The translations under genes were made by a program, and so were the position numbers. A DNA stretch of 64,000 nucleotides from positions 4,320,001 to 4,384,000 of the forward strand of contig CAVWVQ010000003.1 in assembly GCA_963758525.1 (NCBI GenBank), in the 5' to 3' direction. Origin of the DNA: an uncultured Phycisphaerales bacterium. Its GTDB lineage: Bacteria; Planctomycetota; Phycisphaerae; Tepidisphaerales; Tepidisphaeraceae. This document shows positions 1-64,000 of the stretch, in pieces (within the stretch, counting starts at the first letter, position 1; each line of letters starts with the position of its first letter). The notes beneath the pieces are model-generated. The model saw only the letters and a list, made by a program, of their open reading frames with translations. It made no database searches and was not told the origin of the DNA.

Positions 1-14
1 CATGAGCGGTGGCG

Positions 15-785
15 TTACTGCTTCACCGGATTTCGCCCGATGACGGGGAACTGATCCAGATCAACAACCGATCCCGAAATCGGCCGGCTTTCGTCCGACA
101 GCCAGTAGACCGCGGCAGCGGCAATGTCGCCCGGCATGATCAATCGCCCCGACGGCGCGAACGCCGCCGGCGGATGCTCGTGCCAACCTGGCTCGAGACC
201 TTCGCGAATTTTGAGGGTGCGTTCGTTCTCCGACAGCACCCAGCCAGGATTGAGTTGATTCACCCGGACCCGGTCGCGTCCCAGCGCATCGGCAAGATTA
301 CGCGTCATTGTGATCAGCGCGCCTTTCGAGATGCTGTACGCCAACTGATTTGCCTCGCCGCAGTAGGCGTTGACCGAGCCGATATTCAGTACGCAGCCTT
401 GCCGTTTCAGGAGGTGGGGAAGTGCCGCACGAACCAGCAGCAGGGGAGCCCGCACATTGATCGCCATCGCGCGGTCGAACACGGCGGCGTCGGTTGTCTG
501 GATGTCGCTGCGGACAACCCATGCCGCGTTGTTGACCACCGCATCAATCTGCCCGAATGACGCGAGGGCGGCGCCGACGATGCGGGAAGGCGCATTCGGA
601 TCGACCAGGTCGTCGATGTGCAAATACGCGAACGCTCCCAATTCAGCCGCGACTTTTTCTCCCAGTTCCCGTTCCAATCCGTGGACGAGCACTTTGGCGC
701 CCTCTTCCACGCATTTCCGCGCAATGGCTTCGCCAATACCGGTGGTGCTGCCTGTAACGATGATGACTTTGTCTTGGAGTCGCAT
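15..785 (-). CDS. SDR family NAD(P)-dependent oxidoreductase
   Basis: TGSTTGIG Rossmann motif, NNAA, YSISK (YxxxK) catalytic motif, NQLNPG. Confidence 0.93.
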   Translation of the reverse strand: MRLQDKVIIVTGSTTGIGEAIARKCVEEGAKVLVHGLERELGEKVAAELGAFAYLHIDDLVDPNAPSRIVGAALASFGQIDAVVNNAAWVVRSDIQTTDAAVFDRAMAINVRAPLLLVRAALPHLLKRQGCVLNIGSVNAYCGEANQLAYSISKGALITMTRNLADALGRDRVRVNQLNPGWVLSENERTLKIREGLEPGWHEHPPAAFAPSGRLIMPGDIAAAAVYWLSDESRPISGSVVDLDQFPVIGRNPVKQ

Positions 786-870
786 TCAGTTCACACGTCT
801 ACCGAGCCCACTGAATCGTAATCGAAATTGTTTGTCCCCTCCGCTAGCACTGAGTACGATTTTGATCGAC

Positions 871-1536
871 ATGGTCACACTTGCAGATCCGATCGTCCAC
901 ACCGCGCCGCTCACCATGGCTGATCTGCTGCATCAACTCGGCGACATTCCGCCGTTTCGCGTCCGGCTTCGGCCGCCCCCGGGAGAAGCAACCGAGAGCG
1001 ATGTTCTTGCCTTGCACGATCATGAAAATCGTCTCTTCGAGTTGGTAGACGGTGTTCTCGTGGAGAAAGCAATGGGGTTCCGGGAATCAGCGCTGGCGAT
1101 CTTCATAGCAGCGGTTCTGAGTTCGTTCGTCCGTCGCGCGAACCTGGGCATCGTCACTGGCGCGGACGGGATGATGCGTCTGTTTCCGAAGAACGTCCGC
1201 ATTCCCGATGTTGCTTACGTCAGTTGGCATCGGGTTCCCGACCGACGGATGCCTACCGCGCCAATTCCGGATTTGGCTCCCGATCTCGCAGTCGAGGTCT
1301 TGAGCAAGAGCAACACTGCCGCTGAAATGAAGCGAAAGCGCCGAGAATATTTCGCGGCCGGGTGCAGCTTGGTATGGATGGTTGATCCCGATACTCGAAC
1401 CGTGGCCGTTTTCACCTCCGAGGAAGCTGTGGTAATGTTGGAAGAAAATGCCCAATTGACTGGCGGCGAATTGCTTCCGGGATTCAGCCTCTCGATCAAG
1501 GAGTTGTTCGCAGAGTTGGATCGGCAGGGAAACTGA
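871..1536 (+). CDS. Uma2 family (DUF820) endonuclease-fold protein
   Basis: ELVDGVLVEK, RIPDVAY, PDLAVEVLSKSNT, EYFAAG..VWMVDP motifs; start taken at ATG 871 within the longer ORF 370..1536. Confidence 0.9.
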   Translation: MVTLADPIVHTAPLTMADLLHQLGDIPPFRVRLRPPPGEATESDVLALHDHENRLFELVDGVLVEKAMGFRESALAIFIAAVLSSFVRRANLGIVTGADGMMRLFPKNVRIPDVAYVSWHRVPDRRMPTAPIPDLAPDLAVEVLSKSNTAAEMKRKRREYFAAGCSLVWMVDPDTRTVAVFTSEEAVVMLEENAQLTGGELLPGFSLSIKELFAELDRQGN

Positions 1537-1606
1537 TTCTGATGACAAACGGCCGAACTTGCCCCGCTCGATCATCCGATATAAGATTTGGAGTTCCTTT
1601 ACCACC

Positions 1607-1988
1607 GGGGGCGATCGGTTTCGACCGGATGGCTACGGTGGCAGTGGCATGCCCAGGACGCACAGTTGGCCTGGTTAAACACCTGTGCAAACATTAACTG
1701 CTGACACCAACAGTGTTGCAGGCCGAATCGGCTTCGCGGCCGGTCCGGTTCGAATGGCTGCCTAATTTAGGTGGTCTGGGCATAGTGCGGACGCCCGCGA
1801 CGCGCTAGCCCAAACAGCGGGCTGGTTCCTTCATTCGGACGTCGATGAAGGAATGAGAAACAGACGTCTGGGTTTGGCCGAAGGGTGTCGCTCTTCGTCG
1901 GTCAGATCGAGATTAAAAGAACGACTACGCATGTAGAGGCTGCCATCCGTGTTATCTTGGGACGAGGGTTCAATTCCCTCCGCCTCCA
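1607..1988 (+). ncRNA. ssrA: tmRNA; tag peptide ADTNSVAGRIGFAAGPVRMAA* at 1700-1765
   Basis: 5' GGGGGCG..GGTTTCGAC pairs with 3' CGCCTCC-A, giving the G3-U alanine identity pair; T-arm GAGGGTTCAATTCCCTC; internal ORF ends in AA-stop; CCA not encoded. Confidence 0.95.
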
Positions 1989-2116
1989 TTCGACTCGCTG
2001 CGCTCGCTCATGGCGAGCCAGCGAAGGAAAGTTAGGAACACCTGAGCGAGTAACGACGCTCCGATGTAAGAAGCAGCGAGTCGAATGCCCTGAGTAAGCA
2101 ACGCGCATCGAATGGG
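1987..2116. repeat. Palindromic REP-like element immediately 3' of tmRNA
   Basis: Perfect 15-bp inverted repeat CATTCGACTCGCTGC (1987-2001) / GCAGCGAGTCGAATG (2073-2087), plus nested CTCGCTCA/TGAGCGAG. Confidence 0.7.
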
Positions 2117-2140
2117 CGCTCACCCAACAGCAGCTGCGCC

Positions 2141-2425
2141 AGTTCCTTTTTTGTCTGCATTCTCCAATGGGCCGATGGCTCTCTCTATGTCGGTCACACC
2201 CGTGACGTTAGGGAAAGAGTGCGAGCGCACAATGACGGTCGCGGAGCGACGTGGACCGCCTGTCGTCTTCCGGTTCGACTGGTTTACAGGGAACCTCGAC
2301 ATTCCGAAGGACATGCCGTAGCTCGCGAACGCCAAATCAAACGGTGGACTCAAGCCAAGAAACTGTCATTGATAAAAGGTGACCTAGGCAAATTGAAATC
2401 GCTCGCGAAGCGTCGAATTCGCTGA
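2141..2425 (+). pseudogene. GIY-YIG nuclease (YazA/UPF0213-like), probably degenerate
   Basis: Frame reads FVCILQWADGSLYVGHTRD..RVRAHNDGRGA..ARERQIKRWTQAKK; the usual first-motif Tyr is Cys and there is no canonical start upstream of the motif. Confidence 0.7.
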
Positions 2426-2452
2426 TTTCGCGCGCAGAGTCACGAGCGCGGA

Positions 2453-2638
2453 TTGCCAATGTATCAGAACGGAAACTTGGATCGCGGATCGGCGCAGGAG
2501 TTTGTGCCTCTTCTGGAGGTGGCCCGGCGCAAAGACTCGGTTGCTGACGATGCACATCCACCGCTTCGCAAGCAGATCGGAGCGATTGCGAATATGATCA
2601 GCCAGCGGTTGGCAGACAGAGCCCCGTTCGGACACTAA
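2453..2638 (+). pseudogene. Possible C-terminal remnant of a four-helix-bundle protein
   Basis: RGSAQEFVPLLEVARRK...IANMIS resembles the C-terminal half (ARGSxxE motif) of four-helix-bundle proteins; N-terminal half absent. Confidence 0.45.
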
Positions 2639-2670
2639 ACTGACGAAGAACCTTCTGGAGAAACGAGCAC

Positions 2671-3636
2671 ATGAATATGCAGAACGATCGCAACGGACTT
2701 ATCAATCGGCGTCATTTTCTTGCCGGGGCCGCGGCGGCGGTTGTCGGCGCATCGGCCTTGGGCGGGAGCCGCGCCTGGGCCGAGGAAACTTCCGGCGGCA
2801 GCGGAAAGCCGAACTCGGTCATCAGCGGTGTGCGCATCGGCTGCATCACCTACAGCTATCGCGACAGCGCCAAAACGGCCGAGCAGACGCTCAAAGCGCT
2901 CCTCGAAGACGGCCTGAGCGAGACCGAACTGATGGACACGCCGATCCGTGCGTACACCGGCATTGGCGGAGAGAACAAGAAGGGCCCCAAAGGCGAATTT
3001 CTTGCGCCAAAGCTTTCAGACGAGGCCATGGCCAAGGTCCGCGAAGCCGAGCTGGCCAAGTGTGTCGAGCTGCGCAAGATGTATAACGACGCCGGTGTCA
3101 ACATCCACATTCACAAAACCCCGTTCGGCTCCAGCGACGCAGACATCGAGTTTAACTTCCAGATCGCCAAGGCACTGGGCTGCAAAGCAATCACCACCGA
3201 GCGCAACGACAAGCTGGCCAAGAAGCTCGCGCCTTTTGCCGAGAAGCACAAGATCTACGTTGCGTTCCACAATCACACCAACAACGTTCCGAAGATCGAT
3301 GAGCCTGATCCGCTTTTCGAGATCAGTCCGTACATCGCGTTCAACCTCGATATCGGCCACTACGTCGCCGGCACCAAGGGGAAGAGCCCGATCCCGGTGA
3401 TCGAAAAGTACCACGAGCGGATTATCAGTCTGCATCTGAAGGACCGCACCGCTGACGGCGCCAACCTCCCCTGGGGTCAGGGACAGACGCCGATCAAGGA
3501 AGTGCTGCAACTGCTCAAGAAAGAGCAATGGCCGATCTACGGCGACATCGAGCTTGAGTACGCCATCCCCAAAGGCTCCACTTCCGTGGCGGAAGTGGCC
3601 AAGTGCGTGCAGTATTGCCGGGAGGCGCTGGCGTAG
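2671..3636 (+). CDS. Tat-exported sugar phosphate isomerase/epimerase (xylose isomerase-like TIM barrel)
   Basis: NRRHFL twin-arginine signal; FHNH, LDIGH, HLKD, IELEY metal-binding motifs. Confidence 0.88.
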   Translation: MNMQNDRNGLINRRHFLAGAAAAVVGASALGGSRAWAEETSGGSGKPNSVISGVRIGCITYSYRDSAKTAEQTLKALLEDGLSETELMDTPIRAYTGIGGENKKGPKGEFLAPKLSDEAMAKVREAELAKCVELRKMYNDAGVNIHIHKTPFGSSDADIEFNFQIAKALGCKAITTERNDKLAKKLAPFAEKHKIYVAFHNHTNNVPKIDEPDPLFEISPYIAFNLDIGHYVAGTKGKSPIPVIEKYHERIISLHLKDRTADGANLPWGQGQTPIKEVLQLLKKEQWPIYGDIELEYAIPKGSTSVAEVAKCVQYCREALA

Positions 3637-3659
3637 CAGCCCGTGTTGCGGGCTCTTCC

Positions 3660-3823
3660 ACTTTTAGCTTTTTCATTTTTCACTTCTCATTTTTCATTGC
3701 TGCCCAGCGCACGAGCAAGAAAGCTAAAATGATAAATGATAAATGAAAAAGCTAAAAGTTCGGGGAAGTCGACTCCCCGCTGAACCCTGAACCCTGAATC
3801 CTGAACCCTGAATCCTGAACCCT
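3660..3823. repeat. Inverted pair of 7-mer arrays (TTTTCAT/ATGAAAA-like) followed by a (TGAACCC/TGAATCC)n array
   Basis: TTTTAGCTTTTTCATTTT ... AAATGATAAATGATAAATGAAAAAGCTAAAA; six TGAA(C/T)CC units at 3781-3822. Confidence 0.85.
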
Positions 3824-3929
3824 CACAACCGGGTCGGCCCGGCGGAGTGTCAGAGCCCGACCAAATCATGGCGCGTTGTTGCCGAACCGCCGGGCAAGAT
3901 CGGGCCGGAAGAGCTTACGCACGGCCCGC

Positions 3930-5465
3930 ATGGACCATTCCGTACCCTCCACCAATCTGCCGGATATTTGCGGCTTGGAGTCTGCCGTCGGCGAAGCCAC
4001 GGCGCAGCGAGCCTCGGTATTTCTGCCGGAGAGCGGCGTGGATTTTGCGAGCATCCGCGGCGCTTTTTCGATAGCGCTGCATATGCATCAGCCGCTGATC
4101 CCCGCCGGGGGCGGTGATCTTCGCACCGCCGCAATCATCAGCAATCTGCGGTTCATGCGGGAACATCCGGAGGTGCAGGATGCTCACAACGCGCCGGTTT
4201 TCTTGTGGTGTTACCAGCGCATGGGCGAGTTCATTCCGCAACTGGTGAGGGAGGGCGCGCAGCCGCGGGTGATGCTCGATTATTCGGGATGTCTGCTGCA
4301 CGGGCTGCAGGAGATGGGCGCGCCCGGCGTGATCGAATCGCTGCAGCCGCTGGCTCGGGATCCAGAGCTGCGGCGGTGCGTCGAATGGCTCGGGACGGCC
4401 TGGGGCCATGCGGTTGCGCCGTCGACGCCGGTGCAGGATTTTCGTTTGCACGTGAGCGCGTGGCAGCAACACTTCGCGGCGACGTTCGGGCTTGAAGCGC
4501 TCAGCCGGGTGCGCGGATTTTCGCCGCCGGAGATGGCGCTGCCCAATCATCCGGACTGCTGCTACGAGTTTGTCCGCACGCTCCTCGACCACGGCTATCG
4601 CTGGGTGCTGGTGCAGGAACATTCCATCGAGCGCGCGGACGACGGCGGCAAGATCGACCGGCCGCATGTGCCTCATCGGCTGATCGCGCGCAACTTGCGG
4701 GGCCAATGCCTCAGCATCATCGCCATCATCAAAACGCAGGGGAGCGACACGAAGCTGGTCGGCCAGATGCAGCCGTTTTACGAGGCAAAGGGACTTCCCC
4801 GCGCACCGGTCGCCGGCCGAGAGATACCGCAAATCAGCACGCAGATCGGCGACGGTGAGAACGGCGGGGTGATGATGAATGAGTTCCCCTCCAAGTTCAT
4901 GCAGGTGATGCGCGAAGCCGCCAACTCCGCGACGCCGGCAATGAATGTGACGGAGTATCTGGAGCACTTGGCCGCGATGGGCGTGAGCGAAGTTGATTTG
5001 CCCGCGGCGCGTCCCATTTTTCAGAAGCGACTGTTCGATCGCCTCGAGGCTGAGTCAGGGCGCGATTCATTGCGCCGATTGATTGGCGCGGATGCAGAGC
5101 GGCGGGATGAATCCCGCCCTACGAAGCTCGAACGTGACGGCGGCGAGAGCCTGCCGGGCGTCATCGAGCAGCTTCGCCGGGAAGACAACCGATTCCACAT
5201 GGATGGCGGCAGTTGGACCGGCGACATCTCGTGGGTGCGTGGCTACGAGAACGTGCTGGGCCCGATGGAGGCGGTCAGCGCCCTCTTCTCAGCGAAAATA
5301 TTGCAGCCTGGCGTTTTGCCGTCTGATCCCCGCTATCGCAATGCGCTCTTTCATTTGCTGATCACCCAAACGAGCTGTTTTCGGTATTGGGGCCAGGGAG
5401 TGTGGACGGATTATGCGCGGGAGTTGTGCCGTCGGGCGACGCAACTGCTTTTGGGAGAATCGTGA
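3930..5465 (+). CDS. Glycoside hydrolase family 57-like protein
   Basis: LHMHQP, GFSPPEMAL, GDGENGG and TSCFRYWG motifs; ATG 3930; contains an in-frame REP doublet at ~5054-5122. Confidence 0.88.
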   Translation: MDHSVPSTNLPDICGLESAVGEATAQRASVFLPESGVDFASIRGAFSIALHMHQPLIPAGGGDLRTAAIISNLRFMREHPEVQDAHNAPVFLWCYQRMGEFIPQLVREGAQPRVMLDYSGCLLHGLQEMGAPGVIESLQPLARDPELRRCVEWLGTAWGHAVAPSTPVQDFRLHVSAWQQHFAATFGLEALSRVRGFSPPEMALPNHPDCCYEFVRTLLDHGYRWVLVQEHSIERADDGGKIDRPHVPHRLIARNLRGQCLSIIAIIKTQGSDTKLVGQMQPFYEAKGLPRAPVAGREIPQISTQIGDGENGGVMMNEFPSKFMQVMREAANSATPAMNVTEYLEHLAAMGVSEVDLPAARPIFQKRLFDRLEAESGRDSLRRLIGADAERRDESRPTKLERDGGESLPGVIEQLRREDNRFHMDGGSWTGDISWVRGYENVLGPMEAVSALFSAKILQPGVLPSDPRYRNALFHLLITQTSCFRYWGQGVWTDYARELCRRATQLLLGES

Positions 5466-5548
5466 TTGGCGCCCGATTGTTTCTTCGTCGCCAAAGAACT
5501 ACCGTGTTCCACGAAGCAGCCAACTCCTACCAGAAAGTCGAAATTACC

Positions 5549-5680
5549 ATGGGCGACAGATCACCGAAGGCAGTTCAAAAACAAGCGTCACAGAAGAAAG
5601 CCAAGACCGACAGTGCCGATCAGAAGAAGAAGCAGGACCTGGCGGCCAAAGCCAAAGCGAATATTGGCAAGAAGAAGTAG
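5549..5680 (+). CDS. Small lysine-rich basic protein (43 aa, MGDRSPKAVQKQ...)
   Basis: Clean ORF with K/Q/A-rich composition; resembles small MGDKSPK-type proteins seen in PVC bacteria (from recall). Confidence 0.6.
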   Translation: MGDRSPKAVQKQASQKKAKTDSADQKKKQDLAAKAKANIGKKK

Positions 5681-6132
5681 CGGGAAGCCTTCGCTATTTT
5701 GCGCTCTGCGAATTAGCAGGCAATGCGAGTGATCCGTGCCGCCTGCGCCGTTCGTCGCGGATGTTTTGCAGCCACGTGGTAAACTTCGCGAAGCGCTGGA
5801 AGTCGCTGATGATTGCGAGCGAAGGGACCGCACGTAGACTAAAGGCGTGCCACCAACCAAACCGCCGCTCGACTTCTCCAACCAGATCAACCTCACGAAC
5901 GTCCTGCACGGCATGCGGGTTTTCTGGTTGCCGCTGAGCGTGGCCTTTGGAGCGATAGTGATCATCGGTCTGGTACGCGCTGTATTCTCGCGCCCCCGCT
6001 CACGAGCCCGCGGCCGCTCCTAGCGACGCCGCTGACGTGCGATTGTGTCGAGGCTATTTTAGCCTGCCGAGCATTTTCCGCACATTCATTCGCAACAAGA
6101 CAAAGCCGTTTTACGAAACGAGGCAATGATCG

Positions 6133-8218
6133 ATGGAGAACGGTATGCATTCTGACGGCAGCCCCATGCTCAGCATCTGGTTCGGAAATTTCTTTGAGCC
6201 ATTCTTCAGCGACCGCGAAAGTGTCCGCCGGGGCATCGCCGAGGTGGCCGAACTTGGGTTCAACAGCATCAATCTCGACTCCAAGGCATGGGAGGACTTC
6301 TTCGCGCGCTATCGCGGCGAACCCGCAAGCCCTTACGTCGCGATGCAGGAATTCATGATGCAGGAGGCCGCCGCGCGAGGGTTGGATTACTCGCACCTGG
6401 CTCTGTATCTCTGCGGCGACAACCTCTATCCGACCATTCGCGACGTGCCGCCTGTGCGGGGCGAAGAGCCGATGCTTCCCGACGGCAAACCGATGGGGAC
6501 CTACAAATATTGGTCACCCCGCGCGCAGCAGACGATGGTCGATCACGTGCGCGGCCTGCTCAAGCTGTATCGCAACGGCATGCGGCGTCTGCCCGGCACG
6601 CCGCCGCGCATCGTCATGCAGACGATGTTTGAGCCGATCCCCAAACCGAGCTTCGACGCGGAAGGAAAGCAGCGATATCTGGCGTGGCTCGAAAGACGCT
6701 ATGAAGGCAATATTGCAAAGCTCAATCAACGGTACGGAATTTCCGCGACGGCCTTCGCGCAACTGAAGCCCTGCGAGTATTGGCTGCGCCCGGGGAATTG
6801 AACTGGGTGGATTGCGCGTCCGACCCTGGAAGATTTTGAGAAGCGGACGCCGGACTTTCATCGCTGGATTGACAATCAAACCTATCTGGCTGGCGAGCTG
6901 GAGGAATATCTCGCCACAATGAAGCGGCATTGGCGCGAGCTGGATCCGGAACTCTTCGCCGAACCGGTGCTCCATCAATGGGGCTACTTCTTCAATCCCC
7001 CGGGCCAAACGATGTGGCAGACAGGCCAGCGGGCGCTGGACATCTACCGCTGCGCAGCACACGTCGATGGTGTGTTATTTATCGCGTCTCCGCTGAATGC
7101 CGACAATCGCGCCGATGCGATGGCGCTGAGCGTTGAAGGTTCGATCATGCGCTGCGCGAGCGAGAGTCGGCCGTTCACCGCCGGGCTCTACCTCGGGCGT
7201 CATGTAAACGGCGACATTTACAGCGTCGTGCCTCCCGCCGAAGCGATCGGAACGCTCGTCGCCGCGGGCGCGAAGCGAATGCACAATTACGGCTATAGCG
7301 GTCTTGACGATGGCGGCGTTCTGTTCCGGATGGACCCGGTCTTCAAAGACTCCCTGCGCGGGAAATCGTTGGGCCGCGGACGTAATTCCGCTCCTCGAGC
7401 AGCCGCGCCGCCGTGAGGTTGCGATTTTGTTCCCCGCCGAGATGAGTCTGTATGAACCGCTCGAAGTCGATGTTGAAGGCCGGCATCGGATGGATTTGCT
7501 GGGCTGGTATTCCCAGTTCGCGGATCTCGGGTGGCATGTCGATATCCTGCATCCGGCCCAGGTCGCCGCTGGCACGCTGGCGCAGTACAAGCATCTGGTC
7601 GTTCCGCATGATTCACTCTACGACCTGGGCGACAACGCGGCGCTCGAAGCCGCGGTCAGCAAATTTGTGACTGAAGGAGGCACGCTGCTGCACGGGCCGC
7701 ACTGCGAATTGGCGCGGCGAGCGCTTGGCATCGAGGAAGCGGCCTGCGAATTCGACTGCATCCAGTGGGAGGAAGAGGTGATTCCGCACGGCTGGTCCAC
7801 CGTCGCGTTTCGCGGCGGAAAGGCGCTGGGAACGTACATCCGGACCGGCGATCGCGCGATCGCCCAAACCGACGTCGGCGCCGGACGCGTTCTCTCATTC
7901 GGCTTTCAATACGGCTACGCCTATTCGCGCCGCACGATGCCGATTGTTCCGCCCGCGTACGGCCGGCGTGAGATGCATCCGGTGGTGCTGCTGAAGGAAA
8001 CTCCCATCGCGGCGCTCATCGGCTCATCCCCGCTGCTGCCCATCGCGCCGGTCAAGGGTCTGGAGTTCGCACGATTTGGCAATCGTCTTGTCCTCGTCAA
8101 CCATCGGTCCAGCCCATTGGACATCAGCAAAATGAGCGCAGCGCGCACATTGCCGCAAGTACCATCTGCTCCCGGCTGGCTCGCCGCGCACTCCGCGACG
8201 TACATCGAATTGGCGTGA
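6133..8218 (+). CDS. Beta-galactosidase-like (GH42-type) glycoside hydrolase, split by apparent frameshifts at ~6789, ~6815 and ~7357
   Basis: ORFs 6133..6801, 6919..7416 and 7304..8218 join into one protein; WLERRY-GNIAKLNQRYG motif and C-terminal trimerisation-like domain. Confidence 0.72.
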
Positions 8219-8247
8219 GACGGGGCAGCGCGGGGTTCGCGAGCCGC

Positions 8248-8277
8248 TCGCAGCCGCGGATGTACATCCGCGGCTTC
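8248..8277. repeat. 30-bp palindromic repeat, identical copy at 19285-19314
   Basis: TCGCAGCCGCGGATGTACATCCGCGGCTTC; lies between convergent genes and may act as a terminator. Confidence 0.8.
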
Positions 8278-8296
8278 TTTCCTGTTGGATCTCTTC

Positions 8297-10027
8297 TTAC
8301 GGGCCCGCAATCCGGAACGTCTGTTCCACCGGCTTGGCGGACTGAATGAGCGGGGCGGTCGAGCGTCCCCATTGCCAAGCCACGACAGTCACCAATATCG
8401 GATACTTGCTGCGGGGCGGGATTCGGGTGAGGGTGAGCGTGCCATGGTCGTCCACTTCGGCCGGCCCTTCGCGAACATAGTAGTAGACGGGGATGCGGGC
8501 GCTGGACGTTGCCTGCAGCTTGATCGGCACAGCGGAGTGCGCGGCCGGCTGATCCGGGATCTTCGGGAAATCGATCTCCTGCGGTTTGCCTTTCGTGTTC
8601 GTTAGCGGGAATCGCAATTCCGCCTGCTGAACCATTTTCTTGTACTTGCCATCCCCGGGATAAGTGAGGAAAAACCACATGTCGCTGGAGCGTTTGGGGT
8701 TATTGAAGCCGACACGATCGAACCGAATCACGAACGTATCCAGATCTTTTTGCAGCACGGGCCCGCAGATGGGTGAGATCCTCATTTTGTCGGATTCGTT
8801 TTGAGGATGATCGATCGGGTCATTCTGTACAACCAGTTTGACGCCTTCGCTCAGCCAGCCGTCCCATTCCGAGGGTTTGTCATCCGCGGTCTGCGGAACC
8901 TTGTCCCAGAAGCCGCCCGACAGCTTGAACGTCATGCCATCATCTATTGGCTGAAATTGCAGGTGAACCATCGCATGATCCGGGCGAGGCGGGCTGAGGC
9001 CTTCCCGTTGTCTGTAGCCGATCAGGACGTTGGGCTGACCGCGAAATGCGCTTTGGAAGTTCTCGATCGCTTTGGCCATCTCTTCATCGAAAGCCCAGAA
9101 GGAGCGGTCTTTCTTGCCGTTGTATTTGGAGACGGGACCGGCGGCGGCCGACGGAGGCGCGTTGAGGTGCCACACTTCGTAGCGCCAGCCGTCCATCTCC
9201 GCATCCATTGGGACAAGCTTGACCGGACCGCTCGAGACATCTCCCGCGGACAACCGGTATTGCGCGGCCTTGCGAAGATACATCCCGATCAACGCGATCT
9301 TCTCTTTCGATGCGCTGAAATGGCCGTCGCCCGGCTCGACAACCTGCGTGAACGCGGCATCCGGATGCTTCTGATAAAAGTCACCCTTCAGCCCGGCATA
9401 CCAGCCGCTCTCAAGATTTCCCTGAATCTCAAACTCGCCCTTGGTAGTGAGGCCGGGCACTTCATCGACGCTCCGATCGCCCCAGTACTTCGAACCGAAA
9501 TACGGCCATTGGCCGCTGATGGAAAGCACGCAGAGCACGCGTTTGGGATTCCACGCCGCCACGTCCCATCCCCAGCCCGCCGTCGCCGAGTGCCCTGTCG
9601 GCACCAGGGGAGCGAACTCAATTTCCCCGTAGCCCGACTGGCTCGCGAGCGTCTTCAGGAGTTTCTCGAGAATTGCTCCTTCACCCTTGTCAAAGCGAAA
9701 GCTGTCGGTTCCCATCGCCGGCGCGATCCAGATCTCGGCGAATCCCAGATCTGTGAGCGTTTTGCGAAAATCCGGATCCTGGAAAATCTGCTCCTCCTGC
9801 ATGTTTTGATCGGCGATCACCACCGCCCGCACACGCTGACAAATCTCGGGAATCCAGAGGAATGCGCGGGGATGGTCCTTCGTCTCGGGAGAAATTGCCT
9901 CGTCAATCGGGGCGGACCATTGGTAAACAGCTCCGTGAGCGGAGGAGAAGTCAGCCGAAAAACAGACCAACAGAATCCCGAGCCAACCAAGCGAATCGAG
10001 TTGGAGGTTTCTCGATTGAGTGCGCAT
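8297..10027 (-). CDS. Secreted hypothetical protein, possible alpha/beta hydrolase
   Basis: 576-aa ORF with signal peptide and TGHSATA (GxSxx nucleophile-like) motif. Confidence 0.75.
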   Translation of the reverse strand: MRTQSRNLQLDSLGWLGILLVCFSADFSSAHGAVYQWSAPIDEAISPETKDHPRAFLWIPEICQRVRAVVIADQNMQEEQIFQDPDFRKTLTDLGFAEIWIAPAMGTDSFRFDKGEGAILEKLLKTLASQSGYGEIEFAPLVPTGHSATAGWGWDVAAWNPKRVLCVLSISGQWPYFGSKYWGDRSVDEVPGLTTKGEFEIQGNLESGWYAGLKGDFYQKHPDAAFTQVVEPGDGHFSASKEKIALIGMYLRKAAQYRLSAGDVSSGPVKLVPMDAEMDGWRYEVWHLNAPPSAAAGPVSKYNGKKDRSFWAFDEEMAKAIENFQSAFRGQPNVLIGYRQREGLSPPRPDHAMVHLQFQPIDDGMTFKLSGGFWDKVPQTADDKPSEWDGWLSEGVKLVVQNDPIDHPQNESDKMRISPICGPVLQKDLDTFVIRFDRVGFNNPKRSSDMWFFLTYPGDGKYKKMVQQAELRFPLTNTKGKPQEIDFPKIPDQPAAHSAVPIKLQATSSARIPVYYYVREGPAEVDDHGTLTLTRIPPRSKYPILVTVVAWQWGRSTAPLIQSAKPVEQTFRIAGP

Positions 10028-10028
10028 G

Positions 10029-10520
10029 TTATTGATTGGCGTTGACGAGTATCGGGGATTGCTGCGAATCGGCGGGGCAAACTGGTGTCACCGTACTCCA
10101 ATACTTCGCCTGTCCTGGGCTGACCCAATCGGTCCCGCCAGGCTTTTTCACCATGATCTGATCGGAGGCGGATTGCAGCGCAGAGAGACGGGCTTGCCAA
10201 TTATCCGGGAGCGAATTGATCCCCTCCCGCACCTGGTCCGGAAGTGCTTCCAGGTAGCCGCAGAACAGCTTCGATCCGCAGCGGAAAACTCTTGCGCGAT
10301 AGGCCTGCTTGCCGTCGTGGGCAAACGGAAATGCCGTGAGGCTGTTGGAGGTAAACCATGTCTTTCCGTCGTCGTCTGAGAAGAATTCTTTGTTTGCCGG
10401 CGCGGGCGGCGTGTTGCTGGAAACTTGGCGGATGATGGAGAATAAGCTCAGCAGCAGAGCCGCGCCTGCAACCGCGGCCGCTGGAGTCGAATTCTTTCCT
10501 AGTGATTCGCGCAGATTCAT
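10029..10520 (-). CDS. Membrane-anchored hypothetical protein (paralog 1)
   Basis: N-terminal TM helix; FFSDDDGKTWF, AYRARVFRCG, FCGYLE; highly similar to the neighbouring gene. Confidence 0.8.
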   Translation of the reverse strand: MNLRESLGKNSTPAAAVAGAALLLSLFSIIRQVSSNTPPAPANKEFFSDDDGKTWFTSNSLTAFPFAHDGKQAYRARVFRCGSKLFCGYLEALPDQVREGINSLPDNWQARLSALQSASDQIMVKKPGGTDWVSPGQAKYWSTVTPVCPADSQQSPILVNANQ

Positions 10521-10536
10521 TGTGGTTCGTGGTGTA

Positions 10537-11022
10537 TCAGTTCAGGTTCGCGTTGAGACGCTCGGCGTCGGTTCCGTCGGGACATTTTGGATGGGTGATC
10601 TGCTCGAACTGTTTATCGCGCCGATGCACCCATTTCGTGTCGCCCGGCTTTTTTACCGCAATTTGATCGGAGTCAGCCTGCAGTGCCGCGTATCGGGCCT
10701 GCCAGTTGGCGGGCAACGCATTGATCCCATCCCTGGCTCCATCCGGCAGCGATTCCAGATAACCACAGAAGGTCATCGAGCCGCAACGAAAAATCTCCGC
10801 TCGATACGCAGGCTTTCCATCACGATCGAACGGGAACGCGCGAACCATATCGTCTTTAAACCAGGTCTTTCCATCATCCGCGGAAAAATACGCGCTAACG
10901 CCCGACGCGGCGCCCACGCCGCCAGCCTGACGAAAGACGAAAAAGACGCTGACGCCGATTGCTCCGCAAGCAATGATGCCGGCGAGCACTTGATTTTTAT
11001 GGATATTGTCTCGCAGCGCCAT
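10537..11022 (-). CDS. Membrane-anchored hypothetical protein (paralog 2)
   Basis: YFSADDGKTWF, AYRAEIFRCG, FCGYLE, LPANWQAR; likely start MALRDN at 11022. Confidence 0.8.
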   Translation of the reverse strand: MALRDNIHKNQVLAGIIACGAIGVSVFFVFRQAGGVGAASGVSAYFSADDGKTWFKDDMVRAFPFDRDGKPAYRAEIFRCGSMTFCGYLESLPDGARDGINALPANWQARYAALQADSDQIAVKKPGDTKWVHRRDKQFEQITHPKCPDGTDAERLNANLN

Positions 11023-11091
11023 ACACCGATTCCGGCAAAGCCACGGGTGAGAACCAATGCTTTCAAAGCACGGCAAATCTTGTCAAATCGC

Positions 11092-12060
11092 TCATGGCGC
11101 GACGTTTGGCACCAATCCGGTATCTGGATAGATGATGTAATTCAGCGGGCTTCCCGTGGGATTCGTTGTTAGTGACACCCCGCGGACCGATCCGTCGCAA
11201 TACAGAACATTTGATGTGCCAACCTGGCTGCCGTCTGTCCGGATCTTTACGAAGTGGACGATGCTGAAGTCGTGTATTTGCTGATGGCCATTATTGGTAC
11301 TGACCTTCCCCCCGGACACGTTGCAGGTCCAGCGGTAGCCTGACCAACCGTTGATGTAATAGCTCCCCTCTGCACAAAAGTTCTGATAGGAATCACAGAA
11401 GAGCCCGGTGCTCGCCCCGTAAACGCCTCCGCAGTCGGTCAGCTTCAACGGCCTGGAGTAGACAAAACCGTTCCCGCTCGTGTCGGAGGGATCTGCCTGG
11501 GGGCCCGGAAATCCATTTGTCGTAAGGCCACCACCAACCACCTGGTTATACCGATAGGAATACGTTTCGTTAGGATCGTACGAGCCGGCACTGGGCAGCG
11601 TGAGCGGAAGATTTGCCGCGATCGTCGGACACACTTTCGCGGAGCTGTTCAAGGGCATGCCATAATCGTTCAGCACACCATAAACGCCAAACGGCCTGTG
11701 CCCGAGCGGTCCACCAATGTAAGTGTTCGCCGGGGTGGTCGAATAATCGGTATAGAGAGGCGGGAGCTGCCCCTTGTGGTCGGCAGCGTACATGAAGCAG
11801 CATTGTCCGAGCTGGCGCAGATTCGCCTCGCAGGCAACCCATTGTGCCTGCTGTCGGGCAACGGAGAGGGCCGGCATCAGAAGAGAGATCAATACGGCTA
11901 TGATGCCAATCACCACCAGCAGCTCCACGAGGGTAAATCCGGTTCTCCGAAACTGCAGCCTGATCCGTTCCCGGCGGCTTGCTCTACGCGACTCAAATAA
12001 TGGATAGCCAGCGCCATTGGTGTTGACTCCATCCAATGCAAAAGGTGAGGTGTGAGACAT
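11092..12060 (-). CDS. Prepilin-type N-terminal cleavage/methylation domain protein (DUF1559-like, H-X9-DG-type C-terminus)
   Basis: [33 protein letters not shown]-terminal NVLYCDGSV. Confidence 0.92.
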
Positions 12061-12309
12061 GATCGTTTCCTCGAGCGGGGGTGTGACGCCACGGCTCCGA
12101 CGAAGCGCCCTCGCGAGCGGCGGGAGCCTGCTTAAGATTTCGTTTATGCCACATATAATACGCCGTCGGCGGTGTGTCTCAAAGCTAGCTTTGCGTATTA
12201 CTCTGCTCAGTTTGCGTCACCAATGAGAAGCGCCGTTTGGACACGCTGGCGGCAGATGCAAAGCGAAGCACTGCGCAACGGCGCATCTCCATACCTGATC
12301 CCCAATCAC

Positions 12310-13365
12310 TCAGCCTGTGACCGTCGTCACCGGCTCCGCATGACGAATATGCGCTTCTACGGGACGATGCGACGAACGCATCGCCAACTCCTCCGTCACC
12401 GCGTATTTCAAGGGCTTGCCCGCCAGATATCGCTCGAGCTCATCGACCATGCATCGCCCCATCCGCCGGCACTCCGGGCCGGCCGACCCCGCGATGTGAG
12501 GGGTGAGCACCACGTTCTCCAGTTGATACAGCGGAGAATCAGGCTCCGGCGGTTCCTTGACTGTCACGTCCAATACCGCCTGCAGATCGGTTCGCCGTGA
12601 GAGCACGGCGATCAATTCCGCCTCGCGCACCAGTTCACCGCGTGCGGTGTTGATAAACGTGGCGACGGGTTTCATCGAAGCGATGTGCTCGCCGGTGATC
12701 ATTCCCCGTGTTTCGGGAAACGATGGCGTGTGAAGCGAAACCACATCGCTGCGCCGAAAGAGATCGTCCAGCGACACCTGCTCCACGCCCAAATCTTTGG
12801 CTTCCTCGCTCGCGAGGAACGGGTCGTGGACCAGCACGTTGAGATTGAACGGCCGGAGCAGCTTCAGAAATTTCCGGGCGATCGCGCCCAGCGAAATGAG
12901 CCCAACGGTGCTGCCATAGCAGCCGGGAACCTGATTGCGATCCGGATGCCGGCGATGTTCCCCCGTTTGCCGCGCCAGCCGCCAGCCGTGCTTCAGAGAG
13001 AATAGAGTCGCAGCCAGCGCATATTCCGCGACCGGGACCGCATTCGCTTCCAGTGCGGTGGTAAGGACAATCCCGCGCTCCCACACGGCGGCCGTGAGGA
13101 TCGAGCCGACGGATCCGGCCCCGTAGAAGACCGCCTTGAGACGGGGCGTGGCCGACAGGAATGCCTCGTCAAGGAGCGGCCCGCCCCAGCCGGAAAAGAG
13201 CACGTCGACGTGTGCCAGAAGTTCCTGGCGGCCGAGCAACTCACGGGTTGACAGAGGCGGGGCGACAATGTCGACCAATGCCGCAATGTCGCATTGTTCC
13301 TCAGGGCCATAGATCAGCCCGAAGGAGTTTGGGTCCAAAACATATAACCCGCGAAGTCGCGACAT
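12310..13365 (-). CDS. D-2-hydroxyacid dehydrogenase family protein
   Basis: VGLISLGAIA, INTARG, DVT..EP and TPHIAG motifs. Confidence 0.92.
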   Translation of the reverse strand: MSRLRGLYVLDPNSFGLIYGPEEQCDIAALVDIVAPPLSTRELLGRQELLAHVDVLFSGWGGPLLDEAFLSATPRLKAVFYGAGSVGSILTAAVWERGIVLTTALEANAVPVAEYALAATLFSLKHGWRLARQTGEHRRHPDRNQVPGCYGSTVGLISLGAIARKFLKLLRPFNLNVLVHDPFLASEEAKDLGVEQVSLDDLFRRSDVVSLHTPSFPETRGMITGEHIASMKPVATFINTARGELVREAELIAVLSRRTDLQAVLDVTVKEPPEPDSPLYQLENVVLTPHIAGSAGPECRRMGRCMVDELERYLAGKPLKYAVTEELAMRSSHRPVEAHIRHAEPVTTVTG

Positions 13366-13607
13366 CAGTAATTCCTCAACGGCGAGATTTTGAGCGTATC
13401 ATTCGCAGTCGCGATCATCCTTCTGCGTCGACGGCCTATCAGCATCGGCAGGGCTCCGCCCAAAACCAGCGTCGCGGTGGCGGGCTCGGGCGTGGCGCTG
13501 TACGTCAGCGCGAGACTGCCGCTGCCGCCGGTGCCCAGCACATCGAGGTGGAAGTAGCTGCCCGGTTCAGTAACTGTGTTTGTCCACGCGTCTATCAAAC
13601 CCCTCAA
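13365..13607 (-). pseudogene. Truncated PEP-CTERM protein (C-terminal fragment only)
   Basis: ..TPEPATATLVLGGALPMLIGRRRRR sorting signal with only ~40 residues upstream and no signal peptide. Confidence 0.65.
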
Positions 13608-13795
13608 TAACCGCTTTCAGCACACACTTCTCGATGGTAACCATGCAGGGCCACCGCAAAAAAGCATCTTTTGCTTGTTTCATTGCTCATTTTGCGTCAT
13701 AACATAATTTGACGCACTCGGCGATTCCGCCTTGCAGTTGATTAGAAAGTTGGGGGCTTTTCCGTTCTTTGGCTGAGAAAAAAATTGGATCAAGC

Positions 13796-14959
13796 ATGGC
13801 GGACAAGCGGCTGATTGTCGGAGTAGCTGTCAATGGAATGACCAACTACGGCCGTGCGATTCTCCGTGGCGTGGCGCGCTACTCGAACACACGGCACGAA
13901 TGGCTGCTTCACGAGGATCTGCGTTTGCGGAATCCGGAGCGTCACCCTTGGCCGGAGTGCGATGGAGCGATTGTCGCCGGCGTCAATGCTCAGTTTCTCA
14001 AAGCCGTCCGGCTTCGCTCCCGGCATATCGTCAGTTGCTCCGGCAGTCACGATCCGAAACAATTTCCTGTCGTCTGCGCCGACAGTGTGGCGATCGGTCG
14101 CATCGCTGCCGAGCACCTCATGGAATGCCGGCTGCGCCACTTCGCGTTTTACGGTGCTGGGCGCGGAGGAATTACGACCCGACGTCTTGAGGGCTTCGAA
14201 GCGGCGCTGAGCGCACGCGGCTTTTCCTGCAGGCAGGTGCCATTGGACACGCAGGACCAAAATCAGTTCGTGGAGCATTCCCATTGGCCGGCGCTGATCG
14301 ACTGGCTTCAGGCTCTCCCCAAGCCGGCAGGCATCTTCGCCATTGATGATTCTCTCGCCCACGATCTCGCCGCCGCCTGCCTGGCAGCCGATATCGCCGT
14401 GCCGGATCGTGTCGCCATCATCGGCGCCAACAATGATGACCTGGTCTGCGAAACCTCATTTCCGCCTCTGTCCAGTGTCGAAGTCGATTTCAGCCGGGTG
14501 GGATATCTCGCGGCGCGCCAGTTGGATGGCCTGTTGCACGGCGACGCGCTTCCGGATGCAGAGCGGGTGATTCATGTTCCGCCGCTGGGCGTTGTCCAGC
14601 GTCTGAGCACCAATGTGCAGGCGGTCGATGATCCGCAGTTGGCCGCGGCGGTCGCGTTCATCCGCGATCACGCCTGCGATCCGTGCGATGTCAGCGACAT
14701 TATGAAGGAAGTGCCCGTAAGTCGAAGCTGGCTGGAAAGGCAGTTCGCCCAGAAGCTGAACCGCACGCCGCATGATGAGATCGTTCGCGTTCGAGTAGAG
14801 CGGGCGCGCCGGCTGCTGCTGGAATCAGATGAGAAGATCGAGCGTGTTGCGGGTCGCTGCGGATTCACGGCCGTGCAGAACTTCGGGCGTGTTTTTCGCC
14901 AAGCGATGGGGACAACGCCCGCGGCTTTCCGCCGGGCGCATTACCGGGGCGGCGTGTAG
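13796..14959 (+). CDS. XylR-like transcriptional regulator (periplasmic-binding-like domain + AraC HTH)
   Basis: YGRAILRG, PPLSSV, C-terminal AraC ERVAGRCGF..NFGRVFRQAMGTTPAAFR. Confidence 0.92.
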   Translation: MADKRLIVGVAVNGMTNYGRAILRGVARYSNTRHEWLLHEDLRLRNPERHPWPECDGAIVAGVNAQFLKAVRLRSRHIVSCSGSHDPKQFPVVCADSVAIGRIAAEHLMECRLRHFAFYGAGRGGITTRRLEGFEAALSARGFSCRQVPLDTQDQNQFVEHSHWPALIDWLQALPKPAGIFAIDDSLAHDLAAACLAADIAVPDRVAIIGANNDDLVCETSFPPLSSVEVDFSRVGYLAARQLDGLLHGDALPDAERVIHVPPLGVVQRLSTNVQAVDDPQLAAAVAFIRDHACDPCDVSDIMKEVPVSRSWLERQFAQKLNRTPHDEIVRVRVERARRLLLESDEKIERVAGRCGFTAVQNFGRVFRQAMGTTPAAFRRAHYRGGV

Positions 14960-15008
14960 CCTCCGAGCGGCGGGGTGGGTGAGTCTTCAGTTCTCAAGCC
15001 GCTTGGAA

Positions 15009-15779
15009 CTAACGGACCTCCTCCAACAGCGCACAAAGCGTGAGCACATCATTCTTAAACTGTTCGACGTCGCCGTCCCGGACAAATTCCAGCGAGGCGT
15101 GCCGTCGTACTGCGGTCTGTGACAGCAGGCGGAAATATTCTCGCCAGCGTGGCGCGCCCGCCTCCAGCGGCAGGCGATGCTCGTGATCCGGCCACCAGTG
15201 GAACACGTGGACGTTCTGGACGTGTTCGAGCATGAATCGCAACCCCCGCGCGCACTCGTCCTGCTCCACTCCGTTGGGCGGTTGCCAATAGGTCGTGAGA
15301 TTCGGCCGCGCGATTGCATTGACTAGTTGCAGCGCCGCTTCGGGTCGATCGCAGAGCGTCCCGGCGTGAAATTCCAGCGCCACGCCGATTCCGTCAGCGG
15401 CCGCTCTGTCACAGGCAGACGCAAGATCGGTGATGATCGCGCATCGCGTTGACGAGTCCGCCTCCGAAGATCCCATGTTCCCCGCCCAGACGCGGACGAT
15501 CGGAGCGCCCAGAGCCAGCGCCGTCTTGCATGCCGAGTCGAACGTCAGCCCCTGCGATTGGCTGACAGCCGCCCGGTAGTACGATCCATAGGCCGATACC
15601 TCCAAGCCGGAGGCGGTCGTCAACTGGCCCACGCGCGCCGCGGCCGCCAGATCTCCGTGCGGCACATGGACGTCGCCGCCCCATTCGATACTGCGCAAGC
15701 CGGCCTCAACACAGAGCGCAACGATCCTCTCCGGCGGCAACTCGCGAAAGGTGATGGAAACGAGTCCTGGAATCAGCAT
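15009..15779 (-). CDS. Sugar phosphate isomerase/epimerase (TIM barrel)
   Basis: GLVSITFR, IEWGGDVHVPHG, LEFH, HVFHW, LEFV. Confidence 0.88.
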   Translation of the reverse strand: MLIPGLVSITFRELPPERIVALCVEAGLRSIEWGGDVHVPHGDLAAAARVGQLTTASGLEVSAYGSYYRAAVSQSQGLTFDSACKTALALGAPIVRVWAGNMGSSEADSSTRCAIITDLASACDRAAADGIGVALEFHAGTLCDRPEAALQLVNAIARPNLTTYWQPPNGVEQDECARGLRFMLEHVQNVHVFHWWPDHEHRLPLEAGAPRWREYFRLLSQTAVRRHASLEFVRDGDVEQFKNDVLTLCALLEEVR

Positions 15780-16198
15780 GGAAATCCACGTGACCTTGCG
15801 CGATCACGCGCTTTGTGAAACCACATTGAGCGGCTGCGCCGCAGGGCAGCATCGCCTTCGCACTGGGTGTGTTCCCGCGCGTTCATTGAGGCTATATGAC
15901 CTTGCGCGATTACGCGCTTCCAAAAACCGTTTAGCGGCTGCCCTAAGGGCAGCATACTGCTGGCACGTGCGCGTAATCGCGCACGTTCCTTCAGTTAGAG
16001 CGCGTATCGTGTCAAATGGTGATCAGCGCACAAGCATTACGAAATTCTCGGGTGTGGCGATTAGTAGTGGCGATCGATCGCCTTGCTCCGCCTCTCGGAT
16101 AGCGATCGGTCGACTCTGGCTGCTTTGGCGGTAGACTTTGCCTGGTTAGGCGAGCTTCGTTTGGGCGCGATCGACTCTTTCTGCAAAACGAGTTTCTC

Positions 16199-19100
16199 AT
16201 GACAAAGCGATCCGCCCGGCGGCGAATTCCCACGGGATCTCCGATGATTCCGCGGCCAGCCTGCAGCCATGCGCTGGCGTCGGCATCTGCTTGGGTCGAG
16301 TTGCTCGAACGCCGAGTCTTCTTGTCTGCAAGTGTTCCGGCATTTCAGTCGCCGATGCAGGTCTCGGCCGGCTCTTCGCCGGTCGCGTTGACTACCGACG
16401 ACTTGGACGGTGACGGCAACGAGGATCTTGCCGTCGCCGACAGCAGCACTAACAGCGTGAGCGTTCTGCTCGGGAATGGCGACGGGACGTTTGGCAAGCC
16501 GGCGAGTTATCCGGTCGGCGCCGATCCGACGGCGATCGCGACAGACGATCTCAATGACGATGGCTATGACGATATCGTCACTGCCGATGCCGGCAGCGGC
16601 GATATCAGCGTCCTGCTCGCCAAGGTCGATTCCGACGGCAATCAAACCGGCGGCTTCGCAAAAGCGATGACGTTCCACGTCGAGCCCGGCGGGCAGGGGC
16701 CGGTGTCTCTCGTAACCGACGATTTCAACAACGACGGCAACGACGACATCGCCGTGGCCGGCGCCGGGGGCCTTTATGTCCTGCTCGGAAATGGGGACGG
16801 GACGCTTCAGAAGCCGATGAAAGTCTCGGGCGATCCGCTCGTCGGCATAGTGAGCGGCGACTTTAACCAGGATGGCAATGAGGACCTGGCAGTCACGAAT
16901 CCAACAGCGGGTAAGGTGGAAGTTTTCGCCGGTAACGGCGATGGGACCTTCGGCGCCCATTGAGCGAGACGGCGGCTCCGGGTGTAACGGGAATTACGAC
17001 AGGGGACTTCAACAGCGATGGCGTCACCGATCTTGCGGTCACCATGCCTGGACAGAATCAGGTCGACGTGCTCCTGGGAAACACAACGACGGTGACTGAA
17101 ACAGAGCCGCCGATTCCGATCGATCCGATTCCCGTTTCTCCGATCGCAACTCCCCTTGCTACCAACTCGGCGGTTTCATCCACGGGCCCGGTCTTCCTTG
17201 GCGGATCTAGCGGCAGCGACTTCACTTACTCGACCGGCACCGGCACGTTTGCTGCGCCGATCGTCATCCCAATCTCCGGCCGGCCGATGTCGATCACCGT
17301 GGACGATGTCAACGGCGACGGCATCGACGACCTGATCATTGCCAATGCCTCCGCGAATGCCGTAACGGTTGTCCCCGGCAACGGCGACGGCACGTTCGGC
17401 GCCGCAGTCGACGTTCCGATGGGCGCCAGCCCGTCGGCGGTTGCCACCGATGACTTCAACAACGACGCCGGGATCGATGTTGCCGCGGTCAACTCCTCAG
17501 GCACCGTGAGCGTTGCACTGCAGCAGTCCGCCGACGTCGGCGTCGCGCTGGCTGCAAGCGGCCCAAGCGTCGTGTTGAATTCCAACCTCACCTATACGGA
17601 ATTGGTGACCAACACCGGCCCCGGCTCGGCCTCCAATGTTACTCTTATCGATAATCTTCCGGCCGGAGCGACGCTCGTTTCGGCAACCAGCAGCACGGGA
17701 TCGGTCGATACAACCACCAACAGCGGCGAGGCGGACGTCAAACTCGGCAGTCTCGCCAGTGGGGCGTCGGCAACGGTGACCATTGTCCTCAAACCGACTG
17801 CCTACGGCACCTTGAGCAACAGCGTCTCGATCAACTCCGACTCGATCGATCCGTCTTACGACAACAACTATGCCAGCGTCGATACACCGGTCGTCGGCAG
17901 CAGCGGGGCGGAAGTGGCCGTCACGTCTGACGCCGGCGGTTACTTCGCGCAGGTCGGTCAGGACATCACCGATTCATTTACGGTCACCAACAACGGCCCC
18001 GAGGGCGCGAGCGGCCTCTCCTTCACCGACGCGCTCCCCAGCGGCGTTACCTATGTCTCCAGCAGCACGAGCCAGGGGACCATCACCGGAAGCTCGGCGA
18101 CGCAGGTCTCCGCGAGCCTGGGCGATCTCGCAGTCGGGGCGTCGGCAACGGTATCCGTCACTTTCACCGCATCCGCAACAGGTCAGCTCACCGATACCGC
18201 GGCAGTGAGCGCCGCTGATCCCAGCACCGACCCGTACGCCGCCGACAATACCGCGACGGCAAACACCTTTGTCTTCGGCCGATACCACCCCGGGCCGATC
18301 CCGATTTTGCCGATCAGCATTCCCGGAGGAGCGAACGGCGGCCTCTACACGCTGGCGTCGACCTCCGGCGCATTGTCGACTTCGGCCGCCGCTGGTCCTG
18401 CGGACGCGGCGCCAACGATCAGCATCGCCAATGTCAGGAAAGTCGACGTTGCCAAGGGAACCACCGACTTCACGTTCACTGTCACTCGATCGGGCAATCT
18501 GAATGGCACGTCATCGCTGCGTTACCAAACCGTCGATGGCACCGCCAAATCCGGCATCGCCTACCAGGCCAGCAAGGGGGAGCTTTCGTTTGCCGCGGGA
18601 GTTGCACAGCAATCGGTGACGGTGCAGGTCAACGGCTCCACGGCGCATTTGCCGGATCAGACTTTCGTCGTCGAACTGACCGGCGCGAATAATGCCACGC
18701 TCAAGCGCTCCCGAGCCACGGGCACGATCATCAGCGCCACGAAAAAGGGCGCCGCCAAATCGATTCCAAAGCCCAAGCCCGCGGCGAATCCAGCGGCGGA
18801 TGGATTGAAGATCAACTTCGAGCCTGCCAGCGGTCCTGCCGTCGCGGGTTATCTTGAGGATACGGGTCTGCCTTACGGCGACCGCGGCAACAGCCTCACG
18901 TTCGGCTGGAGCAGCGACAATACCGCCAATGCCGCCACTCGCCCCGGCGTGAAGGATCCGCGCAACGCCACGTTTAATCTGCTCGGATCCCCCGGTGCAG
19001 CGATCTGGCAGATCGCGCTCCCTGACGGGCGATACACCGTTCAGATCGGCGCGGGCGATTCGACGATTACTTCCGGCGCAGATGCCATCGAAGCCAACGG

Positions 19101-19251
19101 CAAGCTTGTCGTCAACGCCAAGCTCAAAAAGAATCATCCGTTCGTCTCCGGAACCGCGGCAGTAAGCGTGAGCAATGGTGTGTTGGCGCTGACAGATGCG
19201 CTATCGACCGCCGCGCCGGTGGATTTCGTGAGGATCAAATTCAAAGGGTAG
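16199..19251 (+). CDS. Secreted FG-GAP/VCBS repeat protein with DUF11, Calx-beta and carbohydrate-binding-like domains; frameshift at ~16955
   Basis: Planctomycete LERRVFLS motif; repeated DFNxDGxxDLAV..LGNGDGTF; TNTGP/TNNGP..D-LP DUF11 repeats; YQTVDGTA Calx-beta. Confidence 0.85.
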
Positions 19252-19464
19252 CGCTGGTGCTCGCGTCTCACGTCAGCACGCCGATCGCAGCCGCGGATGT
19301 ACATCCGCGGCTTCCGTCCCCGTTATGGCGAGGGTCCACCACAAGAAGTCTATGACGTGACCAGCGTGCGACATTCAGGCTTGCACCATCTCGAGTATAC
19401 AAGCCGGGACAATATGCGCCGTAGCACCGTCACGATAGAATACCAAGCGGAGGTACAGCCTACC

Positions 19465-19710
19465 ATGAACGTCATCCTTAGCGCCGAGACACAGCAACTG
19501 TTGGACGAACGAATGAAGAAGGCCGGATTCGCCAGCGCGGATGACGCGCTTCGCTTTGCTCTTCAGACGCTGGAACAACTCGAAGCCGAGGATCTGGATG
19601 ACGATACGTTGGCGGCCATCGAAGAAGGTCTCTCGCAGGCGAACCGCGGTGAGGGCAAGCCGTGGGAAATAGTTCGGGCAGAACTGCGGGCAAAATACAT
19701 CGCGGAGTAG
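19465..19710 (+). CDS. ParD-like ribbon-helix-helix antitoxin (orphan)
   Basis: GGAGG RBS; MNVILSAETQQLL..GFASADDALR..AIEEGLSQANRGEG. Confidence 0.75.
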   Translation: MNVILSAETQQLLDERMKKAGFASADDALRFALQTLEQLEAEDLDDDTLAAIEEGLSQANRGEGKPWEIVRAELRAKYIAE

Positions 19711-19809
19711 GGGAAATGCCGCCTAATCAATACGGCGCTCGTCAGCAGCTGCCGCACCTCGGGCGACCAAATGATTTCGAATAAATGGTAGCGAGACCCC
19801 TGCGAACGA

Positions 19810-21136
19810 CTACTTCGTCGCCTGGGCCGTCGCCTCGGCCGATCGCGGCTTCCCATCCGCCCTTGCGCACGTACGCAACGTGCGTCCGCAAGTTATACAA
19901 CTGCTCCGCAAAGGATACGGGAAGCTTGAGCGTCCCCAGTTCTTTTTCCATCGCCGCCAATTGCTGCTGGACGCCGTCAATTTCCGCCGGCGAGGAGTTG
20001 CGGTTGAGCGTCTCTTCGAGCCGCCGCAAACGCTTGTAGCGGTGCAGGATCTTGCTCTGCATGCGCCATTTGTACGCGATCGGCATCATGCGGATCAGCG
20101 GCACCAGCACCACCAGCAACGGCACGATCAGAATCAGCGTGCGCTCGACCAGGGACGCGAGCCAGAAGGGGAGGATGCGCTGGAGGAAGTTGGGTTTGTT
20201 TTTGAGGAAGTAGAGAGCGTCTTTGTTGATCGGCAGCTCTGAGCGGTCGGCGCTGGGAAACGTGCCTGGGTCGGAGAGCAGCGTCGCGCCGCCGTTGGTT
20301 TGCTCTGCCGCGCGAACGAGAAGCTGGATGATCGCTTCATGCGTCGAATCGCGGATGGCAATTGTAGCCGGAGCGGCGATGAGCTGAACGTCGGCTTCGG
20401 GAAGATCTCGCTTGATGTCGACCACGCCCTGGTACAGCGTGATGGCTGAGAGGAACGGGTGCCGCCGGCCATACGCGCGGGCGTGATCGAAGCTCATGAG
20501 ATGGATGCCGGGTGTTTCGAGCAGACGGGCGATCAGCGGCGCATCGGGGGAGATGACATAGAACGCGGCATCGATCTGGCCGGACACGAGAGCATCGGCG
20601 GCTTTGTCGCCGCCCTCGTCGAGGAGCTTCGTATTCGCCGTGTTGTCGGAGACGCCTGCCTCATTCAGCAGCATCTGCGCCATCGCGCGCACTCCGCTTC
20701 CCTCGCCGCCGATGGCGATTTTCTTTCCGGCGAGTTGGGGCAATTCGGTGATCCGCGGCTCGCCACGGTAGAAGACCAATACTGGTTCGTAATAAATCCC
20801 TGCAACCGCCTGGATGTGCGGCCGATCCGAGGCGGGGGGCGAAGAGCCGCCCTGAACGATGGCGATGTCGACGTCCCCATGGGGAGTGTCGAGCAGCTTG
20901 AAATTGTCGAACGATCCGCCGGTTTCCCGCACTTCCAGCTCGATGCCGTTGGCAGCGAAATAGCGGGCGTACTTCTGTGCCGTCGCATAGTAGACGCCGT
21001 CTTTCGAGCCCGTCGCGATCACCACGCGATGGGGCGGGGCAGGTTTGACGAAATGCCATGCAGCCAGGAACGCCCCGATCGACAACAGCAGCACGGGAAT
21101 GCCGACGCGCAACAATTCCTGCCTTGATTCTGTCAT
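19810..21136 (-). CDS. TAXI family TRAP transporter solute-binding/membrane protein
   Basis: ATGSKDGVYY, ETGGSFDN, IAIGGEGSG, C-terminal LYNLRTHV; a 2-nt correction at GCGC 19865 gives a stop at 19810 (ORF track ends at 19742). Confidence 0.85.
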
Positions 21137-21355
21137 TCGATCCGAACGAGGCCGATCAGTTTTTGCATTGGACGACAACGAACTACCTCGCGCAATTTTC
21201 AAACGATCCGACCCAGGCGATCCGCTTCGCCGAGTTCGACGATTCGTTCAGGACGGCGGGATTGTAGCGAAATGGTTCGTGACAAAACAAAATTCGCGGA
21301 ACTTTCTCCACACGCCGTCGTCTACAGCACGCGGGGGAGCATGACGGAGGTTCTG

Positions 21356-22560
21356 ATGACAACCCGGCACGGATGGAGATGGATTCTGGCGACAATGATC
21401 CTTGCGGGAAGCTCCGGCCCCGCGTGGGGACGCGTCAAGCTGATCACGCTTCCGCGCGCGAACGCGTGGAGATTCAACTGGATAATCCAGGCGCAACGCT
21501 GGTGGAAGAGGAACGCATCATTCCCCTGGTGAAAGGGGAGAACCAGGTCGACTTTTCCTGGGCCAATACACAGATCGACCCAGACACGATCGTTTTCCGC
21601 GTGGTCGGAGCGGCGGGGGATCGCGGCTCTGACGTGAAGGTGCTCTCCGTCAGCTATCCGCCCGACGAGGCGGCGCTGGTCTGGTCGGTGGGGGCCTCGG
21701 CGTCGGGGCCGGCGCGGGTTCGCATCAGCTACATCCTCGGCAATCTCACGAAAAGCTTTGCCTACCGCGCAATCGCCGATCGCGATGAAACCTCGCTCTC
21801 GCTCAGCCAATACATGCGGCTGGAGAATTTTGCGAACGAGGAGTTCGGCAGCACCGGTTTATGGGCCGGCGTTGGCAAAGAGTTTCTGAAGCCGATTGGG
21901 CTGAACGAAACAAAGGAAATTCTCGTTTCGCGGTTTGCGAAAGTGCCGGTGCGAAAGACATACACATGTGATCCCGCGGAGTTCGGCTACATCGATCAGG
22001 CGGAAAATAAACTGCGGGTGCCGATGCACTACGTCCTGAAAAATGACAAGAAAGACGGCATGGGCGCCGCGCCGCTGCCGTACGGCAAGGTGCGCATTTT
22101 CATCGCTCCCGGTCCGAAGGATGCGGATCAGTCGACGACGTTTCTCGGAGAAGACTGGGGAAAGTTCACGCCGATCGATGATGAGATGAAGCTGTATCTG
22201 GGCGTGGCGCAGGACATCGTGGTTCGCCGGACGATCGAGAAGAACGAGAGGCATCGCATTGCCGGGAACCTCTCCGACCAGGAACTGACGGTGAAGTACG
22301 AGATCGAGAACTTCAAGAATCAGGCGGTCACGCTGGATGTGCAGGAGAACCTCCGCCATCTGCGCGACGAAGTGCGCGGCGACAGCGGTCGCGATGTGCA
22401 ATGGGAACTCGGCAAGTCGACCACCCTTGGCGCGCCTGACCCTGACCAGAGCACATTCGAGCAACTGCTGTTTCACGTGAAGCTGCAGCCTCGCAACGCC
22501 GACGGCAAAGCGGAGAAGGTCGTCCAGAAACTTAATATCACCCTTAAGAACGAGTGGTAA
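21356..22560 (+). CDS. DUF4139-like secreted protein; frameshift at ~21453
   Basis: GGAGG RBS, signal peptide, RVKLITLP|RERVEIQLD join, TLVEEER..NQVDFSWANT, PLPYGKVRIF. Confidence 0.78.
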
Positions 22561-22563
22561 TCA

Positions 22564-24117
22564 ATGCGTAACAAAGTAGCGCCTAAAGTAGCGCCTCTCG
22601 ATGAGAGAACACCAAGTGCCGCTTCCTCTGATCCCCTCCATCCCAACCCTCCCCTGGAGTATCAGGGGAGGGGGAAGAGCTGCCGGGCCGCGCAATGGCA
22701 ATCGGTCGTTGCCGGTCTTCTCACGATTTTGCTAACGGCTCCGGCGTTCGCGCGCAACGTCGATCTGTCGACGGTTCCGAAGCGCGACAGCGTGCAACTG
22801 ACGATCTACAACAGCGAGGACATCACGCTCGTCCGCGAAACGCGCACGCTGACGTTTCGCAAAGGGGTCAATCCCCTGGAGTTTTCGTGGGCCAACACGC
22901 TGATCGACCCTACGTCGGTCGAGTTGAAGTTCATCAGCAGCCCGGAGAAGCTCGAAGTTCTCGACACCACCTTCCCGCACGACAAGCCGCAGATGCTCTA
23001 CTGGAATGTGCAGAGTGATTTCGACGGCGAAGCGACCGTTGAGATCACCTACTTCACCAGCGGCATCACCTGGAAAGCGGACTACCTCGCGATCGCCGAT
23101 CAGACCGAAACGCAAGCGAGCGTTGAAGGGTTCGTCCGCATCTTCAACCACAGCGGCGAGCAGTATGACGGCGCGCACATCCGCCTGGTGGTCGGCACAA
23201 TCAATCTCGTGCAGAAGATCGCGGAATTGGCACAGATGCCGATGGAGGAGCTGGGAAAACTGGACCAGGCCGAACGACGAAGCCTGGAGCGCGATGCCGC
23301 CAAAGACTTTCTGCGCGCCAAGGCGGAGGGCGCGGCGATGCCATCGAGCGCGCCGATGCCGGACGAGAAGCAGATCATCAAGCAGGGGCTGAGCGAGTAT
23401 TTCATTTTTTCCATCGAAGGGACGGAAACGATTCCCGACGGCTGGTCAAAACGCATGCGCAGCCTGGACGCGGCAAGCGTTCCCTTCAAAGTCACTTACC
23501 GCTATCGGCCCGCTGAATACGGCGAAGACCTCGTCCGGCTGTACCTTCTGACCAACAACAAGGAGTCGAAGCTTGGCGGGTCGCCGCTGCCCGACGGCAT
23601 CGTGCGGGTCTTCCGCGACAACGGCCGCGACGGGCTCTCATATCTGGTGACGCAGCACATCAAATACGTTCCCGTCGGCGACAAAATTGAAATGAATTTG
23701 GGTCCCGATCCGCGCGTGATGTTCGAGCTGATCAAGCTGCGGGCCTCACGCGACAACATCTGGATGCGGTTGAACGGCGCCGATATTTTTCGCCGGGTGG
23801 ATGACGGCGCGGATCTCATCGAGGTCCGCTCTTCGGTTGCCGGCTTCGATGCCCACGAGGTGTATACACAGCGTATCCGCAACTACACGGACAAGGCGAT
23901 CGACGTGGAAATTCGCCGGACGATTCCCGGCGACATCACCTTCCGGAGCAGGCTGACGCCAACGCTGCACGATTATCAAACCGTCGAGCTCAAGACGAGC
24001 GTGGAGGCGGCCAGCAAAGCGGATCTGCTCTTTGAGCTCGTTCATCACGAAGGCCGCAATGCGCATCAGAACAACGTCACGCTTGAGGTTGCCGGCGAAC
24101 CCGTTCTTCAGCGATGA
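22564..24117 (+). CDS. DUF4139/DUF4140 domain protein
   Basis: VQLTIYNSEDITLVRETR, FSWANT, TSGITWKADY, PLPDGIVRVF; N-terminus carries a repeat-derived insertion. Confidence 0.85.
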   Translation: MRNKVAPKVAPLDERTPSAASSDPLHPNPPLEYQGRGKSCRAAQWQSVVAGLLTILLTAPAFARNVDLSTVPKRDSVQLTIYNSEDITLVRETRTLTFRKGVNPLEFSWANTLIDPTSVELKFISSPEKLEVLDTTFPHDKPQMLYWNVQSDFDGEATVEITYFTSGITWKADYLAIADQTETQASVEGFVRIFNHSGEQYDGAHIRLVVGTINLVQKIAELAQMPMEELGKLDQAERRSLERDAAKDFLRAKAEGAAMPSSAPMPDEKQIIKQGLSEYFIFSIEGTETIPDGWSKRMRSLDAASVPFKVTYRYRPAEYGEDLVRLYLLTNNKESKLGGSPLPDGIVRVFRDNGRDGLSYLVTQHIKYVPVGDKIEMNLGPDPRVMFELIKLRASRDNIWMRLNGADIFRRVDDGADLIEVRSSVAGFDAHEVYTQRIRNYTDKAIDVEIRRTIPGDITFRSRLTPTLHDYQTVELKTSVEAASKADLLFELVHHEGRNAHQNNVTLEVAGEPVLQR

Positions 24118-24367
24118 GCCGGGCAATGTCGAAGCCATCGATGGTAAGACCCTGCACATCGCAGTCGTCGATGCGAACGCTGTTGAGGCTGACATTGCGA
24201 AATGTCGCGCCACGCAGATTGACGTCGTCGAAGCGCACCGCGGAAAGATCCGCGTTGTAGACGTTGGCGCAAGACATATCGACGTCGTCGAAGCGAACGC
24301 AGGACATCCGAACGTTGGAAAAGACTGCGGCCGCTAAGTCCGCATTTACAAACGATCTCTCAGCCAT
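24077..24367 (-). CDS. Pentapeptide repeat protein
   Basis: Repeats ADLAA/AVFSN/VRMSC/VRFDD/ADLSA/VNLRG; GGAG RBS before MAERSF. Confidence 0.8.
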   Translation of the reverse strand: MAERSFVNADLAAAVFSNVRMSCVRFDDVDMSCANVYNADLSAVRFDDVNLRGATFRNVSLNSVRIDDCDVQGLTIDGFDIARLIAEERVRRQPQA

Positions 24368-24600
24368 CAAGAACTCCCCGTTTCTCAGGGTCAATGTGGA
24401 TCTGCCCACGAGCAGTATAGCGACTTGTCGACTGCGGCGAGCGAGGAGTTGCCGCGGCAAATACCTGGGCATCTGCCTCATAGACTCGGTGACCTCGCGT
24501 TTGGGCTGTCCGTGTTTTAGAATGGTTCCCATCGACGACAGATCTCGCACCCGGCTGCGGACCGGGATTGTGTCTGATTGTTCAAGCGGTGGAGGTTTCG

Positions 24601-25773
24601 ATGGTGGCTGGGCGGCTGATATCCGGCGTGATTTCCTTTTCGGCGTTCACACTCGCCGCGCTGCTCGCGGCGGATGGCTATGCCGGTCCGATTGAAGCGA
24701 AGCCGTTTCCGGACGCGGAAGGAGTCATCCAATACACGCTAACCAATTCCAGGGGAGCCTCCGCTCAAATCATCAACTACGGAGCGACGGTCACGAACCT
24801 CTTCGTCCCCGACAAAGATGGAAAGATGGGCGACGTGGTTCTCGGATTCGACAACTTCAAGCAATACGAAGATCAAAGCCCCTACTTCGGAGCCGTTGTT
24901 GGAAGAGTCGGGAACCGAATCGCGCGCGGGATTTTTACGATCGAGAACGTGCGATACTGCGTGCCGGTCAACAATGGATTGAATCACCTCCACGGCGGGT
25001 TCAAGGGCTATGACAAGCGCATCTGGAACAGCGACACCGCGATGACTGCCGATGGTCCCTCCGTGCGATTCACGCTAACCGATCCCGACGGCACCGAAGG
25101 TTATCCTGGAACCGTTAAAGCAACGGTCATTTATTCTCTGACCGGCGACAACGCGCTCAAGATCCAATACTTTGCGACAACCGACAAAGCGACGCCTATT
25201 AACCTGACCAATCATTCTTACTTCAATCTGAAGGATGCGGGCAAAAGCAGCATCGGCGACCATTTGATGAAGATCTACGCCGACTCCTACACGCCGGTGG
25301 ACGACACTCTGATTCCCACGGGAGAGATCGCTCCGGTGAAGGGAACGCCGATCGATTTCACCATTCCCAAACCGATTGGCAAGGATCTCGAAGCGATGGG
25401 CGGAAAGCCGATCGGATATGACCATAATCTTGTGCTTCGCAATCAGAGCGGTTCGCTGGCGGAGGCCGTTGAGGTCTATGAGCCTGAGACCGGCCGTCTG
25501 ATGGAGGTCTGGACCACCGAGCCCGGCGTGCAATTTTATTCCGGCAATTTCCTCGATGGATCGATAAAAGGGAAAAACGGGACAGTCTACCAGCAGCACA
25601 ATGCGTTTGTTCTCGAAACCCAGCACTATCCAGATTCGATCAACCATCCGAAGTTCCCCTGCACCATTCTGCATCCCGGAGAAGTCTACCGGCAGGTGAC
25701 CGAGTATCGGTTCAGCACCCGGGAAAAGCGCCTTGGTGAACTGAAGGGTGCACGGCACTCCCGGTGCGCATAA
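24601..25773 (+). CDS. galM: Aldose 1-epimerase (galactose mutarotase) with signal peptide; true end may be 25739
   Basis: GRVGNRI, HLHGG, NLTNHSYFNL, GYDHN, LETQHYPD. Confidence 0.93.
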   Translation: MVAGRLISGVISFSAFTLAALLAADGYAGPIEAKPFPDAEGVIQYTLTNSRGASAQIINYGATVTNLFVPDKDGKMGDVVLGFDNFKQYEDQSPYFGAVVGRVGNRIARGIFTIENVRYCVPVNNGLNHLHGGFKGYDKRIWNSDTAMTADGPSVRFTLTDPDGTEGYPGTVKATVIYSLTGDNALKIQYFATTDKATPINLTNHSYFNLKDAGKSSIGDHLMKIYADSYTPVDDTLIPTGEIAPVKGTPIDFTIPKPIGKDLEAMGGKPIGYDHNLVLRNQSGSLAEAVEVYEPETGRLMEVWTTEPGVQFYSGNFLDGSIKGKNGTVYQQHNAFVLETQHYPDSINHPKFPCTILHPGEVYRQVTEYRFSTREKRLGELKGARHSRCA

Positions 25774-25811
25774 ACTGTGTGGAGAAAAACCGCCAGGAAA
25801 GGGAACTCAAT

Positions 25812-26795
25812 ATGCTTCGTCGGTCGATTCTCGCTTCGCTCTGCCTCCTCGGCCCGCTCGTCGCCGGTTGCAGCAAATCGGATGACAATTCGCCGGCAAA
25901 CGGCTCCGGTCAGCCGGGCAAACAATTAAACATCGGCTTCTCACAAGTCGGAGCGGAGGGACCTTCGCGCGCGGCCGAAACGAAATCGATTGTAAGCGAG
26001 GCGGGCAAGCGCGGATTCATCCTGAGCTTCGCCGACGCCCAGGGCGATCAGGAGAATCAGATCAAAGCGCTACAGGCGTTTCGCAGCGCCGGCGTCGACG
26101 TCATCATTCTCGCCCCAAAGACTGACAAAGGCTGGGAAGCTGCGCTCAAGGACGTAAAGACTGCCGGCATTCCTGTGGTTCTTGTCGGTCGCGATGTGGA
26201 CGTAACCGACCCATCGCTCTACGCCACGCTCATCTGTTCCGATTTCGTCGATGAGGGACGTCGTGCCGCGGAATGGCTCGTGAAGAAAACGAAGGGCAGC
26301 GCCAATATCGCCGAACTGCTCGGCGCACCGGGTGACTCGCAGGCGCTCGATCGCCAAAAGGGCTTTGAGGATGCGGTCAAACGGTTCCCCGGCATGAAAA
26401 TCGTGAAGCCGCAGAACGGAGATTCTGCGTCGACCAAGGGGAAGGATGTCATGGAAGCATTCCTCAAATCCCCGCAGGGTGCGAGCATCAATGCCGTCTA
26501 CGCCGTGGATGACGACCTGGCCCTCGGAGCCATCCCGGCGATCGAAGCCGCTGGCAAGGTGCCGGGCAAGGATATCATCATCCTCTCCATCGGCGGCACC
26601 AAAGCCGCACTGCAGGCGATTATCGACGGCAAGGTAAACTGCGTCATCGAGTGCAATCCATTGGTCGGCCCCGCGGCTTTTGATGCGATTAGCGCAGGCG
26701 TCGCCGGAAAAACTCCCGACCGTAAAATCCTCTCAAAGGACGCGCTCTTCGACGACACAAATGCGAAGGACGCGCTGGCCGGTCGAATGTATTGA
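25812..26795 (+). CDS. Sugar ABC transporter substrate-binding lipoprotein (YtfQ-like)
   Basis: Lipobox VAGC; GFSQVGAE, DFVDEGRRAAEWL, IECNPL. Confidence 0.88.
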   Translation: MLRRSILASLCLLGPLVAGCSKSDDNSPANGSGQPGKQLNIGFSQVGAEGPSRAAETKSIVSEAGKRGFILSFADAQGDQENQIKALQAFRSAGVDVIILAPKTDKGWEAALKDVKTAGIPVVLVGRDVDVTDPSLYATLICSDFVDEGRRAAEWLVKKTKGSANIAELLGAPGDSQALDRQKGFEDAVKRFPGMKIVKPQNGDSASTKGKDVMEAFLKSPQGASINAVYAVDDDLALGAIPAIEAAGKVPGKDIIILSIGGTKAALQAIIDGKVNCVIECNPLVGPAAFDAISAGVAGKTPDRKILSKDALFDDTNAKDALAGRMY

Positions 26796-26879
26796 TCGGA
26801 CAGCCCCTCCATTTCGGGCGAAACCGCCGCTTTCTTCGCGTTTCATTTCAATCCGGCCTGATTGGCTTACAATCCCCCA

Positions 26880-28316
26880 ATGGCGTCTCCCCCAGTAGTT
26901 GCGATCGTAGGCCGGCCGAATGTCGGCAAAAGCAGTCTGCTCAATGCCCTGGTGGGCAAGCGCATCAGCATTGTGCAGGACATGCCCGGCGTCACGCGCG
27001 ACCGGATCGCGATGCCGTTGCTGATCGGGGATCGTTATATCGAATTAGTCGACACCGGGGGCTACGGCTTTGTCGATCCTGATCAGCTCACCGAGCACAT
27101 CGCCCATCAGATCGAACTGGCGGTGGCACAGGCAAAGCTCGTGCTGTTCGTCGTCGACTGCTCCGATGGGCTCACCAGCGCCGACGAGGAAATCGCGGCG
27201 ATGCTCCGAAAGAGAAACGCCAGGACGGTGCTGGTTGCCAACAAAGCCGACGGAGCCAAGAGCGACACCATCCTCGGCGAGTTCGCCCGATTGGGCCTTG
27301 GAACGCCCATCGGCGTCTCCGCGATCAACGACCGCAATATCAATCTGGTTTTCAGCGCCATCGAGCAGAATGTGGATCTTTCAGAAGCGCCGAGGGAGAT
27401 GCCCGCGCCGCAGATGATGCTTGCCATCGTCGGCAAGCGCAACGCCGGCAAGAGCACGCTGGTGAACACCATCGCCGAGCTGTACGAAGGGCACGGCGAC
27501 CGGGTGATTGTTTCAGAAATACCGGGCACCACGCGCGACAGCGTCGACGTGCGGTTCGAAAAAGAAGGCAAAACCCTCATCGTTATCGACACGGCCGGCG
27601 TGCGCAAAAAACGGCACATGGCGACCAACGACATCGAGTTTTACAGCTTCCACCGTGCCCAGCGCTCGATCCGCCGCGCGGATGTTGTGCTCATGCTGAT
27701 CGACGGAGCCGAGCCCGTGAGCGAGCCGGATAAGAAACTGGCTCAATACATCGGCGCGCAATACAAGCCGATTATCCTCGTCGTCAACAAGTGGGACATC
27801 ACGCGGGAAAAAGCGCGTGAGATGGACAAGTCCGGCGAGGTCGATGACGCGGAGCTGATGGAGAAATACCGCAAGTATCTCGACGAAGAGCTCAAGCACG
27901 TGAGTTACGCGCCGATTGCTTTCGTCACCGCCAGGGACGGCCGAAACATCCAGGGCGTCCTCGATCTCGCGCAGCATCTGTTTCATCAGGCCAATGAGCG
28001 CGTCACGACGCATAAGCTCAACACCGCGATCCGCAAGATTCTGGTGGAGAAAAAGCCGAGCACCCCGAACGGACGGATGGCGCGCATTTACTATGTCACG
28101 CAGACGCAGGTGGCCCCGCCGACCATCGTGCTTTTCGTCAACAACCCGGCATTTCTCGACGCCGCCTACCAACGATTCATGATCAATCGCATGCGCGAGA
28201 TGCTTCCGTATGGTGAAGTCCCGATCCGGCTGATCGTCCGCCAGCGCGAACGAAGAGCGGCCGCGGCGGAGGCTCCATTGGATGAGCCGGAGGAGTCACT
28301 GGATGCTGAAGGGTAG
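26880..28316 (+). CDS. der: Ribosome biogenesis GTPase Der
   Basis: Two G domains: GRPNVGKS/DTGG/NKAD and GKRNAGKS/DTAG/NKWD. Confidence 0.96.
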   Translation: MASPPVVAIVGRPNVGKSSLLNALVGKRISIVQDMPGVTRDRIAMPLLIGDRYIELVDTGGYGFVDPDQLTEHIAHQIELAVAQAKLVLFVVDCSDGLTSADEEIAAMLRKRNARTVLVANKADGAKSDTILGEFARLGLGTPIGVSAINDRNINLVFSAIEQNVDLSEAPREMPAPQMMLAIVGKRNAGKSTLVNTIAELYEGHGDRVIVSEIPGTTRDSVDVRFEKEGKTLIVIDTAGVRKKRHMATNDIEFYSFHRAQRSIRRADVVLMLIDGAEPVSEPDKKLAQYIGAQYKPIILVVNKWDITREKAREMDKSGEVDDAELMEKYRKYLDEELKHVSYAPIAFVTARDGRNIQGVLDLAQHLFHQANERVTTHKLNTAIRKILVEKKPSTPNGRMARIYYVTQTQVAPPTIVLFVNNPAFLDAAYQRFMINRMREMLPYGEVPIRLIVRQRERRAAAAEAPLDEPEESLDAEG

Positions 28317-28360
28317 TCGAAGGGCAACTTTTAGTGAGACCCGCTCGTCTTCATGACAGG

Positions 28361-28678
28361 TTACTTCAGGTCGTCGGGACGCGGCAGGCGACTGCCGTGT
28401 CGAAATCCGATAACCCGCACCGTGCGCGTATTCTCGTCGATCGTGAACAGAATTGAGTATTTGCCCAGAAGCGCCCTCCTCACCTCATATGGTTTGGATG
28501 CATTCTCGGCAGCGAGATTGTGGCGTCTGGGCATCTCCTCCCAGCTATCGATCACGTCCCACGCTTGCTCGAGCCAGCGTTGTGCATTCAGCGGAGACTG
28601 GCATTCGATGGCAATGTAGCGAGCCTGCGCGAGCATTGCTTCGAGCGCCGCGTCCGTAACTTCAACCGCATACTTCAT
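28361..28678 (-). CDS. ParE/RelE family toxin
   Basis: MKYAVEVTDAA..YIA..NAQRWL..YSILFTIDE..VRVIGFRHG; overlaps the antitoxin stop. Confidence 0.88.
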   Translation of the reverse strand: MKYAVEVTDAALEAMLAQARYIAIECQSPLNAQRWLEQAWDVIDSWEEMPRRHNLAAENASKPYEVRRALLGKYSILFTIDENTRTVRVIGFRHGSRLPRPDDLK

Positions 28679-28974
28679 CGATCCAGCTTCAGCTTCAGCG
28701 CGTCGGCAATCTCGCGGATAGCCGCTTTCGCGGGTCGGGTTCGGCCGGCTTTGATGTCATCGATACTGCGATCAAGCAGCGACAGGCTCTTTGTGAGCTC
28801 GGCTTGATCCGTCAATTCATCAAAGGCCGACGCAGAGAGAACAACGGCTTCCGTCTCCCCATTGTTTGTGACAAACAGCGGGCGACCCGTGGCTTTTCTT
28901 TGGTCGAGATGATCCCGCAATCGAGTTCGGAAATCGGTGAAACTGGTAATGTCAGTACTGCGGATCACATGCAC
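28675..28974 (-). CDS. Phd/YefM family antitoxin
   Basis: ITSFTDFR..GRPLFVTNNG..AVVLS. Confidence 0.88.
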   Translation of the reverse strand: MHVIRSTDITSFTDFRTRLRDHLDQRKATGRPLFVTNNGETEAVVLSASAFDELTDQAELTKSLSLLDRSIDDIKAGRTRPAKAAIREIADALKLKLDR

Positions 28975-29039
28975 CTCGTTGAATGATGTACGTAACTCTG
29001 TACATTATTCACTCCCGGGCGGCCGCCGTCAATGTCTCG

Positions 29040-31519
29040 TCACACCGTCATTCCCGCCGCCTCGTCGCTTTGCTGCGACGCCTTCATCTGCTCCCACTGT
29101 TCCAGCGTGATGTTGCACTCGCGGGCCTGCGAGCCCTTGTATTCCCCGAGGATTCCTGCGATCGCCATTTGCTCGATGAGACGAGACGAGCGGCTGTAAC
29201 CAATCGTCAGCCGGCGCTGCAGCAGACTGACGCTGCCGCGTTTAGTCTCCAGGACGATGCGGACGGCATCGTCGAACAACTCGTCCTTCTCCATGTCTGC
29301 GCCGCCGCCGGGCATCGCCCTGATCTGTACCAGCTCGGGCTCGTATTGCGCGTCTGCCAGGCTGCGCACCAGCTTGACGCTCTCGCGAATTTCCTTGTCG
29401 TCAATAAACGTTCCCTGCGATCGGATCGGTTTGCTCGCTCCCGGCGGCAGGAAGAGCATGTCGCCCTGGCCGAGCAGCAACTCGCCGCCGTTCTGGTCGA
29501 TCACGATGCGGCTGTCCATCTTGGTGTTTACGCGAAATGCAATCTTCGACGGCATGTTGGATTTGATCAGGCCGGTGACCACTGTGGCCTGCGGGCGTTG
29601 GGTTGCGACGATGAGATGAATTCCGACTGCTCGCGCTTTTGCGCGAGGCGAACGATGAAGCTTTCGACTTCCTTGCCGGACGTCATCATCAAGTCGGCCA
29701 GCTCGTCGATGATGATCACGATATACGGCAAGTGTTTGGGGATCTTCGCCTCTTCCTCTGGGGTGCTGGGATTGAATCGCTCGACCAGCTCCTCCCGCGT
29801 GAGGCGGTTGTAGCCGGCGAGATTGCGCACGCCCGCCTCCGCGAGCACCTCGTACCGCTCGTCCATCTTCTCGCAAGCCCATTCCAGCACGCTCGTCGCC
29901 CGGCCCGTGTCGTTGATTACAGGGCACATGAGGTGCGGAATATCCTTGAACGGCGCCATTTCCACGACCTTGGGGTCGATGAGAATCAACTTCACCATGT
30001 CCGGCCGCTGCTTATAGATGATGGACATGATGATGGTGTTGATGCAGACGGACTTGCCGGACCCGGTGGTGCCCGCGATCAGGCAGTGGGGCATCGCAGC
30101 CAGATCCGTCACCAGCGGCTCGCCGCTGGCGTCTTTGCCGAGAAACAGCGGGATGGTCTGCTTGGCGGTGGCGTCCGGCGCGAGCTGCATCAGCTCCTTG
30201 AGGCGGACTTTTTCTTTCTGCGCGTTGGGCACTTCAATGCCGACGGTATTCTTTCCCGGCACCGGTGCGACGATGCGCACGGCCACCGCCATCAGCGAGC
30301 GGGCAATGTCGTTCGACAGCGCGGTGATCGAGGAGACTTTGACGCCTGGCGCCAGGGCCAGCTCGTACATGGTGATGACCGGGCCGGTATCGATCTCAAC
30401 GACGTGTGCGTCGATGGAGAATTCCGTCAGCGCCTGCTCGAGCACGGCGGCCTTTTCGCGGACAAATTGCTCCTGCGACTCGGCATAGCCGTGCTCGGCA
30501 TCGTCGAGCAGCGTCCAGTCGGGCAGGTTGTACTCGCCCAGTTCCTTCGGCGCCGGCGGCGGGGGGGACGTCTGTCGCGGTTTGAGCGTGTTGGGAAGCT
30601 TGACGATGATGTCGGCCTTGGGCGCGGGCGGCGGCGCGATTGCCTCGGTGATAACGGTCTCTTCATTTGCCGCTGCTTCCGAGGGAGCCGGATCGGACGC
30701 GTCCGCGTGCGCGGCTTCATCTGCCGCCGCGGATTCGTCGTCGTAACTGAGATCGATCAAATCCTCGTCTTGCGGCTCCCGCGCGACCGGCTCCCGCGTG
30801 AGCAGCACCGGCGGCTTCAGCGGCGCGTCATCCTCATCTTCCCGGGCCAGATTGCGCGGCGCGGGCTTCCTCTTGGGAGCCGCGGCATCCCTGGTCACAA
30901 ATTTCGGCAATGAAGGGAGCCGCGGGATGGTGACGAAATTCCAGTGAATGTTTGGGCGGTGCTTCTTCACCTGCTCGATCGCGGTGCCGACCATCGCGGG
31001 TGTGCGCAGGACCAGATCGTCTGCCGCCAGCAGCAGGCCGACGAGCATGGTGGTTGCCAGGATCAGGCGCGTGCCGGCGGTGCTGAAATAATGCTGCAGA
31101 AAGTGTGATGCGCTGATGCCGATGATTCCGCCCTGTCCTTCGGGGAAACCGTCGTAGGAGCCGGGCTTGAAGTGATGGATCGCGGACGCAAAGGCGACGG
31201 AAAGCAGCAGCAGCCCGATCGACCGCATCCACAAATCGCCGACGGCGTTGCGGAACGCGTGCAGCACAACGCACACGCCGCTGAAGAAGAGGATGGGGAA
31301 GATTCCCTGCCCGATGAACAGATACAGGTAGTAGGCGATAAATGCGCCCGCCACGCCGCAGAGGTTGCGCGTGGGGGGGTTGGGATCGACGGCATGGCTG
31401 GGCCAGTCGGTCGGGTGGAAGCTCCCCAAAGCGAGCAGCATGAAGATCCAGCCGCCGACGGCCAGATACATCGAGACGTTGCGAAGGCGATTGCGATCCG
31501 GTTCGAAATTTTCACGCAT
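29040..31519 (-). CDS. ftsK: DNA translocase FtsK; frameshift at ~29635
   Basis: 4TM N-terminus, AGTTGSGKS, IDELADLM, RLAQK|ARAVGIHLIVATQRP, C-terminal gamma domain (SVSLLQRRL.IGYSR). Confidence 0.95.
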
Positions 31520-31530
31520 AGAAGATCTTC

Positions 31531-31983
31531 TCAGTGTCCCGTGTGACCGAATCCGCCTGCGCCGCGGTCTGTCGCTCCAAGCTCATCCGCCTCGACGATC
31601 TCGATCATCGGAAGCTGCGCGATCACCATCTGGGCGATCCGCATTCCCCGCTCGACGGCAAACGCCGCGCGTCCGAGATTGATCAGCGGCACCTGCACTT
31701 CGCCGCGATAGTCGGAGTCGATCGTGCCGGGGCTGTTCACCATCGTGATCCCATGACGCGATGCCAAACCGCTTCGCGGCCGAATTTGCGCCTCGTATCC
31801 GTGCGGCACCGCCATCGCGAAGCCGCAGGGAATCAATCGGATGTCGCCCGGCTCGAGCATGACCCGCTCCCGCACGGCCGCCGCCAAATCAAATCCCGCC
31901 GCATGCGCCGACATCTTGGCCGGGAGCGGAAGCCCCTCAGACCCTGCCAAACGCTTTACTTGAATCGTTATCGGCCTTTGCAT
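31531..31983 (-). CDS. dut: dUTP diphosphatase
   Basis: AGFDL, RPRSGLA, GTIDSDYRGE, RIAQMV, RGAGGFGHTG. Confidence 0.96.
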   Translation of the reverse strand: MQRPITIQVKRLAGSEGLPLPAKMSAHAAGFDLAAAVRERVMLEPGDIRLIPCGFAMAVPHGYEAQIRPRSGLASRHGITMVNSPGTIDSDYRGEVQVPLINLGRAAFAVERGMRIAQMVIAQLPMIEIVEADELGATDRGAGGFGHTGH

Positions 31984-31997
31984 GCTCGAATCTCCTG

Positions 31998-33178
31998 TCA
32001 TGATCGTGCCGTTCTTGAATCCCCGGCTAATTCCCGGGTCAGCTGTGCGATGATTCGTTCTTCGTCGGTGGGAATGACGCGTACGCTCACAGCGGATCGT
32101 GGAAGGGAAATGACCCCGGCGTTACTCGCGTTGGCGGCGGTATCGACCCGGATCCCGAGAAATTCCAGGCCAGCACAGATCGATGCGCGGACGGCGGGGC
32201 AGTGCTCGCCAATGCCGGCGGAGAAGACCAGCGTGTCGATGCCGCCGAGCGTTGCAGCGAGTGCGGCGATGAACTTCCTCGCCTGGAGACAGAACAGCTC
32301 AATGGCATCGTCGGCGCGCGGGTCGGTGGACTGCAGGGCGAGCAGGTCGCGCATGTCGCCGCTGGTCTGTGAGATGCCCAGGAGCCCATAGCGGGCGGAA
32401 ATCAGCTTCTCCATCTGCTCTGCTGAAAGATTTTGCGTGCGCATCAGGTAAAGCAGCAGACCGGGATCGATGTCGCCGGATCGCGTCGCCATCACCAGCC
32501 CGGCGTTGGGAGTGAAGGCCATCGTCGTGTCGATCGGTGTTCCGTCGCGCACGGCGGCCATGCTCGCGCCGGCGCCGAGATGAGCGAGAACCACTCGTCC
32601 GCGCACGGCATCGGCTCCGGCGAGTTCTTCGAGCCGGCGCATCAGATACGTGTACGAAAGGCCGTGAAATCCAAACCTGCGCAATCCCTGATCAGAAAGC
32701 TCGCGCGGATCGGGAGCAATTGCGCCACCCGCGGCAGATTCCGAAAAAACGCCGTGTCGAAACAGGCGACTTGCGGACGCGACGGAAACTCACGTTCGAA
32801 TGCTTCGATCAATTCAATTTCGCCCGGCAGATGGGCCCGGTCCATTGGGACCGCCTGCCGCAATTGTTCGAGGACATCGGGGGTGATCAGTTGGTGCTCG
32901 AGCAGCCGCAGCCCCCCGTGCACCACACGATGTCCGATCGCGGTGACCGCGTCGGCGCCGAGCCGCTTCTCGATGTGCGTGACGATTGCGCGGGCCGCGT
33001 CCCCACTACGGAGGGCTTCGATCTTGCGTTCCTGGCCATCTGCAATAAGGCGGGCATCCGGTGTACCGACGCGCTCAATGCGGCCAGCAAACGCGCGGCT
33101 CAGGTCAGCAGCCAGGTAACCGGCAAATTTGACGCTGCTCGATCCGCCGTTGATGGTGAGAATCATCGATCCGGGCAT
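31998..33178 (-). CDS. ackA: Acetate/propionate kinase; frameshift at ~32705
   Basis: INGGSSSVKF, GHRVVHGG, FDTAF, RRFGFHGLSY, HLGAGAS, TRSGDIDP, FSAGIGE, TDEE. Confidence 0.92.
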
Positions 33179-33423
33179 ATCGCTCACAGGTGCCACTTCC
33201 AGTTGCCGATCTCCGGTGATCCCTCCTTCTTGTAGCCGGGCACGTGCAGATTGCAATGATTCCGATGATTCTCGCTCAGACCGTTCTGAAACTCCCAGGG
33301 GAGGGGGAATGAGCTGCGAGCTCCCGGAACATCGGGCGCGCCCATGCGAAGCAGCAAGCCCGCAATCGAGACAATTCTGCTCGCCGCCTCTATCATTGAT
33401 CGCGACCCAGGAATCCAATCTTC

Positions 33424-36174
33424 GTGGCTAAATCCTTCTACATCATCGACGGCCACGCCCAGATTTACCGGGCCTACTTCGCGCCGTTCCGTGATCTGAC
33501 GAGCCACAGCGGAGAACCGACCAAGGCGACGTTTGTCTTCACGCAGATGCTGCTGAACCTCATCGAGCTGCGCAAGCCCGACTACCTCGCGATGGTGATT
33601 GACAGCGGGGACGAAACGGTCTTTCGCAAGGACATTTTTCCGGAGTACAAGGCCAACCGCCAGCCGCGACCGGACGATTTTTTTCCGCAGGAAGAGCGCA
33701 TCCTCCGACTGGTGCGAGACGCGGGGATTCCGATCTTCGCCAAGCCGGGATTCGAGGCGGATGATCTGATCGCGACAATGGCCCGGCGACTGGAAAACGG
33801 CGGATTCCATACCTTTCTTGTCTCCAAGGACAAGGATCTGCGGCAGATCCTCGACGAGTCCATCAGCATGTATGACGTGCAGTCCGATGAGGTGATGGAC
33901 CTGGAAGCAATGCAGAAGAAGTGCGGCTACACGCCACTGGAGGCGATCGAAATCCAGACGCTGATGGGAGACACCACGGACAATGTCCCCGGGATTCCGG
34001 GCGTTGGGGAGAAGACGGCAACCAAGCTCGTGAAGCAGTTTGGATCAGCCGACGCGGTGTTGCAGCATCTCGACGAGCTTACCCCGAAAATGCGGGAGAA
34101 TTTTGAGAAATTCGCCGATCGGCTGACGATTTCGCGGCAACTGGTCACCCTCAAGGATGACGTGGAGTTTGATTTCGACCCGGCCGTCTGCCGATTCATC
34201 GGCTTGAATCAGCCGGCGCTGCGCACGCATCTGATTGAGCTTGGTTTCGAGCACTTGCTCAAAAAGCTGCAGCCCGAGCCGCCGAAGCCCAAGCCGCGCC
34301 GGCCCGAGCCCCCGGGATTGTTCGATACGGTCATTGAGCCGGAGCTAGGCGTCGGCAGCGGCGCCCAATGCAAGTACGAGCTGGTGGATACCGAGGAGAA
34401 GCTTGGGGAATTTCTCGCCGGCCTCCGCAAGCAGAAGCGTTTTGCGTTTGACACGGAAACCGATGCGCTGGGGGCAATGAATTCGAATCTGGTGGGAATG
34501 AGCTTCAGTTGGGAAAAGGCGAGCGGTTATTACATTCCCGTTTGCGGGCCGTCCGGGTCGACGCATCTGCCATGCGATCACGTACTGGCAGCGGTGAAGC
34601 CGATTCTTGAAGACGAGAAAATCAAAAAAGTCGGGCACAACATCAAGTACGACCTGCTGGTGATGCGCAAGGCGGGGGTAGAGCTGCGCGGGGTCTGGCT
34701 GGATTCGATGGTGGCGGCGTTTTTGATCGACCCGAGCCGGATGACCTATGGAATCGATCGGCTCGCGCTGGATTATCTCAACTTCCGCAAAGTTCCCACC
34801 GCGGAACTCATCGGCTCGGGCAGGAATCAGTTGTCGATGGATCGGGTCGAACTGCAGAGAATCGCCTGCTACGCGTCGGAGGATGCCGACATCGCGTTGC
34901 GATTGGCCGATCTGATGGAAGAACGGCTCGATGAGCTTCCGGCGGTGCGCAAGCTGTGCGACGACCTGGAAACGCCCCTCATTGACGCTCTGGCAGAGCT
35001 GGAGTTCAACGGCATTTCGATCGACCCGGCGATTCTCAAGGAGCAGAGCGCGGTTTTGGCGACGCGCGTCGAAGAGCTCCGCGAAAGAATCTGGCAGGAG
35101 GCGGGAATGGAGTTCAACCCCGACTCGCCGAAACAGCTTGCGGACGTGCTGTACACGAAGCTGCAGCTCAAGATTCCCAAGCGGACCAAGACGGGCCCCA
35201 GCACCGACGTGGAAGCGCTGGAGAAGCTCGCGCATGCGCATCCGGTCCCGAAGCTGATTCTTGAATATCGAAGCCTGGTGAAGTTGAAGAACACGTATCT
35301 CGACAATCTCGGCGATTACGTCAACCCGAAAACGCATCGCATCCATGCAAGCTTCAACCAGACCGGCGCGGCAACGGGGCGGTTGAGCTGCAGCGATCCA
35401 AATCTGCAGAACATCCCGATTCGCACCGACGAAGGCCGGCGCATTCGCCTGGCGTTTGTGCCGGGGGACCCGGCCAACGTGCTGCTGACTGCCGACTACA
35501 GTCAGGTGGAGCTTCGGCTGCTGGCGCATTTCACAGGTGAGACGGCGTTGGTCAAAGCCTTTGAGGCCGATGAGGACATTCACCGTGCCGTGGCAGCGGA
35601 GGTATTCAACACGCCGCTTGAGCAGGTGACGCGCGAGCAGCGGTCGCACGCCAAGACGATCAACTTCGGCATTATCTATGGCGTCAGCGCTTACGGCCTC
35701 GCCTGGCGCATCGAAGGTTTGACGGTTCAATCGGCCGGCGAGCTGATCAATTCCTATAACAAGCGTTTCCCCGGCATCGCCCGCTTTCTCGACGAATGCG
35801 TGATGCAGGCGCAGGCGCAGGGATACGTGACGACGATCCTCGGCCGGCGGCGTCCGATTCCGGACATCGATAGCCGGGTGCTCAGCCAGCGGCGCCTCAG
35901 CGAACGAATGGCCATCAACAGCGTGGTGCAGGGGTCTGCCGCGGATTTGATCAAGCTCGCGATGCTGAACATTCATCGCCGGATCAAGCGGGAGAAGCTC
36001 AGGAGCCGGATGTTGCTGCAGGTGCATGACGAGCTGGTGTTTGAAACCCCAGCCGACGTCGCCGAGGCCGACGCGGCCATCGTGCGTGAAGAGATGATCG
36101 GCGCCATGAAACTCAATGTTCCGCTGAAAGTCGACATCGGCTGGGGAAAGAACTGGCAGGAAGTGAAAGGGTAG
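33424..36174 (+). CDS. polA: DNA polymerase I
   Basis: 5'-3' exonuclease (EADDLI), 3'-5' exonuclease (FDTET), polymerase motifs DYSQVELR, KTINFGIIYG, QVHDEL. Confidence 0.98.
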   Translation: MAKSFYIIDGHAQIYRAYFAPFRDLTSHSGEPTKATFVFTQMLLNLIELRKPDYLAMVIDSGDETVFRKDIFPEYKANRQPRPDDFFPQEERILRLVRDAGIPIFAKPGFEADDLIATMARRLENGGFHTFLVSKDKDLRQILDESISMYDVQSDEVMDLEAMQKKCGYTPLEAIEIQTLMGDTTDNVPGIPGVGEKTATKLVKQFGSADAVLQHLDELTPKMRENFEKFADRLTISRQLVTLKDDVEFDFDPAVCRFIGLNQPALRTHLIELGFEHLLKKLQPEPPKPKPRRPEPPGLFDTVIEPELGVGSGAQCKYELVDTEEKLGEFLAGLRKQKRFAFDTETDALGAMNSNLVGMSFSWEKASGYYIPVCGPSGSTHLPCDHVLAAVKPILEDEKIKKVGHNIKYDLLVMRKAGVELRGVWLDSMVAAFLIDPSRMTYGIDRLALDYLNFRKVPTAELIGSGRNQLSMDRVELQRIACYASEDADIALRLADLMEERLDELPAVRKLCDDLETPLIDALAELEFNGISIDPAILKEQSAVLATRVEELRERIWQEAGMEFNPDSPKQLADVLYTKLQLKIPKRTKTGPSTDVEALEKLAHAHPVPKLILEYRSLVKLKNTYLDNLGDYVNPKTHRIHASFNQTGAATGRLSCSDPNLQNIPIRTDEGRRIRLAFVPGDPANVLLTADYSQVELRLLAHFTGETALVKAFEADEDIHRAVAAEVFNTPLEQVTREQRSHAKTINFGIIYGVSAYGLAWRIEGLTVQSAGELINSYNKRFPGIARFLDECVMQAQAQGYVTTILGRRRPIPDIDSRVLSQRRLSERMAINSVVQGSAADLIKLAMLNIHRRIKREKLRSRMLLQVHDELVFETPADVAEADAAIVREEMIGAMKLNVPLKVDIGWGKNWQEVKG

Positions 36175-36245
36175 GAGGAAGGCACGAAGGCACAGAGGCA
36201 TCCCGGCGCGCCGGGACCTTGTTGCGGCACGAAGGGTGAGGAGGT
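36175..36245. repeat. GGCACGAA-octamer palindromic element (core type B)
   Basis: GAAGGCACGAAGGCACAGAGGCATCCCGGCGCGCCGGGACCTTGTTGCGGCACGAAGG; a near reverse complement lies inside dnaE2 at ~55750-55803. Confidence 0.8.
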
Positions 36246-36325
36246 GGGATGCTGTCCTCCCCGTTTAGCGGCTGCCCTTCGGGCAGCGCCTTGCGCCCCG
36301 GGGTGCAATTGAGACCAGGAGTGCG

Positions 36326-36874
36326 TTGTTGAGCGAAATAGACTTCGAAAATCCTGAATCACCCTTACCACGCCCCTCTCCGGGGTTGCCGGGAGGGATT
36401 GCCGGCGCCGGCGTGCCACGGAGTGTCCAAGAGCTTGCAGAACCGATCGAGCTCTCGGAGAGCGCGAACGCTTCGGTTACAGTCGACGACTTGCCGCGCA
36501 TGGTTGAACCGCCCCCGGTGAAACTGGTCACAGTGCAGGATGCGAAGTTGCTGGCTGGCGCCGGATCGGAACCGCAGCTCGACGCGTTTTACGTCGATAT
36601 GCTCAAGTTCGATCGCGATCCGCAGCTTCCGCTGGCATACCGGGCGGCGAATTTCGCGATCGTCTTTCAGGTTGACGAGCCCCCGATCCAGCATGAGAGC
36701 ATGCGCGCGATCGGCATCGAAGTGCAATCGCTGTCAATCGCCCGCCAGCAGTTGATCGATCGGGAAATCGATCACACCCTGCAGCGCGGATTGTTGCCGG
36801 GACATCTGTCGATTCTGCTGCAGGACCCCGCGGGCAACTGGATCGAGTTGATCGAAGCCCGCATCGTCGCGTGA
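36326..36874 (+). CDS. Hypothetical protein with VOC/glyoxalase-like C-terminus
   Basis: AFYVDMLKF..LQDPAGNWIEL; start uncertain. Confidence 0.65.
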   Translation: MLSEIDFENPESPLPRPSPGLPGGIAGAGVPRSVQELAEPIELSESANASVTVDDLPRMVEPPPVKLVTVQDAKLLAGAGSEPQLDAFYVDMLKFDRDPQLPLAYRAANFAIVFQVDEPPIQHESMRAIGIEVQSLSIARQQLIDREIDHTLQRGLLPGHLSILLQDPAGNWIELIEARIVA

Positions 36875-36880
36875 ATAATC

Positions 36881-37495
36881 ATGTATGCGGGGAAACCCAT
36901 CATCGGACTGGCCGGGGGCGTCGGCAGCGGGAAGAGCTTCGCGGCGCGCCTGCTGAAGGAGATGGGCTGCGCCGTCATCGATTCTGATGCACAGGTTCGC
37001 GCGGCATACGAAACGGACGTCGTCCGCCAGCAACTGCGCACCTGGTGGGGCGATACGGTGTTCACCCAGGCGGGACAAGTGGACCGGCGGGCGATCGCCC
37101 AGCGCGTCTTTGCCAAGCCGGAGGAGCGGAAACGCCTGGAACAGTTGATTCATCCCCTGGTTGCGGCCGCGCGGGACGCCCAAATGCGGCAATTTGCAGA
37201 ACTTCCGCAGGCACTTGCTTTCGTATGGGATACCCCGCTATTGTTTGAGACAGGGCTGAACCGCGATTGCGACGCCGTGATCTTCGTCGACGCTGACTTG
37301 GAACAACGTCTGCGGCGCGTCGCAGAATCACGCGGCTGGTTCGAAGAAGAACTGCTCCGGCGAGAAAAATTTCAGTGGCCTCTGGACAAGAAGCGACTTT
37401 TTTCCGATTATGTGGTGAAGAACGCTGCGGACCCCGAGGAGTTTCGCGCTAAGATTCGTGAAACGCTCTCTTTGATTCTCGCGAACCACCAATAA
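36881..37495 (+). CDS. coaE: Dephospho-CoA kinase
   Basis: GLAGGVGSGKS, VDRRAIAQRVF, LIHPLV, DTPLLFE. Confidence 0.95.
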   Translation: MYAGKPIIGLAGGVGSGKSFAARLLKEMGCAVIDSDAQVRAAYETDVVRQQLRTWWGDTVFTQAGQVDRRAIAQRVFAKPEERKRLEQLIHPLVAAARDAQMRQFAELPQALAFVWDTPLLFETGLNRDCDAVIFVDADLEQRLRRVAESRGWFEEELLRREKFQWPLDKKRLFSDYVVKNAADPEEFRAKIRETLSLILANHQ

Positions 37496-37769
37496 TAACT
37501 TGAACATCCGGCACCGGCCGAATGTAGTATTTTCAATCCCATGAATGAATGTTTTTTCCGCCTGGATGGGTGGAAATGAAAGCAGGTTGCCCTGGACGGG
37601 TGATCTGGAGATTTGGACGGAGTCCACCTTCCCATTCTCACCGATTCTGAAACGGCAAATTCGCAGGTCAGACGGCCGGCACGACGTACAACGTTCGCGG
37701 CGGTCGATGAAAGTCCGCATATCGGCTCACCGATAGCATCAATCCTTCTCTCACCGGAGGCCTAGCCAA

Positions 37770-39248
<1,479 letters not shown>

Positions 39249-39265
39249 TAGCTCGACGTCTCCAC

Positions 39266-39321
39266 GTAGCACAGCCGTCCCGGCTGTGGCCCGCAATCAC
39301 AGCCGAGACGGCCGTGCTACG
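39266..39321. repeat. GTAG-type REP doublet between convergent genes
   Basis: CGTAGCACAGCCGTCCCGGCTGTG ... CACAGCCGAGACGGCCGTGCTACG. Confidence 0.8.
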
Positions 39322-39335
39322 GGGGAATGTCTTGA

Positions 39336-39737
39336 TTATTGCATCGGCCCGGCGAGTTCCGTTGGCGACGGGAGTTGATTGACCGAATCCTGCTCGCGGA
39401 GAAAGCGGATCGCCGATTCGCGCGGGGCCATGTACGCGCTGTCCTTCTCTCGATCCCAAACCAGCACGTGCGTCGCGGCGCCGCCGCGCGTTCCAAAATT
39501 CACGTTGTAGAGAAATCCAAGGGGACGGACGAAGCGGGAAAACGTGAAATTTTCTCCGCGGCCGAGACCGGGCTGGCGTCCGTCGTCCCAGACGGCGCCG
39601 CCAACCGCATTGTCCCAGTAGAAGCCGACGAACCGCGCCTCGCCCATGTAGCCGAGAATCCCGAGCCGGCTCGTGCCGGGAAGTACGATGGTCACCGGAA
39701 CAAAATCAGCCGGGAACGAGGTTCGGGCGGGGCTCAT
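39336..39737 (-). CDS. Hypothetical protein
   Basis: 133-aa ORF with protein-like composition, between rho and a REP. Confidence 0.7.
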   Translation of the reverse strand: MSPARTSFPADFVPVTIVLPGTSRLGILGYMGEARFVGFYWDNAVGGAVWDDGRQPGLGRGENFTFSRFVRPLGFLYNVNFGTRGGAATHVLVWDREKDSAYMAPRESAIRFLREQDSVNQLPSPTELAGPMQ

Positions 39738-39832
39738 GCGGCAAACTGTAGAAGTCCACTGTTAAGATTTTATGAATCATGGTCTTCATCAACATCGTGG
39801 GGTGTGGCGCTCGAAAGTGGCGATCGGCTCCG

Positions 39833-39902
39833 AGTAGGGCGGGATTCATCCCGCCGATTTGTTGGCCGGCTGAGAAAACGGCGGGATGAATCCCGCCCTA
39901 CG
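39833..39902. repeat. GTAG-type REP doublet (REPIN-like)
   Basis: GTAGGGCGGGATTCATCCCGCCG ... CGGCGGGATGAATCCCGCCCTAC; a related copy lies inside the GH57 CDS. Confidence 0.85.
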
Positions 39903-40045
39903 ATCGCAAAATCTGCAATCGCCACAAATAAAAGTTACACCCACATCGTGGGGCGTGCTCACGTTGAAGAGATCGATTCTGCGTGCGGCTTTCAAATCCC
40001 TGCGAGACGAGTTCGCAAACCGGAGTGAGCCACAGCCGCGGTTCA

Positions 40046-41501
40046 TCAATCCTGATCGGTTTTCACTGGTGCTCCCTGCGGGGCAATAGAGGCAGGCGCA
40101 AACGTAATGGTCGAGGTCTGCATTGCGGGGACTACCGCATCACCAGCGCCGGCCAGCATCAGCCGGCCCGCGAACGCCTCTGCCTGGTCAACTTCACCAT
40201 GCACGACATATGTCCGCGTCTGAGGCGTCAGCAACGGAGTCAGAAAGCGCAGCAGCTCGTCGCCGTCGGCGTGGGCGCTGAGCCCATGGATGGTGCGGAC
40301 CTGGCAGCGCACATCGTACCACCGGTCGTAGATGCGCACGCGTTTTTCTCCCTGCTGAATTCTTCGGCCGAGCGTTTCCGGAGGAATCCAGCCCACGAAT
40401 ACGACCAGATCGTTGGGCTGCTCGACGCTCTGTTCGAGGTGATGGAGGATTCGACCGAACTCACATGTCGGGCTGGACGCGATGATCACGCATGGCCCGC
40501 GCTGCGCGTTAATCTGTTTGCTCTGATCGACCGACGAGGCAAATGTCACCTTGGAAAGCCCGAAGAGATCTCCCTTGCCGATGAGCGCTCGCGTCTCGTC
40601 GTCAAAATCCTCTGGAAACATGGTGTGAATCCGGCTGACCTCGACGCCCATCGGGCTGTCGACGAAAATCGGGATCGCCGGGATTTTTCCTTCGTGGATG
40701 AACTTTTGCATGTACCACAAAACCGTCTGGGTGCGTCCCACGGCAAATGATGGAATAAGCAGCCGGCTGCGATGGTCGACGCAGAACTTGACGGCGTCGA
40801 GAAACTGCGGACCGACGTCGCCGATCTGGCCGTGCGAAACGTTGCCATAGGTGCTTTCCGTAATGACAAGATCGACAGGACCCGGCGGCGTTACCGGATC
40901 CCGCAAAATCGGCGTGTCGTAGCGACCGATGTCGCCGGTAAACAGGAGCCTTCGCGCGGCGGACTGTCCCTTGTTCGTCTGCGCCCATTCCACCAGCACG
41001 CTTGCCGAGCCGAGGATGTGGCCGGCATCGAAGAATGTGAAAGTGACGCCGCGACCGAGGTCCGTTTTCTGATTGTAGTTCACGCGGCTGAACAGTTTGG
41101 TGACGGCCGGGATGTCGGATGAGCCAAAGAGCGGCGGCGTCGCGCGTTCATCCGGCCGGCGCGCGCGGCGGTTCAGGAACGCGACGTCCTCCTCTTGAAT
41201 CCTGGCTGCGTCCGTGAGGACGATGCGCGCCACTTCCGCGGTCGCGGGGGTGCAATAGATCGGGCCCTTGAATCCCGCGCAGCGCCACGGGAAGTTTGCC
41301 GCAATGATCGAGATGGCCATGGGACAGAATAATCGCGTCGGCCGATCGCACGTCAGCCGGAAGCGTCTGATTGATCTGCCGGGCCTCGTCGCGCCGGCCC
41401 TGGTACATCCCCATGTCGAGGAACAGACGCAGCCCGTTGACCTCAATTAAATGGCTCGATCCCGTGACCGTGCGATCCGCTCCGCAGAATTGAATGCGCA
41501 T
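40046..41501 (-). CDS. MBL fold metallo-hydrolase with beta-CASP domain (RNA-processing type); frameshift at ~41278
   Basis: GADRTVTGS, LSHGHLDHCG, AGHILGS, FTGDIG, ESTYG, FAVGRTQ, SAHAD. Confidence 0.92.
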
Positions 41502-41554
41502 CGACGCAGGCTACAGGGGCAGGAGCGAAGGGGGAAGGGAAGATAGAGCGGAAG

Positions 41555-41640
41555 ATAGAGCGAAGGCATGAAGGGGAAGGCACGAAGGCACGGAGGCAGT
41601 CGCCGCGGCGACTAAACTGCGGCACGAAGGGGAGGAAGGC
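41555..41640. repeat. GGCACGAA-octamer palindromic element (core type A)
   Basis: GGCACGAAGGCACGGAGGCAGTCGCCGCGGCGACTAAACTGCGGCACGAAGGGGAGGAAGG; the same core occurs twice in imuA and once in imuB. Confidence 0.85.
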
Positions 41641-41797
41641 GAATCGACTGATGCGCCTTGGCGCAGGTTAGCCGCGACGCGCAGCGGAGCGCGTATTCGA
41701 ACACCAAACGCCGCCATTTCACCGCTTGCCCCAATTCCACGTGTACGCGTCCGTTGCCAGTCGTTCCAATCGGGTTCTGAGCAAGCGGACACAATTT

Positions 41798-43761
41798 TCA
41801 CTGCGGCGGCGTAGCCGGGGGAGTTGTCCCAGGCGCGGGAGTCGCTCCGGGCGCTGGCGTCGCGGCCGGCGGAGTTGCATCAGGGGCGGGTGCCGTCGGT
41901 GCGGGGGTTGCGCCGGGTGCTGGAGTAGCGGGGGGCGTTGCGGGAGCAGCCGGGGCGGGAGTCGATCCGTCAGGCGCGCTAAATACGCCGGACCCCGGCG
42001 TGCCTGGAGCGGCGGGCGCCGCTGCCGGGGGAGCGGGAGCGGCTGCTGGCGCTGTTGCGGGCGCGGAGGCGGGAGGAGCAGACGCATCAACCGGAGCCAG
42101 CGCGATTTCCGGCGGCAGGGCGGGCAGGGGCGTGCCTGACGCCTGTGCCTGGTCGCGCGCATCGCGGCTCTGTTTCAACAGGTCCTGTGCGGTTTTTGCG
42201 TCCCCCATAGCTTGAGCGAATTTCGCGTGAGCGTAGAGCTCCACAACCTGCACTGCCGCGGCGGCGCCTTCGCGCTCTTGCCGAGGGGGCCGGCGGACGG
42301 GGCCTTCTGCACATCAATGAGAAGCTGGTCGGCATCGCCGAAGGCCGTTTCTGCTTTGGAGCGGGCTTGTGCTAGGTCGGCGTCCGCTACGCCAGGTTTC
42401 AGTGTATCGGGGGCGCTGAGGGAAGCAGGGGTGACGGCCGCGTCGACGAGCTTGGCGGAGAGGACGCGATTGGAAGTCGTGCTGGCCCAATCGGAATAGA
42501 GCCGGGCCAATCGAAGATCGACCAGGGCCATCTGAAGCTTCAGATCAGACGGGTTGAAGACATCCATCATCCCCTGCCATGCTTCGCGCTGCGGGTACTC
42601 CTTGAGGTTCTGATTGTTGACGTTTGTTGCGTAGCTGCGCGCGAGCGTCGCCCGGGAGGTGTCGGCTTTCTTCAGGGCGTCCAAAGCATCATTCAGATAT
42701 TTCTCCGCGAGGCCGCGCGAAGTGTAGTTGTCGGTCTTGAGCTTATCGATGGCGGCTGCGGCTGCGGCAATCGTGCTCGGCGTCGCGCTGCCAGCCGCCG
42801 CGGCTGCGGGCGCGGCTGGCGCGTCCGCGGGGGGCGGGCCGGCGCTGGCATCGGAAGCAGCAGCGGTCACTAAAGCCGCGTTTTGGTCCGAACGGTCGCC
42901 GATGAGCTTCTGCAGGTCGGCCCAACCCTGCTTCATCTGATCGGACTGCTTGCTCAGCGAATCCAAAGCAACGTCGATCTGCTTCGCGGTTGCCTCGGCG
43001 AGTGCCAGGTCCTGCTGTTTCGCGGAAATCTGCGCGTCGATTCCCTCCGACTGCAGCGCCAGACCCGCCGCCTGCTTGGTCAGGTCGGCGGACTGCGTGA
43101 ACAAGTCAACGCTGGTTTTCCCCTTGGCGGCGTCTGACTGATTCCGCAGCGTTTCCGCCTGCTGAAGCAGTTGGGCGCGTTGCGTCTCCAGGTTGTTTTT
43201 CTGCGTGTTGAGCTTGTCGATTTCATCCTTCAGCGCGGCGACGTTTGCCTTGGCGCCGGCAGCAGAGGGGATCACGCCGCCGTCGGCTGGCATCCAGGGA
43301 GCGCCGTCGGAGCCGCCTTGTGCGGCAGCCTGCAACTTTGCCAGTGCGTCTTGCGCCGCTTTCGGATCCAGCGCCTTGAGCCCTGCAATCTGGGTGTTGT
43401 TGGCTGCGATTCGGTTGGCCTGTTGATCGATCAGCGAGGTGAGGCTGATGATATCCGCCTGCCGCTGCTCGATCTTGTCGATCAGCGCATCGCCGGCGCG
43501 GGCGTTGGCAGCAGCCAGCGCCAACTGCGATCGAATTTTGCCCTCATTCGATGTATCAGCAAGCGCCGCCGCCTTTTGGAAATACGAGATGGCGACCGCG
43601 GGATCCTGCTGAGGTTTGTCCAGTTGTTCGTGGGCGACGACCAATTGCTGCCGAAGGGCATCATCCGCCTTCTCGGAAGGTTGCTTGCAGCCGCTGAGGA
43701 TGGCCGCGACACAGGAAGCTGCCCAGGCGACTTTCGCCGCTGATTTCAAAGGTGCTTGCAT
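41798..43761 (-). CDS. Coiled-coil lipoprotein with Pro/Ala/Thr-rich tail; frameshift at ~42265
   Basis: Lipobox LSGC, long heptad-like Ala/Gln-rich helices; C-terminus in ORF 41798..42253. Confidence 0.75.
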
Positions 43762-43904
43762 CAAAGATTCTCCTGATGCGATTTTCCCAGGTGATGGAGC
43801 ATGCATGAACAACCGCACCCCCGCCGGTGAAGCAAAATTGTGCCAGTCATCCGGTGAAATGTCAAAATGATCTTGCGGAACCGTCGGATTTTATCGGCCG
43901 TGCC

Positions 43905-44082
43905 AAGGGTGAGGGTTCAGGGTTCTGGGGTCAGGGTTCAGGGGTAGACTCGCCAGGGTCAGCACAGGGTTCAGATCAGTATGATAGTTTCTTGAGCCGT
44001 TCGCGCTCTCTGCGGCGCTGATATCCGCGCTCCACCGGAACCCTGAACTCCTTAACCCTGAACCCTGAACCCTGAACCCTGA
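43905..44082. repeat. Inverted pair of 7-mer arrays (GGGTTCA)n / (TGAACCC)n
   Basis: GAGGGTTCAGGGTTCTGGGGTCAGGGTTCAGGG ... CCCTGAACCCTGAACCCTGAACCCTGA. Confidence 0.85.
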
Positions 44083-44175
44083 CGCCTCACAAGGGTTTTT
44101 CCCCTTCCATCGAAGCTTGACGCGTCTATGATGCGGTGAAAGCTCGAATGCTTGCCAACTCCAGCGGGAGCCGTG

Positions 44176-44622
44176 ATGTCTCTGAAACTCGCGACCGAAC
44201 AACCCTTCGGAAAGCTTGCCCGTCAGGCGAACAAGTTGATGGACCAGCTGCAGAAAGGGTACTACAACTTCTATCCCGGCGAGGCATGGACGCCAAACGT
44301 CAATCTCTACGAGACGGAGAATTCGTATCTCGTCTGCGTCGACCTGTCGGGTGTGGACAAAAACAAAATTGACCTCGAAATCCACAACAACCGGCTGAAG
44401 ATCAAGGGGTCCAGGCCGGTGCCGATACAGGAGTCCGCCTCCGGTGCCGAGGCGGGGCGTGAAGCGGAAACTCCTCGAAAGATGCGTGTCCATCTGATGG
44501 AGATTGATCACGGCGCGTTCGCTCGCGAGGTGGAGCTGCCCGAAGGGTCCTCGCACCAGCAGATCACCGCGGTCTACCGCAACGGATTACTGTGGGTCGA
44601 GATTCCAAAAATGTCCGCGTAA
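44176..44622 (+). CDS. Hsp20/alpha-crystallin small heat shock protein
   Basis: WTPNVNLYET, VDLSGV, EIDHGAFAREVELP, AVYRNGLLWVEIPK. Confidence 0.92.
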   Translation: MSLKLATEQPFGKLARQANKLMDQLQKGYYNFYPGEAWTPNVNLYETENSYLVCVDLSGVDKNKIDLEIHNNRLKIKGSRPVPIQESASGAEAGREAETPRKMRVHLMEIDHGAFAREVELPEGSSHQQITAVYRNGLLWVEIPKMSA

Positions 44623-44702
44623 TATTTGGTGATGATGCCCGCCACGCGGGGGCGCCAGGGTCCCTGGACCACTGAACACGCCAACAACCCAGAAAACATT
44701 CC

Positions 44703-47120
44703 ATGGCCGAATCTCAGATCATCGAAAGAACCGAAACCGCCACCACGATCCGCACGGGGGGCAACGGCCAGCGCACGGTCCTTCCCAACGTCCTGCCGAT
44801 TCTTCCGATTCGCAATATTGTCGTCTTTCCCGGCACCGTGATGCCGCTCAACGTCGGCCGGCCCAAGAGCAAGGCGCTGCTGGACGAAGTGATGCCGGGG
44901 GAGAAAATCATCGGCGTCTGCACCCAGAAAAATGCCGATGTCGAAGACCCGCAATACACCGACTTGCACACCGTTGGCGTCGCGTGCGTGATCCTCAAGC
45001 TTTTCAAGCTCCCTGACGGAAACCAATCGATCATCGTGCATGGCTTGGCGCGATTTCGTCTTTTGTCGCTGGAGCAGACCGAGCCTTTCGCGACCGGGCG
45101 GATCGAAGTGCTGGAAGACACGCTCACCCCCGGCCCGTCGCTGGACGCGCTGGTCGCATCCGTGCGGCAGCAGGCCAATCGCGTCATCGAGCTTTCGCCC
45201 AATACGCCCGACGAGGCGCAGCAGGTGTTGAACAGCATCACCAATCCGTCGGCGCTGGCCGATTTCCTGGCGGCTAATCTCCAGGCCGACACAATCGACA
45301 AGCAGCAGATGCTCGAAGAGCTCGACGTGGAAAAGCGCCTGCGGATGATCGCTTCAAAGTTGGCCACCCAGCTCGACGTCCTGGAATTGCAGAGCAAGAT
45401 TCAGTCACAGGTCAAGGAAAACATCGACAAGTCGCAGCGGCGCTATTACCTGCAGGAGCAGTTGAAGGCGATCCGCAAGGAACTGGGCGAGACCGAAGCC
45501 GGCGGGGGTGGAAGCGAAGTCGATCTGCTCCGCACCAAACTCGAAGCGGCCAAGCCTCCCGAAATCGTCATGAAGGAGGCGTTGCGCGAGCTCAACCGCC
45601 TGGAGAGCATCCCCAGCGCTTCCCCGGAATATGGCGTCATTCGCACTTACCTGCAGATTCTCAGCGAACTGCCATGGAGCGTTGAGACAACCGACAAGAT
45701 CGATCTGCCCGAAGCGCGGGCGGTTCTTGATCGCGATCATCACGACCTGGACAAGGTCAAACGCCGGATCATTGAGTACCTGGCGGTTCGCAAGCTCAAG
45801 CCGGAAGGCGGCGGAGCGATTCTCTGCTTCGTCGGTCCGCCCGGCGTCGGGAAAACATCGTTGGGGAAGAGCATCGCCGAGGCGATGGGCCGCAAGTTCA
45901 TCCGCGTAGCCCTCGGAGGGGTGCGCGACGAGGCCGACATTCGCGGCCATCGCCGGACATACATCGGTTCGATGCCCGGGCGCATCATTGCCGAGCTTCG
46001 CAAAGCCGGCACGCGCAATCCGGTGATGATGCTCGACGAGATCGACAAGCTCGGCGCCGACTTCCGCGGCGACCCCGCGTCGGCACTGCTCGAGGTGCTC
46101 GATCCGGCTCAGAACCACACGTTTACCGACCATTACCTCGACGTGCCCTTCGATCTGTCGAAAGTGATGTTCATCGCGACCGCCAACACGATGGACACGG
46201 TGCCCGGCCCGCTGCGCGACCGCATGGAAGTGATCGAGATTCCCGGGTACACCGAATCCGACAAGCTCAACATCGCCCGCCGCTATCTTGTTCCCCGCCA
46301 GCTCGAAGCCAACGGGGTGGCGCCCAAGCAGGTGAAGTTCATTGACGCGGCACTCCGATGGATCATCGAGGGTTACACCCGCGAAGCGGGGGTGCGGAAT
46401 CTCGAGCGGAATATCGGCGCGGTCTGTCGCGCTATCGCAGCCGACATCGTGGGCGGCAAAACCGAGAAGGTTACCGTCGATCGTGACATGGTCAGCAAAG
46501 TGCTCGGGCCGCGCCGATTCGAGCCGGAACTGGCGTCGCGCACCAGCGTTCCCGGCGTGGCCACGGGTCTCGCCTACACCCCCGTCGGCGGAGAGATACT
46601 CTTCATCGAAGCCACGCGGTTCCCCGGTAAAGGGAATATTACGCTCACCGGCCAGATCGGCGATGTCATGAAGGAATCGGCAACGGCGGCGTTCAGCCTG
46701 ATGCGCTCGTGCGCCGAGTCGCTGGGCATTAACGCCAAGCTGCTTGCCGAGAGTGATATTCACATTCACATTCCTGCCGGCGCCATTCCCAAGGACGGCC
46801 CCAGCGCCGGCGTCGCCATGTTCACCGCGCTGGCGTCGCTGCTGATGAATCGCCCGGTGCGCCACGACGTTGCCATGACCGGAGAAATCACCCTGCGCGG
46901 CCTCGTGCTTCCGATCGGTGGGCTCAAAGAAAAAACCCTGGCCGCCAAGCGCGCTGGCATCAAGCAGGTCATCGTTCCCAAGCGAAATGAGAAAGACCTG
47001 CCGGACATCCCCGATGAAGTGAAGGCGAGCCTGAAGTTCAATTTCGTCGAAACAGTCGACGACGTACTGGCAATCGCGCTGGGCGCTGGCCGTAAGGTGA
47101 AGGCGCCTGCGAAAAGTTGA
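44703..47120 (+). CDS. lon: Endopeptidase La (Lon protease)
   Basis: LON N-domain, GPPGVGKTS, LDEIDK, PKDGPSAG, GGLKEK. Confidence 0.98.
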   Translation: MAESQIIERTETATTIRTGGNGQRTVLPNVLPILPIRNIVVFPGTVMPLNVGRPKSKALLDEVMPGEKIIGVCTQKNADVEDPQYTDLHTVGVACVILKLFKLPDGNQSIIVHGLARFRLLSLEQTEPFATGRIEVLEDTLTPGPSLDALVASVRQQANRVIELSPNTPDEAQQVLNSITNPSALADFLAANLQADTIDKQQMLEELDVEKRLRMIASKLATQLDVLELQSKIQSQVKENIDKSQRRYYLQEQLKAIRKELGETEAGGGGSEVDLLRTKLEAAKPPEIVMKEALRELNRLESIPSASPEYGVIRTYLQILSELPWSVETTDKIDLPEARAVLDRDHHDLDKVKRRIIEYLAVRKLKPEGGGAILCFVGPPGVGKTSLGKSIAEAMGRKFIRVALGGVRDEADIRGHRRTYIGSMPGRIIAELRKAGTRNPVMMLDEIDKLGADFRGDPASALLEVLDPAQNHTFTDHYLDVPFDLSKVMFIATANTMDTVPGPLRDRMEVIEIPGYTESDKLNIARRYLVPRQLEANGVAPKQVKFIDAALRWIIEGYTREAGVRNLERNIGAVCRAIAADIVGGKTEKVTVDRDMVSKVLGPRRFEPELASRTSVPGVATGLAYTPVGGEILFIEATRFPGKGNITLTGQIGDVMKESATAAFSLMRSCAESLGINAKLLAESDIHIHIPAGAIPKDGPSAGVAMFTALASLLMNRPVRHDVAMTGEITLRGLVLPIGGLKEKTLAAKRAGIKQVIVPKRNEKDLPDIPDEVKASLKFNFVETVDDVLAIALGAGRKVKAPAKS

Positions 47121-47130
47121 GGATTTCGCG

Positions 47131-49202
47131 TTACGCGGAGTGCTCGATGCGGGGCGCAACGCCGCCGATGTTAAGAATGCGCGTCGTCAGCGAAGAAGGG
47201 GTCGGCCCGGCGGGCCCGCGGTCCAGAATGTCCTCGGCATAGCATCGCAGCAGTTCTCCGGTGGCGATCGCGCACGCGATCGTGCCGCCAGGCGCATGCG
47301 GCGCATCGCCGTCAAACAATTCGTTGATCAACCCGAGCCCCGCTCCCCGCAGTCGATCGAGACACGGTTGAAGTAATGCCGCCGCATGCGCACGGGCTTC
47401 GTCGCTGCGGCCGCTCAACCGGAGGCTGGCTGAGATGTAGGGGCCCATCAGCCAGGGGAAGACGGTGCCGTTGTGATACGCCCGGTCTCGCGAGACAATC
47501 GCGCCGTTGTAATGTCCGATATAGTTCGCGTCGCGCGGCGAAAGCGTTCGCAGGCCAAATGGCGTCAGCAGGTCGCGACGCAAGAGTTCGAGAACCCTTT
47601 CGCAGCGGTCCGCCTGCAGCACTGGGAAGGGAAGGGACAGGGCCAGCACCTGGTTTGGACGGATCGAACCATCGGGAACCTCGTCTCCGACGACGTCGAA
47701 ACAGCACCCGGCCATGTCGTTCCAGAATCTTCGGTTAAACGCCTGATGCACGGAGTGCGCCAGATCAGCCAGCTCCGTTGAGAGAGGAGTGCGTCCAAGC
47801 CGCTCGGCGAAATCCGCCGCGATGCACAGGGCGTTATGCCACAGCGCATTCAATTCCACCGGCCGGCCCGCGCGGTGTGACCACCCAATCGCCGGCCTTG
47901 GCGTCCATCCACGTTGTTGGAATCCCCGGCTCCCGCGTCGAAATCAGTCCGTCCCGATCCATGCGGATGCCCAGGTCCGTCCCCTTTCGATACGCCTCGA
48001 TGATCTTCATCACCACGTCAAACAGTTGTCGAACGGTGGCTTGGTCATCGCTGTATCGGAAGTACTGAAACACCGCGTGAACGAACCAGAGGGAGACATC
48101 CGCGCCGTGATAGAGCGGCTCATCAATCTCCTCCGAAAAATCGGTGGGCAACAAGCCATTCTTCAGATGCGAGGAAATCTCCAGGAGCAGATTCCGCGCC
48201 TCGGCAAAACGCCCGGTCGTGAGGTACAGGCCGGTAAACGCAATCAGCGTGGCGCGCGGAGAGGGAGCAAACCAGTGGTATCCCGCGATACAGGCCGCAA
48301 CGGCTTGTTCGTCGCCGCGCCGCGGCAATGAGACCGGGAAGCAGTCCGCCGCGCGGCGCAGCGCATCGAACGCCGGATCGGGAGAGGGCTCACCGTTGCG
48401 ATTGACGGCTTTGATGTCTCCCTGCATCGACGCAAACGTCTGTGCGTTCACCTTCTGGATTGCTTCCGCAAGTACGATCGGATCGGCCGAGCAGACGAAA
48501 TGCGCCGCCTCTCCGGGTACTAGCTTGAGATGCAGCACGCCGGGGCTCCACAGATCCTCCAGACCCCCGTAGCCGCGTTCGCGTTCCCGCCGATAGATCG
48601 TGTTGAGGTACCAGCAGGGCGCATCGTGAAAGTCGCCGCTGCTGGCGAAGAACACCTCGGGGCTTTTGCTGGTGGGGGCTACCTGATAATGGCCCGGCGA
48701 GCGCAATTGTGCCGCGAGCCGGCCGTTGCCCTGGTAAGTAAGTTCGTGAATGGGACGCAGGGCGAAGAGCGGGCGAACTTCCAACTCGACCGACCGTTCC
48801 GCGCCCAGTAATGTGTATGTCAGAACCACCGCGTTTTCGCCGCGCAGAAGGCGGACCTGCTTTTCGAGCGTCCAGCCGGCCGACTGATATGCCCAGCGCG
48901 GATGCGGCTCATTGCTGAAGGCGCAAGAGCTGATCCCCACGGGGAAAGATCGCGCCGGGATATTCGTTGCAACCCAGATCGGCGTGGCCGGAGTTCCAAA
49001 CAACGGTTTCTTCAACACGCGACAGCAAAACGTGACGCCGCACCGGTGGCGCCATCGCGGCAACGAGCAATCCATGATAGCGGCGGGTATTCAAGCCTGG
49101 GATCGACGAGCTGGCATACCCACCAATCCCATTGGTGATCAGCCATTCCCGGGAGATCAGAGTGTCAAAATCCAAATCGGCTGGCGACAATCCCTCGTCC
49201 AC
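47131..49202 (-). CDS. Amylo-alpha-1,6-glucosidase (glycogen debranching enzyme-like); frameshifts at ~48922 and ~47870
   Basis: REWLITNGIGGYAS..RRYHGLL, IAGYHWF, TWMDAK..VTPR|GRPVELNALW, RPNQ, PFGLRTL, AYHNGTV. Confidence 0.9.
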
Positions 49203-49293
49203 AACTACCTCCCGTACCCCAATACACCATTATCTTTCGCCAACATGAGGGATCAAGGCGTGTTCCAGTAAACGCGCATCAGGAAATTACTGA

Positions 49294-50577
49294 TCAATAC
49301 TGCGGGCCACCGGGGTTAACGTCTTTGTTCCAGAGCGAAATCCCCCCGGCCATGCTCTTCACGTCCTTGAAGCCTGCCTGTCGCAACGCCTGCGTGAAAT
49401 TCATCGATCGGCCGCCGCTCTTGCAATGCACAACGACCTTCTCGCTCGCGTGCGGCTGAAGCTCGCCCAGCCGTTGCGAGAGGTGCTGCAGCGGAATCAA
49501 CTGCGTCCCCTCAATGTGCGTGATCTGGTACTCATTCGGGAGCCGGCAGTCGACAAAAAAGAACTTCTCTCCCTTGTCGAGCATTGCCTTCACCTCGCGC
49601 GGCGTCACTTCCCAATCGGGCTTGAAGGGATAGCCGGGGGGAAGGCCGCGGCTGTCCAGGTTGGACGCCGGCGCTGCGGCGGGGGTCACGGGATTTTTGG
49701 CGTGTTGCACTTCTGCCTCTGTTTCCGCGGCGGACTTGGGATCGAGAATCGGCACGCCGCAAAACTGTTCGTAATCGATCGGCTTGGTAATGGTCGGATG
49801 CTCGCCGCAAACCGGGCAAGCCGGGTCGCGCCGCACCTTGAACGTCTTGAACTCCAGATCGAGCGAGCTGTATGTCGTCAACCGGCCGATCGCGGGCCGC
49901 CCGATGCCGAGAATCAGCTTCACCGTTTCATTGGCCTGCATGCTGCCGACAGTTCCGCAGATGACGCCCAGAACGCCTCCCTCGGCGCAACTCGGCACCG
50001 ACCCGGGATCAGGCGGCTCGGGATACATGCAGCGATAACACGGCCCGGCTTCCTTCGTATCCGGATTCTGCAAATGCGGCGCGAAGACGGTGACCATTCC
50101 TTCAAACCGGAAGATCGAGCCATACACGTTGGGCTTCTTGAGAATCACGCAAGCGTCGTTAACGCAGTAGCGCGTCGGAAAATTGTCGGTGCCGTCGATG
50201 ATGATGTCGTAATCTTTGATGAGATCCAGGACGTTGGAACTGTTGACGACGGTTTTATGCTCGATCAGCTTGAGGTCGGGGTTGAGATCCTTCAGCCGCT
50301 TGCTGGCAGCTTTCACTTTGTCTTCGCCGATGTTGCTGACGCCAAAGAGAATCTGTCGCTGCAGATTGCTCGGGCTGACCACGTCGATGTCCGCCAGGCC
50401 GATGGTCCCAACGCCGGCCGCGGCAAGGTAAAGACTGATCGGACAACCCAGCCCGCCGGCGCCGATGCAGAGCACCTTCGCGGCCAGCAGGCGCTTCTGC
50501 CCTTCCACTCCCACTTCCGGCAGCAGCAGGTGCCGCTTATAGCGGTTGATTTGTTCGGGGCTCAATTGGCTGGCCAT
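49294..50577 (-). CDS. ThiF/MoeB adenylyltransferase with C-terminal rhodanese domain (MoeZ-like)
   Basis: RYKRHLLLPEVG, GAGGLG, SNLQRQ, CYRC/CPVC zinc sites, rhodanese HCKSGGRS. Confidence 0.93.
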   Translation of the reverse strand: MASQLSPEQINRYKRHLLLPEVGVEGQKRLLAAKVLCIGAGGLGCPISLYLAAAGVGTIGLADIDVVSPSNLQRQILFGVSNIGEDKVKAASKRLKDLNPDLKLIEHKTVVNSSNVLDLIKDYDIIIDGTDNFPTRYCVNDACVILKKPNVYGSIFRFEGMVTVFAPHLQNPDTKEAGPCYRCMYPEPPDPGSVPSCAEGGVLGVICGTVGSMQANETVKLILGIGRPAIGRLTTYSSLDLEFKTFKVRRDPACPVCGEHPTITKPIDYEQFCGVPILDPKSAAETEAEVQHAKNPVTPAAAPASNLDSRGLPPGYPFKPDWEVTPREVKAMLDKGEKFFFVDCRLPNEYQITHIEGTQLIPLQHLSQRLGELQPHASEKVVVHCKSGGRSMNFTQALRQAGFKDVKSMAGGISLWNKDVNPGGPQY

Positions 50578-50588
50578 ATATATCTCGC

Positions 50589-50675
50589 AAAACAAGAAAA
50601 CCATGCCGCTGATCGGCATGGCCCTGATACTCACGCGGTCCAGCAGACTCTAGGAGTGCCCGCCGAGTTCGTCAA
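50589..50675 (-). promoter_or_regulatory. Sigma70-like promoter (TTGACG-N17-TAGAGT) followed by a terminator-like hairpin in the MoeZ-like gene leader
   Basis: -35 at 50675-50670, -10 at 50652-50647; 8-bp stem CCATGCCG/CGGCATGG (50601-50621) followed by UUUUCUUGUUUU. Confidence 0.55.
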
Positions 50676-50986
50676 GAAAGCCGATTCTCCGCGGGGCCGG
50701 CACCGTCCGGCACCGCGCCAGGGAGTCAAAAGTTGAGAATCAAAGGTGAATGGACATTCCGAAAGCCAAATGGATTGCCATCCGTTGGTCTTCCTCTCGA
50801 TTGGAAGATCCGCCCTTTACGCATCCCGTCGAACCGACCTTTCAGACGTAAAGGTGTAAGACTCCATTCCCGCGCCACGCCCAGGAAACCGCGATCAGCT
50901 TTACGCTTCTTTACGTTTTTTTACGTTTGCGGGCCGCCCAATCAATGTTGACAAAGTCTGCCTGGCGTACCGCGGCGGCGCGGCGC

Positions 50987-51910
50987 GGGGAAACGGCGAG
51001 CATGCTCGCCGGCTACACGAAGAGATGCGCAGATGCGAAAAAACCCGGAATCCGGTCCCGTCGTTCCTCTTTTCCCCGTGTAGCCGGTGGGCATGCCCAC
51101 CGGTTTCCCCCTTCCGACCTGTCGTCTCCGCCCCTGAAAATTCACGGCGAGCATGCCTGTCGGCTACACTGAAGAGAGAATGGTCCGCTGGTATCACGCG
51201 ATCTTCAGCGCTTACGGATTCTGGCTTCCGAACGATCCGCGGGGGTCGTGGTCGGACTTTGTGGGGTCGTGGGAGCTGTTGAAATTTGGGTGCGCAACCA
51301 CGACGGGCGAGAAGCGGTCGCTCGCGGCGGTAGCGCATGACGCGGATGTGCGCCGGAGGGCGAAATTAGCGCTGAAATATCCGCCGGTGCGGTTCAACGA
51401 CGCCCAGCGTCTCGCGATCGGAGCAGGCATCACCCAGGCCTGCGCCGAATCGAAGATCATTCTTCACGCCTGTGCGATTGGCTTCGATCACGTTCACATC
51501 GTCGCCGCCCGACATACGAAACGCGTGGAGCAGATCGTCGGACAATTGAAGGGCCGATCCACGCAGCACATGGGGGCGGCTGGATGTCATCCGATGCAGG
51601 CGGCGCTCCCGTCGACACGACCGCTGCCTACACCGTGGTCCGAGGGGTGCTGGTCCGTCTTTATCAATGACCACGAGCAACTCAGATGTGCGATCAAATA
51701 CGTCGAGCGCCATCCGCAAAAGGAAGGCCTCCCAGCGCAACGATGGACCTTCGTCCGTTCCGTCTCCTACGTGTAGCCGGTGGGCATGCCCACCGTTTTC
51801 TTTGGGTGTGGAAGACGTCGGACGGGGGGAAACGGCGAGCATGCTCGCCGGCTACACAAAAATACTTGCTGATTTCCCACTCTTCGTTTAGCCGGCGGGC
51901 ATGCCCGCCG
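50987..51910. repeat. Six GTAG-type REP copies flanking the RAYT gene
   Basis: GTGTAGCCGGTGGGCATGCCCACCG or the inverse CGGCGAGCATGCTCGCCGGCTACAC at ~50994, 51078, 51145, 51771, 51833, 51887. Confidence 0.9.
51180..51776 (+). mobile_element. REP-associated tyrosine transposase (RAYT, IS200/IS605 Y1 superfamily)
   Basis: YGFWLPNDPRGSWS, HUH motif DHVHI, catalytic Tyr in IKYVERHP; its stop codon is the TAG of a REP. Confidence 0.85.
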
Positions 51911-51945
51911 TGGTCCTTCGCGTTGAAAATCTTTTCACCGCCGTA

Positions 51946-51990
51946 TTGACAAGATTTCCATTCCGAACGTATACCTAACATTGTACGAAC
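51946..51990 (+). promoter_or_regulatory. imuA promoter with candidate LexA-type operator GAAC-N7-TAAC-N7-GAAC
   Basis: TTGACA at 51946-51951, TATACC at 51970; GAAC 51965, TAAC 51976 and GAAC 51987 at 11-bp spacing. Confidence 0.6.
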
Positions 51991-51994
51991 AGAG

Positions 51995-52975
51995 ATGAGC
52001 CATGCGATTTGTTTCCTGTCACGACGGCAAGCTTCAGGTGTTAAGTCCGCAGGAGTTCCGCGCCCGACCGCCCAGGCTTTCACCACCGGCTTGGCACCGC
52101 TGGACGCACTGGCGCCAGGAGGGGCGTTTGCCCGGGGAGCGGTGCATGAAATTCTCACCGCCCCCGAGCATGGCGCCGCCCTTTTTTTTGCGACGCTCCT
52201 GGCCGGAGCGTCGGCAGCGCCGCCGGGAGGCACGGGGGATGGGGAAGGCACGAAGGCAGTCGCCGCGGCGACTAAACTGCGGCACCAAGGCACAGGGGGA
52301 AGGATGGAGGAGGGATTCAGAGAGGGTTCAGGGTTCAGGGTTCAGACTTCAGCACAAAAATCCCCTTCCTCCCCTTCGTGCCGCAGTTTAGTCGCCGCGG
52401 CGACTGCCTCTGTGCCTTCGTGCCTTCCCCCTGATCCCCCTTCGTGCCTTGGTGCCTCCGTGCCTTCGTGCCGGCGATTCATCTGCTGGTGCGATCCCAC
52501 GCGGGAAATTTATCCGCCGGCGTTGGCGAGTCATGGCATCGCATTGACGCATTTATTTCTTCTGCATCCGAACGGCCCGCGCGATCTGCTCTGGGCGATT
52601 TCTGAATCTTTGCGATGCAAGGGGGTCGCCGCCGTCGTGGCCGCTCCGCCACGTCTCTCGCGCGTCATGGCGCGCCGTCTTCAGCTTTCCGCCGAGCGCG
52701 GCGGCGGCGTCGGATTGCTGCTGCGCAGCACCAACGCGCCGGGAATTGATTGCTATGCCGCCGCCACCCGCTGGCTGGTGCGCCCCCAGGCTGGGGAGCG
52801 CACCGTGCAACGATGGAACGTTCAACTGATTCACGGTCATGGAGGATGTATCGGACAGACCGTCATCCTGGAGGTAAGCCGTGAAAACCATTCTGTGCGT
52901 GCACTTGAATCGCTGGCCAATCGACCGATGGAGAAGAGCACAGGACAAACTTCGGGCGTTGCCAAGGCCTCGTGA
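51995..52975 (+). CDS. imuA: ImuA (RecA-like mutagenesis protein) with an in-frame hairpin insertion (~52221-52476)
   Basis: TGLAPLDAL.PGG..RGAVHEI, WCDP..IYPPAL, DLLWA..ESLRC, ARRLQLSAERGG, AAATRW. Confidence 0.88.
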   Translation: MSHAICFLSRRQASGVKSAGVPRPTAQAFTTGLAPLDALAPGGAFARGAVHEILTAPEHGAALFFATLLAGASAAPPGGTGDGEGTKAVAAATKLRHQGTGGRMEEGFREGSGFRVQTSAQKSPSSPSCRSLVAAATASVPSCLPPDPPSCLGASVPSCRRFICWCDPTREIYPPALASHGIALTHLFLLHPNGPRDLLWAISESLRCKGVAAVVAAPPRLSRVMARRLQLSAERGGGVGLLLRSTNAPGIDCYAAATRWLVRPQAGERTVQRWNVQLIHGHGGCIGQTVILEVSRENHSVRALESLANRPMEKSTGQTSGVAKAS

Positions 52976-54873
52976 TTGCCAAGCCGTTCCTCCTCAAAAA
53001 CAAATTCAAAACTTCCGGAACGCCACCCCCTCTCCCGGTACTCCGGGAGAGGGCAGGGGTGAGGGTGATTTCGAGCACCAACGGCACTTGACGTTCCAAA
53101 TCACCCTCACCCCAACCCTCTCCCGGAGTACCAGGAGAGGGGACAATCAAGCAGCCTCTCTCCTCAATACACATTCTTCCCAAGTTCCCCTGGTCATCGT
53201 TCGCACCGTCGCCGATCGGCAGGTGATTGTTTCTCTGTGCGACCTGGCCGCCCAGCGGGGAATTCGCCGGGGGATGACGCTCACGCAGGCCCGGGCGCTG
53301 TGCGCCGATGTCGAGCATGCCGAACACGACCCGCCGGCTGACCGTCGGGCGCTGGAGGCGCTGGGTCGCTGGCTCACGCGTTTTACGCCGACTGTGGCGC
53401 TGGACGCCAGTGAATCCGCCGACGGCATTTTCCTCGACATCACCGGCTGCGACCGGCTGTTTGGAAGCGTTGAAAATATTGTCCATCAGGTGATCGACGC
53501 CTTGGCTCGCCTGCGCATCAGCGCCCGCGTCGCAGTTGCTCCCACGCCTGGGGCGGCCTGGGCCTTGGCTGTCGCGGGGGAAAACGGCGATATCGCGTCC
53601 ATCGACACGCTGGCGGATATGCTTGCGCCGCTTCCTCCTGCCGCATTGCGCATCAGCGACGATCTTGCCGCGGCATTGCATCACCTGGGGCTGGTCCGCA
53701 TCCATCAGGTGATCGACCTTCCCCGCGGCCTGCTCCCGGTACGTTTCGGTCCCGAATTGCTTTTGCGCATTGATCAGGCACTGGGCCGAATCTCCGAGCC
53801 GCTGGTTCCGCTCCAATATCTTCCCCCCATCATTGCGCGTATGGATTTTGACGGCCGAGTCTCTTCGCTCGAAGCCATCTGGGCAGTCTTTCAGCAATTG
53901 ATCGGGCAGATCATCGCGCAGCTGACGCATCGCGGCTGCGGCGCTCGCCGGCTCGATATCGAGTTGCTCCATCTCCACGAGCCACCGGTCCGCAAAAGCA
54001 TTTTTCTCTCCCGTCCCTCGCGCGATGCGGTGAATTTGTTTAATTTATTTCGGTGTGGGATGGAGGAGGGGAGGGAAGGGACAAAGGGACAGAGGGACAA
54101 AGGGACAAAGGGAAGACAAGAAGGCACGAAGGCAGTCGTGGCGACTGCCTCCGTGCCTTCGTGCCTCTCTTCCCCTCCCCCTTTGTCCCTTTCCCCTTCC
54201 CTCTCCGACGACGGTTACAGCGGCATGATCCTCCATGTCCCCTTATTTGAGCCAATTTCCGATCAGCAACTCGGCCTTCTCGGCCAGGAAGAATATGACG
54301 GGCAACTCGAGCTCGATCGTCTCATCGAACGGCTGCGGATTCGCCTGGGAGAACAGACCGTCATGAGCACCCAATTAACCGAATCCTACATCCCCGAGCG
54401 CGCCTGGAGCGCCTGCGCGAGAAAGCAGGGCAGTAAAGCAGTTGAAAGGAAAGAAGAATTCCCACTCTAAAGCATCCCCTTCCTCCCCTTCGTGCCGCAG
54501 TTTAGTCGCCGCGGCGACTGCCTTCGTGCCTTGGTGCCTTCCCCCTGATTCCCCTTCGTCCCTTGGTCCCTTTGTCCCTTTGTCCCTTCCTCCTCCCATC
54601 CGTCCCCTTCACTTATTCCTTCATCCCATCGAAATCCGCGTGATGGTCAGCCCGTCGGATGATGCCGAAGGGCAGCCCGCCGCGTTTACGCATGAGGGGC
54701 AGGTCCGCACGATCGTTCACGCCGTCGGCCCCGAGCGTATTGCCGGGCGGTGGTGGGACGGCCACGACAAAACCCGCGATTACTTCGACGTGGAGGACGC
54801 CAGTGCCAGAAGGTTCTGGCTCTTCCGCGTGCGGGAAACCGGGCGGTGGTATTTGCATGGAGGGTTTGAGTGA
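52881..54873 (+). CDS. imuB: ImuB (inactive Y-family polymerase), three repeat insertions; frameshift at ~54415
   Basis: GIRRGMTLTQARAL, RFTPTV, DGIFLDITGC..LFG, LIERLRIRLG, PERAW; C-terminal RPLHL..GPERIAGRWW..RDYF..FWLFR..WYLHG lies in ORF 54442..54873. Confidence 0.88.
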
Positions 54874-54879
54874 AGAAGC

Positions 54880-55146
54880 CCGGGGAGAAGTCAGGAGCAA
54901 GAAGCCAGAAGTAAGAAGCAGGAATTGCAAATTGAGGATTGCAAATTGCAAAATTGAAGGGCGGCAATTTGAGATTTGAGATATTTGAGATTTGAAATAT
55001 TTGAGTCCTGGTGACCCAAAGGAGTAAGAACCATAAGGAGACAAAAAAGCCCCGTCCCCCAAAATTTGCATTTTGCAATCCTCAATTTGCATTTTGCAAT
55101 TCCCTCTTCTGACTCCTGGCTTCTGGCTCCTGGCTTCTGACTCCCT
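54880..55146. repeat. Composite inverted 7-mer arrays (AGAAGCC/GGCTTCT, GCAAATT/AATTTGC, ATTTGAG) between imuB and dnaE2
   Basis: Left arm 54885-54956 is the reverse complement of right arm 55062-55145; a further copy of the left arm lies inside dnaE2 at ~55636-55722. Confidence 0.85.
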
Positions 55147-55159
55147 ACTTCTCCAAAAA

Positions 55160-58100
55160 ATGCCCGAAGCTCCCAACCCCAAACTTCGCGAAGCTCCGCC
55201 GCCAGCATTGAAATCGGTGGCTCCCTCCTCCTGCGCCTATGCGGAGCTGGACGTCAAAACCAACTTCTCTTTTCTCCGCGGCGCTTCGCATGCCGACGAA
55301 CTGGTCTATCGTGCCGCGGAGCTGGGATATCGCGCGATCGGCATCACCGACATCAACTCTCTCGCCGGTGTCGTTCGTGCCCATGACGCGGCCAAGGAAG
55401 TCGGCCTGAAGCTTCTCGTCGGCTCCCGCCTCACGTTTTCCGACGCTCCCGACCTGCTCGTCTGGGCCAGCAATCGCGCGGGATACGCCAGGCTTTGCAG
55501 AATGCTAACCCTGGGAAAACGCCGGACCGAAAAAGGAGAATGCGATTTAAGGCTGGAGGATTTTTTGAATGATAATGAGGGGTTGGTGGCGGCCGTGGAG
55601 GGGGATCAAAGAGAGGCACGAAGGGAAGGAAGGAAGCAGGAGTCAGGAGCCAGAAGCCAGAAGTCAGAAGAGGAAACCGAAGATTGCAAATTGAGGATTG
55701 CAAATTGCAAATTGCAAATTGAAGAACACCTCCTCTCCCCTTCCTCCCCCTTCGTGCCGCAGCAAGGTCCCGCGCGCGCGGGATGCCTTCGTGCCTCCGT
55801 GCCTGCATTAATTTCCCTCCGCTCCTCCCTCGGCTCGCGTCTCTCGCTGATTGCCGCCTGCTCTTATGGCTCGGACGATTCCTCACATCTGCGCCGGTTG
55901 GCGGAGCTGTCGCGCCAATGCCATATTCCTCTTCTGGCGACCAATGCGGTTCACTATCACGACCCGTCCCGCCGGCGGCTGCAGGACGTGCTCACGTGCG
56001 TTCGCCATGGCTGCACCATCGACGAAGCGGGCTTTCGTCTGTTTCCAAACGGCGAACGCTATCTCAAATCGCCGCTGCAGATGCATCGGCTCTTTGCCGA
56101 CTATCCGCAGGCGCTGCGGCGGGGGATCGAGATTGCCGAGCAATGCGACTTTCAACTCGATTCGCTACGCTATGAATATCCCGACGAACTGGTTCCGGCC
56201 GGGAAATCTCCCATCGAACATCTGGGCAATCTCGCCTGGGCCGGGGCGGCTGAGCACTATCCAGCCGGCATTCCTCAAAAAGTGCGCGATCTGCTCAACC
56301 ACGAGCTGACGCTGATCGCACAACTCAAATTCGAAGCCTATTTTCTCACCGTCCATGATCTGGTGTGCTACGCGCGATCGCGCGGCATCCTCTGTCAGGG
56401 GCGCGGATCGGCCGCCAATTCCGCGGTCTGTTTCTGCATCGGGGTCACGTCGGTCAACCCTGTCGAAGTCGATTTGCTTTTCGAGCGGTTTATCAGTGCC
56501 GCCCGCAATGAGCCGCCGGACATTGACATCGATTTCGAACACGAGCGCCGCGAGGAGGTGATTCAATACATCTACGAAAAGTATGGCCGCGAGCGCGCCG
56601 GGATGACCGCCGAGGTAATCACCTATCGCGGTCGCTCCGCGGTCCGCGACGTGGGCAAAGCGATGGGCCTCACGCTTGACATGGTCGACACGATGGCCTC
56701 GAAGCTCGACTGGTGGCATCGCGGCGTGCTGAGCGAGCCGCAACTGCAGGAGTGCGGCCTGGACCCCGCGGATCGGACGATTCGTCGAGTCATTGCGCTT
56801 GCCACCGAGTTGCTGGGTTTTCCCCGCCACTTGAGCCAGCACGTCGGAGGGATGGTGATGACGCGCGGACCGTTGTGCGAACTGGTGCCGATTGAAAATG
56901 CGAGCATGCCGGATCGAACTGTCATTGAGTGGGATAAGAATGACATTGACTCGCTGGGGATTTTGAAAGTTGATGTGCTGGCGTTGGGAATGCTGACGTG
57001 TATTTCGAAGGCGCTTAAGTTGATCAGTTGGACAAATGTCAGAGACGAAGGGACAAAGGGACAAAGGGACGAAGGGGCGGAGGGGGGAAGGGACGAAGGG
57101 ACAGAGGGACGAAGGGACAAAGGGGCGGAGGGGGGAAGGGACGAAGGGACAGAGGGACGAAGAGACAAAGGGGAATGTGGGGAGGGGGATAAAGAGGCGA
57201 TATCTGATGCACAAAGTCAATACGTTTCGGGATCTGGTTGCTTGGCAACGAGGGATGGAACTGGCGCAAACGACGTATTCAGTGATCCTGAGGATGCCAC
57301 AAGCGGAGAGGTTTCGTCTTTTCAACCAGATGTGGCGGGCCGCGTACTCGATCCCGTCCAACATCGCGGAGGGATACGCCCGACAATCCCGCCCGGATTA
57401 TTTGAAGTTTCTGCGGATTGCTCGCGGTTCACTGGCAGAGCTGTCTACTCAAGTCGAATTAGCAATCAATCTTCGAATTATTACTCCGTGTGCACAACTG
57501 CAGAACCTGGAGAATCTGCTGATGGAGGAGGATCGAATTCTACAGGCGCTGATTATGAGCCTCCAACGCAAAACGCGACAGGAAGAGCAAATGAGGGGAG
57601 GGGCAAAGGGACAAAGGGACTAAGGGACGGAGGGACAGAGGGTAAGGCAAATCCCTCCGCCCCTTTGTCCCTGTGTCCCTCTGTCCCTTCGTCCCTCCCT
57701 TCCTCTGCCCCTTCGTCCCTTCTCCCTCCCTTGTCCCTCTCCTCCTTCCGTCCCACCGATCCCGCTGTCTACCAAATGATGTCGAATGCCGACACGGTCG
57801 GCGTTTTCCAGATTGAGAGCCGGGCGCAGATGTCCATGCTGCCGCGGCTGCGACCCAACTGCTTTTACGATCTCGTGATCGAAGTCGCGATCGTGCGCCC
57901 AGGCCCAATTCAGGGAAACATGGTTCACCCCTATTTGCGACGCCGTTGCGGCGAAGAAAAAGTCACATTCCCCAATGAAAAACTGCGCGAAGTGTTGAGC
58001 AAAACCCTCGGGGTTCCGCTTTTTCAGGAACAGGCGATGCGCATTGCAATGGTCGCGGCGGGTTTTACCGCCGACGAGGCGGACAAGTTGCCGCGCCATG

Positions 58101-59468
58101 GCAGCATGGCGTCGGACCAGCGCGCTGGAGGCATTTCATCAGAAAATCGTCCAAGGCATGCTTGCCAATGGGTACGAACAGGAATTCGCCGAACAGTGTT
58201 TCGATCAGATCAAGGGGTTCGGCGAATATGGATTTCCCGAGAGTCACGCCGCGTCGTTTGCGCTGCTGGTGTATGTCTCAGCCTGGATCAAACGTTACCA
58301 TCCCGCGGCCTTCGCGGCGGCGCTGATCAACAGCCAGCCGATGGGTTTTTATATGCCTGCACAAATCGTGCGCGATGCCAAAGAGCATGGGGTGGAAGTG
58401 CTTCCCGTGGATGTGAACCGGAGCCAATGGGATTGCACATTGGAGGGGGGAAGGGACGAAGGGACAGAGGGACATAGGGACGAAGGGACGAAGGGACAAA
58501 GGGACAAAGAGGTAGAGGGACAAAGGGACGAAGGGACAGAGGGACATAGGGACAAATGTGCAGAGGGAACAGATGGAGGGATGAAAGGACAAAGTGCGAA
58601 GATGACATGGGGGGCCGGGGGACCAGTATTGCGATTGGGGTTCCGTCTCATCAAGGGATTTCGCGAAACGCATGCACAACAGATTGCCGAAGCCCGTGCA
58701 AAATGGAAATGTTTTATTTCCATCGCGCAATTGCATCGGACGACGCGGCTGCCTGTCGCATCGTTGCGCATTCTTGCTGAAGCCGATGCGTTTGGATCAT
58801 TGGGAATCACCCGCCGTGAGGCGTTGTGGGAGGTGCTGGAGTTGAAGGATGAGGAGGCAGGGTTGTTTGAAGGGGGGGAGGGAGAAGGGACAAAGGGACA
58901 GAGGGACAAAGGGACAAAGTGCAAAGACGCCATTCCCGCTGCCCCTTTGTCCCTTCGTCCCTTCGTCCCTTCGTCCCTTCTCCCTCCCCTGCCCGCTGCC
59001 CCTTTGTCCCTTTGTCCCTCAGTCCCTTCGTCCCTTCTCCCTCCCATGCCCCTCGGCCAGGAAGTCATGACCGATTACGCGACGGCCGGCCTTTCGCTCA
59101 AGCAACATCCTGTTGCGCTGTTGCGCGATGAACTGCAGCGCAGAAAGATCATTCGTTCCATAGACCTGGATCCGTTACGCAATGGGCGATGGGTTAGCGT
59201 CGCGGGATTGGTGCTGATCCGGCAGCGGCCTGGGACGGCATCAGGCATCGTCTTCGAAACCCTTGAAGACGAAACCGGCATCGTGAATCTGATTGTGAAG
59301 CCGGATATTTACGAGCGCTACCGCCGCGCCGCCCGGCATGCGGGACTGCTCCAGGCCGAGGGATATCTGCAGAAACAGGGACAGGTCGTTCACGTGGTCG
59401 CCAAACGGCTCTTCGACTTGAGCGATTTGCTGCAAGGCCACGAATTTCAGTCGCGGGATTTTCATTAG
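55160..59468 (+). CDS. dnaE2: Error-prone DNA polymerase DnaE2 (ImuC), four in-frame repeat insertions; frameshift at ~58092
   Basis: YAEL..KTNFSFLRGAS PHP domain, QGRGSAANS, PPDIDIDFEH, HLSQHVGG, KVDVLALGML, GVFQIESRAQ, YGFPESHA, RQRPGTASG, C-terminal SRDFH. Confidence 0.93.
57207..57623 (+). CDS. Four-helix-bundle protein (23S rRNA intervening-sequence protein / Avd-like family), nested in the +1 frame inside dnaE2
   Basis: TFRDLVAWQRGMEL..Y..MP..ERF.L..QMWRAAYSIPSNIAEGYAR...FLRIARGSLAELSTQ; AAAGAGG RBS upstream of the ATG. Confidence 0.9.
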   Translation: MHKVNTFRDLVAWQRGMELAQTTYSVILRMPQAERFRLFNQMWRAAYSIPSNIAEGYARQSRPDYLKFLRIARGSLAELSTQVELAINLRIITPCAQLQNLENLLMEEDRILQALIMSLQRKTRQEEQMRGGAKGQRD

Positions 59469-59474
59469 AAGGAG

Positions 59475-59670
59475 AGAAACGTGAAGACGTGAAGACGTGA
59501 AACGTGAAACGTGAAACGTGAAACGTGAAACGTGAAGACGTGACAATGCGAATCCGCCCTCTCACGTTTCACGTCTTCACGTTTCAGGTCCCGTTCCACG
59601 TTCCAATCACCGGCACTGACCGCCCTCTCACGTCTTCACGTCTTCACCCCTCCCGTCACGTTCCACGTTC
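59475..59670. repeat. Inverted pair of (GTGAAAC/GTGAAGAC)n arrays downstream of dnaE2
   Basis: About 9 ACGTGAA(G/A) units followed by TCACGTTTCACGTCTTCAC arrays. Confidence 0.88.
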
Positions 59671-59792
59671 CAATCACCAGTGCCCGTCTTTATCGCCCCC
59701 GTTGCCGGCAACTTATGTGGACTTGGGCATCTGACGATGAACCCGATACAGTCTGGTCCGGCGTGGCGTTTGCAGGCAATCTATAATTCATA

Positions 59793-60899
59793 ATGACCGC
59801 GTTCGTGGAGTCGTGTGTCGTCACCGCAGCCGATTCGGCAGCGGCGGCGGTGCGCAAGTTGCGCGGACGGCCGCATGCCAGCAAATTGCTGCGCCTTTTG
59901 GCCCACAAGAAGAACATTCTGATCACCACCCATCGGCACCCCGACCCCGATGCCCTTGCCAGCGGGGTCGCCATGATGGCGCTCCTGTCGCAGAAACTGC
60001 CCGCCAGCGTGGTCAGCATGTCGGTCAAGGGGCAGATGGCCAGCGGGCTCAATGATGCGTTTGTGCGTTACACGGACCTCAAGCTTGTGCCATGGGATGA
60101 GGCCGCGCTCCCCAATTATGACGCGATCATCCTTCTCGATACGCAGCCCGCGTTTGCCTTCAGCCCGCTGCCGGTCGGGACAACGCCGCTGGCGGTCATC
60201 GATCATCATCGCGGGCGGGGACGGCGGCCCAACGTTCCGTTCTGCGACATTCGCCCCGAAGTGGGCGCTGCGGGCTCGATCGTCTTCAGCTACTTCATGG
60301 AGCTGGAAGTTCCCATCAAACCCGATCTGGCCGCAACACTGCTGTATGGCATCGAGTCCGACCTGGCGGGCGCCGCGGGGTTTCCCGGCGAACTCGATAA
60401 CATCGCCCTCTCGAGCCTCACGCTGATCGCCGATCCGCGCAAGCTCTATCGCATGCGCTACGTCGATCTGCCGCGCAGCTACTACATCGCTTACGCAAAT
60501 GGCCTGAACCATGCCGTGGTGTATGACAACCTGCTGATCTCCCACCTCGAATCGATCGAATCGCTCGAAACCCCGGCGGTGATCGCGGACTTCCTGCTCC
60601 GGCTCGATAAAGTGGATTGGACGATGGTCAGCGCCGTTCACGATGCGAAGCTGATCGTCAGCATTCGCACCAGCAACAGCAAAATCTCCGCCGCCGACAT
60701 TGCCCGGCGGCTCGTTCGCAAAGTAGGGGAGGGCGGCGGTCATCGCGCCAAAGCCGGCGCCTACATCAATATGGACACTGCCAATCCCGCCGAGATCGAA
60801 AAGTATCGGTCGCTCCTTCGCAAAAGGTTTTTGAGGCTATTGCATACCAGCTCCACCCGGGCGCAGAAACTGGTGCCTTTGCCGGGGAAGGCCGAGTGA
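59793..60899 (+). CDS. DHH/DHHA1 family phosphoesterase (NrnA-like)
   Basis: HRHPDPDAL, LDT, IDHH, GIESD, GGGHRAKAG. Confidence 0.92.
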   Translation: MTAFVESCVVTAADSAAAAVRKLRGRPHASKLLRLLAHKKNILITTHRHPDPDALASGVAMMALLSQKLPASVVSMSVKGQMASGLNDAFVRYTDLKLVPWDEAALPNYDAIILLDTQPAFAFSPLPVGTTPLAVIDHHRGRGRRPNVPFCDIRPEVGAAGSIVFSYFMELEVPIKPDLAATLLYGIESDLAGAAGFPGELDNIALSSLTLIADPRKLYRMRYVDLPRSYYIAYANGLNHAVVYDNLLISHLESIESLETPAVIADFLLRLDKVDWTMVSAVHDAKLIVSIRTSNSKISAADIARRLVRKVGEGGGHRAKAGAYINMDTANPAEIEKYRSLLRKRFLRLLHTSSTRAQKLVPLPGKAE

Positions 60900-60928
60900 C
60901 GAAATCCGGATGAGATTGCGCAATTCGG

Positions 60929-62557
60929 CTATCCCCCCAGCGAACGCGTGACGATCTGCTGCGCCTGTTCAACGATCATCTGCAAGTGCTCCGCGCTCTG
61001 AAAGCTCTCGGCGTAGATCTTGTAAATATTTTCGGTGCCGGAGGGACGCGCGGCGAACCAGCCGGACGCCGTCGTTACCTTGAGCCCTCCGATGGACGCG
61101 TGGTTGCCAGGGGCTTGAGTGAGCTTGGCGGTGATCGTTTCTCCGGCCAATTCGATTGCGGTAACGGCTTGGGGGGTCAGCTTTTTAAACGCGGCTTTTT
61201 GTGCGGGGGTGGCTGGAGCGTCGATGCGGGTGTAGTAGGGCGTGCCGAATCGTTGGGTCAGTTCGGAGTAGTGCTGGCCTGGATCTTTGCCGGTGCGGGC
61301 GGTGATCTCGGCGGCAAGCAGATTGAGGATGATTCCGTCCTTGTCGGTGGACCAGACGGTGCCGTCGGTGCGGAGGAAGCTCGCTCCGGCGCTTTCTTCG
61401 CCGCCGAAGCAGAATCGGCCGGTGTAGAGGCCGTCGGCAAACCACTTGAAGCCGACGGGAACCTCGCAGAGCGTGCGATGCAGATCGGCAACGACGCGAT
61501 CGATCATGCTGCTGCTCACCAGCGTTTTGCCCACGGCAGCGGACGTGGGCCAGTGCGGACGATTCTGCAGGAGATACTGGATCGCAACGGCAAGGTAATG
61601 ATTGGGGTTCATCAGGCCGGCAGATGGTGTGACGATGCCATGGCGATCCGAGTCGGGATCGTTGCCGAAGGCGACCTGATAGTCGTCCTTCAGTTTCACA
61701 AGACCGGCCATCGCGTAAGGGCTTGAGCAATCCATGCGGATCTTGCCGTCGTGATCGACGGTCATGAAGGAGAACGTCGGGTCGATCTTTGAATTGACGA
61801 TCGCCAGGTCAATTCTGTAGCGGTCGCGGATCGGCCCCCAATACGTGACCGAGGCTCCGCCCAGAGGATCGACGCCCAGCTTGACGCCGGAAGAACGAAT
61901 CGCTGGCAGGTCGACGACATTCCGCAGGTCTTCAACATAAGGCGTGACAAAGTCATATCGCTCGATCGACGAGACGTCTGAAGTGCGCTTCACATCGCGA
62001 TTGGATTGCTGGAGGAGCGCGTTGGCCCGGTCCTGGACCCAATTCGTGACATCGGCGTCGGCTGGTCCGCCGTTCGGCGGGTTGTACTTGAATCCGCCAT
62101 CGGCCGGCGGATTGTGCGACGGGGTGATGATGATTCCATCCGCCAGCCCCGCGGTTTTCCCGCGGTTGTGGGTCAGTATCGCGTGTGAAATCACGGGAGT
62201 CGGCGTCGGCTCGTCGTCGCGCGCGACGCGGACACTCACGCCATTGGCCGCCAGCACTTCCAGCGCCGTTCGCTGCGCCGGCGCCGAGAGCGCGTGGGTG
62301 TCTTTCCCCATCATCACCGGGCCGTCGATTCCCCTGGATTTGCGGTATTCGCAGATTGCCTGCGAGATCGCCAGGATGTGCGCTTCGGTGAACGTGCCGT
62401 CGAGCGACGTGCCGCGATGGCCGCTGGTACCGAAGCTCACGCGCTGCGCGGGATCGGACATGTCGGGCAACGTTTGGTAATACTTTCGATCGAGCGCAGC
62501 AACGTCGATGAGAAGACTTGCGGGAGCGAGCTTACCGGCGAGAGGTGAGAGGGGCAT
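60929..62557 (-). CDS. pgm: Phosphoglucomutase (alpha-D-glucose-1,6-bisphosphate-dependent)
   Basis: [32 protein letters not shown]. Confidence 0.96.
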
Positions 62558-62619
62558 TGAAGCTCCGGGTTCAGGTTTAAGAACTCATCGTTGGGACGTC
62601 CGCTAATTTTTCCTTTTTC

Positions 62620-62702
62620 GGTTGCCATTTTTCATTTGTCATTGGTTTTCCGCCAGACCAGAGAATGAAAAATCTAAAATCTAAAATGAAAAATGAAAAA
62701 GT
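62620..62702. repeat. Inverted 7-mer arrays (TTTTCAT / ATGAAAA-ATCTAAA)
   Basis: CCATTTTTCATTTGTCATT ... AATGAAAAATCTAAAATCTAAAATGAAAAATGAAAAA; same family as 3660-3760. Confidence 0.75.
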
Positions 62703-62743
62703 GAACAACATGTTTCGAGCCCGCAAATTCCGCGGTCTGCGAC

Positions 62744-63924
62744 TCACTTCAACCGAAGGATCGTTTCTGCAAGGCGCTCGTACTGCGACGCGCCGTTATA
62801 CACCTGACAGCACGGACGAACGTGCGCGGATCCGTTCCAATGCATCACGGGCACTTCGATCCGCTCTTCATGATACAACCGGCGCTGCATTACCGCGGCA
62901 TCGGCCACGCTCAGTTGGTCGAGCGGCGCGGGAAGACGCACCGTGCACATCGATCCCAGCAATCGGCCGTCTGGCGATGTGATCGGCTCGACGCCCCATC
63001 GTTCACACAGCATCTGCTGCACCCAAACGGCCAGTTGATGATTGTACTCGCGGACGCGGTCCCATCCGAGGCCGGCGAGGAAATCCAGAGCGGCGGGAAT
63101 CGCCAGCCAGGCGGCGACATCGCGCGTTCCCTGCCAGGAAAACTCGGCGGCAAACCCATCCCCCAGATAATGGCTGATGATCAACGGATGAATCGCGGAT
63201 TGACGATCCGGCCGAACCCATAAAAACGCGCTCCCTTTGGGGGCGCAGACCCATTTGTGCAGATTGCCGGCGTAGTACGCCGCCCCCAGCGCGCTCACTT
63301 GAAGGGGGAGCATGGCCGGCGGCATGTCGCGCCGTCGATGAGAACATCAATGCCCCGCGCAGCGCAGGCAGCGACGATTGCCTCGACGGGAAAGATCAGC
63401 GCGGTCGGCGAGGTGACATGATCGATGATGAGCAGCCGGGTCGAACGAGATAGTGCCGCGACAATGCGCCCTTCAATCTCCGCGGGAGAACGGATCGGCG
63501 TCGGAATGTCAATTTCGCGAACGACTGCCCCTGCTCGGCTGGCAACGTAGCGCATTGCCTGGCGGACCGCGTGATAAACGTGCGTCGTGGTCAGCAATTC
63601 GTCGCCGGCTCGAAGCTCGAGCGATCGAAGCACCGCGTTCACCCCTTCGGTGGCGTTGGTCACCATGCCGAAATCTTGTTCCGCCATGCCGAACGTCGCG
63701 CCGATGGCTCGCTTGACGTCGCCCAGCAAAGCCGGTGCGCTGCGATAAAGCAGCTCGATCGGCTCGGCTTCGACGCGCTCGCGCCACGCCGTGTGCGCGT
63801 CAAACACCACGCGCGGGACCGCGCCGAACGACCCGTGATTGAGAAACGTGATGCGCGGATCGAGCATCCATTGCTTCTCGATGTCCAGACCAAATGGGGA
63901 GGGTGAGTCAGCCAGGGCACGCAC
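62744..63924 (-). CDS. Aminotransferase class V PLP enzyme (isopenicillin N epimerase/EgtE-like); frameshift at ~63328
   Basis: FLNHGSFGA, NATEGVN, DHVTSPTA, IDGA|H, GNLHKW.CAPKG, WQGTRD. Confidence 0.9.
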
Positions 63925-64000
63925 GACTGCAACTTATCGGCAAAGCGCGTCTGGGAAAAGACTGCCATCGCAACAGACTGCCATCGCAAAATTTATTCGC

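Follow-up and report, generated by a model that had tools for sequence, protein, structure and literature searches.

Several described systems share individual features with the locus analysed here. The 23S rRNA intervening sequence (IVS; S23p) of Coxiella burnetii has a gene within a stem and tandem heptamers 5' of its start codon (PMC4990558). The ShiLan domain of actinophage methylases is a stop-free in-frame insertion that hides an out-of-frame gene; it is patchily distributed, no splicing motifs are described for it, and its passenger is an HNH endonuclease accounting for homing (PMC11855218). Intragenic REPs and Rickettsia palindromic elements are short, gene-less palindromes with hairpins translated in frame, and dnaE2 is among the repair genes for which such repeats are reported (PMC3733652). 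In REPtrons, a small gene for the tyrosine transposase RAYT lies between inverted repeats, cognate gene-less hairpins are dispersed, and GTAG/CGTC tags are present (PMC3733652). Avd of diversity-generating retroelements (4DWL, 8UB7) is pentameric and binds RNA, flipped bases of which enter the crevices that lie between its protomers (10.1101/2023.10.23.563531). Finally, dispersed 7-mer arrays occur in Xanthomonas and Nostoc, with convergent inverted pairs frequent in Xanthomonas; the available account links them to G-quadruplexes and names no associated gene family (PMC4692102).

Our window is a stretch of 64,000 nt from an uncultured Phycisphaerales bacterium (GCA_963758525.1, contig CAVWVQ010000003.1, positions 4,320,001-4,384,000, forward), the source genome being 91% complete and containing eight genes for four-helix-bundle proteins (FHB; PF05635/TIGR02436). 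The initial annotation had listed several families of 7/8-mer arrays in the window, and TRF and sequence inspection find all of them where it had placed them. It had overlooked that most of these arrays fall within imuA-imuB-dnaE2, those from 52,200 to 59,100 lying mostly within coding sequence, and that dnaE2 houses an FHB cassette in its +1 frame while the polymerase frame is open. The features are:

3655..3765, no strand: intergenic gene-less hairpin, TTTTCAT arm then ATGAAAA arm (reversed polarity), z -5.8
3780..3823, +: lone TGAACCC tail array (TRF, sequence)
41560..41640, +: lone GGCACGAA-type head, core same as in the imuA insert; no hairpin, z +0.4 (41555-41645)
43905..44082, no strand: gene-less GGGTTCA/TGAACCC hairpin upstream of an Hsp20-Lon pair, z -6.5 (43905-44085)
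50995-51915: separate REPtron
51995..52975, +: imuA (NF033429, E 1e-20, under the curated cut-off)
52236..52476, +: in-frame GGCACGAA hairpin inside imuA, GGGTTCA head in its loop, z -7.6
52881..54873, +: imuB (PF00817) in two frames, shift near 54450 within an insert
54060..54205, +: in-frame composite GGGACAAA/GGCACGAA hairpin inside imuB, z -8.7
54420..54600, +: imuB insert with GGCACGAA and GGGACAAA tail arrays (TRF, sequence)
54880..55150, +: nested 7-mer hairpin in the imuB/dnaE2 interval, heads AGAAGCC, GCAAATT, ATTTGAG, then tails AATTTGC, CTTCTGG; z -10.4
55160..59468, +: dnaE2, error-prone DNA polymerase (NF004225, 945.7 bits, cut-off 939)
55600..55812, +: in-frame composite insert in the dnaE2 PHP domain, GGCACGAA outside, AGAAGCC and GCAAATT heads inside
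57040..57775, +: FHB cassette in dnaE2 (GGGAC(A/G)(A/G)A head array, FHB gene, tail array), z -9.1 (57035-57775)
57207..57623, +: FHB gene, 138 aa, dnaE2 +1 frame (PF05635 E 8e-30, TIGR02436 E 6e-31)
58445..58570, +: lone GGGACGAA head array, in frame, second dnaE2 loop
58860..59045, +: in-frame GGGACAAA hairpin, third dnaE2 loop, z -8.8 (58880-59020)
59470..59680, +: GTGAAAC head and duplicated tail immediately after the dnaE2 stop, z -5.0 (59470-59610)
62595..62710, no strand: gene-less TTTTCAT/ATGAAAA hairpin, reversed polarity, z -2.2

The window FHB scores well above the cut-offs of PF05635 (103.6 bits; cut-off 33.8) and TIGR02436 (106.8 bits; cut-off 24), and its gene has a purine-rich Shine-Dalgarno-like motif 5' of the start. 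The structure model has four helices (pLDDT 91) and resembles 2GSC (TM 0.83) and Avd (TM 0.77); from 2GSC and 2RLD, with five chains each, we infer a homopentamer. The cassette shares with the Coxiella IVS the protein family and a terminal stem. However, the IVS lies in rRNA and its open reading frame is reported to be decaying (PMC4990558), whereas the FHB here is conserved and its cassette lies in dnaE2, with relatives in or between protein genes, 8-mer arms and an open host frame. Profile matches of the cassette are limited to PF05635 and bAvd-like. Thus, no homing endonuclease is present as passenger and, unlike ShiLan, the FHB has no known catalytic site; no catalytic motif was seen in the cassette, which is moreover bounded by tandem arrays whose word spreads genome-wide. 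The cargo between the repeats is an FHB and not a Y1/HUH tyrosine transposase, it matches no transposase family, and the REPtron tags are absent from the window repeats. In contrast to intragenic REPs, the repeats form tandem arrays and one class bears a gene. Avd is described as having equivalent base pockets (10.1101/2023.10.23.563531). However, Avd profile models score under cut-off on the window FHB, there is no template/variable repeat and no adjacent reverse transcriptase, and none of the six RVT_1 matches in the genome lies near an FHB gene.

A survey of 110 dnaE2 loci yields 19 with an FHB gene in the same loop, all in sense orientation. None of the 19 has a stop in the host frame, while synonymous resampling expects ~3.2 stops each, and codon junctions that create a stop (T before an AA/AG/GA codon) number 0/343 in contrast to 311/1265 (25%) elsewhere. 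Close pairs are 77-79% identical as FHB and 29-43% in the host frame, where the peptides of the 19 are 20-31% identical to that of the window; purifying selection acts on the FHB frame, whose third positions are near saturation. In G121, the FHB gene is interrupted by an internal stop and the host frame is still open. As judged from these substitution and stop patterns, both frames of the nested cassette are under selection. The spacing of landmarks is 798 nt in the window dnaE2 and 102-138 nt at empty sites, and 13 of 14 complete cassettes have a length divisible by three. The family ties to 23S rRNA IVSs and the closed stem that the arms form around the gene could suggest excision from RNA, as for an intron or IVS, with rejoining of the host message. 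We consider this very improbable because splicing would release from selection a host frame that is stop-free in 19/19 with lengths in multiples of three; also, the Coxiella IVS is removed but the rRNA is described as remaining fragmented (PMC4990558). No intein family profile matches the host protein, and the host frame contains no splicing domain. In the nested clade, T is absent from almost all 8-mer heads and A from their tails; the arrays, therefore, have no stop codons in any frame, which would suit life inside genes.

Errors of assembly in a long-read metagenome bin could also be held responsible for the arrays, but 19 genomes and public records show this architecture too, with other words. 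Several genes of the source genome carry frameshifts, as does the window dnaE2 (one, near 58090, downstream of the cassette), which might point to such artefacts; with independent assemblies refuting it, we give this explanation next to no weight. Among the surveyed loci, G102 has a frameshift within the cassette flank, and in L201 the finger domain that follows the cassette is incomplete. The dnaE2 loop also houses unrelated palindromes (28 gene-less inserts) and, therefore, attracts or tolerates many elements. In L199, the second dnaE2 loop, which in the window holds only the lone GGGACGAA head, is occupied by a full FHB cassette. That C-family polymerase genes are weak points in general is disfavoured because dnaE1 has fewer arrays (8 in 57 kb) than dnaE2 (26 in 50 kb, 8 of them from the window's own gene) in the same 15 genomes. 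As a query, the host-frame peptide returned only the window's own protein in a word-indexed protein search (1/435 candidates), and an HMM search outperformed it.

The cassette and its dnaE2 host have different histories, as tree comparisons show. The DnaE2 tree does not accommodate three of the FHB clades (p-AU 0.007, 0.0002 and 0.0003), a discordance like that of ShiLan, and the FHB tree in turn rejects three of six DnaE2 clades (6e-8, 9e-11 and 0.02); the cassette, therefore, moves. The other three DnaE2 clades are compatible with the FHB tree and, thus, much of the inheritance is vertical. The 19 nested FHBs form one clade together with two intergenic members (96/99). The cassette has the orientation of its host gene, and at low-GC loci the neighbours point in the same direction at 36/43. 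The comparison of filled and empty sites that had been proposed finds one site in filled, gene-less and empty states. No target-site duplication was seen between filled and empty dnaE2 loops in genomes that are highly diverged.

Each FHB lineage proves, by comparison of proteins and flanks, to have its own repeat word. The expectation that unit type follows protein phylogeny is borne out, flank similarity climbing from 0.05 to 0.60 with protein identity. Once overall identity is removed, two columns, 56 and 64, stand out for flank similarity in the 187 FHB loci that have arrays (r 0.156 and 0.139; background over columns, mean 0.004, sd 0.029); both flank the helix 2-3 turn in the structure model. 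Gln56 occurs with AGT in 29/35 and Tyr56 with AGG/GGG in 47/58, and disjoint nearest discordant pairs split 22:3 and 33:5. In the 8-mer clade, His/Tyr/Phe are paired with GCGAC/GG(C/G)A/GAGAC in 20/21, and also in all five later-found loci (L199, L200, L202, L279 and L359). Clustering at 58% identity weakens the associations (median p 0.005-0.24). The word has also spread through the genome where the cognate FHB is present, as matches to the GCGACG(A/G)A triplet show: there are >=12 of them in 7/7 genomes with a His-type nested FHB and in 4/134 others.

These data bear on the idea that the cassette is a passive passenger, i.e. a single old insertion in a tolerant dnaE2 loop that descends vertically, with frequent loss of the part between its arms and occasional shuffling by recombination, the match of residue and word reflecting shared ancestry. 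The single clade of all 19 nested FHBs and the compatible host clades fit this idea, as do the known intragenic REPs in dnaE2 (PMC3733652) and the lack of significance in an independent-pairs test over well-supported branches, which has only 2-5 pairs. Nevertheless, it appears improbable: purifying selection maintains the FHB frame while third positions are close to saturation, residue 56 changes state 19-31 times on the best tree and yet follows the word, and the genome-wide presence of words matches the resident FHB type.

The 7/8-mer arrays are real, polarised and genome-wide. With >=3 copies and a score >=40, TRF finds 285 period-7 and 290 period-8 arrays in the whole genome, compared with 10 of period 6 and 28 of period 9. 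Of 861 period-7/8 arrays, 354 sit in 197 inverted pairs, whereas shuffling units among positions gives 43±6 (max 57, 100 runs), so that the suspected inverted pairing exceeds chance. In the window, exact doublets of the named units are present and 50 shuffles yield none (GGCACGAA excepted); GGGACAAA has 22 copies (1.8 expected) and GGCACGAA 18 (3.0 expected, no exact doublet there). The layout of a head and a reverse-complement tail holds for most named arrays, the exceptions being a lone tail at 3781 and lone heads at 52323, 54968 (ATTTGAG), 41560 and 58450. Polarity is fixed, with the purine-rich arm first in GGCACGAA (45:0), GGGTTCA (32:0) and GAATGAC (28:0) and the opposite for ATGAAAA (0:6).

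The initial annotation had read the empty hairpins as derivatives or footprints of repeat-bounded FHB elements. The association itself stands: a TRF array lies <=300 bases from six of the eight FHB genes, in contrast to 5.8% of 3000 random sites, and the other two have degenerate nearby arrays as judged by eye. By contrast, an origin by simple internal deletion is unsupported because the spacers of gene-less hairpins differ at each site (45 listed examples, two families). Recurrence in gene-less copies is limited to the arms and a few cores, and a MITE with a conserved core is rejected since these spacers are not conserved. FHB genes are bracketed by arrays as supposed, but the 8-mer CGCGAAGA family encloses a GxxExxY nuclease-family gene instead, and for GCAAATT, ATTTGAG, ATGAAAA and GGCACGAA no cognate FHB was found in the 91%-complete source genome. 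GGCACGAA is the most frequent word of this genome and also common in G096, G100, G101 and G103, and no cognate nested FHB was found in any of them.

Arms have irregular motifs in common across up to 80 sites, and because these motifs recur, de novo slippage from a single unit is disfavoured. Tail arms reproduce the irregularities of head arms as a mirror image. This mirroring is also what one would expect if the FHB were a host-serving RNA regulator that binds arrays in transcripts, its own among them, and controls whether RNase III cleaves the long stems, the arrays having arisen by slippage, fold-back copying and recombination and co-evolved with their binder. The stems are indeed long and stable, the heptamer-bearing Coxiella IVS is described as cut by RNase III (PMC4990558), and the residue-word code is accommodated equally well. 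Still, we regard such a regulator as unlikely, as it does not readily explain the tree incongruence at one site, the two occupied dnaE2 loops or the irregular motifs common to up to 80 sites, and cutting the dnaE2 mRNA would ruin a frame kept open by selection.

Based on these patterns, we favour, with moderate confidence, a model in which the arrays, whether bracketing FHB genes (one out of frame in an open-frame dnaE2) or gene-less, are arms or footprints of mobile cassettes whose protein binds its own word. The FHB likely helps to spread this word. In this model, the FHB would form a pentamer, like 2GSC and Avd, and bind several units of a single-stranded arm via the helix 2-3 turn. Its gene would have no promoter of its own and depend on transcription of the host, for imuA-imuB-dnaE2 presumably induced by DNA damage, and the cassette in dnaE2 would be translated as a loop rather than spliced. 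A host or trans-acting enzyme, possibly DnaE2 via error-prone gap synthesis or a reverse transcriptase in trans, would copy bound arms, with or without the FHB gene, to new hairpin-tolerant sites. More speculatively, and with considerable doubt, FHBs could be a large family of programmable repeat readers, each pentamer reading a 7-9-base word set by two residues of its helix 2-3 turn; the complex would bring in a host polymerase (here damage-induced DnaE2, whose gene houses the 8-mer clade) to copy arms and whole cassettes into hairpin sites. If so, this would be a mobile element without transposase or nuclease and the source of the heptamer-repeat excess in bacteria.

In the mostly open-access literature covered, neither a nesting of FHB genes in dnaE2 nor a residue-repeat code is described. 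The association ties an orphan protein family to the noted excess of 7-mer repeats in bacterial genomes, and an FHB that recognises and spreads its own word would explain this long-noted excess. The residue-to-word code predicts the binding target of each FHB protein and, should it prove right, FHB pentamers are candidates for small binders that could be retargeted among short repeats. Moreover, a whole gene is kept out of frame within a mutator polymerase across many genera, and annotation pipelines would render nested dnaE2 and FHB as one long protein. As a minor observation, the densest array locus of the genome (C3, ~926 kb), left out when loci were ranked, is a single higher-order repeat.

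All arrays that the initial annotation had placed in the window, C3:4320001-4384000, are indeed present where it reported them, and in the genome as a whole (6.47 Mb, 6 contigs) arrays of period 7 and period 8 are in large excess over those of neighboring periods. The suggestion that they pair as inverted repeats beyond chance also holds, with 197 pairs formed by 354 of 861 arrays compared to 43±6 in shuffles; the proposed layout of a head array and a reverse-complement tail array describes these pairs, but several arrays are lone heads or lone tails. In almost every family the arm rich in purines leads, with the order reversed in ATGAAAA, and arms of one family sit within arms of another. Gene-less hairpins, i.e. 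paired arms without a gene for a four-helix-bundle (FHB) protein, have spacers that differ site by site but share irregular arm motifs; one such motif of the GGGTTCA arm recurs 80 times. At G000:C3:925600-927200, AGAAGCC-family arms make up a higher-order tandem array of ~1.5 kb, which is either a true expansion or an assembly artifact.

The genome has eight PF05635 (FHB) matches, seven of them over the cut-off. As the initial annotation anticipated, arrays and FHB genes co-localize: TRF arrays adjoin 6 of the 8 genes vs 5.8% of random sites. Each FHB gene has its own repeat word (GGGTTCA, AGAAGCC, GGGACAAA, GGAACGT/GGTGATT, GAATGAC or AATAGTG). No cognate FHB gene was found in this genome for GGCACGAA, GCAAATT, ATTTGAG or ATGAAAA. 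The FHB genes at G000:C3:86416, C2:13691 and C3:4532839 look frameshifted or truncated.

The initial annotation did not notice that part of the window is an imuA-imuB-dnaE2 locus with an FHB gene nested out of frame. The features are as follows:

50995-51915, REPtron-like unit directly upstream of imuA
51995-59468, + strand, imuA-imuB-dnaE2 (profile matches)
53020-53145, palindrome of the CCCTCTCCC type, non-tandem and in the reading frame of imuB (hairpin z -16.6)
~54450, frameshift in imuB
57207-57623, + strand, FHB gene, +1 frame relative to dnaE2, in the loop that separates the NTPase domain from the finger domain
~58090, frameshift in dnaE2

This locus is the genome's densest for independent arrays. 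Its inserts translate in frame, except that imuB and dnaE2 each carry a single frameshift, and the whole FHB cassette is stop-free in the polymerase frame. Short dnaE2 frames are also seen in several few-contig genomes, a hint that the two frameshifts may be long-read errors. Over the dnaE2 and dnaE1 loci compared, array density per kb is higher in dnaE2 (0.45) and its 3 kb upstream (0.51) than downstream (0.15) or at dnaE1 loci (0.22). In translations, in-frame arrays are also seen in other genes of the genome, which by eye we take to be those for ValRS, PheS, PurL, RadA, RarA, RimO, NadA and Mfd. The REPtron-like unit consists of a Y1 transposase-family ORF (51153-51776) flanked by GTAG-tagged palindromes, and palindromes similar to the one in imuB are present in dnaE2 loops of two other genomes (G005 and G154).

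Using the host-frame peptide, i.e. the insert translated in the interrupted gene's frame, as query against 141 related genomes, we identified 19 nested FHB genes. To offset the bias of this query, dnaE2 loci were also collected with an empty-site query and 110 loci from 104 genomes were scored: 60 loops are empty, 28 carry a gene-less insert (27 in frame), 18 carry an FHB gene and in 4 the far side could not be scored; of these 4, one runs on into an FHB gene on another contig. Every FHB gene in these loci is on the sense strand. Both sides are present for 14 of them, and 13 of these keep the host frame free of stops, the other having a flank frameshift. The unpublished genome G004 enters the results only through denominators. 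Additional nested cases are L359 from another family and L199, L200, L202 and L279 from public records, with the L199 cassette in a second dnaE2 loop. The double cassettes L052 and L073 inside dnaE2 consist of a complete gene-less hairpin, then an FHB gene, then a second hairpin. A profile of the host-frame peptide matched 617 protein clusters, and a Pfam scan of 70 clusters of at least 300 residues from the best 150 of these showed them to include DnaE2, methyltransferases (of the Eco57I/MmeI type and others), histidine kinases, an amidohydrolase and an intein, with no Pfam match in 22 of the 70. In many profile-matched proteins, repeat-derived peptides flank the insert on both sides. Methyltransferase-like genes host 7-mer FHB cassettes in frame at L074, L169, L170, L217, L365, L373 and L380, and the dnaE1 of G024 (L187) has an intein-like insertion of 461 residues beginning with Cys. 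L361 is an intergenic FHB gene with T-containing 8-mer arms directly 5' of another gene, the start of which, we presume, resembles dinB.

Nested FHB genes have no host-frame stops (~3.2 expected) and none of the 343 codon junctions at which a stop could arise forms one; intergenic FHB genes (n=14) have 0-6 stops each, a count biased low because most were found with the host-frame query. In the nested genes, conservation is seen in the FHB frame but not in the host-frame peptide, and a Shine-Dalgarno-like motif precedes 18 of the 24 printed FHB starts (duplicates included). Together, these sequence features point to both frames being translated, in which case the insert would be a tolerated loop.

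The nested FHB proteins form a single clade, together with two intergenic members, in which the loop from helix 3 to helix 4 is shorter and the words are 8- or 9-mers; the closest named records to the cassette protein are from Tepidisphaeraceae and Phycisphaerales, which makes a Phycisphaerae planctomycete the likely host. On the DnaE2 tree, loci with an FHB gene are scattered, and groups were rejected in 3 of 3 tests of FHB groups on the DnaE2 tree and in 3 of 6 tests of DnaE2 groups on the FHB tree. Repeated re-entry into that dnaE2 loop, or replacement there from arm to arm, would fit this pattern, and so would recombination of segments.

Covariation was analyzed in 187 of 228 FHB loci, with 41 left out for lack of both flanks, clear periodicity or motif. 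Among distant pairs, the best predictors of flank similarity are the residue after NIAEG (residue 56) and the aromatic residue eight further, two columns that flank the helix 2-3 turn in the predicted model (pLDDT 91). Gln-Phe is associated with AGT and Tyr-Tyr with AGG/GGG. The association holds in nearest discordant pairs and when proteins are clustered at 62% identity (median p 8e-7 to 2e-4), and is weaker on clustering at 58%; well-supported branches alone are too few for a test. In the 8-mer clade, the code matches 20 of 21 loci, and then 5 of 5 found later. The His-type word is widespread in 7/7 genomes with a His-type nested gene vs 4/134 others, a comparison for which the Fisher value is too strong because related genomes are not independent. 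The Tyr-type word has a less tidy link with gene type.

We lean toward a model in which the cassette is mobile and host-transcribed. In this model, an Avd-like FHB pentamer would bind its own repeat word and would help an enzyme acting in trans to copy arms or entire cassettes. The FHB fold matches 2GSC and Avd, which, together with the Avd-RNA structure in the DGR preprint, makes word binding plausible. Searches of the genome gave 6 reverse-transcriptase and 23 Y1-transposase matches, none of them linked to the FHB cassettes. Because imuA-imuB-dnaE2 is regulated by LexA in many bacteria (PMC6511836), nesting in dnaE2 would make FHB expression damage-linked. Each ingredient has precedent, but the literature searched yielded no description of the whole combination or of the residue-word code. 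The papers drawn on were PMC4990558, PMC3733652, PMC4692102, PMC6511836, PMC11855218 and the DGR preprint; PMC12926913 gave no relevant match.

Finally, one 8-mer array family encloses a GxxExxY gene, and 8-10-mer arrays lie alongside GxxExxY (PF13366) genes at G000:C3:275451, C3:2087930, C3:1855542 and C5:57920, which suggests a parallel system carrying nuclease-family cargo.

Follow-up and report, generated by a model that had tools for sequence, protein, structure and literature searches.

Repeat-armed inserts, one with a gene in a second reading frame, in the imuA-imuB-dnaE2 operon of an uncultured Phycisphaerales bacterium

In REP/REPIN systems, a RAYT gene is flanked by inverted repeats, and many empty copies of the repeat are dispersed in the genome. 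Intervening sequences that carry an open reading frame occur in 23S rRNA genes of Coxiella, with S23p, and of Leptospira; the element in Coxiella helix 45 is excised by RNase III via a 28-bp stem (available part of PMC4990558). Rickettsia palindromic elements (RPE) and intragenic ERIC/MITE fusions are small in-frame repeats found in unrelated genes, housekeeping genes included (PMC10969869, in the part available). The four-helix-bundle family PF05635 is homologous to the retroelement protein Avd (PMC10053308, likewise in part).

We analysed a 64,000-nt stretch of the Phycisphaerales assembly GCA_963758525.1 (the window). Its imuA-imuB-dnaE2 locus resembles described mutasomes in gene order, domains and DnaE2 catalytic aspartates (PMC6511836 and PMC12926913, available parts), but its DnaE2 carries about 350 extra residues, and no mention of DnaE2 inserts of this type is found in the available part of PMC12926913. 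As in the 23S intervening sequences, a PF05635 gene lies within complementary ends that form a long stem, and occurrence is patchy (PMC4990558, in part). Here, however, the host is the protein-coding dnaE2 rather than an rRNA gene, each arm consists of 8-mers in tandem, and dual coding leaves the host frame open throughout the element, which speaks for translation and not for excision. As with RPE and ERIC/MITE fusions, small in-frame repeats sit in unrelated genes and add peptides to proteins (PMC10969869, in part), and the likeness to Rickettsia palindromic elements drawn in a preliminary description of this DNA holds as an analogy. Unlike RPE, several unrelated repeat families occur together, without one conserved peptide or a single palindrome family of ~150 bp; the same loops are reused across the family, an operon may hold up to eight inserts, and a gene-bearing form exists. 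Shared with REP/REPIN are a gene between inverted repeats and dispersed empty copies, and a RAYT-like gene with REPs adjoins the operon; however, no transposase is encoded between the 8-mer arms, and the adjoining REPs and the inserts do not share a sequence family. The nested protein also belongs to a family homologous to Avd of diversity-generating retroelements (PMC10053308, in part). Membership of that Avd group was rejected, with 26 bits against a cut-off of 80 (NF033474), 22 against 40, and no adjacent reverse transcriptase seen.

The three mutasome genes lie in the order imuA, imuB, dnaE2 on one strand (Table 1). Profile matches identify the set: imuA matches NF033429 below its cut-off, imuB matches PF00817, and dnaE2 matches NF004225 on both pieces either side of its frame break. 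The imuA start is most likely 52002 rather than 51995. The DnaE2 catalytic aspartates (PDIDID, KVDVL) are invariant in 19 aligned sequences. Translation read through the frame breaks, with X placed at each, gives the same lengths for ImuB and DnaE2 as had been reconstructed earlier.

Table 1. Positions of the mutasome genes, their inserts and adjoining elements in the window.
Feature	Position	Strand	Remarks
REP-like palindromes, GTAG-ended, around Y1 transposase gene	50974..51912		Repeat system separate from the operon, adjoining it
Y1/HUH transposase, RAYT-like	51153..51776	+	PF01797 above cut-off; NF047646 below cut-off
Promoter-like region of imuA, conserved	51947..51990	+	TTGAC, then TATAC(C)CTAAC-N7-GAAC-like direct repeat; candidate operator
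imuA	52002..52975	+	Frame break near 52062, likely a C missing in the assembly
imuA insert	52221..52476	+	Composite hairpin: GGCACGAA 8-mer arms, GCGACTAAACTGCGGC unit, CAGGGTT heptamers
imuB	52881..54873	+	Frame break near 54415; read-through length 664 aa
imuB insert 1	53024..53142	+	Palindromic repeat, translates as PSPGTPGEG
imuB insert 2	54062..54206	+	8-mer hairpin, GGGAC/GGCAC
imuB insert 3	54475..54597	+	Mainly pyrimidine arm; 90% identity to imuA insert over 113 nt
Nested hairpin, intergenic, imuB-dnaE2 gap	54886..55151		CAGAAG and TTGCAAA heptamer arms; loop without gene
dnaE2, error-prone Pol III alpha (NF004225)	55160..59468	+	Frame break near 58092; read-through length 1436 aa
dnaE2 insert 1, PHP-domain loop	55597..55830	+	Heptamer arrays and GGCAC hairpin; ~57 aa extra
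dnaE2 insert 2, whole cassette	57030..57750	+	~226 aa extra in dnaE2 frame
Left arm	57041..57172	+	Tandem GGGAC(A/G)(A/G)A 8-mers
Nested four-helix-bundle gene	57207..57623	+	138 aa; PF05635 2e-29, TIGR02436 6e-31
Right arm	57652..57726	+	8-mer array as reverse complement
dnaE2 insert 3, after WDCTLE	58443..58595	+	Purine 8-mer arm
dnaE2 insert 4, before OB fold	58871..59045	+	8-mer hairpin, pyrimidine arm doubled
ACGTGAA heptamer hairpin, downstream of dnaE2	59476..59680		Repeat search

The eight in-frame inserts listed in the preliminary description are true insertions at about the positions it gave, judged from alignments of DnaE2, ImuA and ImuB with orthologues of related genomes. None of the eight contains a stop codon in the frame of its host gene, and the read-through translations confirm that the frame is never broken by an insert. 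The imuA insert adds ~81 aa relative to orthologues. Of the imuB inserts, insert 3 and part of insert 1 are located in linkers whose length differs between orthologues in any case. Some consist of a single arm. In a predicted structure, itself weak beyond the PHP domain (mean pLDDT 57, 19 sequences), the inserts appear as low-confidence coil. With repeat clusters defined without reference to the operon (1415 genome-wide, mean 1.75 per 8 kb), the 8-kb segment holding it ranks first in the genome with 11 clusters, the runner-up having 9, and the operon bears the heaviest insert load among relatives, in agreement with the hotspot proposed earlier. The frames of polA, rho, lon, der and pgm contain no repeat cluster and are insert-free as described; only polA was named independently, the other four names being those of the preliminary description.

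Reading the inserts as low-complexity peptides had overlooked that dnaE2 insert 2 also contains an entire gene, read in a different frame. This cassette stands where E. coli alpha has a linker of ~8 residues (575-583). Its arms, 91% complementary across 69 nt, enclose a gene that runs in +1 relative to the dnaE2 frame and has its own AGAGG-type ribosome site, ATG and stop; the product passes the curated cut-offs of PF05635 (102 bits versus 33.8) and TIGR02436 (107 versus 24). The predicted RNA fold of the cassette has a long closing stem, at -319.6 kcal/mol and a z-score of -7.3 against 20 shuffles. When the host-frame peptide of the insert was compared with public proteins, the sole match was the window's own protein, as befits an unconserved frame, and the stored entry (P0001) is annotated with polymerase domains only, the nested gene being absent. 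We found no transposase, nuclease or reverse transcriptase within the cassette, no HUH family match for the gene between the 8-mer arms, no reverse transcriptase gene among the neighbours seen, and no mobility enzyme. An intein was rejected, as there is no intein family match and the host-frame peptide is unconserved. The cassette DNA is likely a selfish element. Among titles and the opening lines of abstracts in the open literature, no account of elements nested in dnaE2 was found.

A cassette of this kind is found in around 20 related dnaE2 genes, inserted at one of three sites: the palm-fingers linker, after WDCTLE (L101) and a thumb-side loop (L304). One copy (L104) is inverted, and the dnaE2 frame is always open. 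An even sample of the class has the nested cassette in 6 of 45 dnaE2 loci. Nested copies account for 9 of 80 genome matches and 6 of 80 metagenome matches, with no coding host other than dnaE2 among the 160, although the queries that seeded the two scans came from the nested clade, so that the preference for dnaE2 is overstated. Most family members are intergenic, none of the non-nested matches in either scan adjoins imuA, imuB or dnaE2, and the polA, valS, mfd and dnaE1 loci scanned yielded no four-helix-bundle gene. L359 was discarded as a nested case, having only an antisense open frame and no recognised host. The frame matching that of dnaE2 is stop-free in all 14 same-strand nested matches versus 6 of 145 non-nested ones, and synonymous shuffles kept it open in 1.5% of trials for the window and 2% for L033. 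Inverted arms flank 46 of 73 relatives and 0 of 94 control positions. In the nested copies displayed, purine runs resembling a ribosome site precede the ATG; the core residues of the protein are invariant, and the gene has a dN/dS of 0.23 in its own frame.

Carriers are scattered over the DnaE2 tree, a single carrier clade is rejected (AU p 4e-128, 8 changes), and the closest DnaE2 relatives lack the gene. The same dnaE2 site is occupied by different lineages of the nested gene, close relatives of which are located between unrelated genes; the closest of all (L098, 69%) is intergenic and shares its arms with the window copy. Co-divergence with DnaE2 is absent (Mantel r 0.01) in a comparison of 12 rows that left out 7 of 27 short-protein rows. 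The short-protein tree is poorly resolved, with two rows from this genome set aside for abnormal branches; the pairs L107/L111 and L103/L104 group in both trees, which would allow some vertical inheritance with loss. One genus has a filled allele (G051) and empty alleles (G039, G075), in which the arms bound the insert; no target-site duplication is visible in this trio, which has diverged at the site. The 3' flanks track the host lineage, and co-conversion was not seen.

Insertion extends well beyond this operon. The same four DnaE2 loops are filled differently in 12 of 15 family sequences (26 inserts of at least 15 aa); for comparison, DnaE1 has 10 inserts in 18 sequences, five of them in one shared loop and one a 461-aa block, and PolA has 1 in 11. 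Short inserts also occur in ~30 other genes of this genome, among them valS, pheS, carB, purL, tsaD, murJ and mfd, so that a phenomenon confined to SOS genes is not supported for the short inserts, and fixed sites in valS and mfd are recolonised across the family. The valS of G001 contains an in-frame Y1 transposase of ~200 aa. Orthologues without any insert are numerous, and the elements found in the others are unrelated. This genome has 7 further four-helix-bundle genes, 4 of them with repeat clusters on both sides, and 4 GxxExxY genes, 3 of them likewise flanked, the unit differing from gene to gene. The nested gene looks to be the part specific to dnaE2.

On balance, we consider it probable, though by no means assured, that parasitic repeat-armed cassettes and their empty derivatives sit in-frame in variable loops of ImuA, ImuB and DnaE2. 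The inserts would be copies of genome-wide repeat elements, the largest a complete gene-bearing cassette in a second frame and the short hairpins empty or partial derivatives of such cassettes, and they are likely translated as disordered loops, consistent with the modelled coil. They would probably spread to sites where an arm repeat is already present, through recombination or copying guided by the arms, which would account for the inverted copy and the nested composites; arrivals that break the frame would be purged. We propose that dnaE2 would gather most inserts because it offers several tolerant loops in a rarely made protein, with filled alleles also moving sideways. Tolerance alone, however, does not account for the whole cassette having been seen in dnaE2 only, given the transposase-bearing valS. 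It is possible, if doubtful, that the cassette actively favours the SOS mutasome operon and that the short inserts are hitch-hikers: the nested gene, by residing in dnaE2, would be expressed upon DNA damage, just when single-stranded DNA and recombination are plentiful, and its Avd-like product would attach to the arms of its own cassette and help to copy it into further dnaE2 alleles. Whole cassettes at three dnaE2 sites in both orientations, the single coding host, the arm unit that moves with the gene lineage (window and L098), the PF05635-Avd homology (PMC10053308, in part) and the weak NF033474 match all point this way. Yet the seeding of the scans inflates that host preference, the family is mostly intergenic and its non-nested members never lie beside the operon, the dnaE2 transcript offers no way to express the inverted copy, and the 3' flanks follow the host with no co-conversion seen, around a cassette with no nuclease or reverse transcriptase. 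As tentatively, we entertain a selfish class defined by an Avd-like gene and inverted short-repeat arms, with neither nuclease nor transposase, which would enter the mutator polymerase gene as an overlapping frame expressed under DNA damage and seed genome-wide hairpin repeats that add loops, the rRNA intervening sequence being one case.

That the hairpins act on the mRNA, damping mutasome output through RNase III cutting of the stems or slowed ribosomes, would fit the stable closing stem and the build shared with the Coxiella 23S element (PMC4990558, in part). We hold it improbable: cutting without re-ligation would destroy the mRNA, whereas precise removal would end the need for the open frame that is always kept; the same hairpins are present in valS, pheS and carB, some inserts are single arms, and insert-free orthologues and the exchange of unrelated elements at shared sites speak against a conserved regulatory role. 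Purifying selection on the nested gene in its own frame, its invariant core and the putative ribosome sites could also reflect domestication as a mutasome accessory kept for host benefit, but this is very unlikely for a gene so rare in the class, missing from the closest DnaE2 relatives, represented by different lineages at one site and with close kin between unrelated genes. A decaying pseudogene cluster soaking up repeats under relaxed selection is the least credible explanation. In its favour are the insert load, coding scores below those of housekeeping genes, and three frame breaks in 7.4 kb, of which the preliminary description missed that in imuA. Its attribution of the breaks to GCGC error sites outside the inserts is supported, and the imuA break too lies outside the insert: GCGC is near 259 of 305 frameshift-like junctions versus a 40% background, and another contig, 99% identical over 151 nt, supplies the extra C at the imuA break. 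Contigs of the one DNA run listed (share 0.05) do not reach the imuB break, and among its listed pieces none decides the dnaE2 break. The genome-wide rate of ~0.15 breaks per kb (7 in 46.5 kb, every one beside GCGC, one in valS) predicts ~1 in the operon, a number that three slightly exceeds (Poisson p about 0.08), and all three look like GCGC-linked assembly errors. A relaxed pseudogene is not supported: the polymerase core is under purifying selection, with dN/dS of 0.06-0.20 either side of the break (DnaE1, 0.14-0.16), pairwise values with dS near saturation that are blind to very recent relaxation, and the terminal branch of the window is not long (0.23 versus 0.21-0.26). With catalytic aspartates intact and inserts stop-free, the mutasome, judged from these patterns, likely still works.

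The locus presents a gene-bearing element of the intervening-sequence type inside a protein-coding gene by dual coding, recurrent in dnaE2 across a bacterial class. Its natural filled and empty alleles and small, testable unit offer access to the route by which intervening sequences and tandem-repeat hairpins move, and a handle on the role of a widespread four-helix-bundle family. The inserts also mark places in DnaE2, ImuB and ValRS where loops seem able to accommodate 30-240 foreign residues. As annotation retains the long frame only, as in P0001, counts of nested copies are probably too low.

Lastly, the repeat family of imuB insert 1 has 134 sites genome-wide, and one pair of copies brackets a DUF559 gene. 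The conserved motif upstream of imuA, a candidate for damage-inducible (LexA) control, was not recovered as a regulon motif in a motif search; its TAAC element is present in the window and in all 12 relatives displayed.

All eight in-frame inserts previously described in imuA, imuB and dnaE2, which follow one another in that order, proved real and in frame when aligned with orthologues from related genomes, and read-through reproduced the lengths claimed for ImuB (664 aa) and DnaE2 (1436 aa). The organism is likely a member of the Tepidisphaeraceae (Phycisphaerae), as named neighbours in the protein trees indicate. With repeats defined blind, as 15-mers occurring at least six times and then merged into 1415 clusters, imuA-imuB-dnaE2 ranked first among 8-kb segments across the 6.47-Mb genome, with 11 clusters (mean 1.75, runner-up 9), bearing out the hotspot proposed in the preliminary description. 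Restriction to repeat families present in these genes, a biased choice, gave 13 versus a mean of 0.63 and a runner-up of 6. By eye, several inserts (52221, 54062, 55597, 58443 and 58871) start directly after a GAG/GAA codon to which a G-rich run is joined on the 3' side, possibly reflecting micro-homology with the purine arm. The GTAG-ended REP that lies beside imuA has 8 sites in the genome by a pattern search. The motif upstream of imuA is a candidate repressor site of Phycisphaerae.

Features in and around imuA-imuB-dnaE2 (window coordinates)
Feature	Position	Location	Remark
RAYT-like transposase with GTAG-ended REPs	50974-51912	directly upstream of imuA	
TATAC(C)CTAAC-N7-GAAC-like motif	51947-51990	overlaps likely -10 of imuA	kept among relatives
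Likely imuA start	52002		
Empty nested heptamer hairpin	54886-55151	between imuB and dnaE2	loop without gene
Nested-cassette insert	57030-57750	dnaE2	contains the nested gene
Nested four-helix-bundle gene	57207-57623	one base off the dnaE2 frame	138 aa

The protein of the nested gene matches PF05635 (2e-29) and TIGR02436 (6e-31), and the gene is flanked by inverted 8-mer arrays of 69 nt, 91% complementary and predicted to pair as a long stem (z -7.3). In place of the insert, E. coli Pol III alpha has ~8 residues (575-583). An AlphaFold model covering residues 1-977 shows the cassette as low-confidence coil, the model being weak outside the PHP domain. Read in its own frame, the nested gene is constrained (dN/dS 0.23), and the host-frame peptide is unconserved, so the host frame seems to be selected only for the absence of stops. 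Elsewhere in the genome, repeat clusters lie on both sides of 4/7 four-helix-bundle genes and 3/4 GxxExxY genes, each bracketed by its own unit, and inverted arms were found beside 46 of 73 scorable relatives versus 0/94 control positions. Since arms commonly bracket such genes, we infer that the short hairpins are empty forms of gene-bearing cassettes of this build.

The cassette recurs within dnaE2 of relatives. When genomes were searched with the nested protein, 9 of the 80 best hits fell within dnaE2: seven share the window's site and frame, L104 has the cassette inverted at that site, and L101 has it after WDCTLE. Likewise nested are 6/80 metagenome hits, two of them apparently one and the same sequence, and one metagenome locus, L304, carries the cassette at a third dnaE2 site. 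Presence or absence among relatives, raised previously, is patchy: an even sample of the class (151 genomes, 44 with dnaE2, 46 loci, or 45 without the window's own; one unscored, two repeated from an earlier collection) held the cassette in 6/45 loci. There are ~20 distinct nested cases in all, locus L033 included, counted with no de-duplication between collections. In every one dnaE2 reads on without interruption, as far as the sequence goes in cut contigs. Among genome and metagenome hits, a stop-free matching frame occurs in 14/14 same-strand nested hits versus 6/145 non-nested ones. Synonymous shuffling left the host frame open in 1.5% of trials on the window's copy, in 2% on that of L033 and in 7-47% on the eight further same-strand copies tested. 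None of the 160 hits, from two scans seeded from the nested clade, lay in a coding host other than dnaE2.

A single DnaE2 clade of carriers was rejected (AU p 4e-128), and the DnaE2 tree requires 8 cassette changes, of which strong branches make 5 or more unavoidable. Nested and host protein distances are uncorrelated (r 0.01, 12 rows). L098, an intergenic copy flanked by the same arms, is sister to the nested gene of the window, and the insertion site is empty in the nearest DnaE2 relatives. One genus has both filled and empty alleles; there the arms bound the insert and no target duplication is visible. Resolution in the short-protein tree is poor, and two pairs cluster in both nested-gene and host trees, which allows repeated loss from some carriers.

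The short inserts are not SOS-specific. A flank-score screen of the genome found 90 in-frame clusters in 74 frames, of which we kept 31 outside imuA-imuB-dnaE2 for their repeat-like peptides, the others resembling repetitive proteins or paralogues; Pfam names, assigned to 27/31, include valS, pheS, carB, purL, nadA, tsaD, murJ, mfd and mgsA. Across the family, inserts of at least 15 aa numbered 26 in 15 DnaE2 sequences, 24 in 13 for ImuB (a figure that natural linkers inflate), 4 in 13 for ImuA, 7 in 15 for Mfd and 10 in 18 for DnaE1, where five are one shared loop and one is a 461-aa block; the 11 PolA sequences had 1. Two fixed sites of ValRS hold long linkers (5/9 and 6/9 rows scored), and the essential valS is about as hot as dnaE2. 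The valS of genome G001 (L253:981-4787), a 1269-aa open frame, encodes in frame at residues 516-576 a Y1/IS200-like transposase domain (PF01797). One Mfd site holds inserts of differing repeat families in five loci (L229, L232, L234, L239, L242), and the window's genome shows the same.

Two breaks at GCGC had been reported, in imuB and dnaE2; the GCGC link held and the count did not, a third shift lying in imuA near 52062, where one more C stands in a public-run contig that matches at 99% identity over 151 nt. Homology revealed 7 frameshifts in 46.5 kb of assembly, 7/7 beside GCGC, including one in valS and the dnaE2 break itself; a coding model gave 305 frameshift-like junctions, and GCGC lay within 25 nt of 259 of them, versus a 40% background. 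These GCGC-linked shifts are a systematic assembly error of the window's genome that would mislead pseudogene calls, and the three breaks, one of them compared with other sequence, are most likely assembly errors. Such shifts split many genes of the genome, valS included, and in the window lie near 29617, 32692, 47881, 48909-49075 and 63295-63325. Decay of imuA-imuB-dnaE2 into a pseudogene cluster is very improbable: the three breaks are a mild excess over the ~1 expected, core dN/dS is 0.06-0.20 where dS is finite, resembling DnaE1 (0.14-0.16) and speaking against the relaxed pseudogene once considered, the DnaE2 catalytic aspartates are invariant, and the terminal branch is ordinary in length. 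dnaE2 is a single open frame in 16/18 relative loci, another being cut by a contig end; the sole split relative, L043 in G008, breaks into two frames immediately past the palm-fingers linker.

On balance we lean towards parasitic repeat elements that would spread by arm-guided recombination or copying, be filtered on arrival for an open host frame and be translated as loops of host proteins. The heat of valS supports translation and tolerance of inserts, and makes tolerance alone a weaker explanation of why dnaE2 was the only gene found with the full cassette. An active preference of the cassette for the SOS operon is unlikely. Action of the inserts in RNA-level control, for which the predicted stem might speak, is improbable, and domestication of the nested gene, constrained as it is and patchy in presence, very improbable. 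Parts of this picture have precedents: RPE are in-frame repeats within genes (PMC10969869), like the short inserts here; 23S intervening sequences hold a four-helix-bundle ORF within a stem, as the nested cassette does, and are cut out by RNase III (PMC4990558); and the four-helix-bundle family is homologous to Avd (PMC10053308). Searches of the openly accessible literature turned up no paper describing a cassette of this kind inside a protein-coding gene, dnaE2 included.

Elsewhere in the window's genome, a DUF559 gene (L056, contig C3, 1210238-1211239) lies in pieces between PSPGTPGEG-type palindromes and is read into the next gene. The 461-aa DnaE1 insertion of L080 (genome G024) follows GGYGFNK and begins with Cys; it may be intein-like.

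Follow-up and report, generated by a model that had tools for sequence, protein, structure and literature searches.

A four-helix-bundle gene nested out of frame in dnaE2 of an uncultured Phycisphaerales bacterium, within a repeat-bounded and apparently mobile cassette

We have analyzed a 64,000-nucleotide stretch of DNA (the window) from an uncultured Phycisphaerales bacterium, in which an intact gene for a small four-helix-bundle protein (the passenger) is nested out of frame within dnaE2, the gene for an error-prone DNA polymerase (the host). The passenger and the inverted repeats around it make up an apparently mobile cassette that resembles the intervening sequences (IVSs) of rRNA, lies within a protein-coding gene, and leaves both reading frames intact. 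A preliminary description of the locus had proposed as much, and is supported on this point. Judging from the sequences compared, the cassette is probably tolerated within the polymerase gene as a translated loop; the small gene is likely a member of a mobile repeat family that has not been described before.

The cassette in the window

All features of the cassette are on the forward (+) strand. The DnaE2 segments KVDVLALGMLTCISKALKLIS and DPAVYQMMSNADTVGVFQIES flank a purine 8-mer array, an ORF of 138 aa and the complementary array. The left arm (57041..57173) is a purine-rich array of the 8-mer AGGGACRR, free of stops in the host frame, and the right arm (57652..57747) is a pyrimidine-rich, reverse-complement array. 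A Shine-Dalgarno-like GAGG (57194..57197) is located 9 nt upstream of the ATG of the nested ORF (57207..57623), which is in the +1 frame relative to dnaE2; both the ribosome-binding site and the intact ORF had been pointed out in the preliminary description. A second purine array (57599..57646) overlaps the 3' end of the ORF and can pair locally with the right arm, so that the 3' end of the cassette forms a complete ORF-less hairpin unit, as would be expected if the cassette had recombined into such a hairpin. Recomputation of the stem returned the pairing first reported, 63 of 69 positions between 57064-57132 and 57653-57721, with four G-U, one A-C and one A-G among the six differences on the mRNA strand. 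The segment 57041-57747, whose folding had been proposed as a check, is predicted to form a very stable structure (-317 kcal/mol; z -8.25 against 20 shuffles). The claim that the entire insert, its dual-coded part included, is free of stops in the dnaE2 frame was borne out; the third frame has many stops. Read in the host frame (57029..57750), the insert specifies about 230-240 aa rich in G, S, E, R, D and P.

In HMM searches the nested ORF scored above the cut-offs of both families suggested for it, with 103.6 bits to PF05635, the 23S_rRNA_IVP family (cut-off 33.8), and 106.8 bits to TIGR02436 (cut-off 24); it is related to PDB 2GSC (E 5e-21). We know of no catalytic function for this four-helix-bundle protein. 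The proposed relationship to Avd of diversity-generating retroelements (DGRs) holds in part: PF05635 four-helix-bundle proteins are described as homologous to DGR Avd in the portion of PMC10053308 available to us, and the ORF matches the Avd models weakly, but its scores remain under their cut-offs (PF22296, 23.2 against 40; NF033474, 26.1 against 80). Neither a template or variable repeat nor an adjacent reverse transcriptase (RT) was seen, and none of the six RT matches falls within the window.

An intron or intein identity was rejected. The Rfam scan found no group I or group II intron core, its hairpin matches being sub-threshold and none of them to an intron family; it gave no rRNA match in 50000-61000, the host gene being dnaE2. 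No Hint (intein) domain was found in a Pfam search of the 1134-aa host ORF, and, again unlike an intein, the insert is predicted to be unstructured and its host-frame reading is unconserved. No sigma-70 promoter was found in 51700-59700, with a model that is uninformative for this phylum. In metagenomes a near-identical window allele was not found, the best match having 61% identity.

Recurrence of nested cassettes in dnaE genes

In a first look at the best 30 dnaE2 loci from 61 genomes, five, the window's own included, had an ORF at the same place and in the same register. A host-based survey of the family identified 109 dnaE2 loci in 102 of 141 genomes, 99 of them with both flanking motifs. 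Among these 99 scorable loops are the empty alleles that the preliminary description had hoped an alignment would reveal (59 loops), together with 26 that have other inserts of >200 nt, mostly hairpins, and 14 that have the ORF. The median inter-motif length is 156 nt in empty alleles, as against 834 in the window. Thirteen of the 14 ORF-bearing loops are in frame and stop-free, 84 of the other 85 are in frame, and insert lengths are multiples of three in 13 of 14 complete family alleles; the sole exception among the 14, L234 (= L062), has a frame change within the left arm. The ORF or its start is also visible in 4 of the 10 unscorable dnaE2 loci.

A passenger-based search covered 401 genomes of the class with host-frame and passenger alignments, plus one GTDB scan. 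The 80 regions fetched comprise the passenger-search rows to E 6e-36, minus three at contig edges, plus two long-frame matches. This search returned 188 distinct ORFs of at least 100 bits, and 40 of these lie between dnaE halves. Thirty of the nested loci came from the host-frame search, which is biased to stop-free matches (the passenger ranking and the host survey are not so biased), and the source genomes are related, so that the counts overstate independence. Another seven ORFs are nested in long frames outside dnaE, of which four belong to DNA methylases, one to an amidohydrolase and two have no Pfam match.

Most nested cassettes occupy the post-palm loop of DnaE2; those of L042 and L049 occupy the post-palm loop of DnaE1. 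Other sites are the loop between PHP and palm (L044, L045, L051) and the HhH region (L066), and in G258 and G252 a single gene contains two cassettes. A metagenome scan placed 7 of 80 loci in dnaE, two of the seven matching the G224 allele. The filled dnaE1 of G383 (97% complete) is that genome's sole match to PF07733, and no dnaE1-type copy other than the filled one was found in G337 or G171. Nested cassettes recur in a core enzyme family, probably with sole replicative polymerases among their hosts. We found no account of PF05635 genes nested in coding frames in the literature covered, which included few subscription papers and no supplements.

Selection on both reading frames

The preliminary description had suggested a survey for genes of this type nested in other coding sequences with the frame preserved. 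All 40 of the dnaE-nested ORFs are free of stops in the host frame; the corresponding frame is open in 13 of 96 GC-matched non-dnaE ORFs, a comparison set that includes some nested ones. A T-ending passenger codon followed by a codon starting with AA, AG or GA makes a stop in the host frame, and this combination occurs in 0/786 cases in nested ORFs and 230/1841 in free ones, while the frequency of third-position T elsewhere is 0.204 and 0.227, respectively. In the metagenome set 7 of 7 dnaE-nested ORFs are stop-free, compared with 1 of 73 others. The arms and linkers of 32 cassettes contain no host-frame stop and 155 stops in the other two frames. Only the -1 frame of the passenger has few enough stops to be cleared, so that all nested copies share one register.

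The passenger frame is under purifying selection, with a mean pS of 0.73 and a mean pN of 0.31. The host-frame reading of the insert has pN above pS and its sequence is unconserved, and the DnaE2 flanks have dN/dS values of 0.04-0.12 in 8 of 9 pairs, one being saturated. An in-frame start near the start of the domain is present in 31 of the 32 nested cassettes, most with a Shine-Dalgarno-like tract. The passenger is interrupted by an internal stop in L039 and L044, with the host frame still open.

Phylogeny and movement of the cassette

The trees of cassette and host conflict, and the presence of the cassette is patchy. In a quickly built tree from 109 DnaE2 flanks (10 loci with stops or short flanks were dropped, and filled loci from the class level were added on account of their being filled), the filled state changes 17 times, 12 of these changes being forced by supported branches; as the tree is unrooted, losses and gains are not told apart. 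Close sisters differ in filling (L027/L028, L030/L039, L012/L258 and L234/L239), and the closest filled/empty pair has a dS of 0.48. A single DnaE2 clade (100/99) contains cassettes that belong to three subclades of the passenger (p-AU 9e-6); two other AU tests reject (0.019 and 0.010) and one does not (0.075), with clades named after the trees had been seen and with short trees (121 and 275 columns). L057, which has a long branch, was left out of the 28-row trees. The Mantel correlation of cassette and host distances is 0.34 across the class and 0.11, not significant, within the family. Given the congruence across the class, ancient presence with many losses accounts for part of the distribution; a long-standing association, allelic exchange and movement from site to site each play a part.

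How the cassette moves is the least certain part of our reading. The likeliest route would be at the DNA level: ORF-less hairpins of the same unit, scattered through each genome, already occupy tolerant loops, matching arms would let a full cassette enter or replace them through recombination or gene conversion, and the conserved flanks would let it pass between dnaE alleles.

A benefit to the host might also hold the cassette in place: the passenger could be a protein partner co-translated with the polymerase, or the stem could be a regulatory RNase III site limiting DnaE2 output. In the passenger tree all 45 dnaE-nested genes fall within one 52-row clade (SH-aLRT 96), all nested passengers are on the sense strand, and their starts and purifying selection are as a useful protein would have them. 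We nevertheless consider this unlikely. In the family 85 of 99 scorable alleles do without the cassette and close sisters differ; the passenger clade also takes in 5 genes that stand free and 2 that lie in unrelated hosts; the window passenger's nearest relative is itself free-standing, namely its sister from Humisphaera, which shares the arms and has a single stop in the -1 frame; some passengers decay (L039 and L044, above); and the stem is without the RNA-strand bias considered below.

Fate of the insert in expression

The preliminary description offered three fates for the insert: translation as a loop, bypass, or processing at the RNA level. The first is favoured and the other two gain no support, because frame and stops are policed, passengers decay while the host frame remains open, and the stems lack an enrichment of G-U. 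Had the insert been excised and ligated, or bypassed by the ribosome, the polymerase would be made without it, and a very stable stem does enclose the ORF, with an anatomy like that of the 23S rRNA IVSs that are cut by RNase III (PMC4990558, as far as its text was available). Such removal would free the insert of frame and stop constraints, and since both are kept, in ORF and arms alike, it is disfavoured. The same source describes IVS excision as lacking ligation, no intron family reached the Rfam threshold, and arm lengths and ends vary freely. The G-U excess put forward as a sign of an RNA-level stem stands for the window (4 of 6 mismatches) but is not general: the stems of 32 nested cassettes have 39 G-U and 41 A-C mismatches and those of free cassettes 57 and 60, so that there is no mRNA-strand bias and G-U enrichment was rejected as a mark of this kind. 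We regard removal of the insert as very improbable.

The insertion site aligns with about residues 573-585 of E. coli DnaE, just past the last palm strand and some 20 residues C-terminal of the last catalytic aspartate. The length of the loop at this site varies among empty alleles. In an AlphaFold model of a 616-aa fragment (pTM 0.57), residues 290-494 are unstructured (pLDDT <50, no secondary structure), the palm is confident and the fingers downstream of the insert are moderately so. On the favoured reading, ribosomes would proceed in the polymerase frame straight across the cassette and yield a DnaE2 with a predicted disordered loop of about 230 residues, and the passenger would likely be made by internal initiation in the +1 frame. 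The cassette likely persists through such host-frame read-through in a surface loop. ORF-less arms of the same families also lie in frame in this genome's pheS, valS-type synthetase, rimO-type, purL, radA-type and priA genes; their presence in such ordinary genes suggests that reading through hairpins is likely routine here.

The host gene, its operon and the quality of the assembly

The 5' part of dnaE2 (55160..58090, +, within ORF 55073-58477; NF004225, PF02811/PF07733/PF17657) encodes PHP, palm (PPDIDIDF, KVDVL) and the start of the fingers, and holds the cassette. The 3' part (58091..59468, +), with fingers, HhH and OB, is in the next frame, and a likely assembly indel separates the two. 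The gene matches NF004225 with 945.7 bits (cut-off 939). Upstream in the same operon (51995..54873, +) are imuA (51995-52975), imuB (52881-54470) and a further ORF (54442-54873); PF00817 is above its cut-off and NF033429 under its own. Besides the cassette, dnaE2 contains three ORF-less inserts, all in frame and on the + strand: 7- and 8-mer arrays in the PHP domain (55612..55850), an AGGGACRR array in the HhH region (58445..58600) and an AGGGACRR hairpin preceding the OB domain (58870..59040). Other genomes (L066, L351) have a full cassette at the site of the HhH-region array. Both imuA and imuB contain in-frame ORF-less hairpin inserts of the same repeat families.

The insert could belong to a dispensable, decaying dnaE2 in which the frame is open by chance, or could be an assembly artefact. 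The frame of dnaE2 changes at about 58088-58095, some 340 nt 3' of the insert, so that the full polymerase is not one ORF here; the gene has four separate repeat inserts; and independent reads spanning the insert are absent, the one DNA sequencing run containing 0.06 of the window's words and its contigs missing both the insert and the frame change. For the window ORF alone, an open -1 frame has a chance of about 0.04. The chance that this explanation is correct is nonetheless very slight. Frame changes affect 18 of 111 ordinary genes in this 6-contig assembly when compared with a short-read congener (1 per 7.8 kb), and a frameshift is apparent in 3 of its 8 PF05635 matches as well, which makes an assembly indel the simplest reading of the change near 58090; at this rate one frame change is expected about 4 times in 10 for a 4.3-kb gene. 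The flanks of the window's dnaE2 have a dN/dS of 0.076 and its catalytic motifs are intact. Moreover, 40 loci from many independent assemblies share site and register, and decay or artefact could apply to the window copy alone, leaving the class-wide pattern untouched.

Arms as members of genome-wide repeat families

The arm units differ between loci, and left and right arms match within a locus: an arm's own partner is its best match at 17 of 32 loci and among the top four at 26. Inverted arms flank 59 of 82 non-dnaE class-level genes and none of 74 control flanks. What is new is that the unit of each cassette's arms also makes up ORF-less hairpins, a family dispersed over the entire genome in question. 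With overlapping occurrences counted, exact tandem matches in G000, G029, G060, G165 and G383 (in that order, which is also the order of the units of their own cassettes), number 236, 0, 1, 0 and 0 for AGGGACRR; 0, 25, 13, 0 and 0 for AGCGACRR; 378, 12, 14, 4 and 0 for AGGCACRR; 0, 0, 0, 53 and 0 for AGGGATTR; and 0, 0, 0, 0 and 53 for AGTGGCAR. The match of unit and genome is not exclusive, AGGCACRR being commonest in G000, where no PF05635 gene with exactly this unit was found. Five of the eight PF05635 genes of G000 have units that occur at 23-89 loci, and three have units at 0-2.

The purine arm comes first in 55 of 55 pairs (104 against 19 under looser rules), and ORF-less pairs share inner sequence mosaically (125 spacer pairs scoring at least 32). 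That the arrays are synthesised in place, with a purine unit added to both 3' ends of a break in the manner of telomerase, an Avd-like protein as RT cofactor and the ORF captured between, is hardly credible: the purine-first polarity would be the geometry of head-to-head telomere fusions, the passenger weakly resembles Avd (for the homology see PMC10053308, consulted in part), the DGR reverse transcriptase is reported to need Avd (10.1101/2023.10.23.563531, in the portion available) and the genome has six RT matches, but the non-repeat spacers shared among ORF-less copies point to copying and weaken this scheme, fixed polarity is expected of any inverted-repeat element family, and no RT was seen linked to a cassette. 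A RAYT-like gene at 51153 was considered as a mobiliser and rejected, its palindromes being unrelated to the cassette arms, though it might act in trans.

More speculatively, PF05635 genes may be the autonomous members of an undescribed, nuclease-less class of mobile DNA, each paired with its own 7-8-mer inverted array and driving the spread of ORF-less hairpins of that unit across the genome; one lineage would then be a specialist of DNA polymerase III alpha genes, nested in their +1 frame and present even in the replicative polymerase. We are inclined to doubt this, although it would give a role to a large family and would turn the IVSs of 23S rRNA into a single case among the landing sites of a general element. 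The most valuable question is whether a repeat family is spread by its own passenger protein. The pairing of gene and repeat makes two matters testable, the role of PF05635 proteins and the means by which short tandem-repeat hairpins are dispersed, along with the IVSs of rRNA, whose origin is called unclear in the available part of PMC4990558. Bacterial genes that are fully nested on the same strand and selected in both frames are rare; an annotation pipeline would list only one of such a pair. If the insert is read through, DnaE tolerates disordered loops of 150-250 residues beside the palm.

Comparison with known systems

IVSs with an ORF are described from 23S rRNA of Coxiella (helix 45, with S23p) and of Leptospira (PMC4990558, in part). 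The cassette has in common with them the PF05635/2GSC protein family, a stem of terminal inverted repeats around the ORF and short tandem repeats in the arms (heptamers in the IVSs). It is not located in 16S or 23S rRNA, however: its host is an mRNA, in which cutting of the IVS kind without ligation would break the reading frame. Stops are kept out of the host frame of the cassette, and purifying selection acts on its passenger; the Coxiella ORF, by contrast, is said in the same account to be decaying. PF05635 genes have also been reported, in sources seen in part, from rRNA insertions of CPR and from cas loci; the related literature includes PMC8700078, likewise consulted in part.

The closest logic, in our view, is that of the ShiLan domain and the Pacc40 insertion, in which HNH genes lie out of frame within DNA methylase genes of phages (PMC11855218, in the part available). 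Both systems have a stop-free host frame, a gene hidden in another frame, no known intron or intein and a proposed loop in the host protein. The ShiLan passenger is a nuclease able to explain homing and its host is dispensable, whereas our nested ORF is not an HNH homing endonuclease, having only PF05635/bAvd-type matches, and the cassette reaches dnaE1. It also has arms and Shine-Dalgarno-like tracts; the accessible text of PMC11855218 mentions neither Shine-Dalgarno sequences nor inverted repeats, nor does it speak of a helix bundle.

Rickettsia palindromic elements and in-frame MITEs are in-frame palindromes in unrelated, often housekeeping genes that are kept in the protein (PMC10969869, from its available part), and the ORF-less arms in pheS, valS and purL are like them. 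The Rickettsia elements are about 150 bp long, with one conserved peptide and no independent gene; the cassettes consist of 7-8-mer arrays, which have different units in different genomes and can enclose an entire gene. In the RAYT (TnpA-REP) system a single-copy gene is flanked by repeats abundant in the same genome (10.1101/119735, in part), and the cassettes likewise have a flanking repeat that is abundant genome-wide, one family per gene, with a diagonal pattern of units in five genomes. In the cited work this pattern serves to define RAYT genes. The nested ORF lacks a Y1_Tnp domain, whereas RAYT is described in that source as an HUH nuclease whose REPINs are extragenic. The repeats of the cassettes are tandem arrays, and the gene-bearing copy itself lies inside a coding frame.

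The dnaE2 loop and its surroundings

The palm-fingers loop of dnaE2, the site just after the palm where the four-helix-bundle cassette of the window lies, is a general insertion hotspot. Palindromes that carry no ORF and belong to many unrelated families occupy this loop at loci L005, L008, L016, L223-L229, L233, L236, L252 and L265, nearly all of them in frame. Two other dnaE2 genes have in-frame deletions: in L272 (genome G414) the deletion fuses the loop hairpin to the region preceding the OB domain, and in L041 (G341) about 55 residues are missing immediately after the cassette. These deletions reflect either repeat-driven loss, which would represent a cost of the insertions, or assembly collapse.

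Repeats are also found around dnaE2 in the window. The intergenic segments on both sides of the gene (54874-55140 and 59480-59660) contain nested hairpins built from several 7-mer families (of the CAGAAGT, GCAAATT, TTTGAGA, GAAACGT and AATCACC types). Upstream, imuB (52881-54873) appears as two ORFs, with the break at a repeat insert near 54442-54590; this is either a frameshift or a natural split. Further upstream of imuA-imuB-dnaE2 lies a RAYT-like Y1 transposase gene (51153-51776), flanked by its own palindromes. These comprise two 23-nt motifs, each with 12 matches in the genome at two or fewer mismatches, and tblastn found 8 more matches to the gene itself in this genome (G000).

Repeat arrays and reverse transcriptases elsewhere in the genome

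Arrays of the cassette arm unit AGGGACRR or of AGGCACRR, without an ORF, lie in frame within six coding genes of G000: pheS, the genes for a valS-type synthetase and a rimO-type enzyme, purL, a radA-type gene and priA (L329, L321, L324, L333, L336 and L340). At two places, C3:883815-884168 and C3:582461-582694, AGGGACRR forms a very long array (30-40 units) on one side only, with no close partner arm among the matches listed. The genome also encodes four near-identical reverse transcriptase frames of 466 aa (C1:202459, C1:207753, C3:3034309 and C2:269151) and two others.

Other passengers and hosts

A 138-aa ORF at G000 C3:275369-275910, with what we take to be a GxxExxY-like motif, is flanked by inverted CGCGAAGA arrays, the unit of which is present at 35 loci. 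This ORF is a passenger of a second type, arranged in the same way as the four-helix-bundle cassettes. Nested four-helix-bundle genes themselves extend beyond Planctomycetota, to Clostridia (L094) and Treponema (L126); these two, with L085, L220 and L075, lie inside DNA methylases and an amidohydrolase, in the same register as those nested in dnaE.
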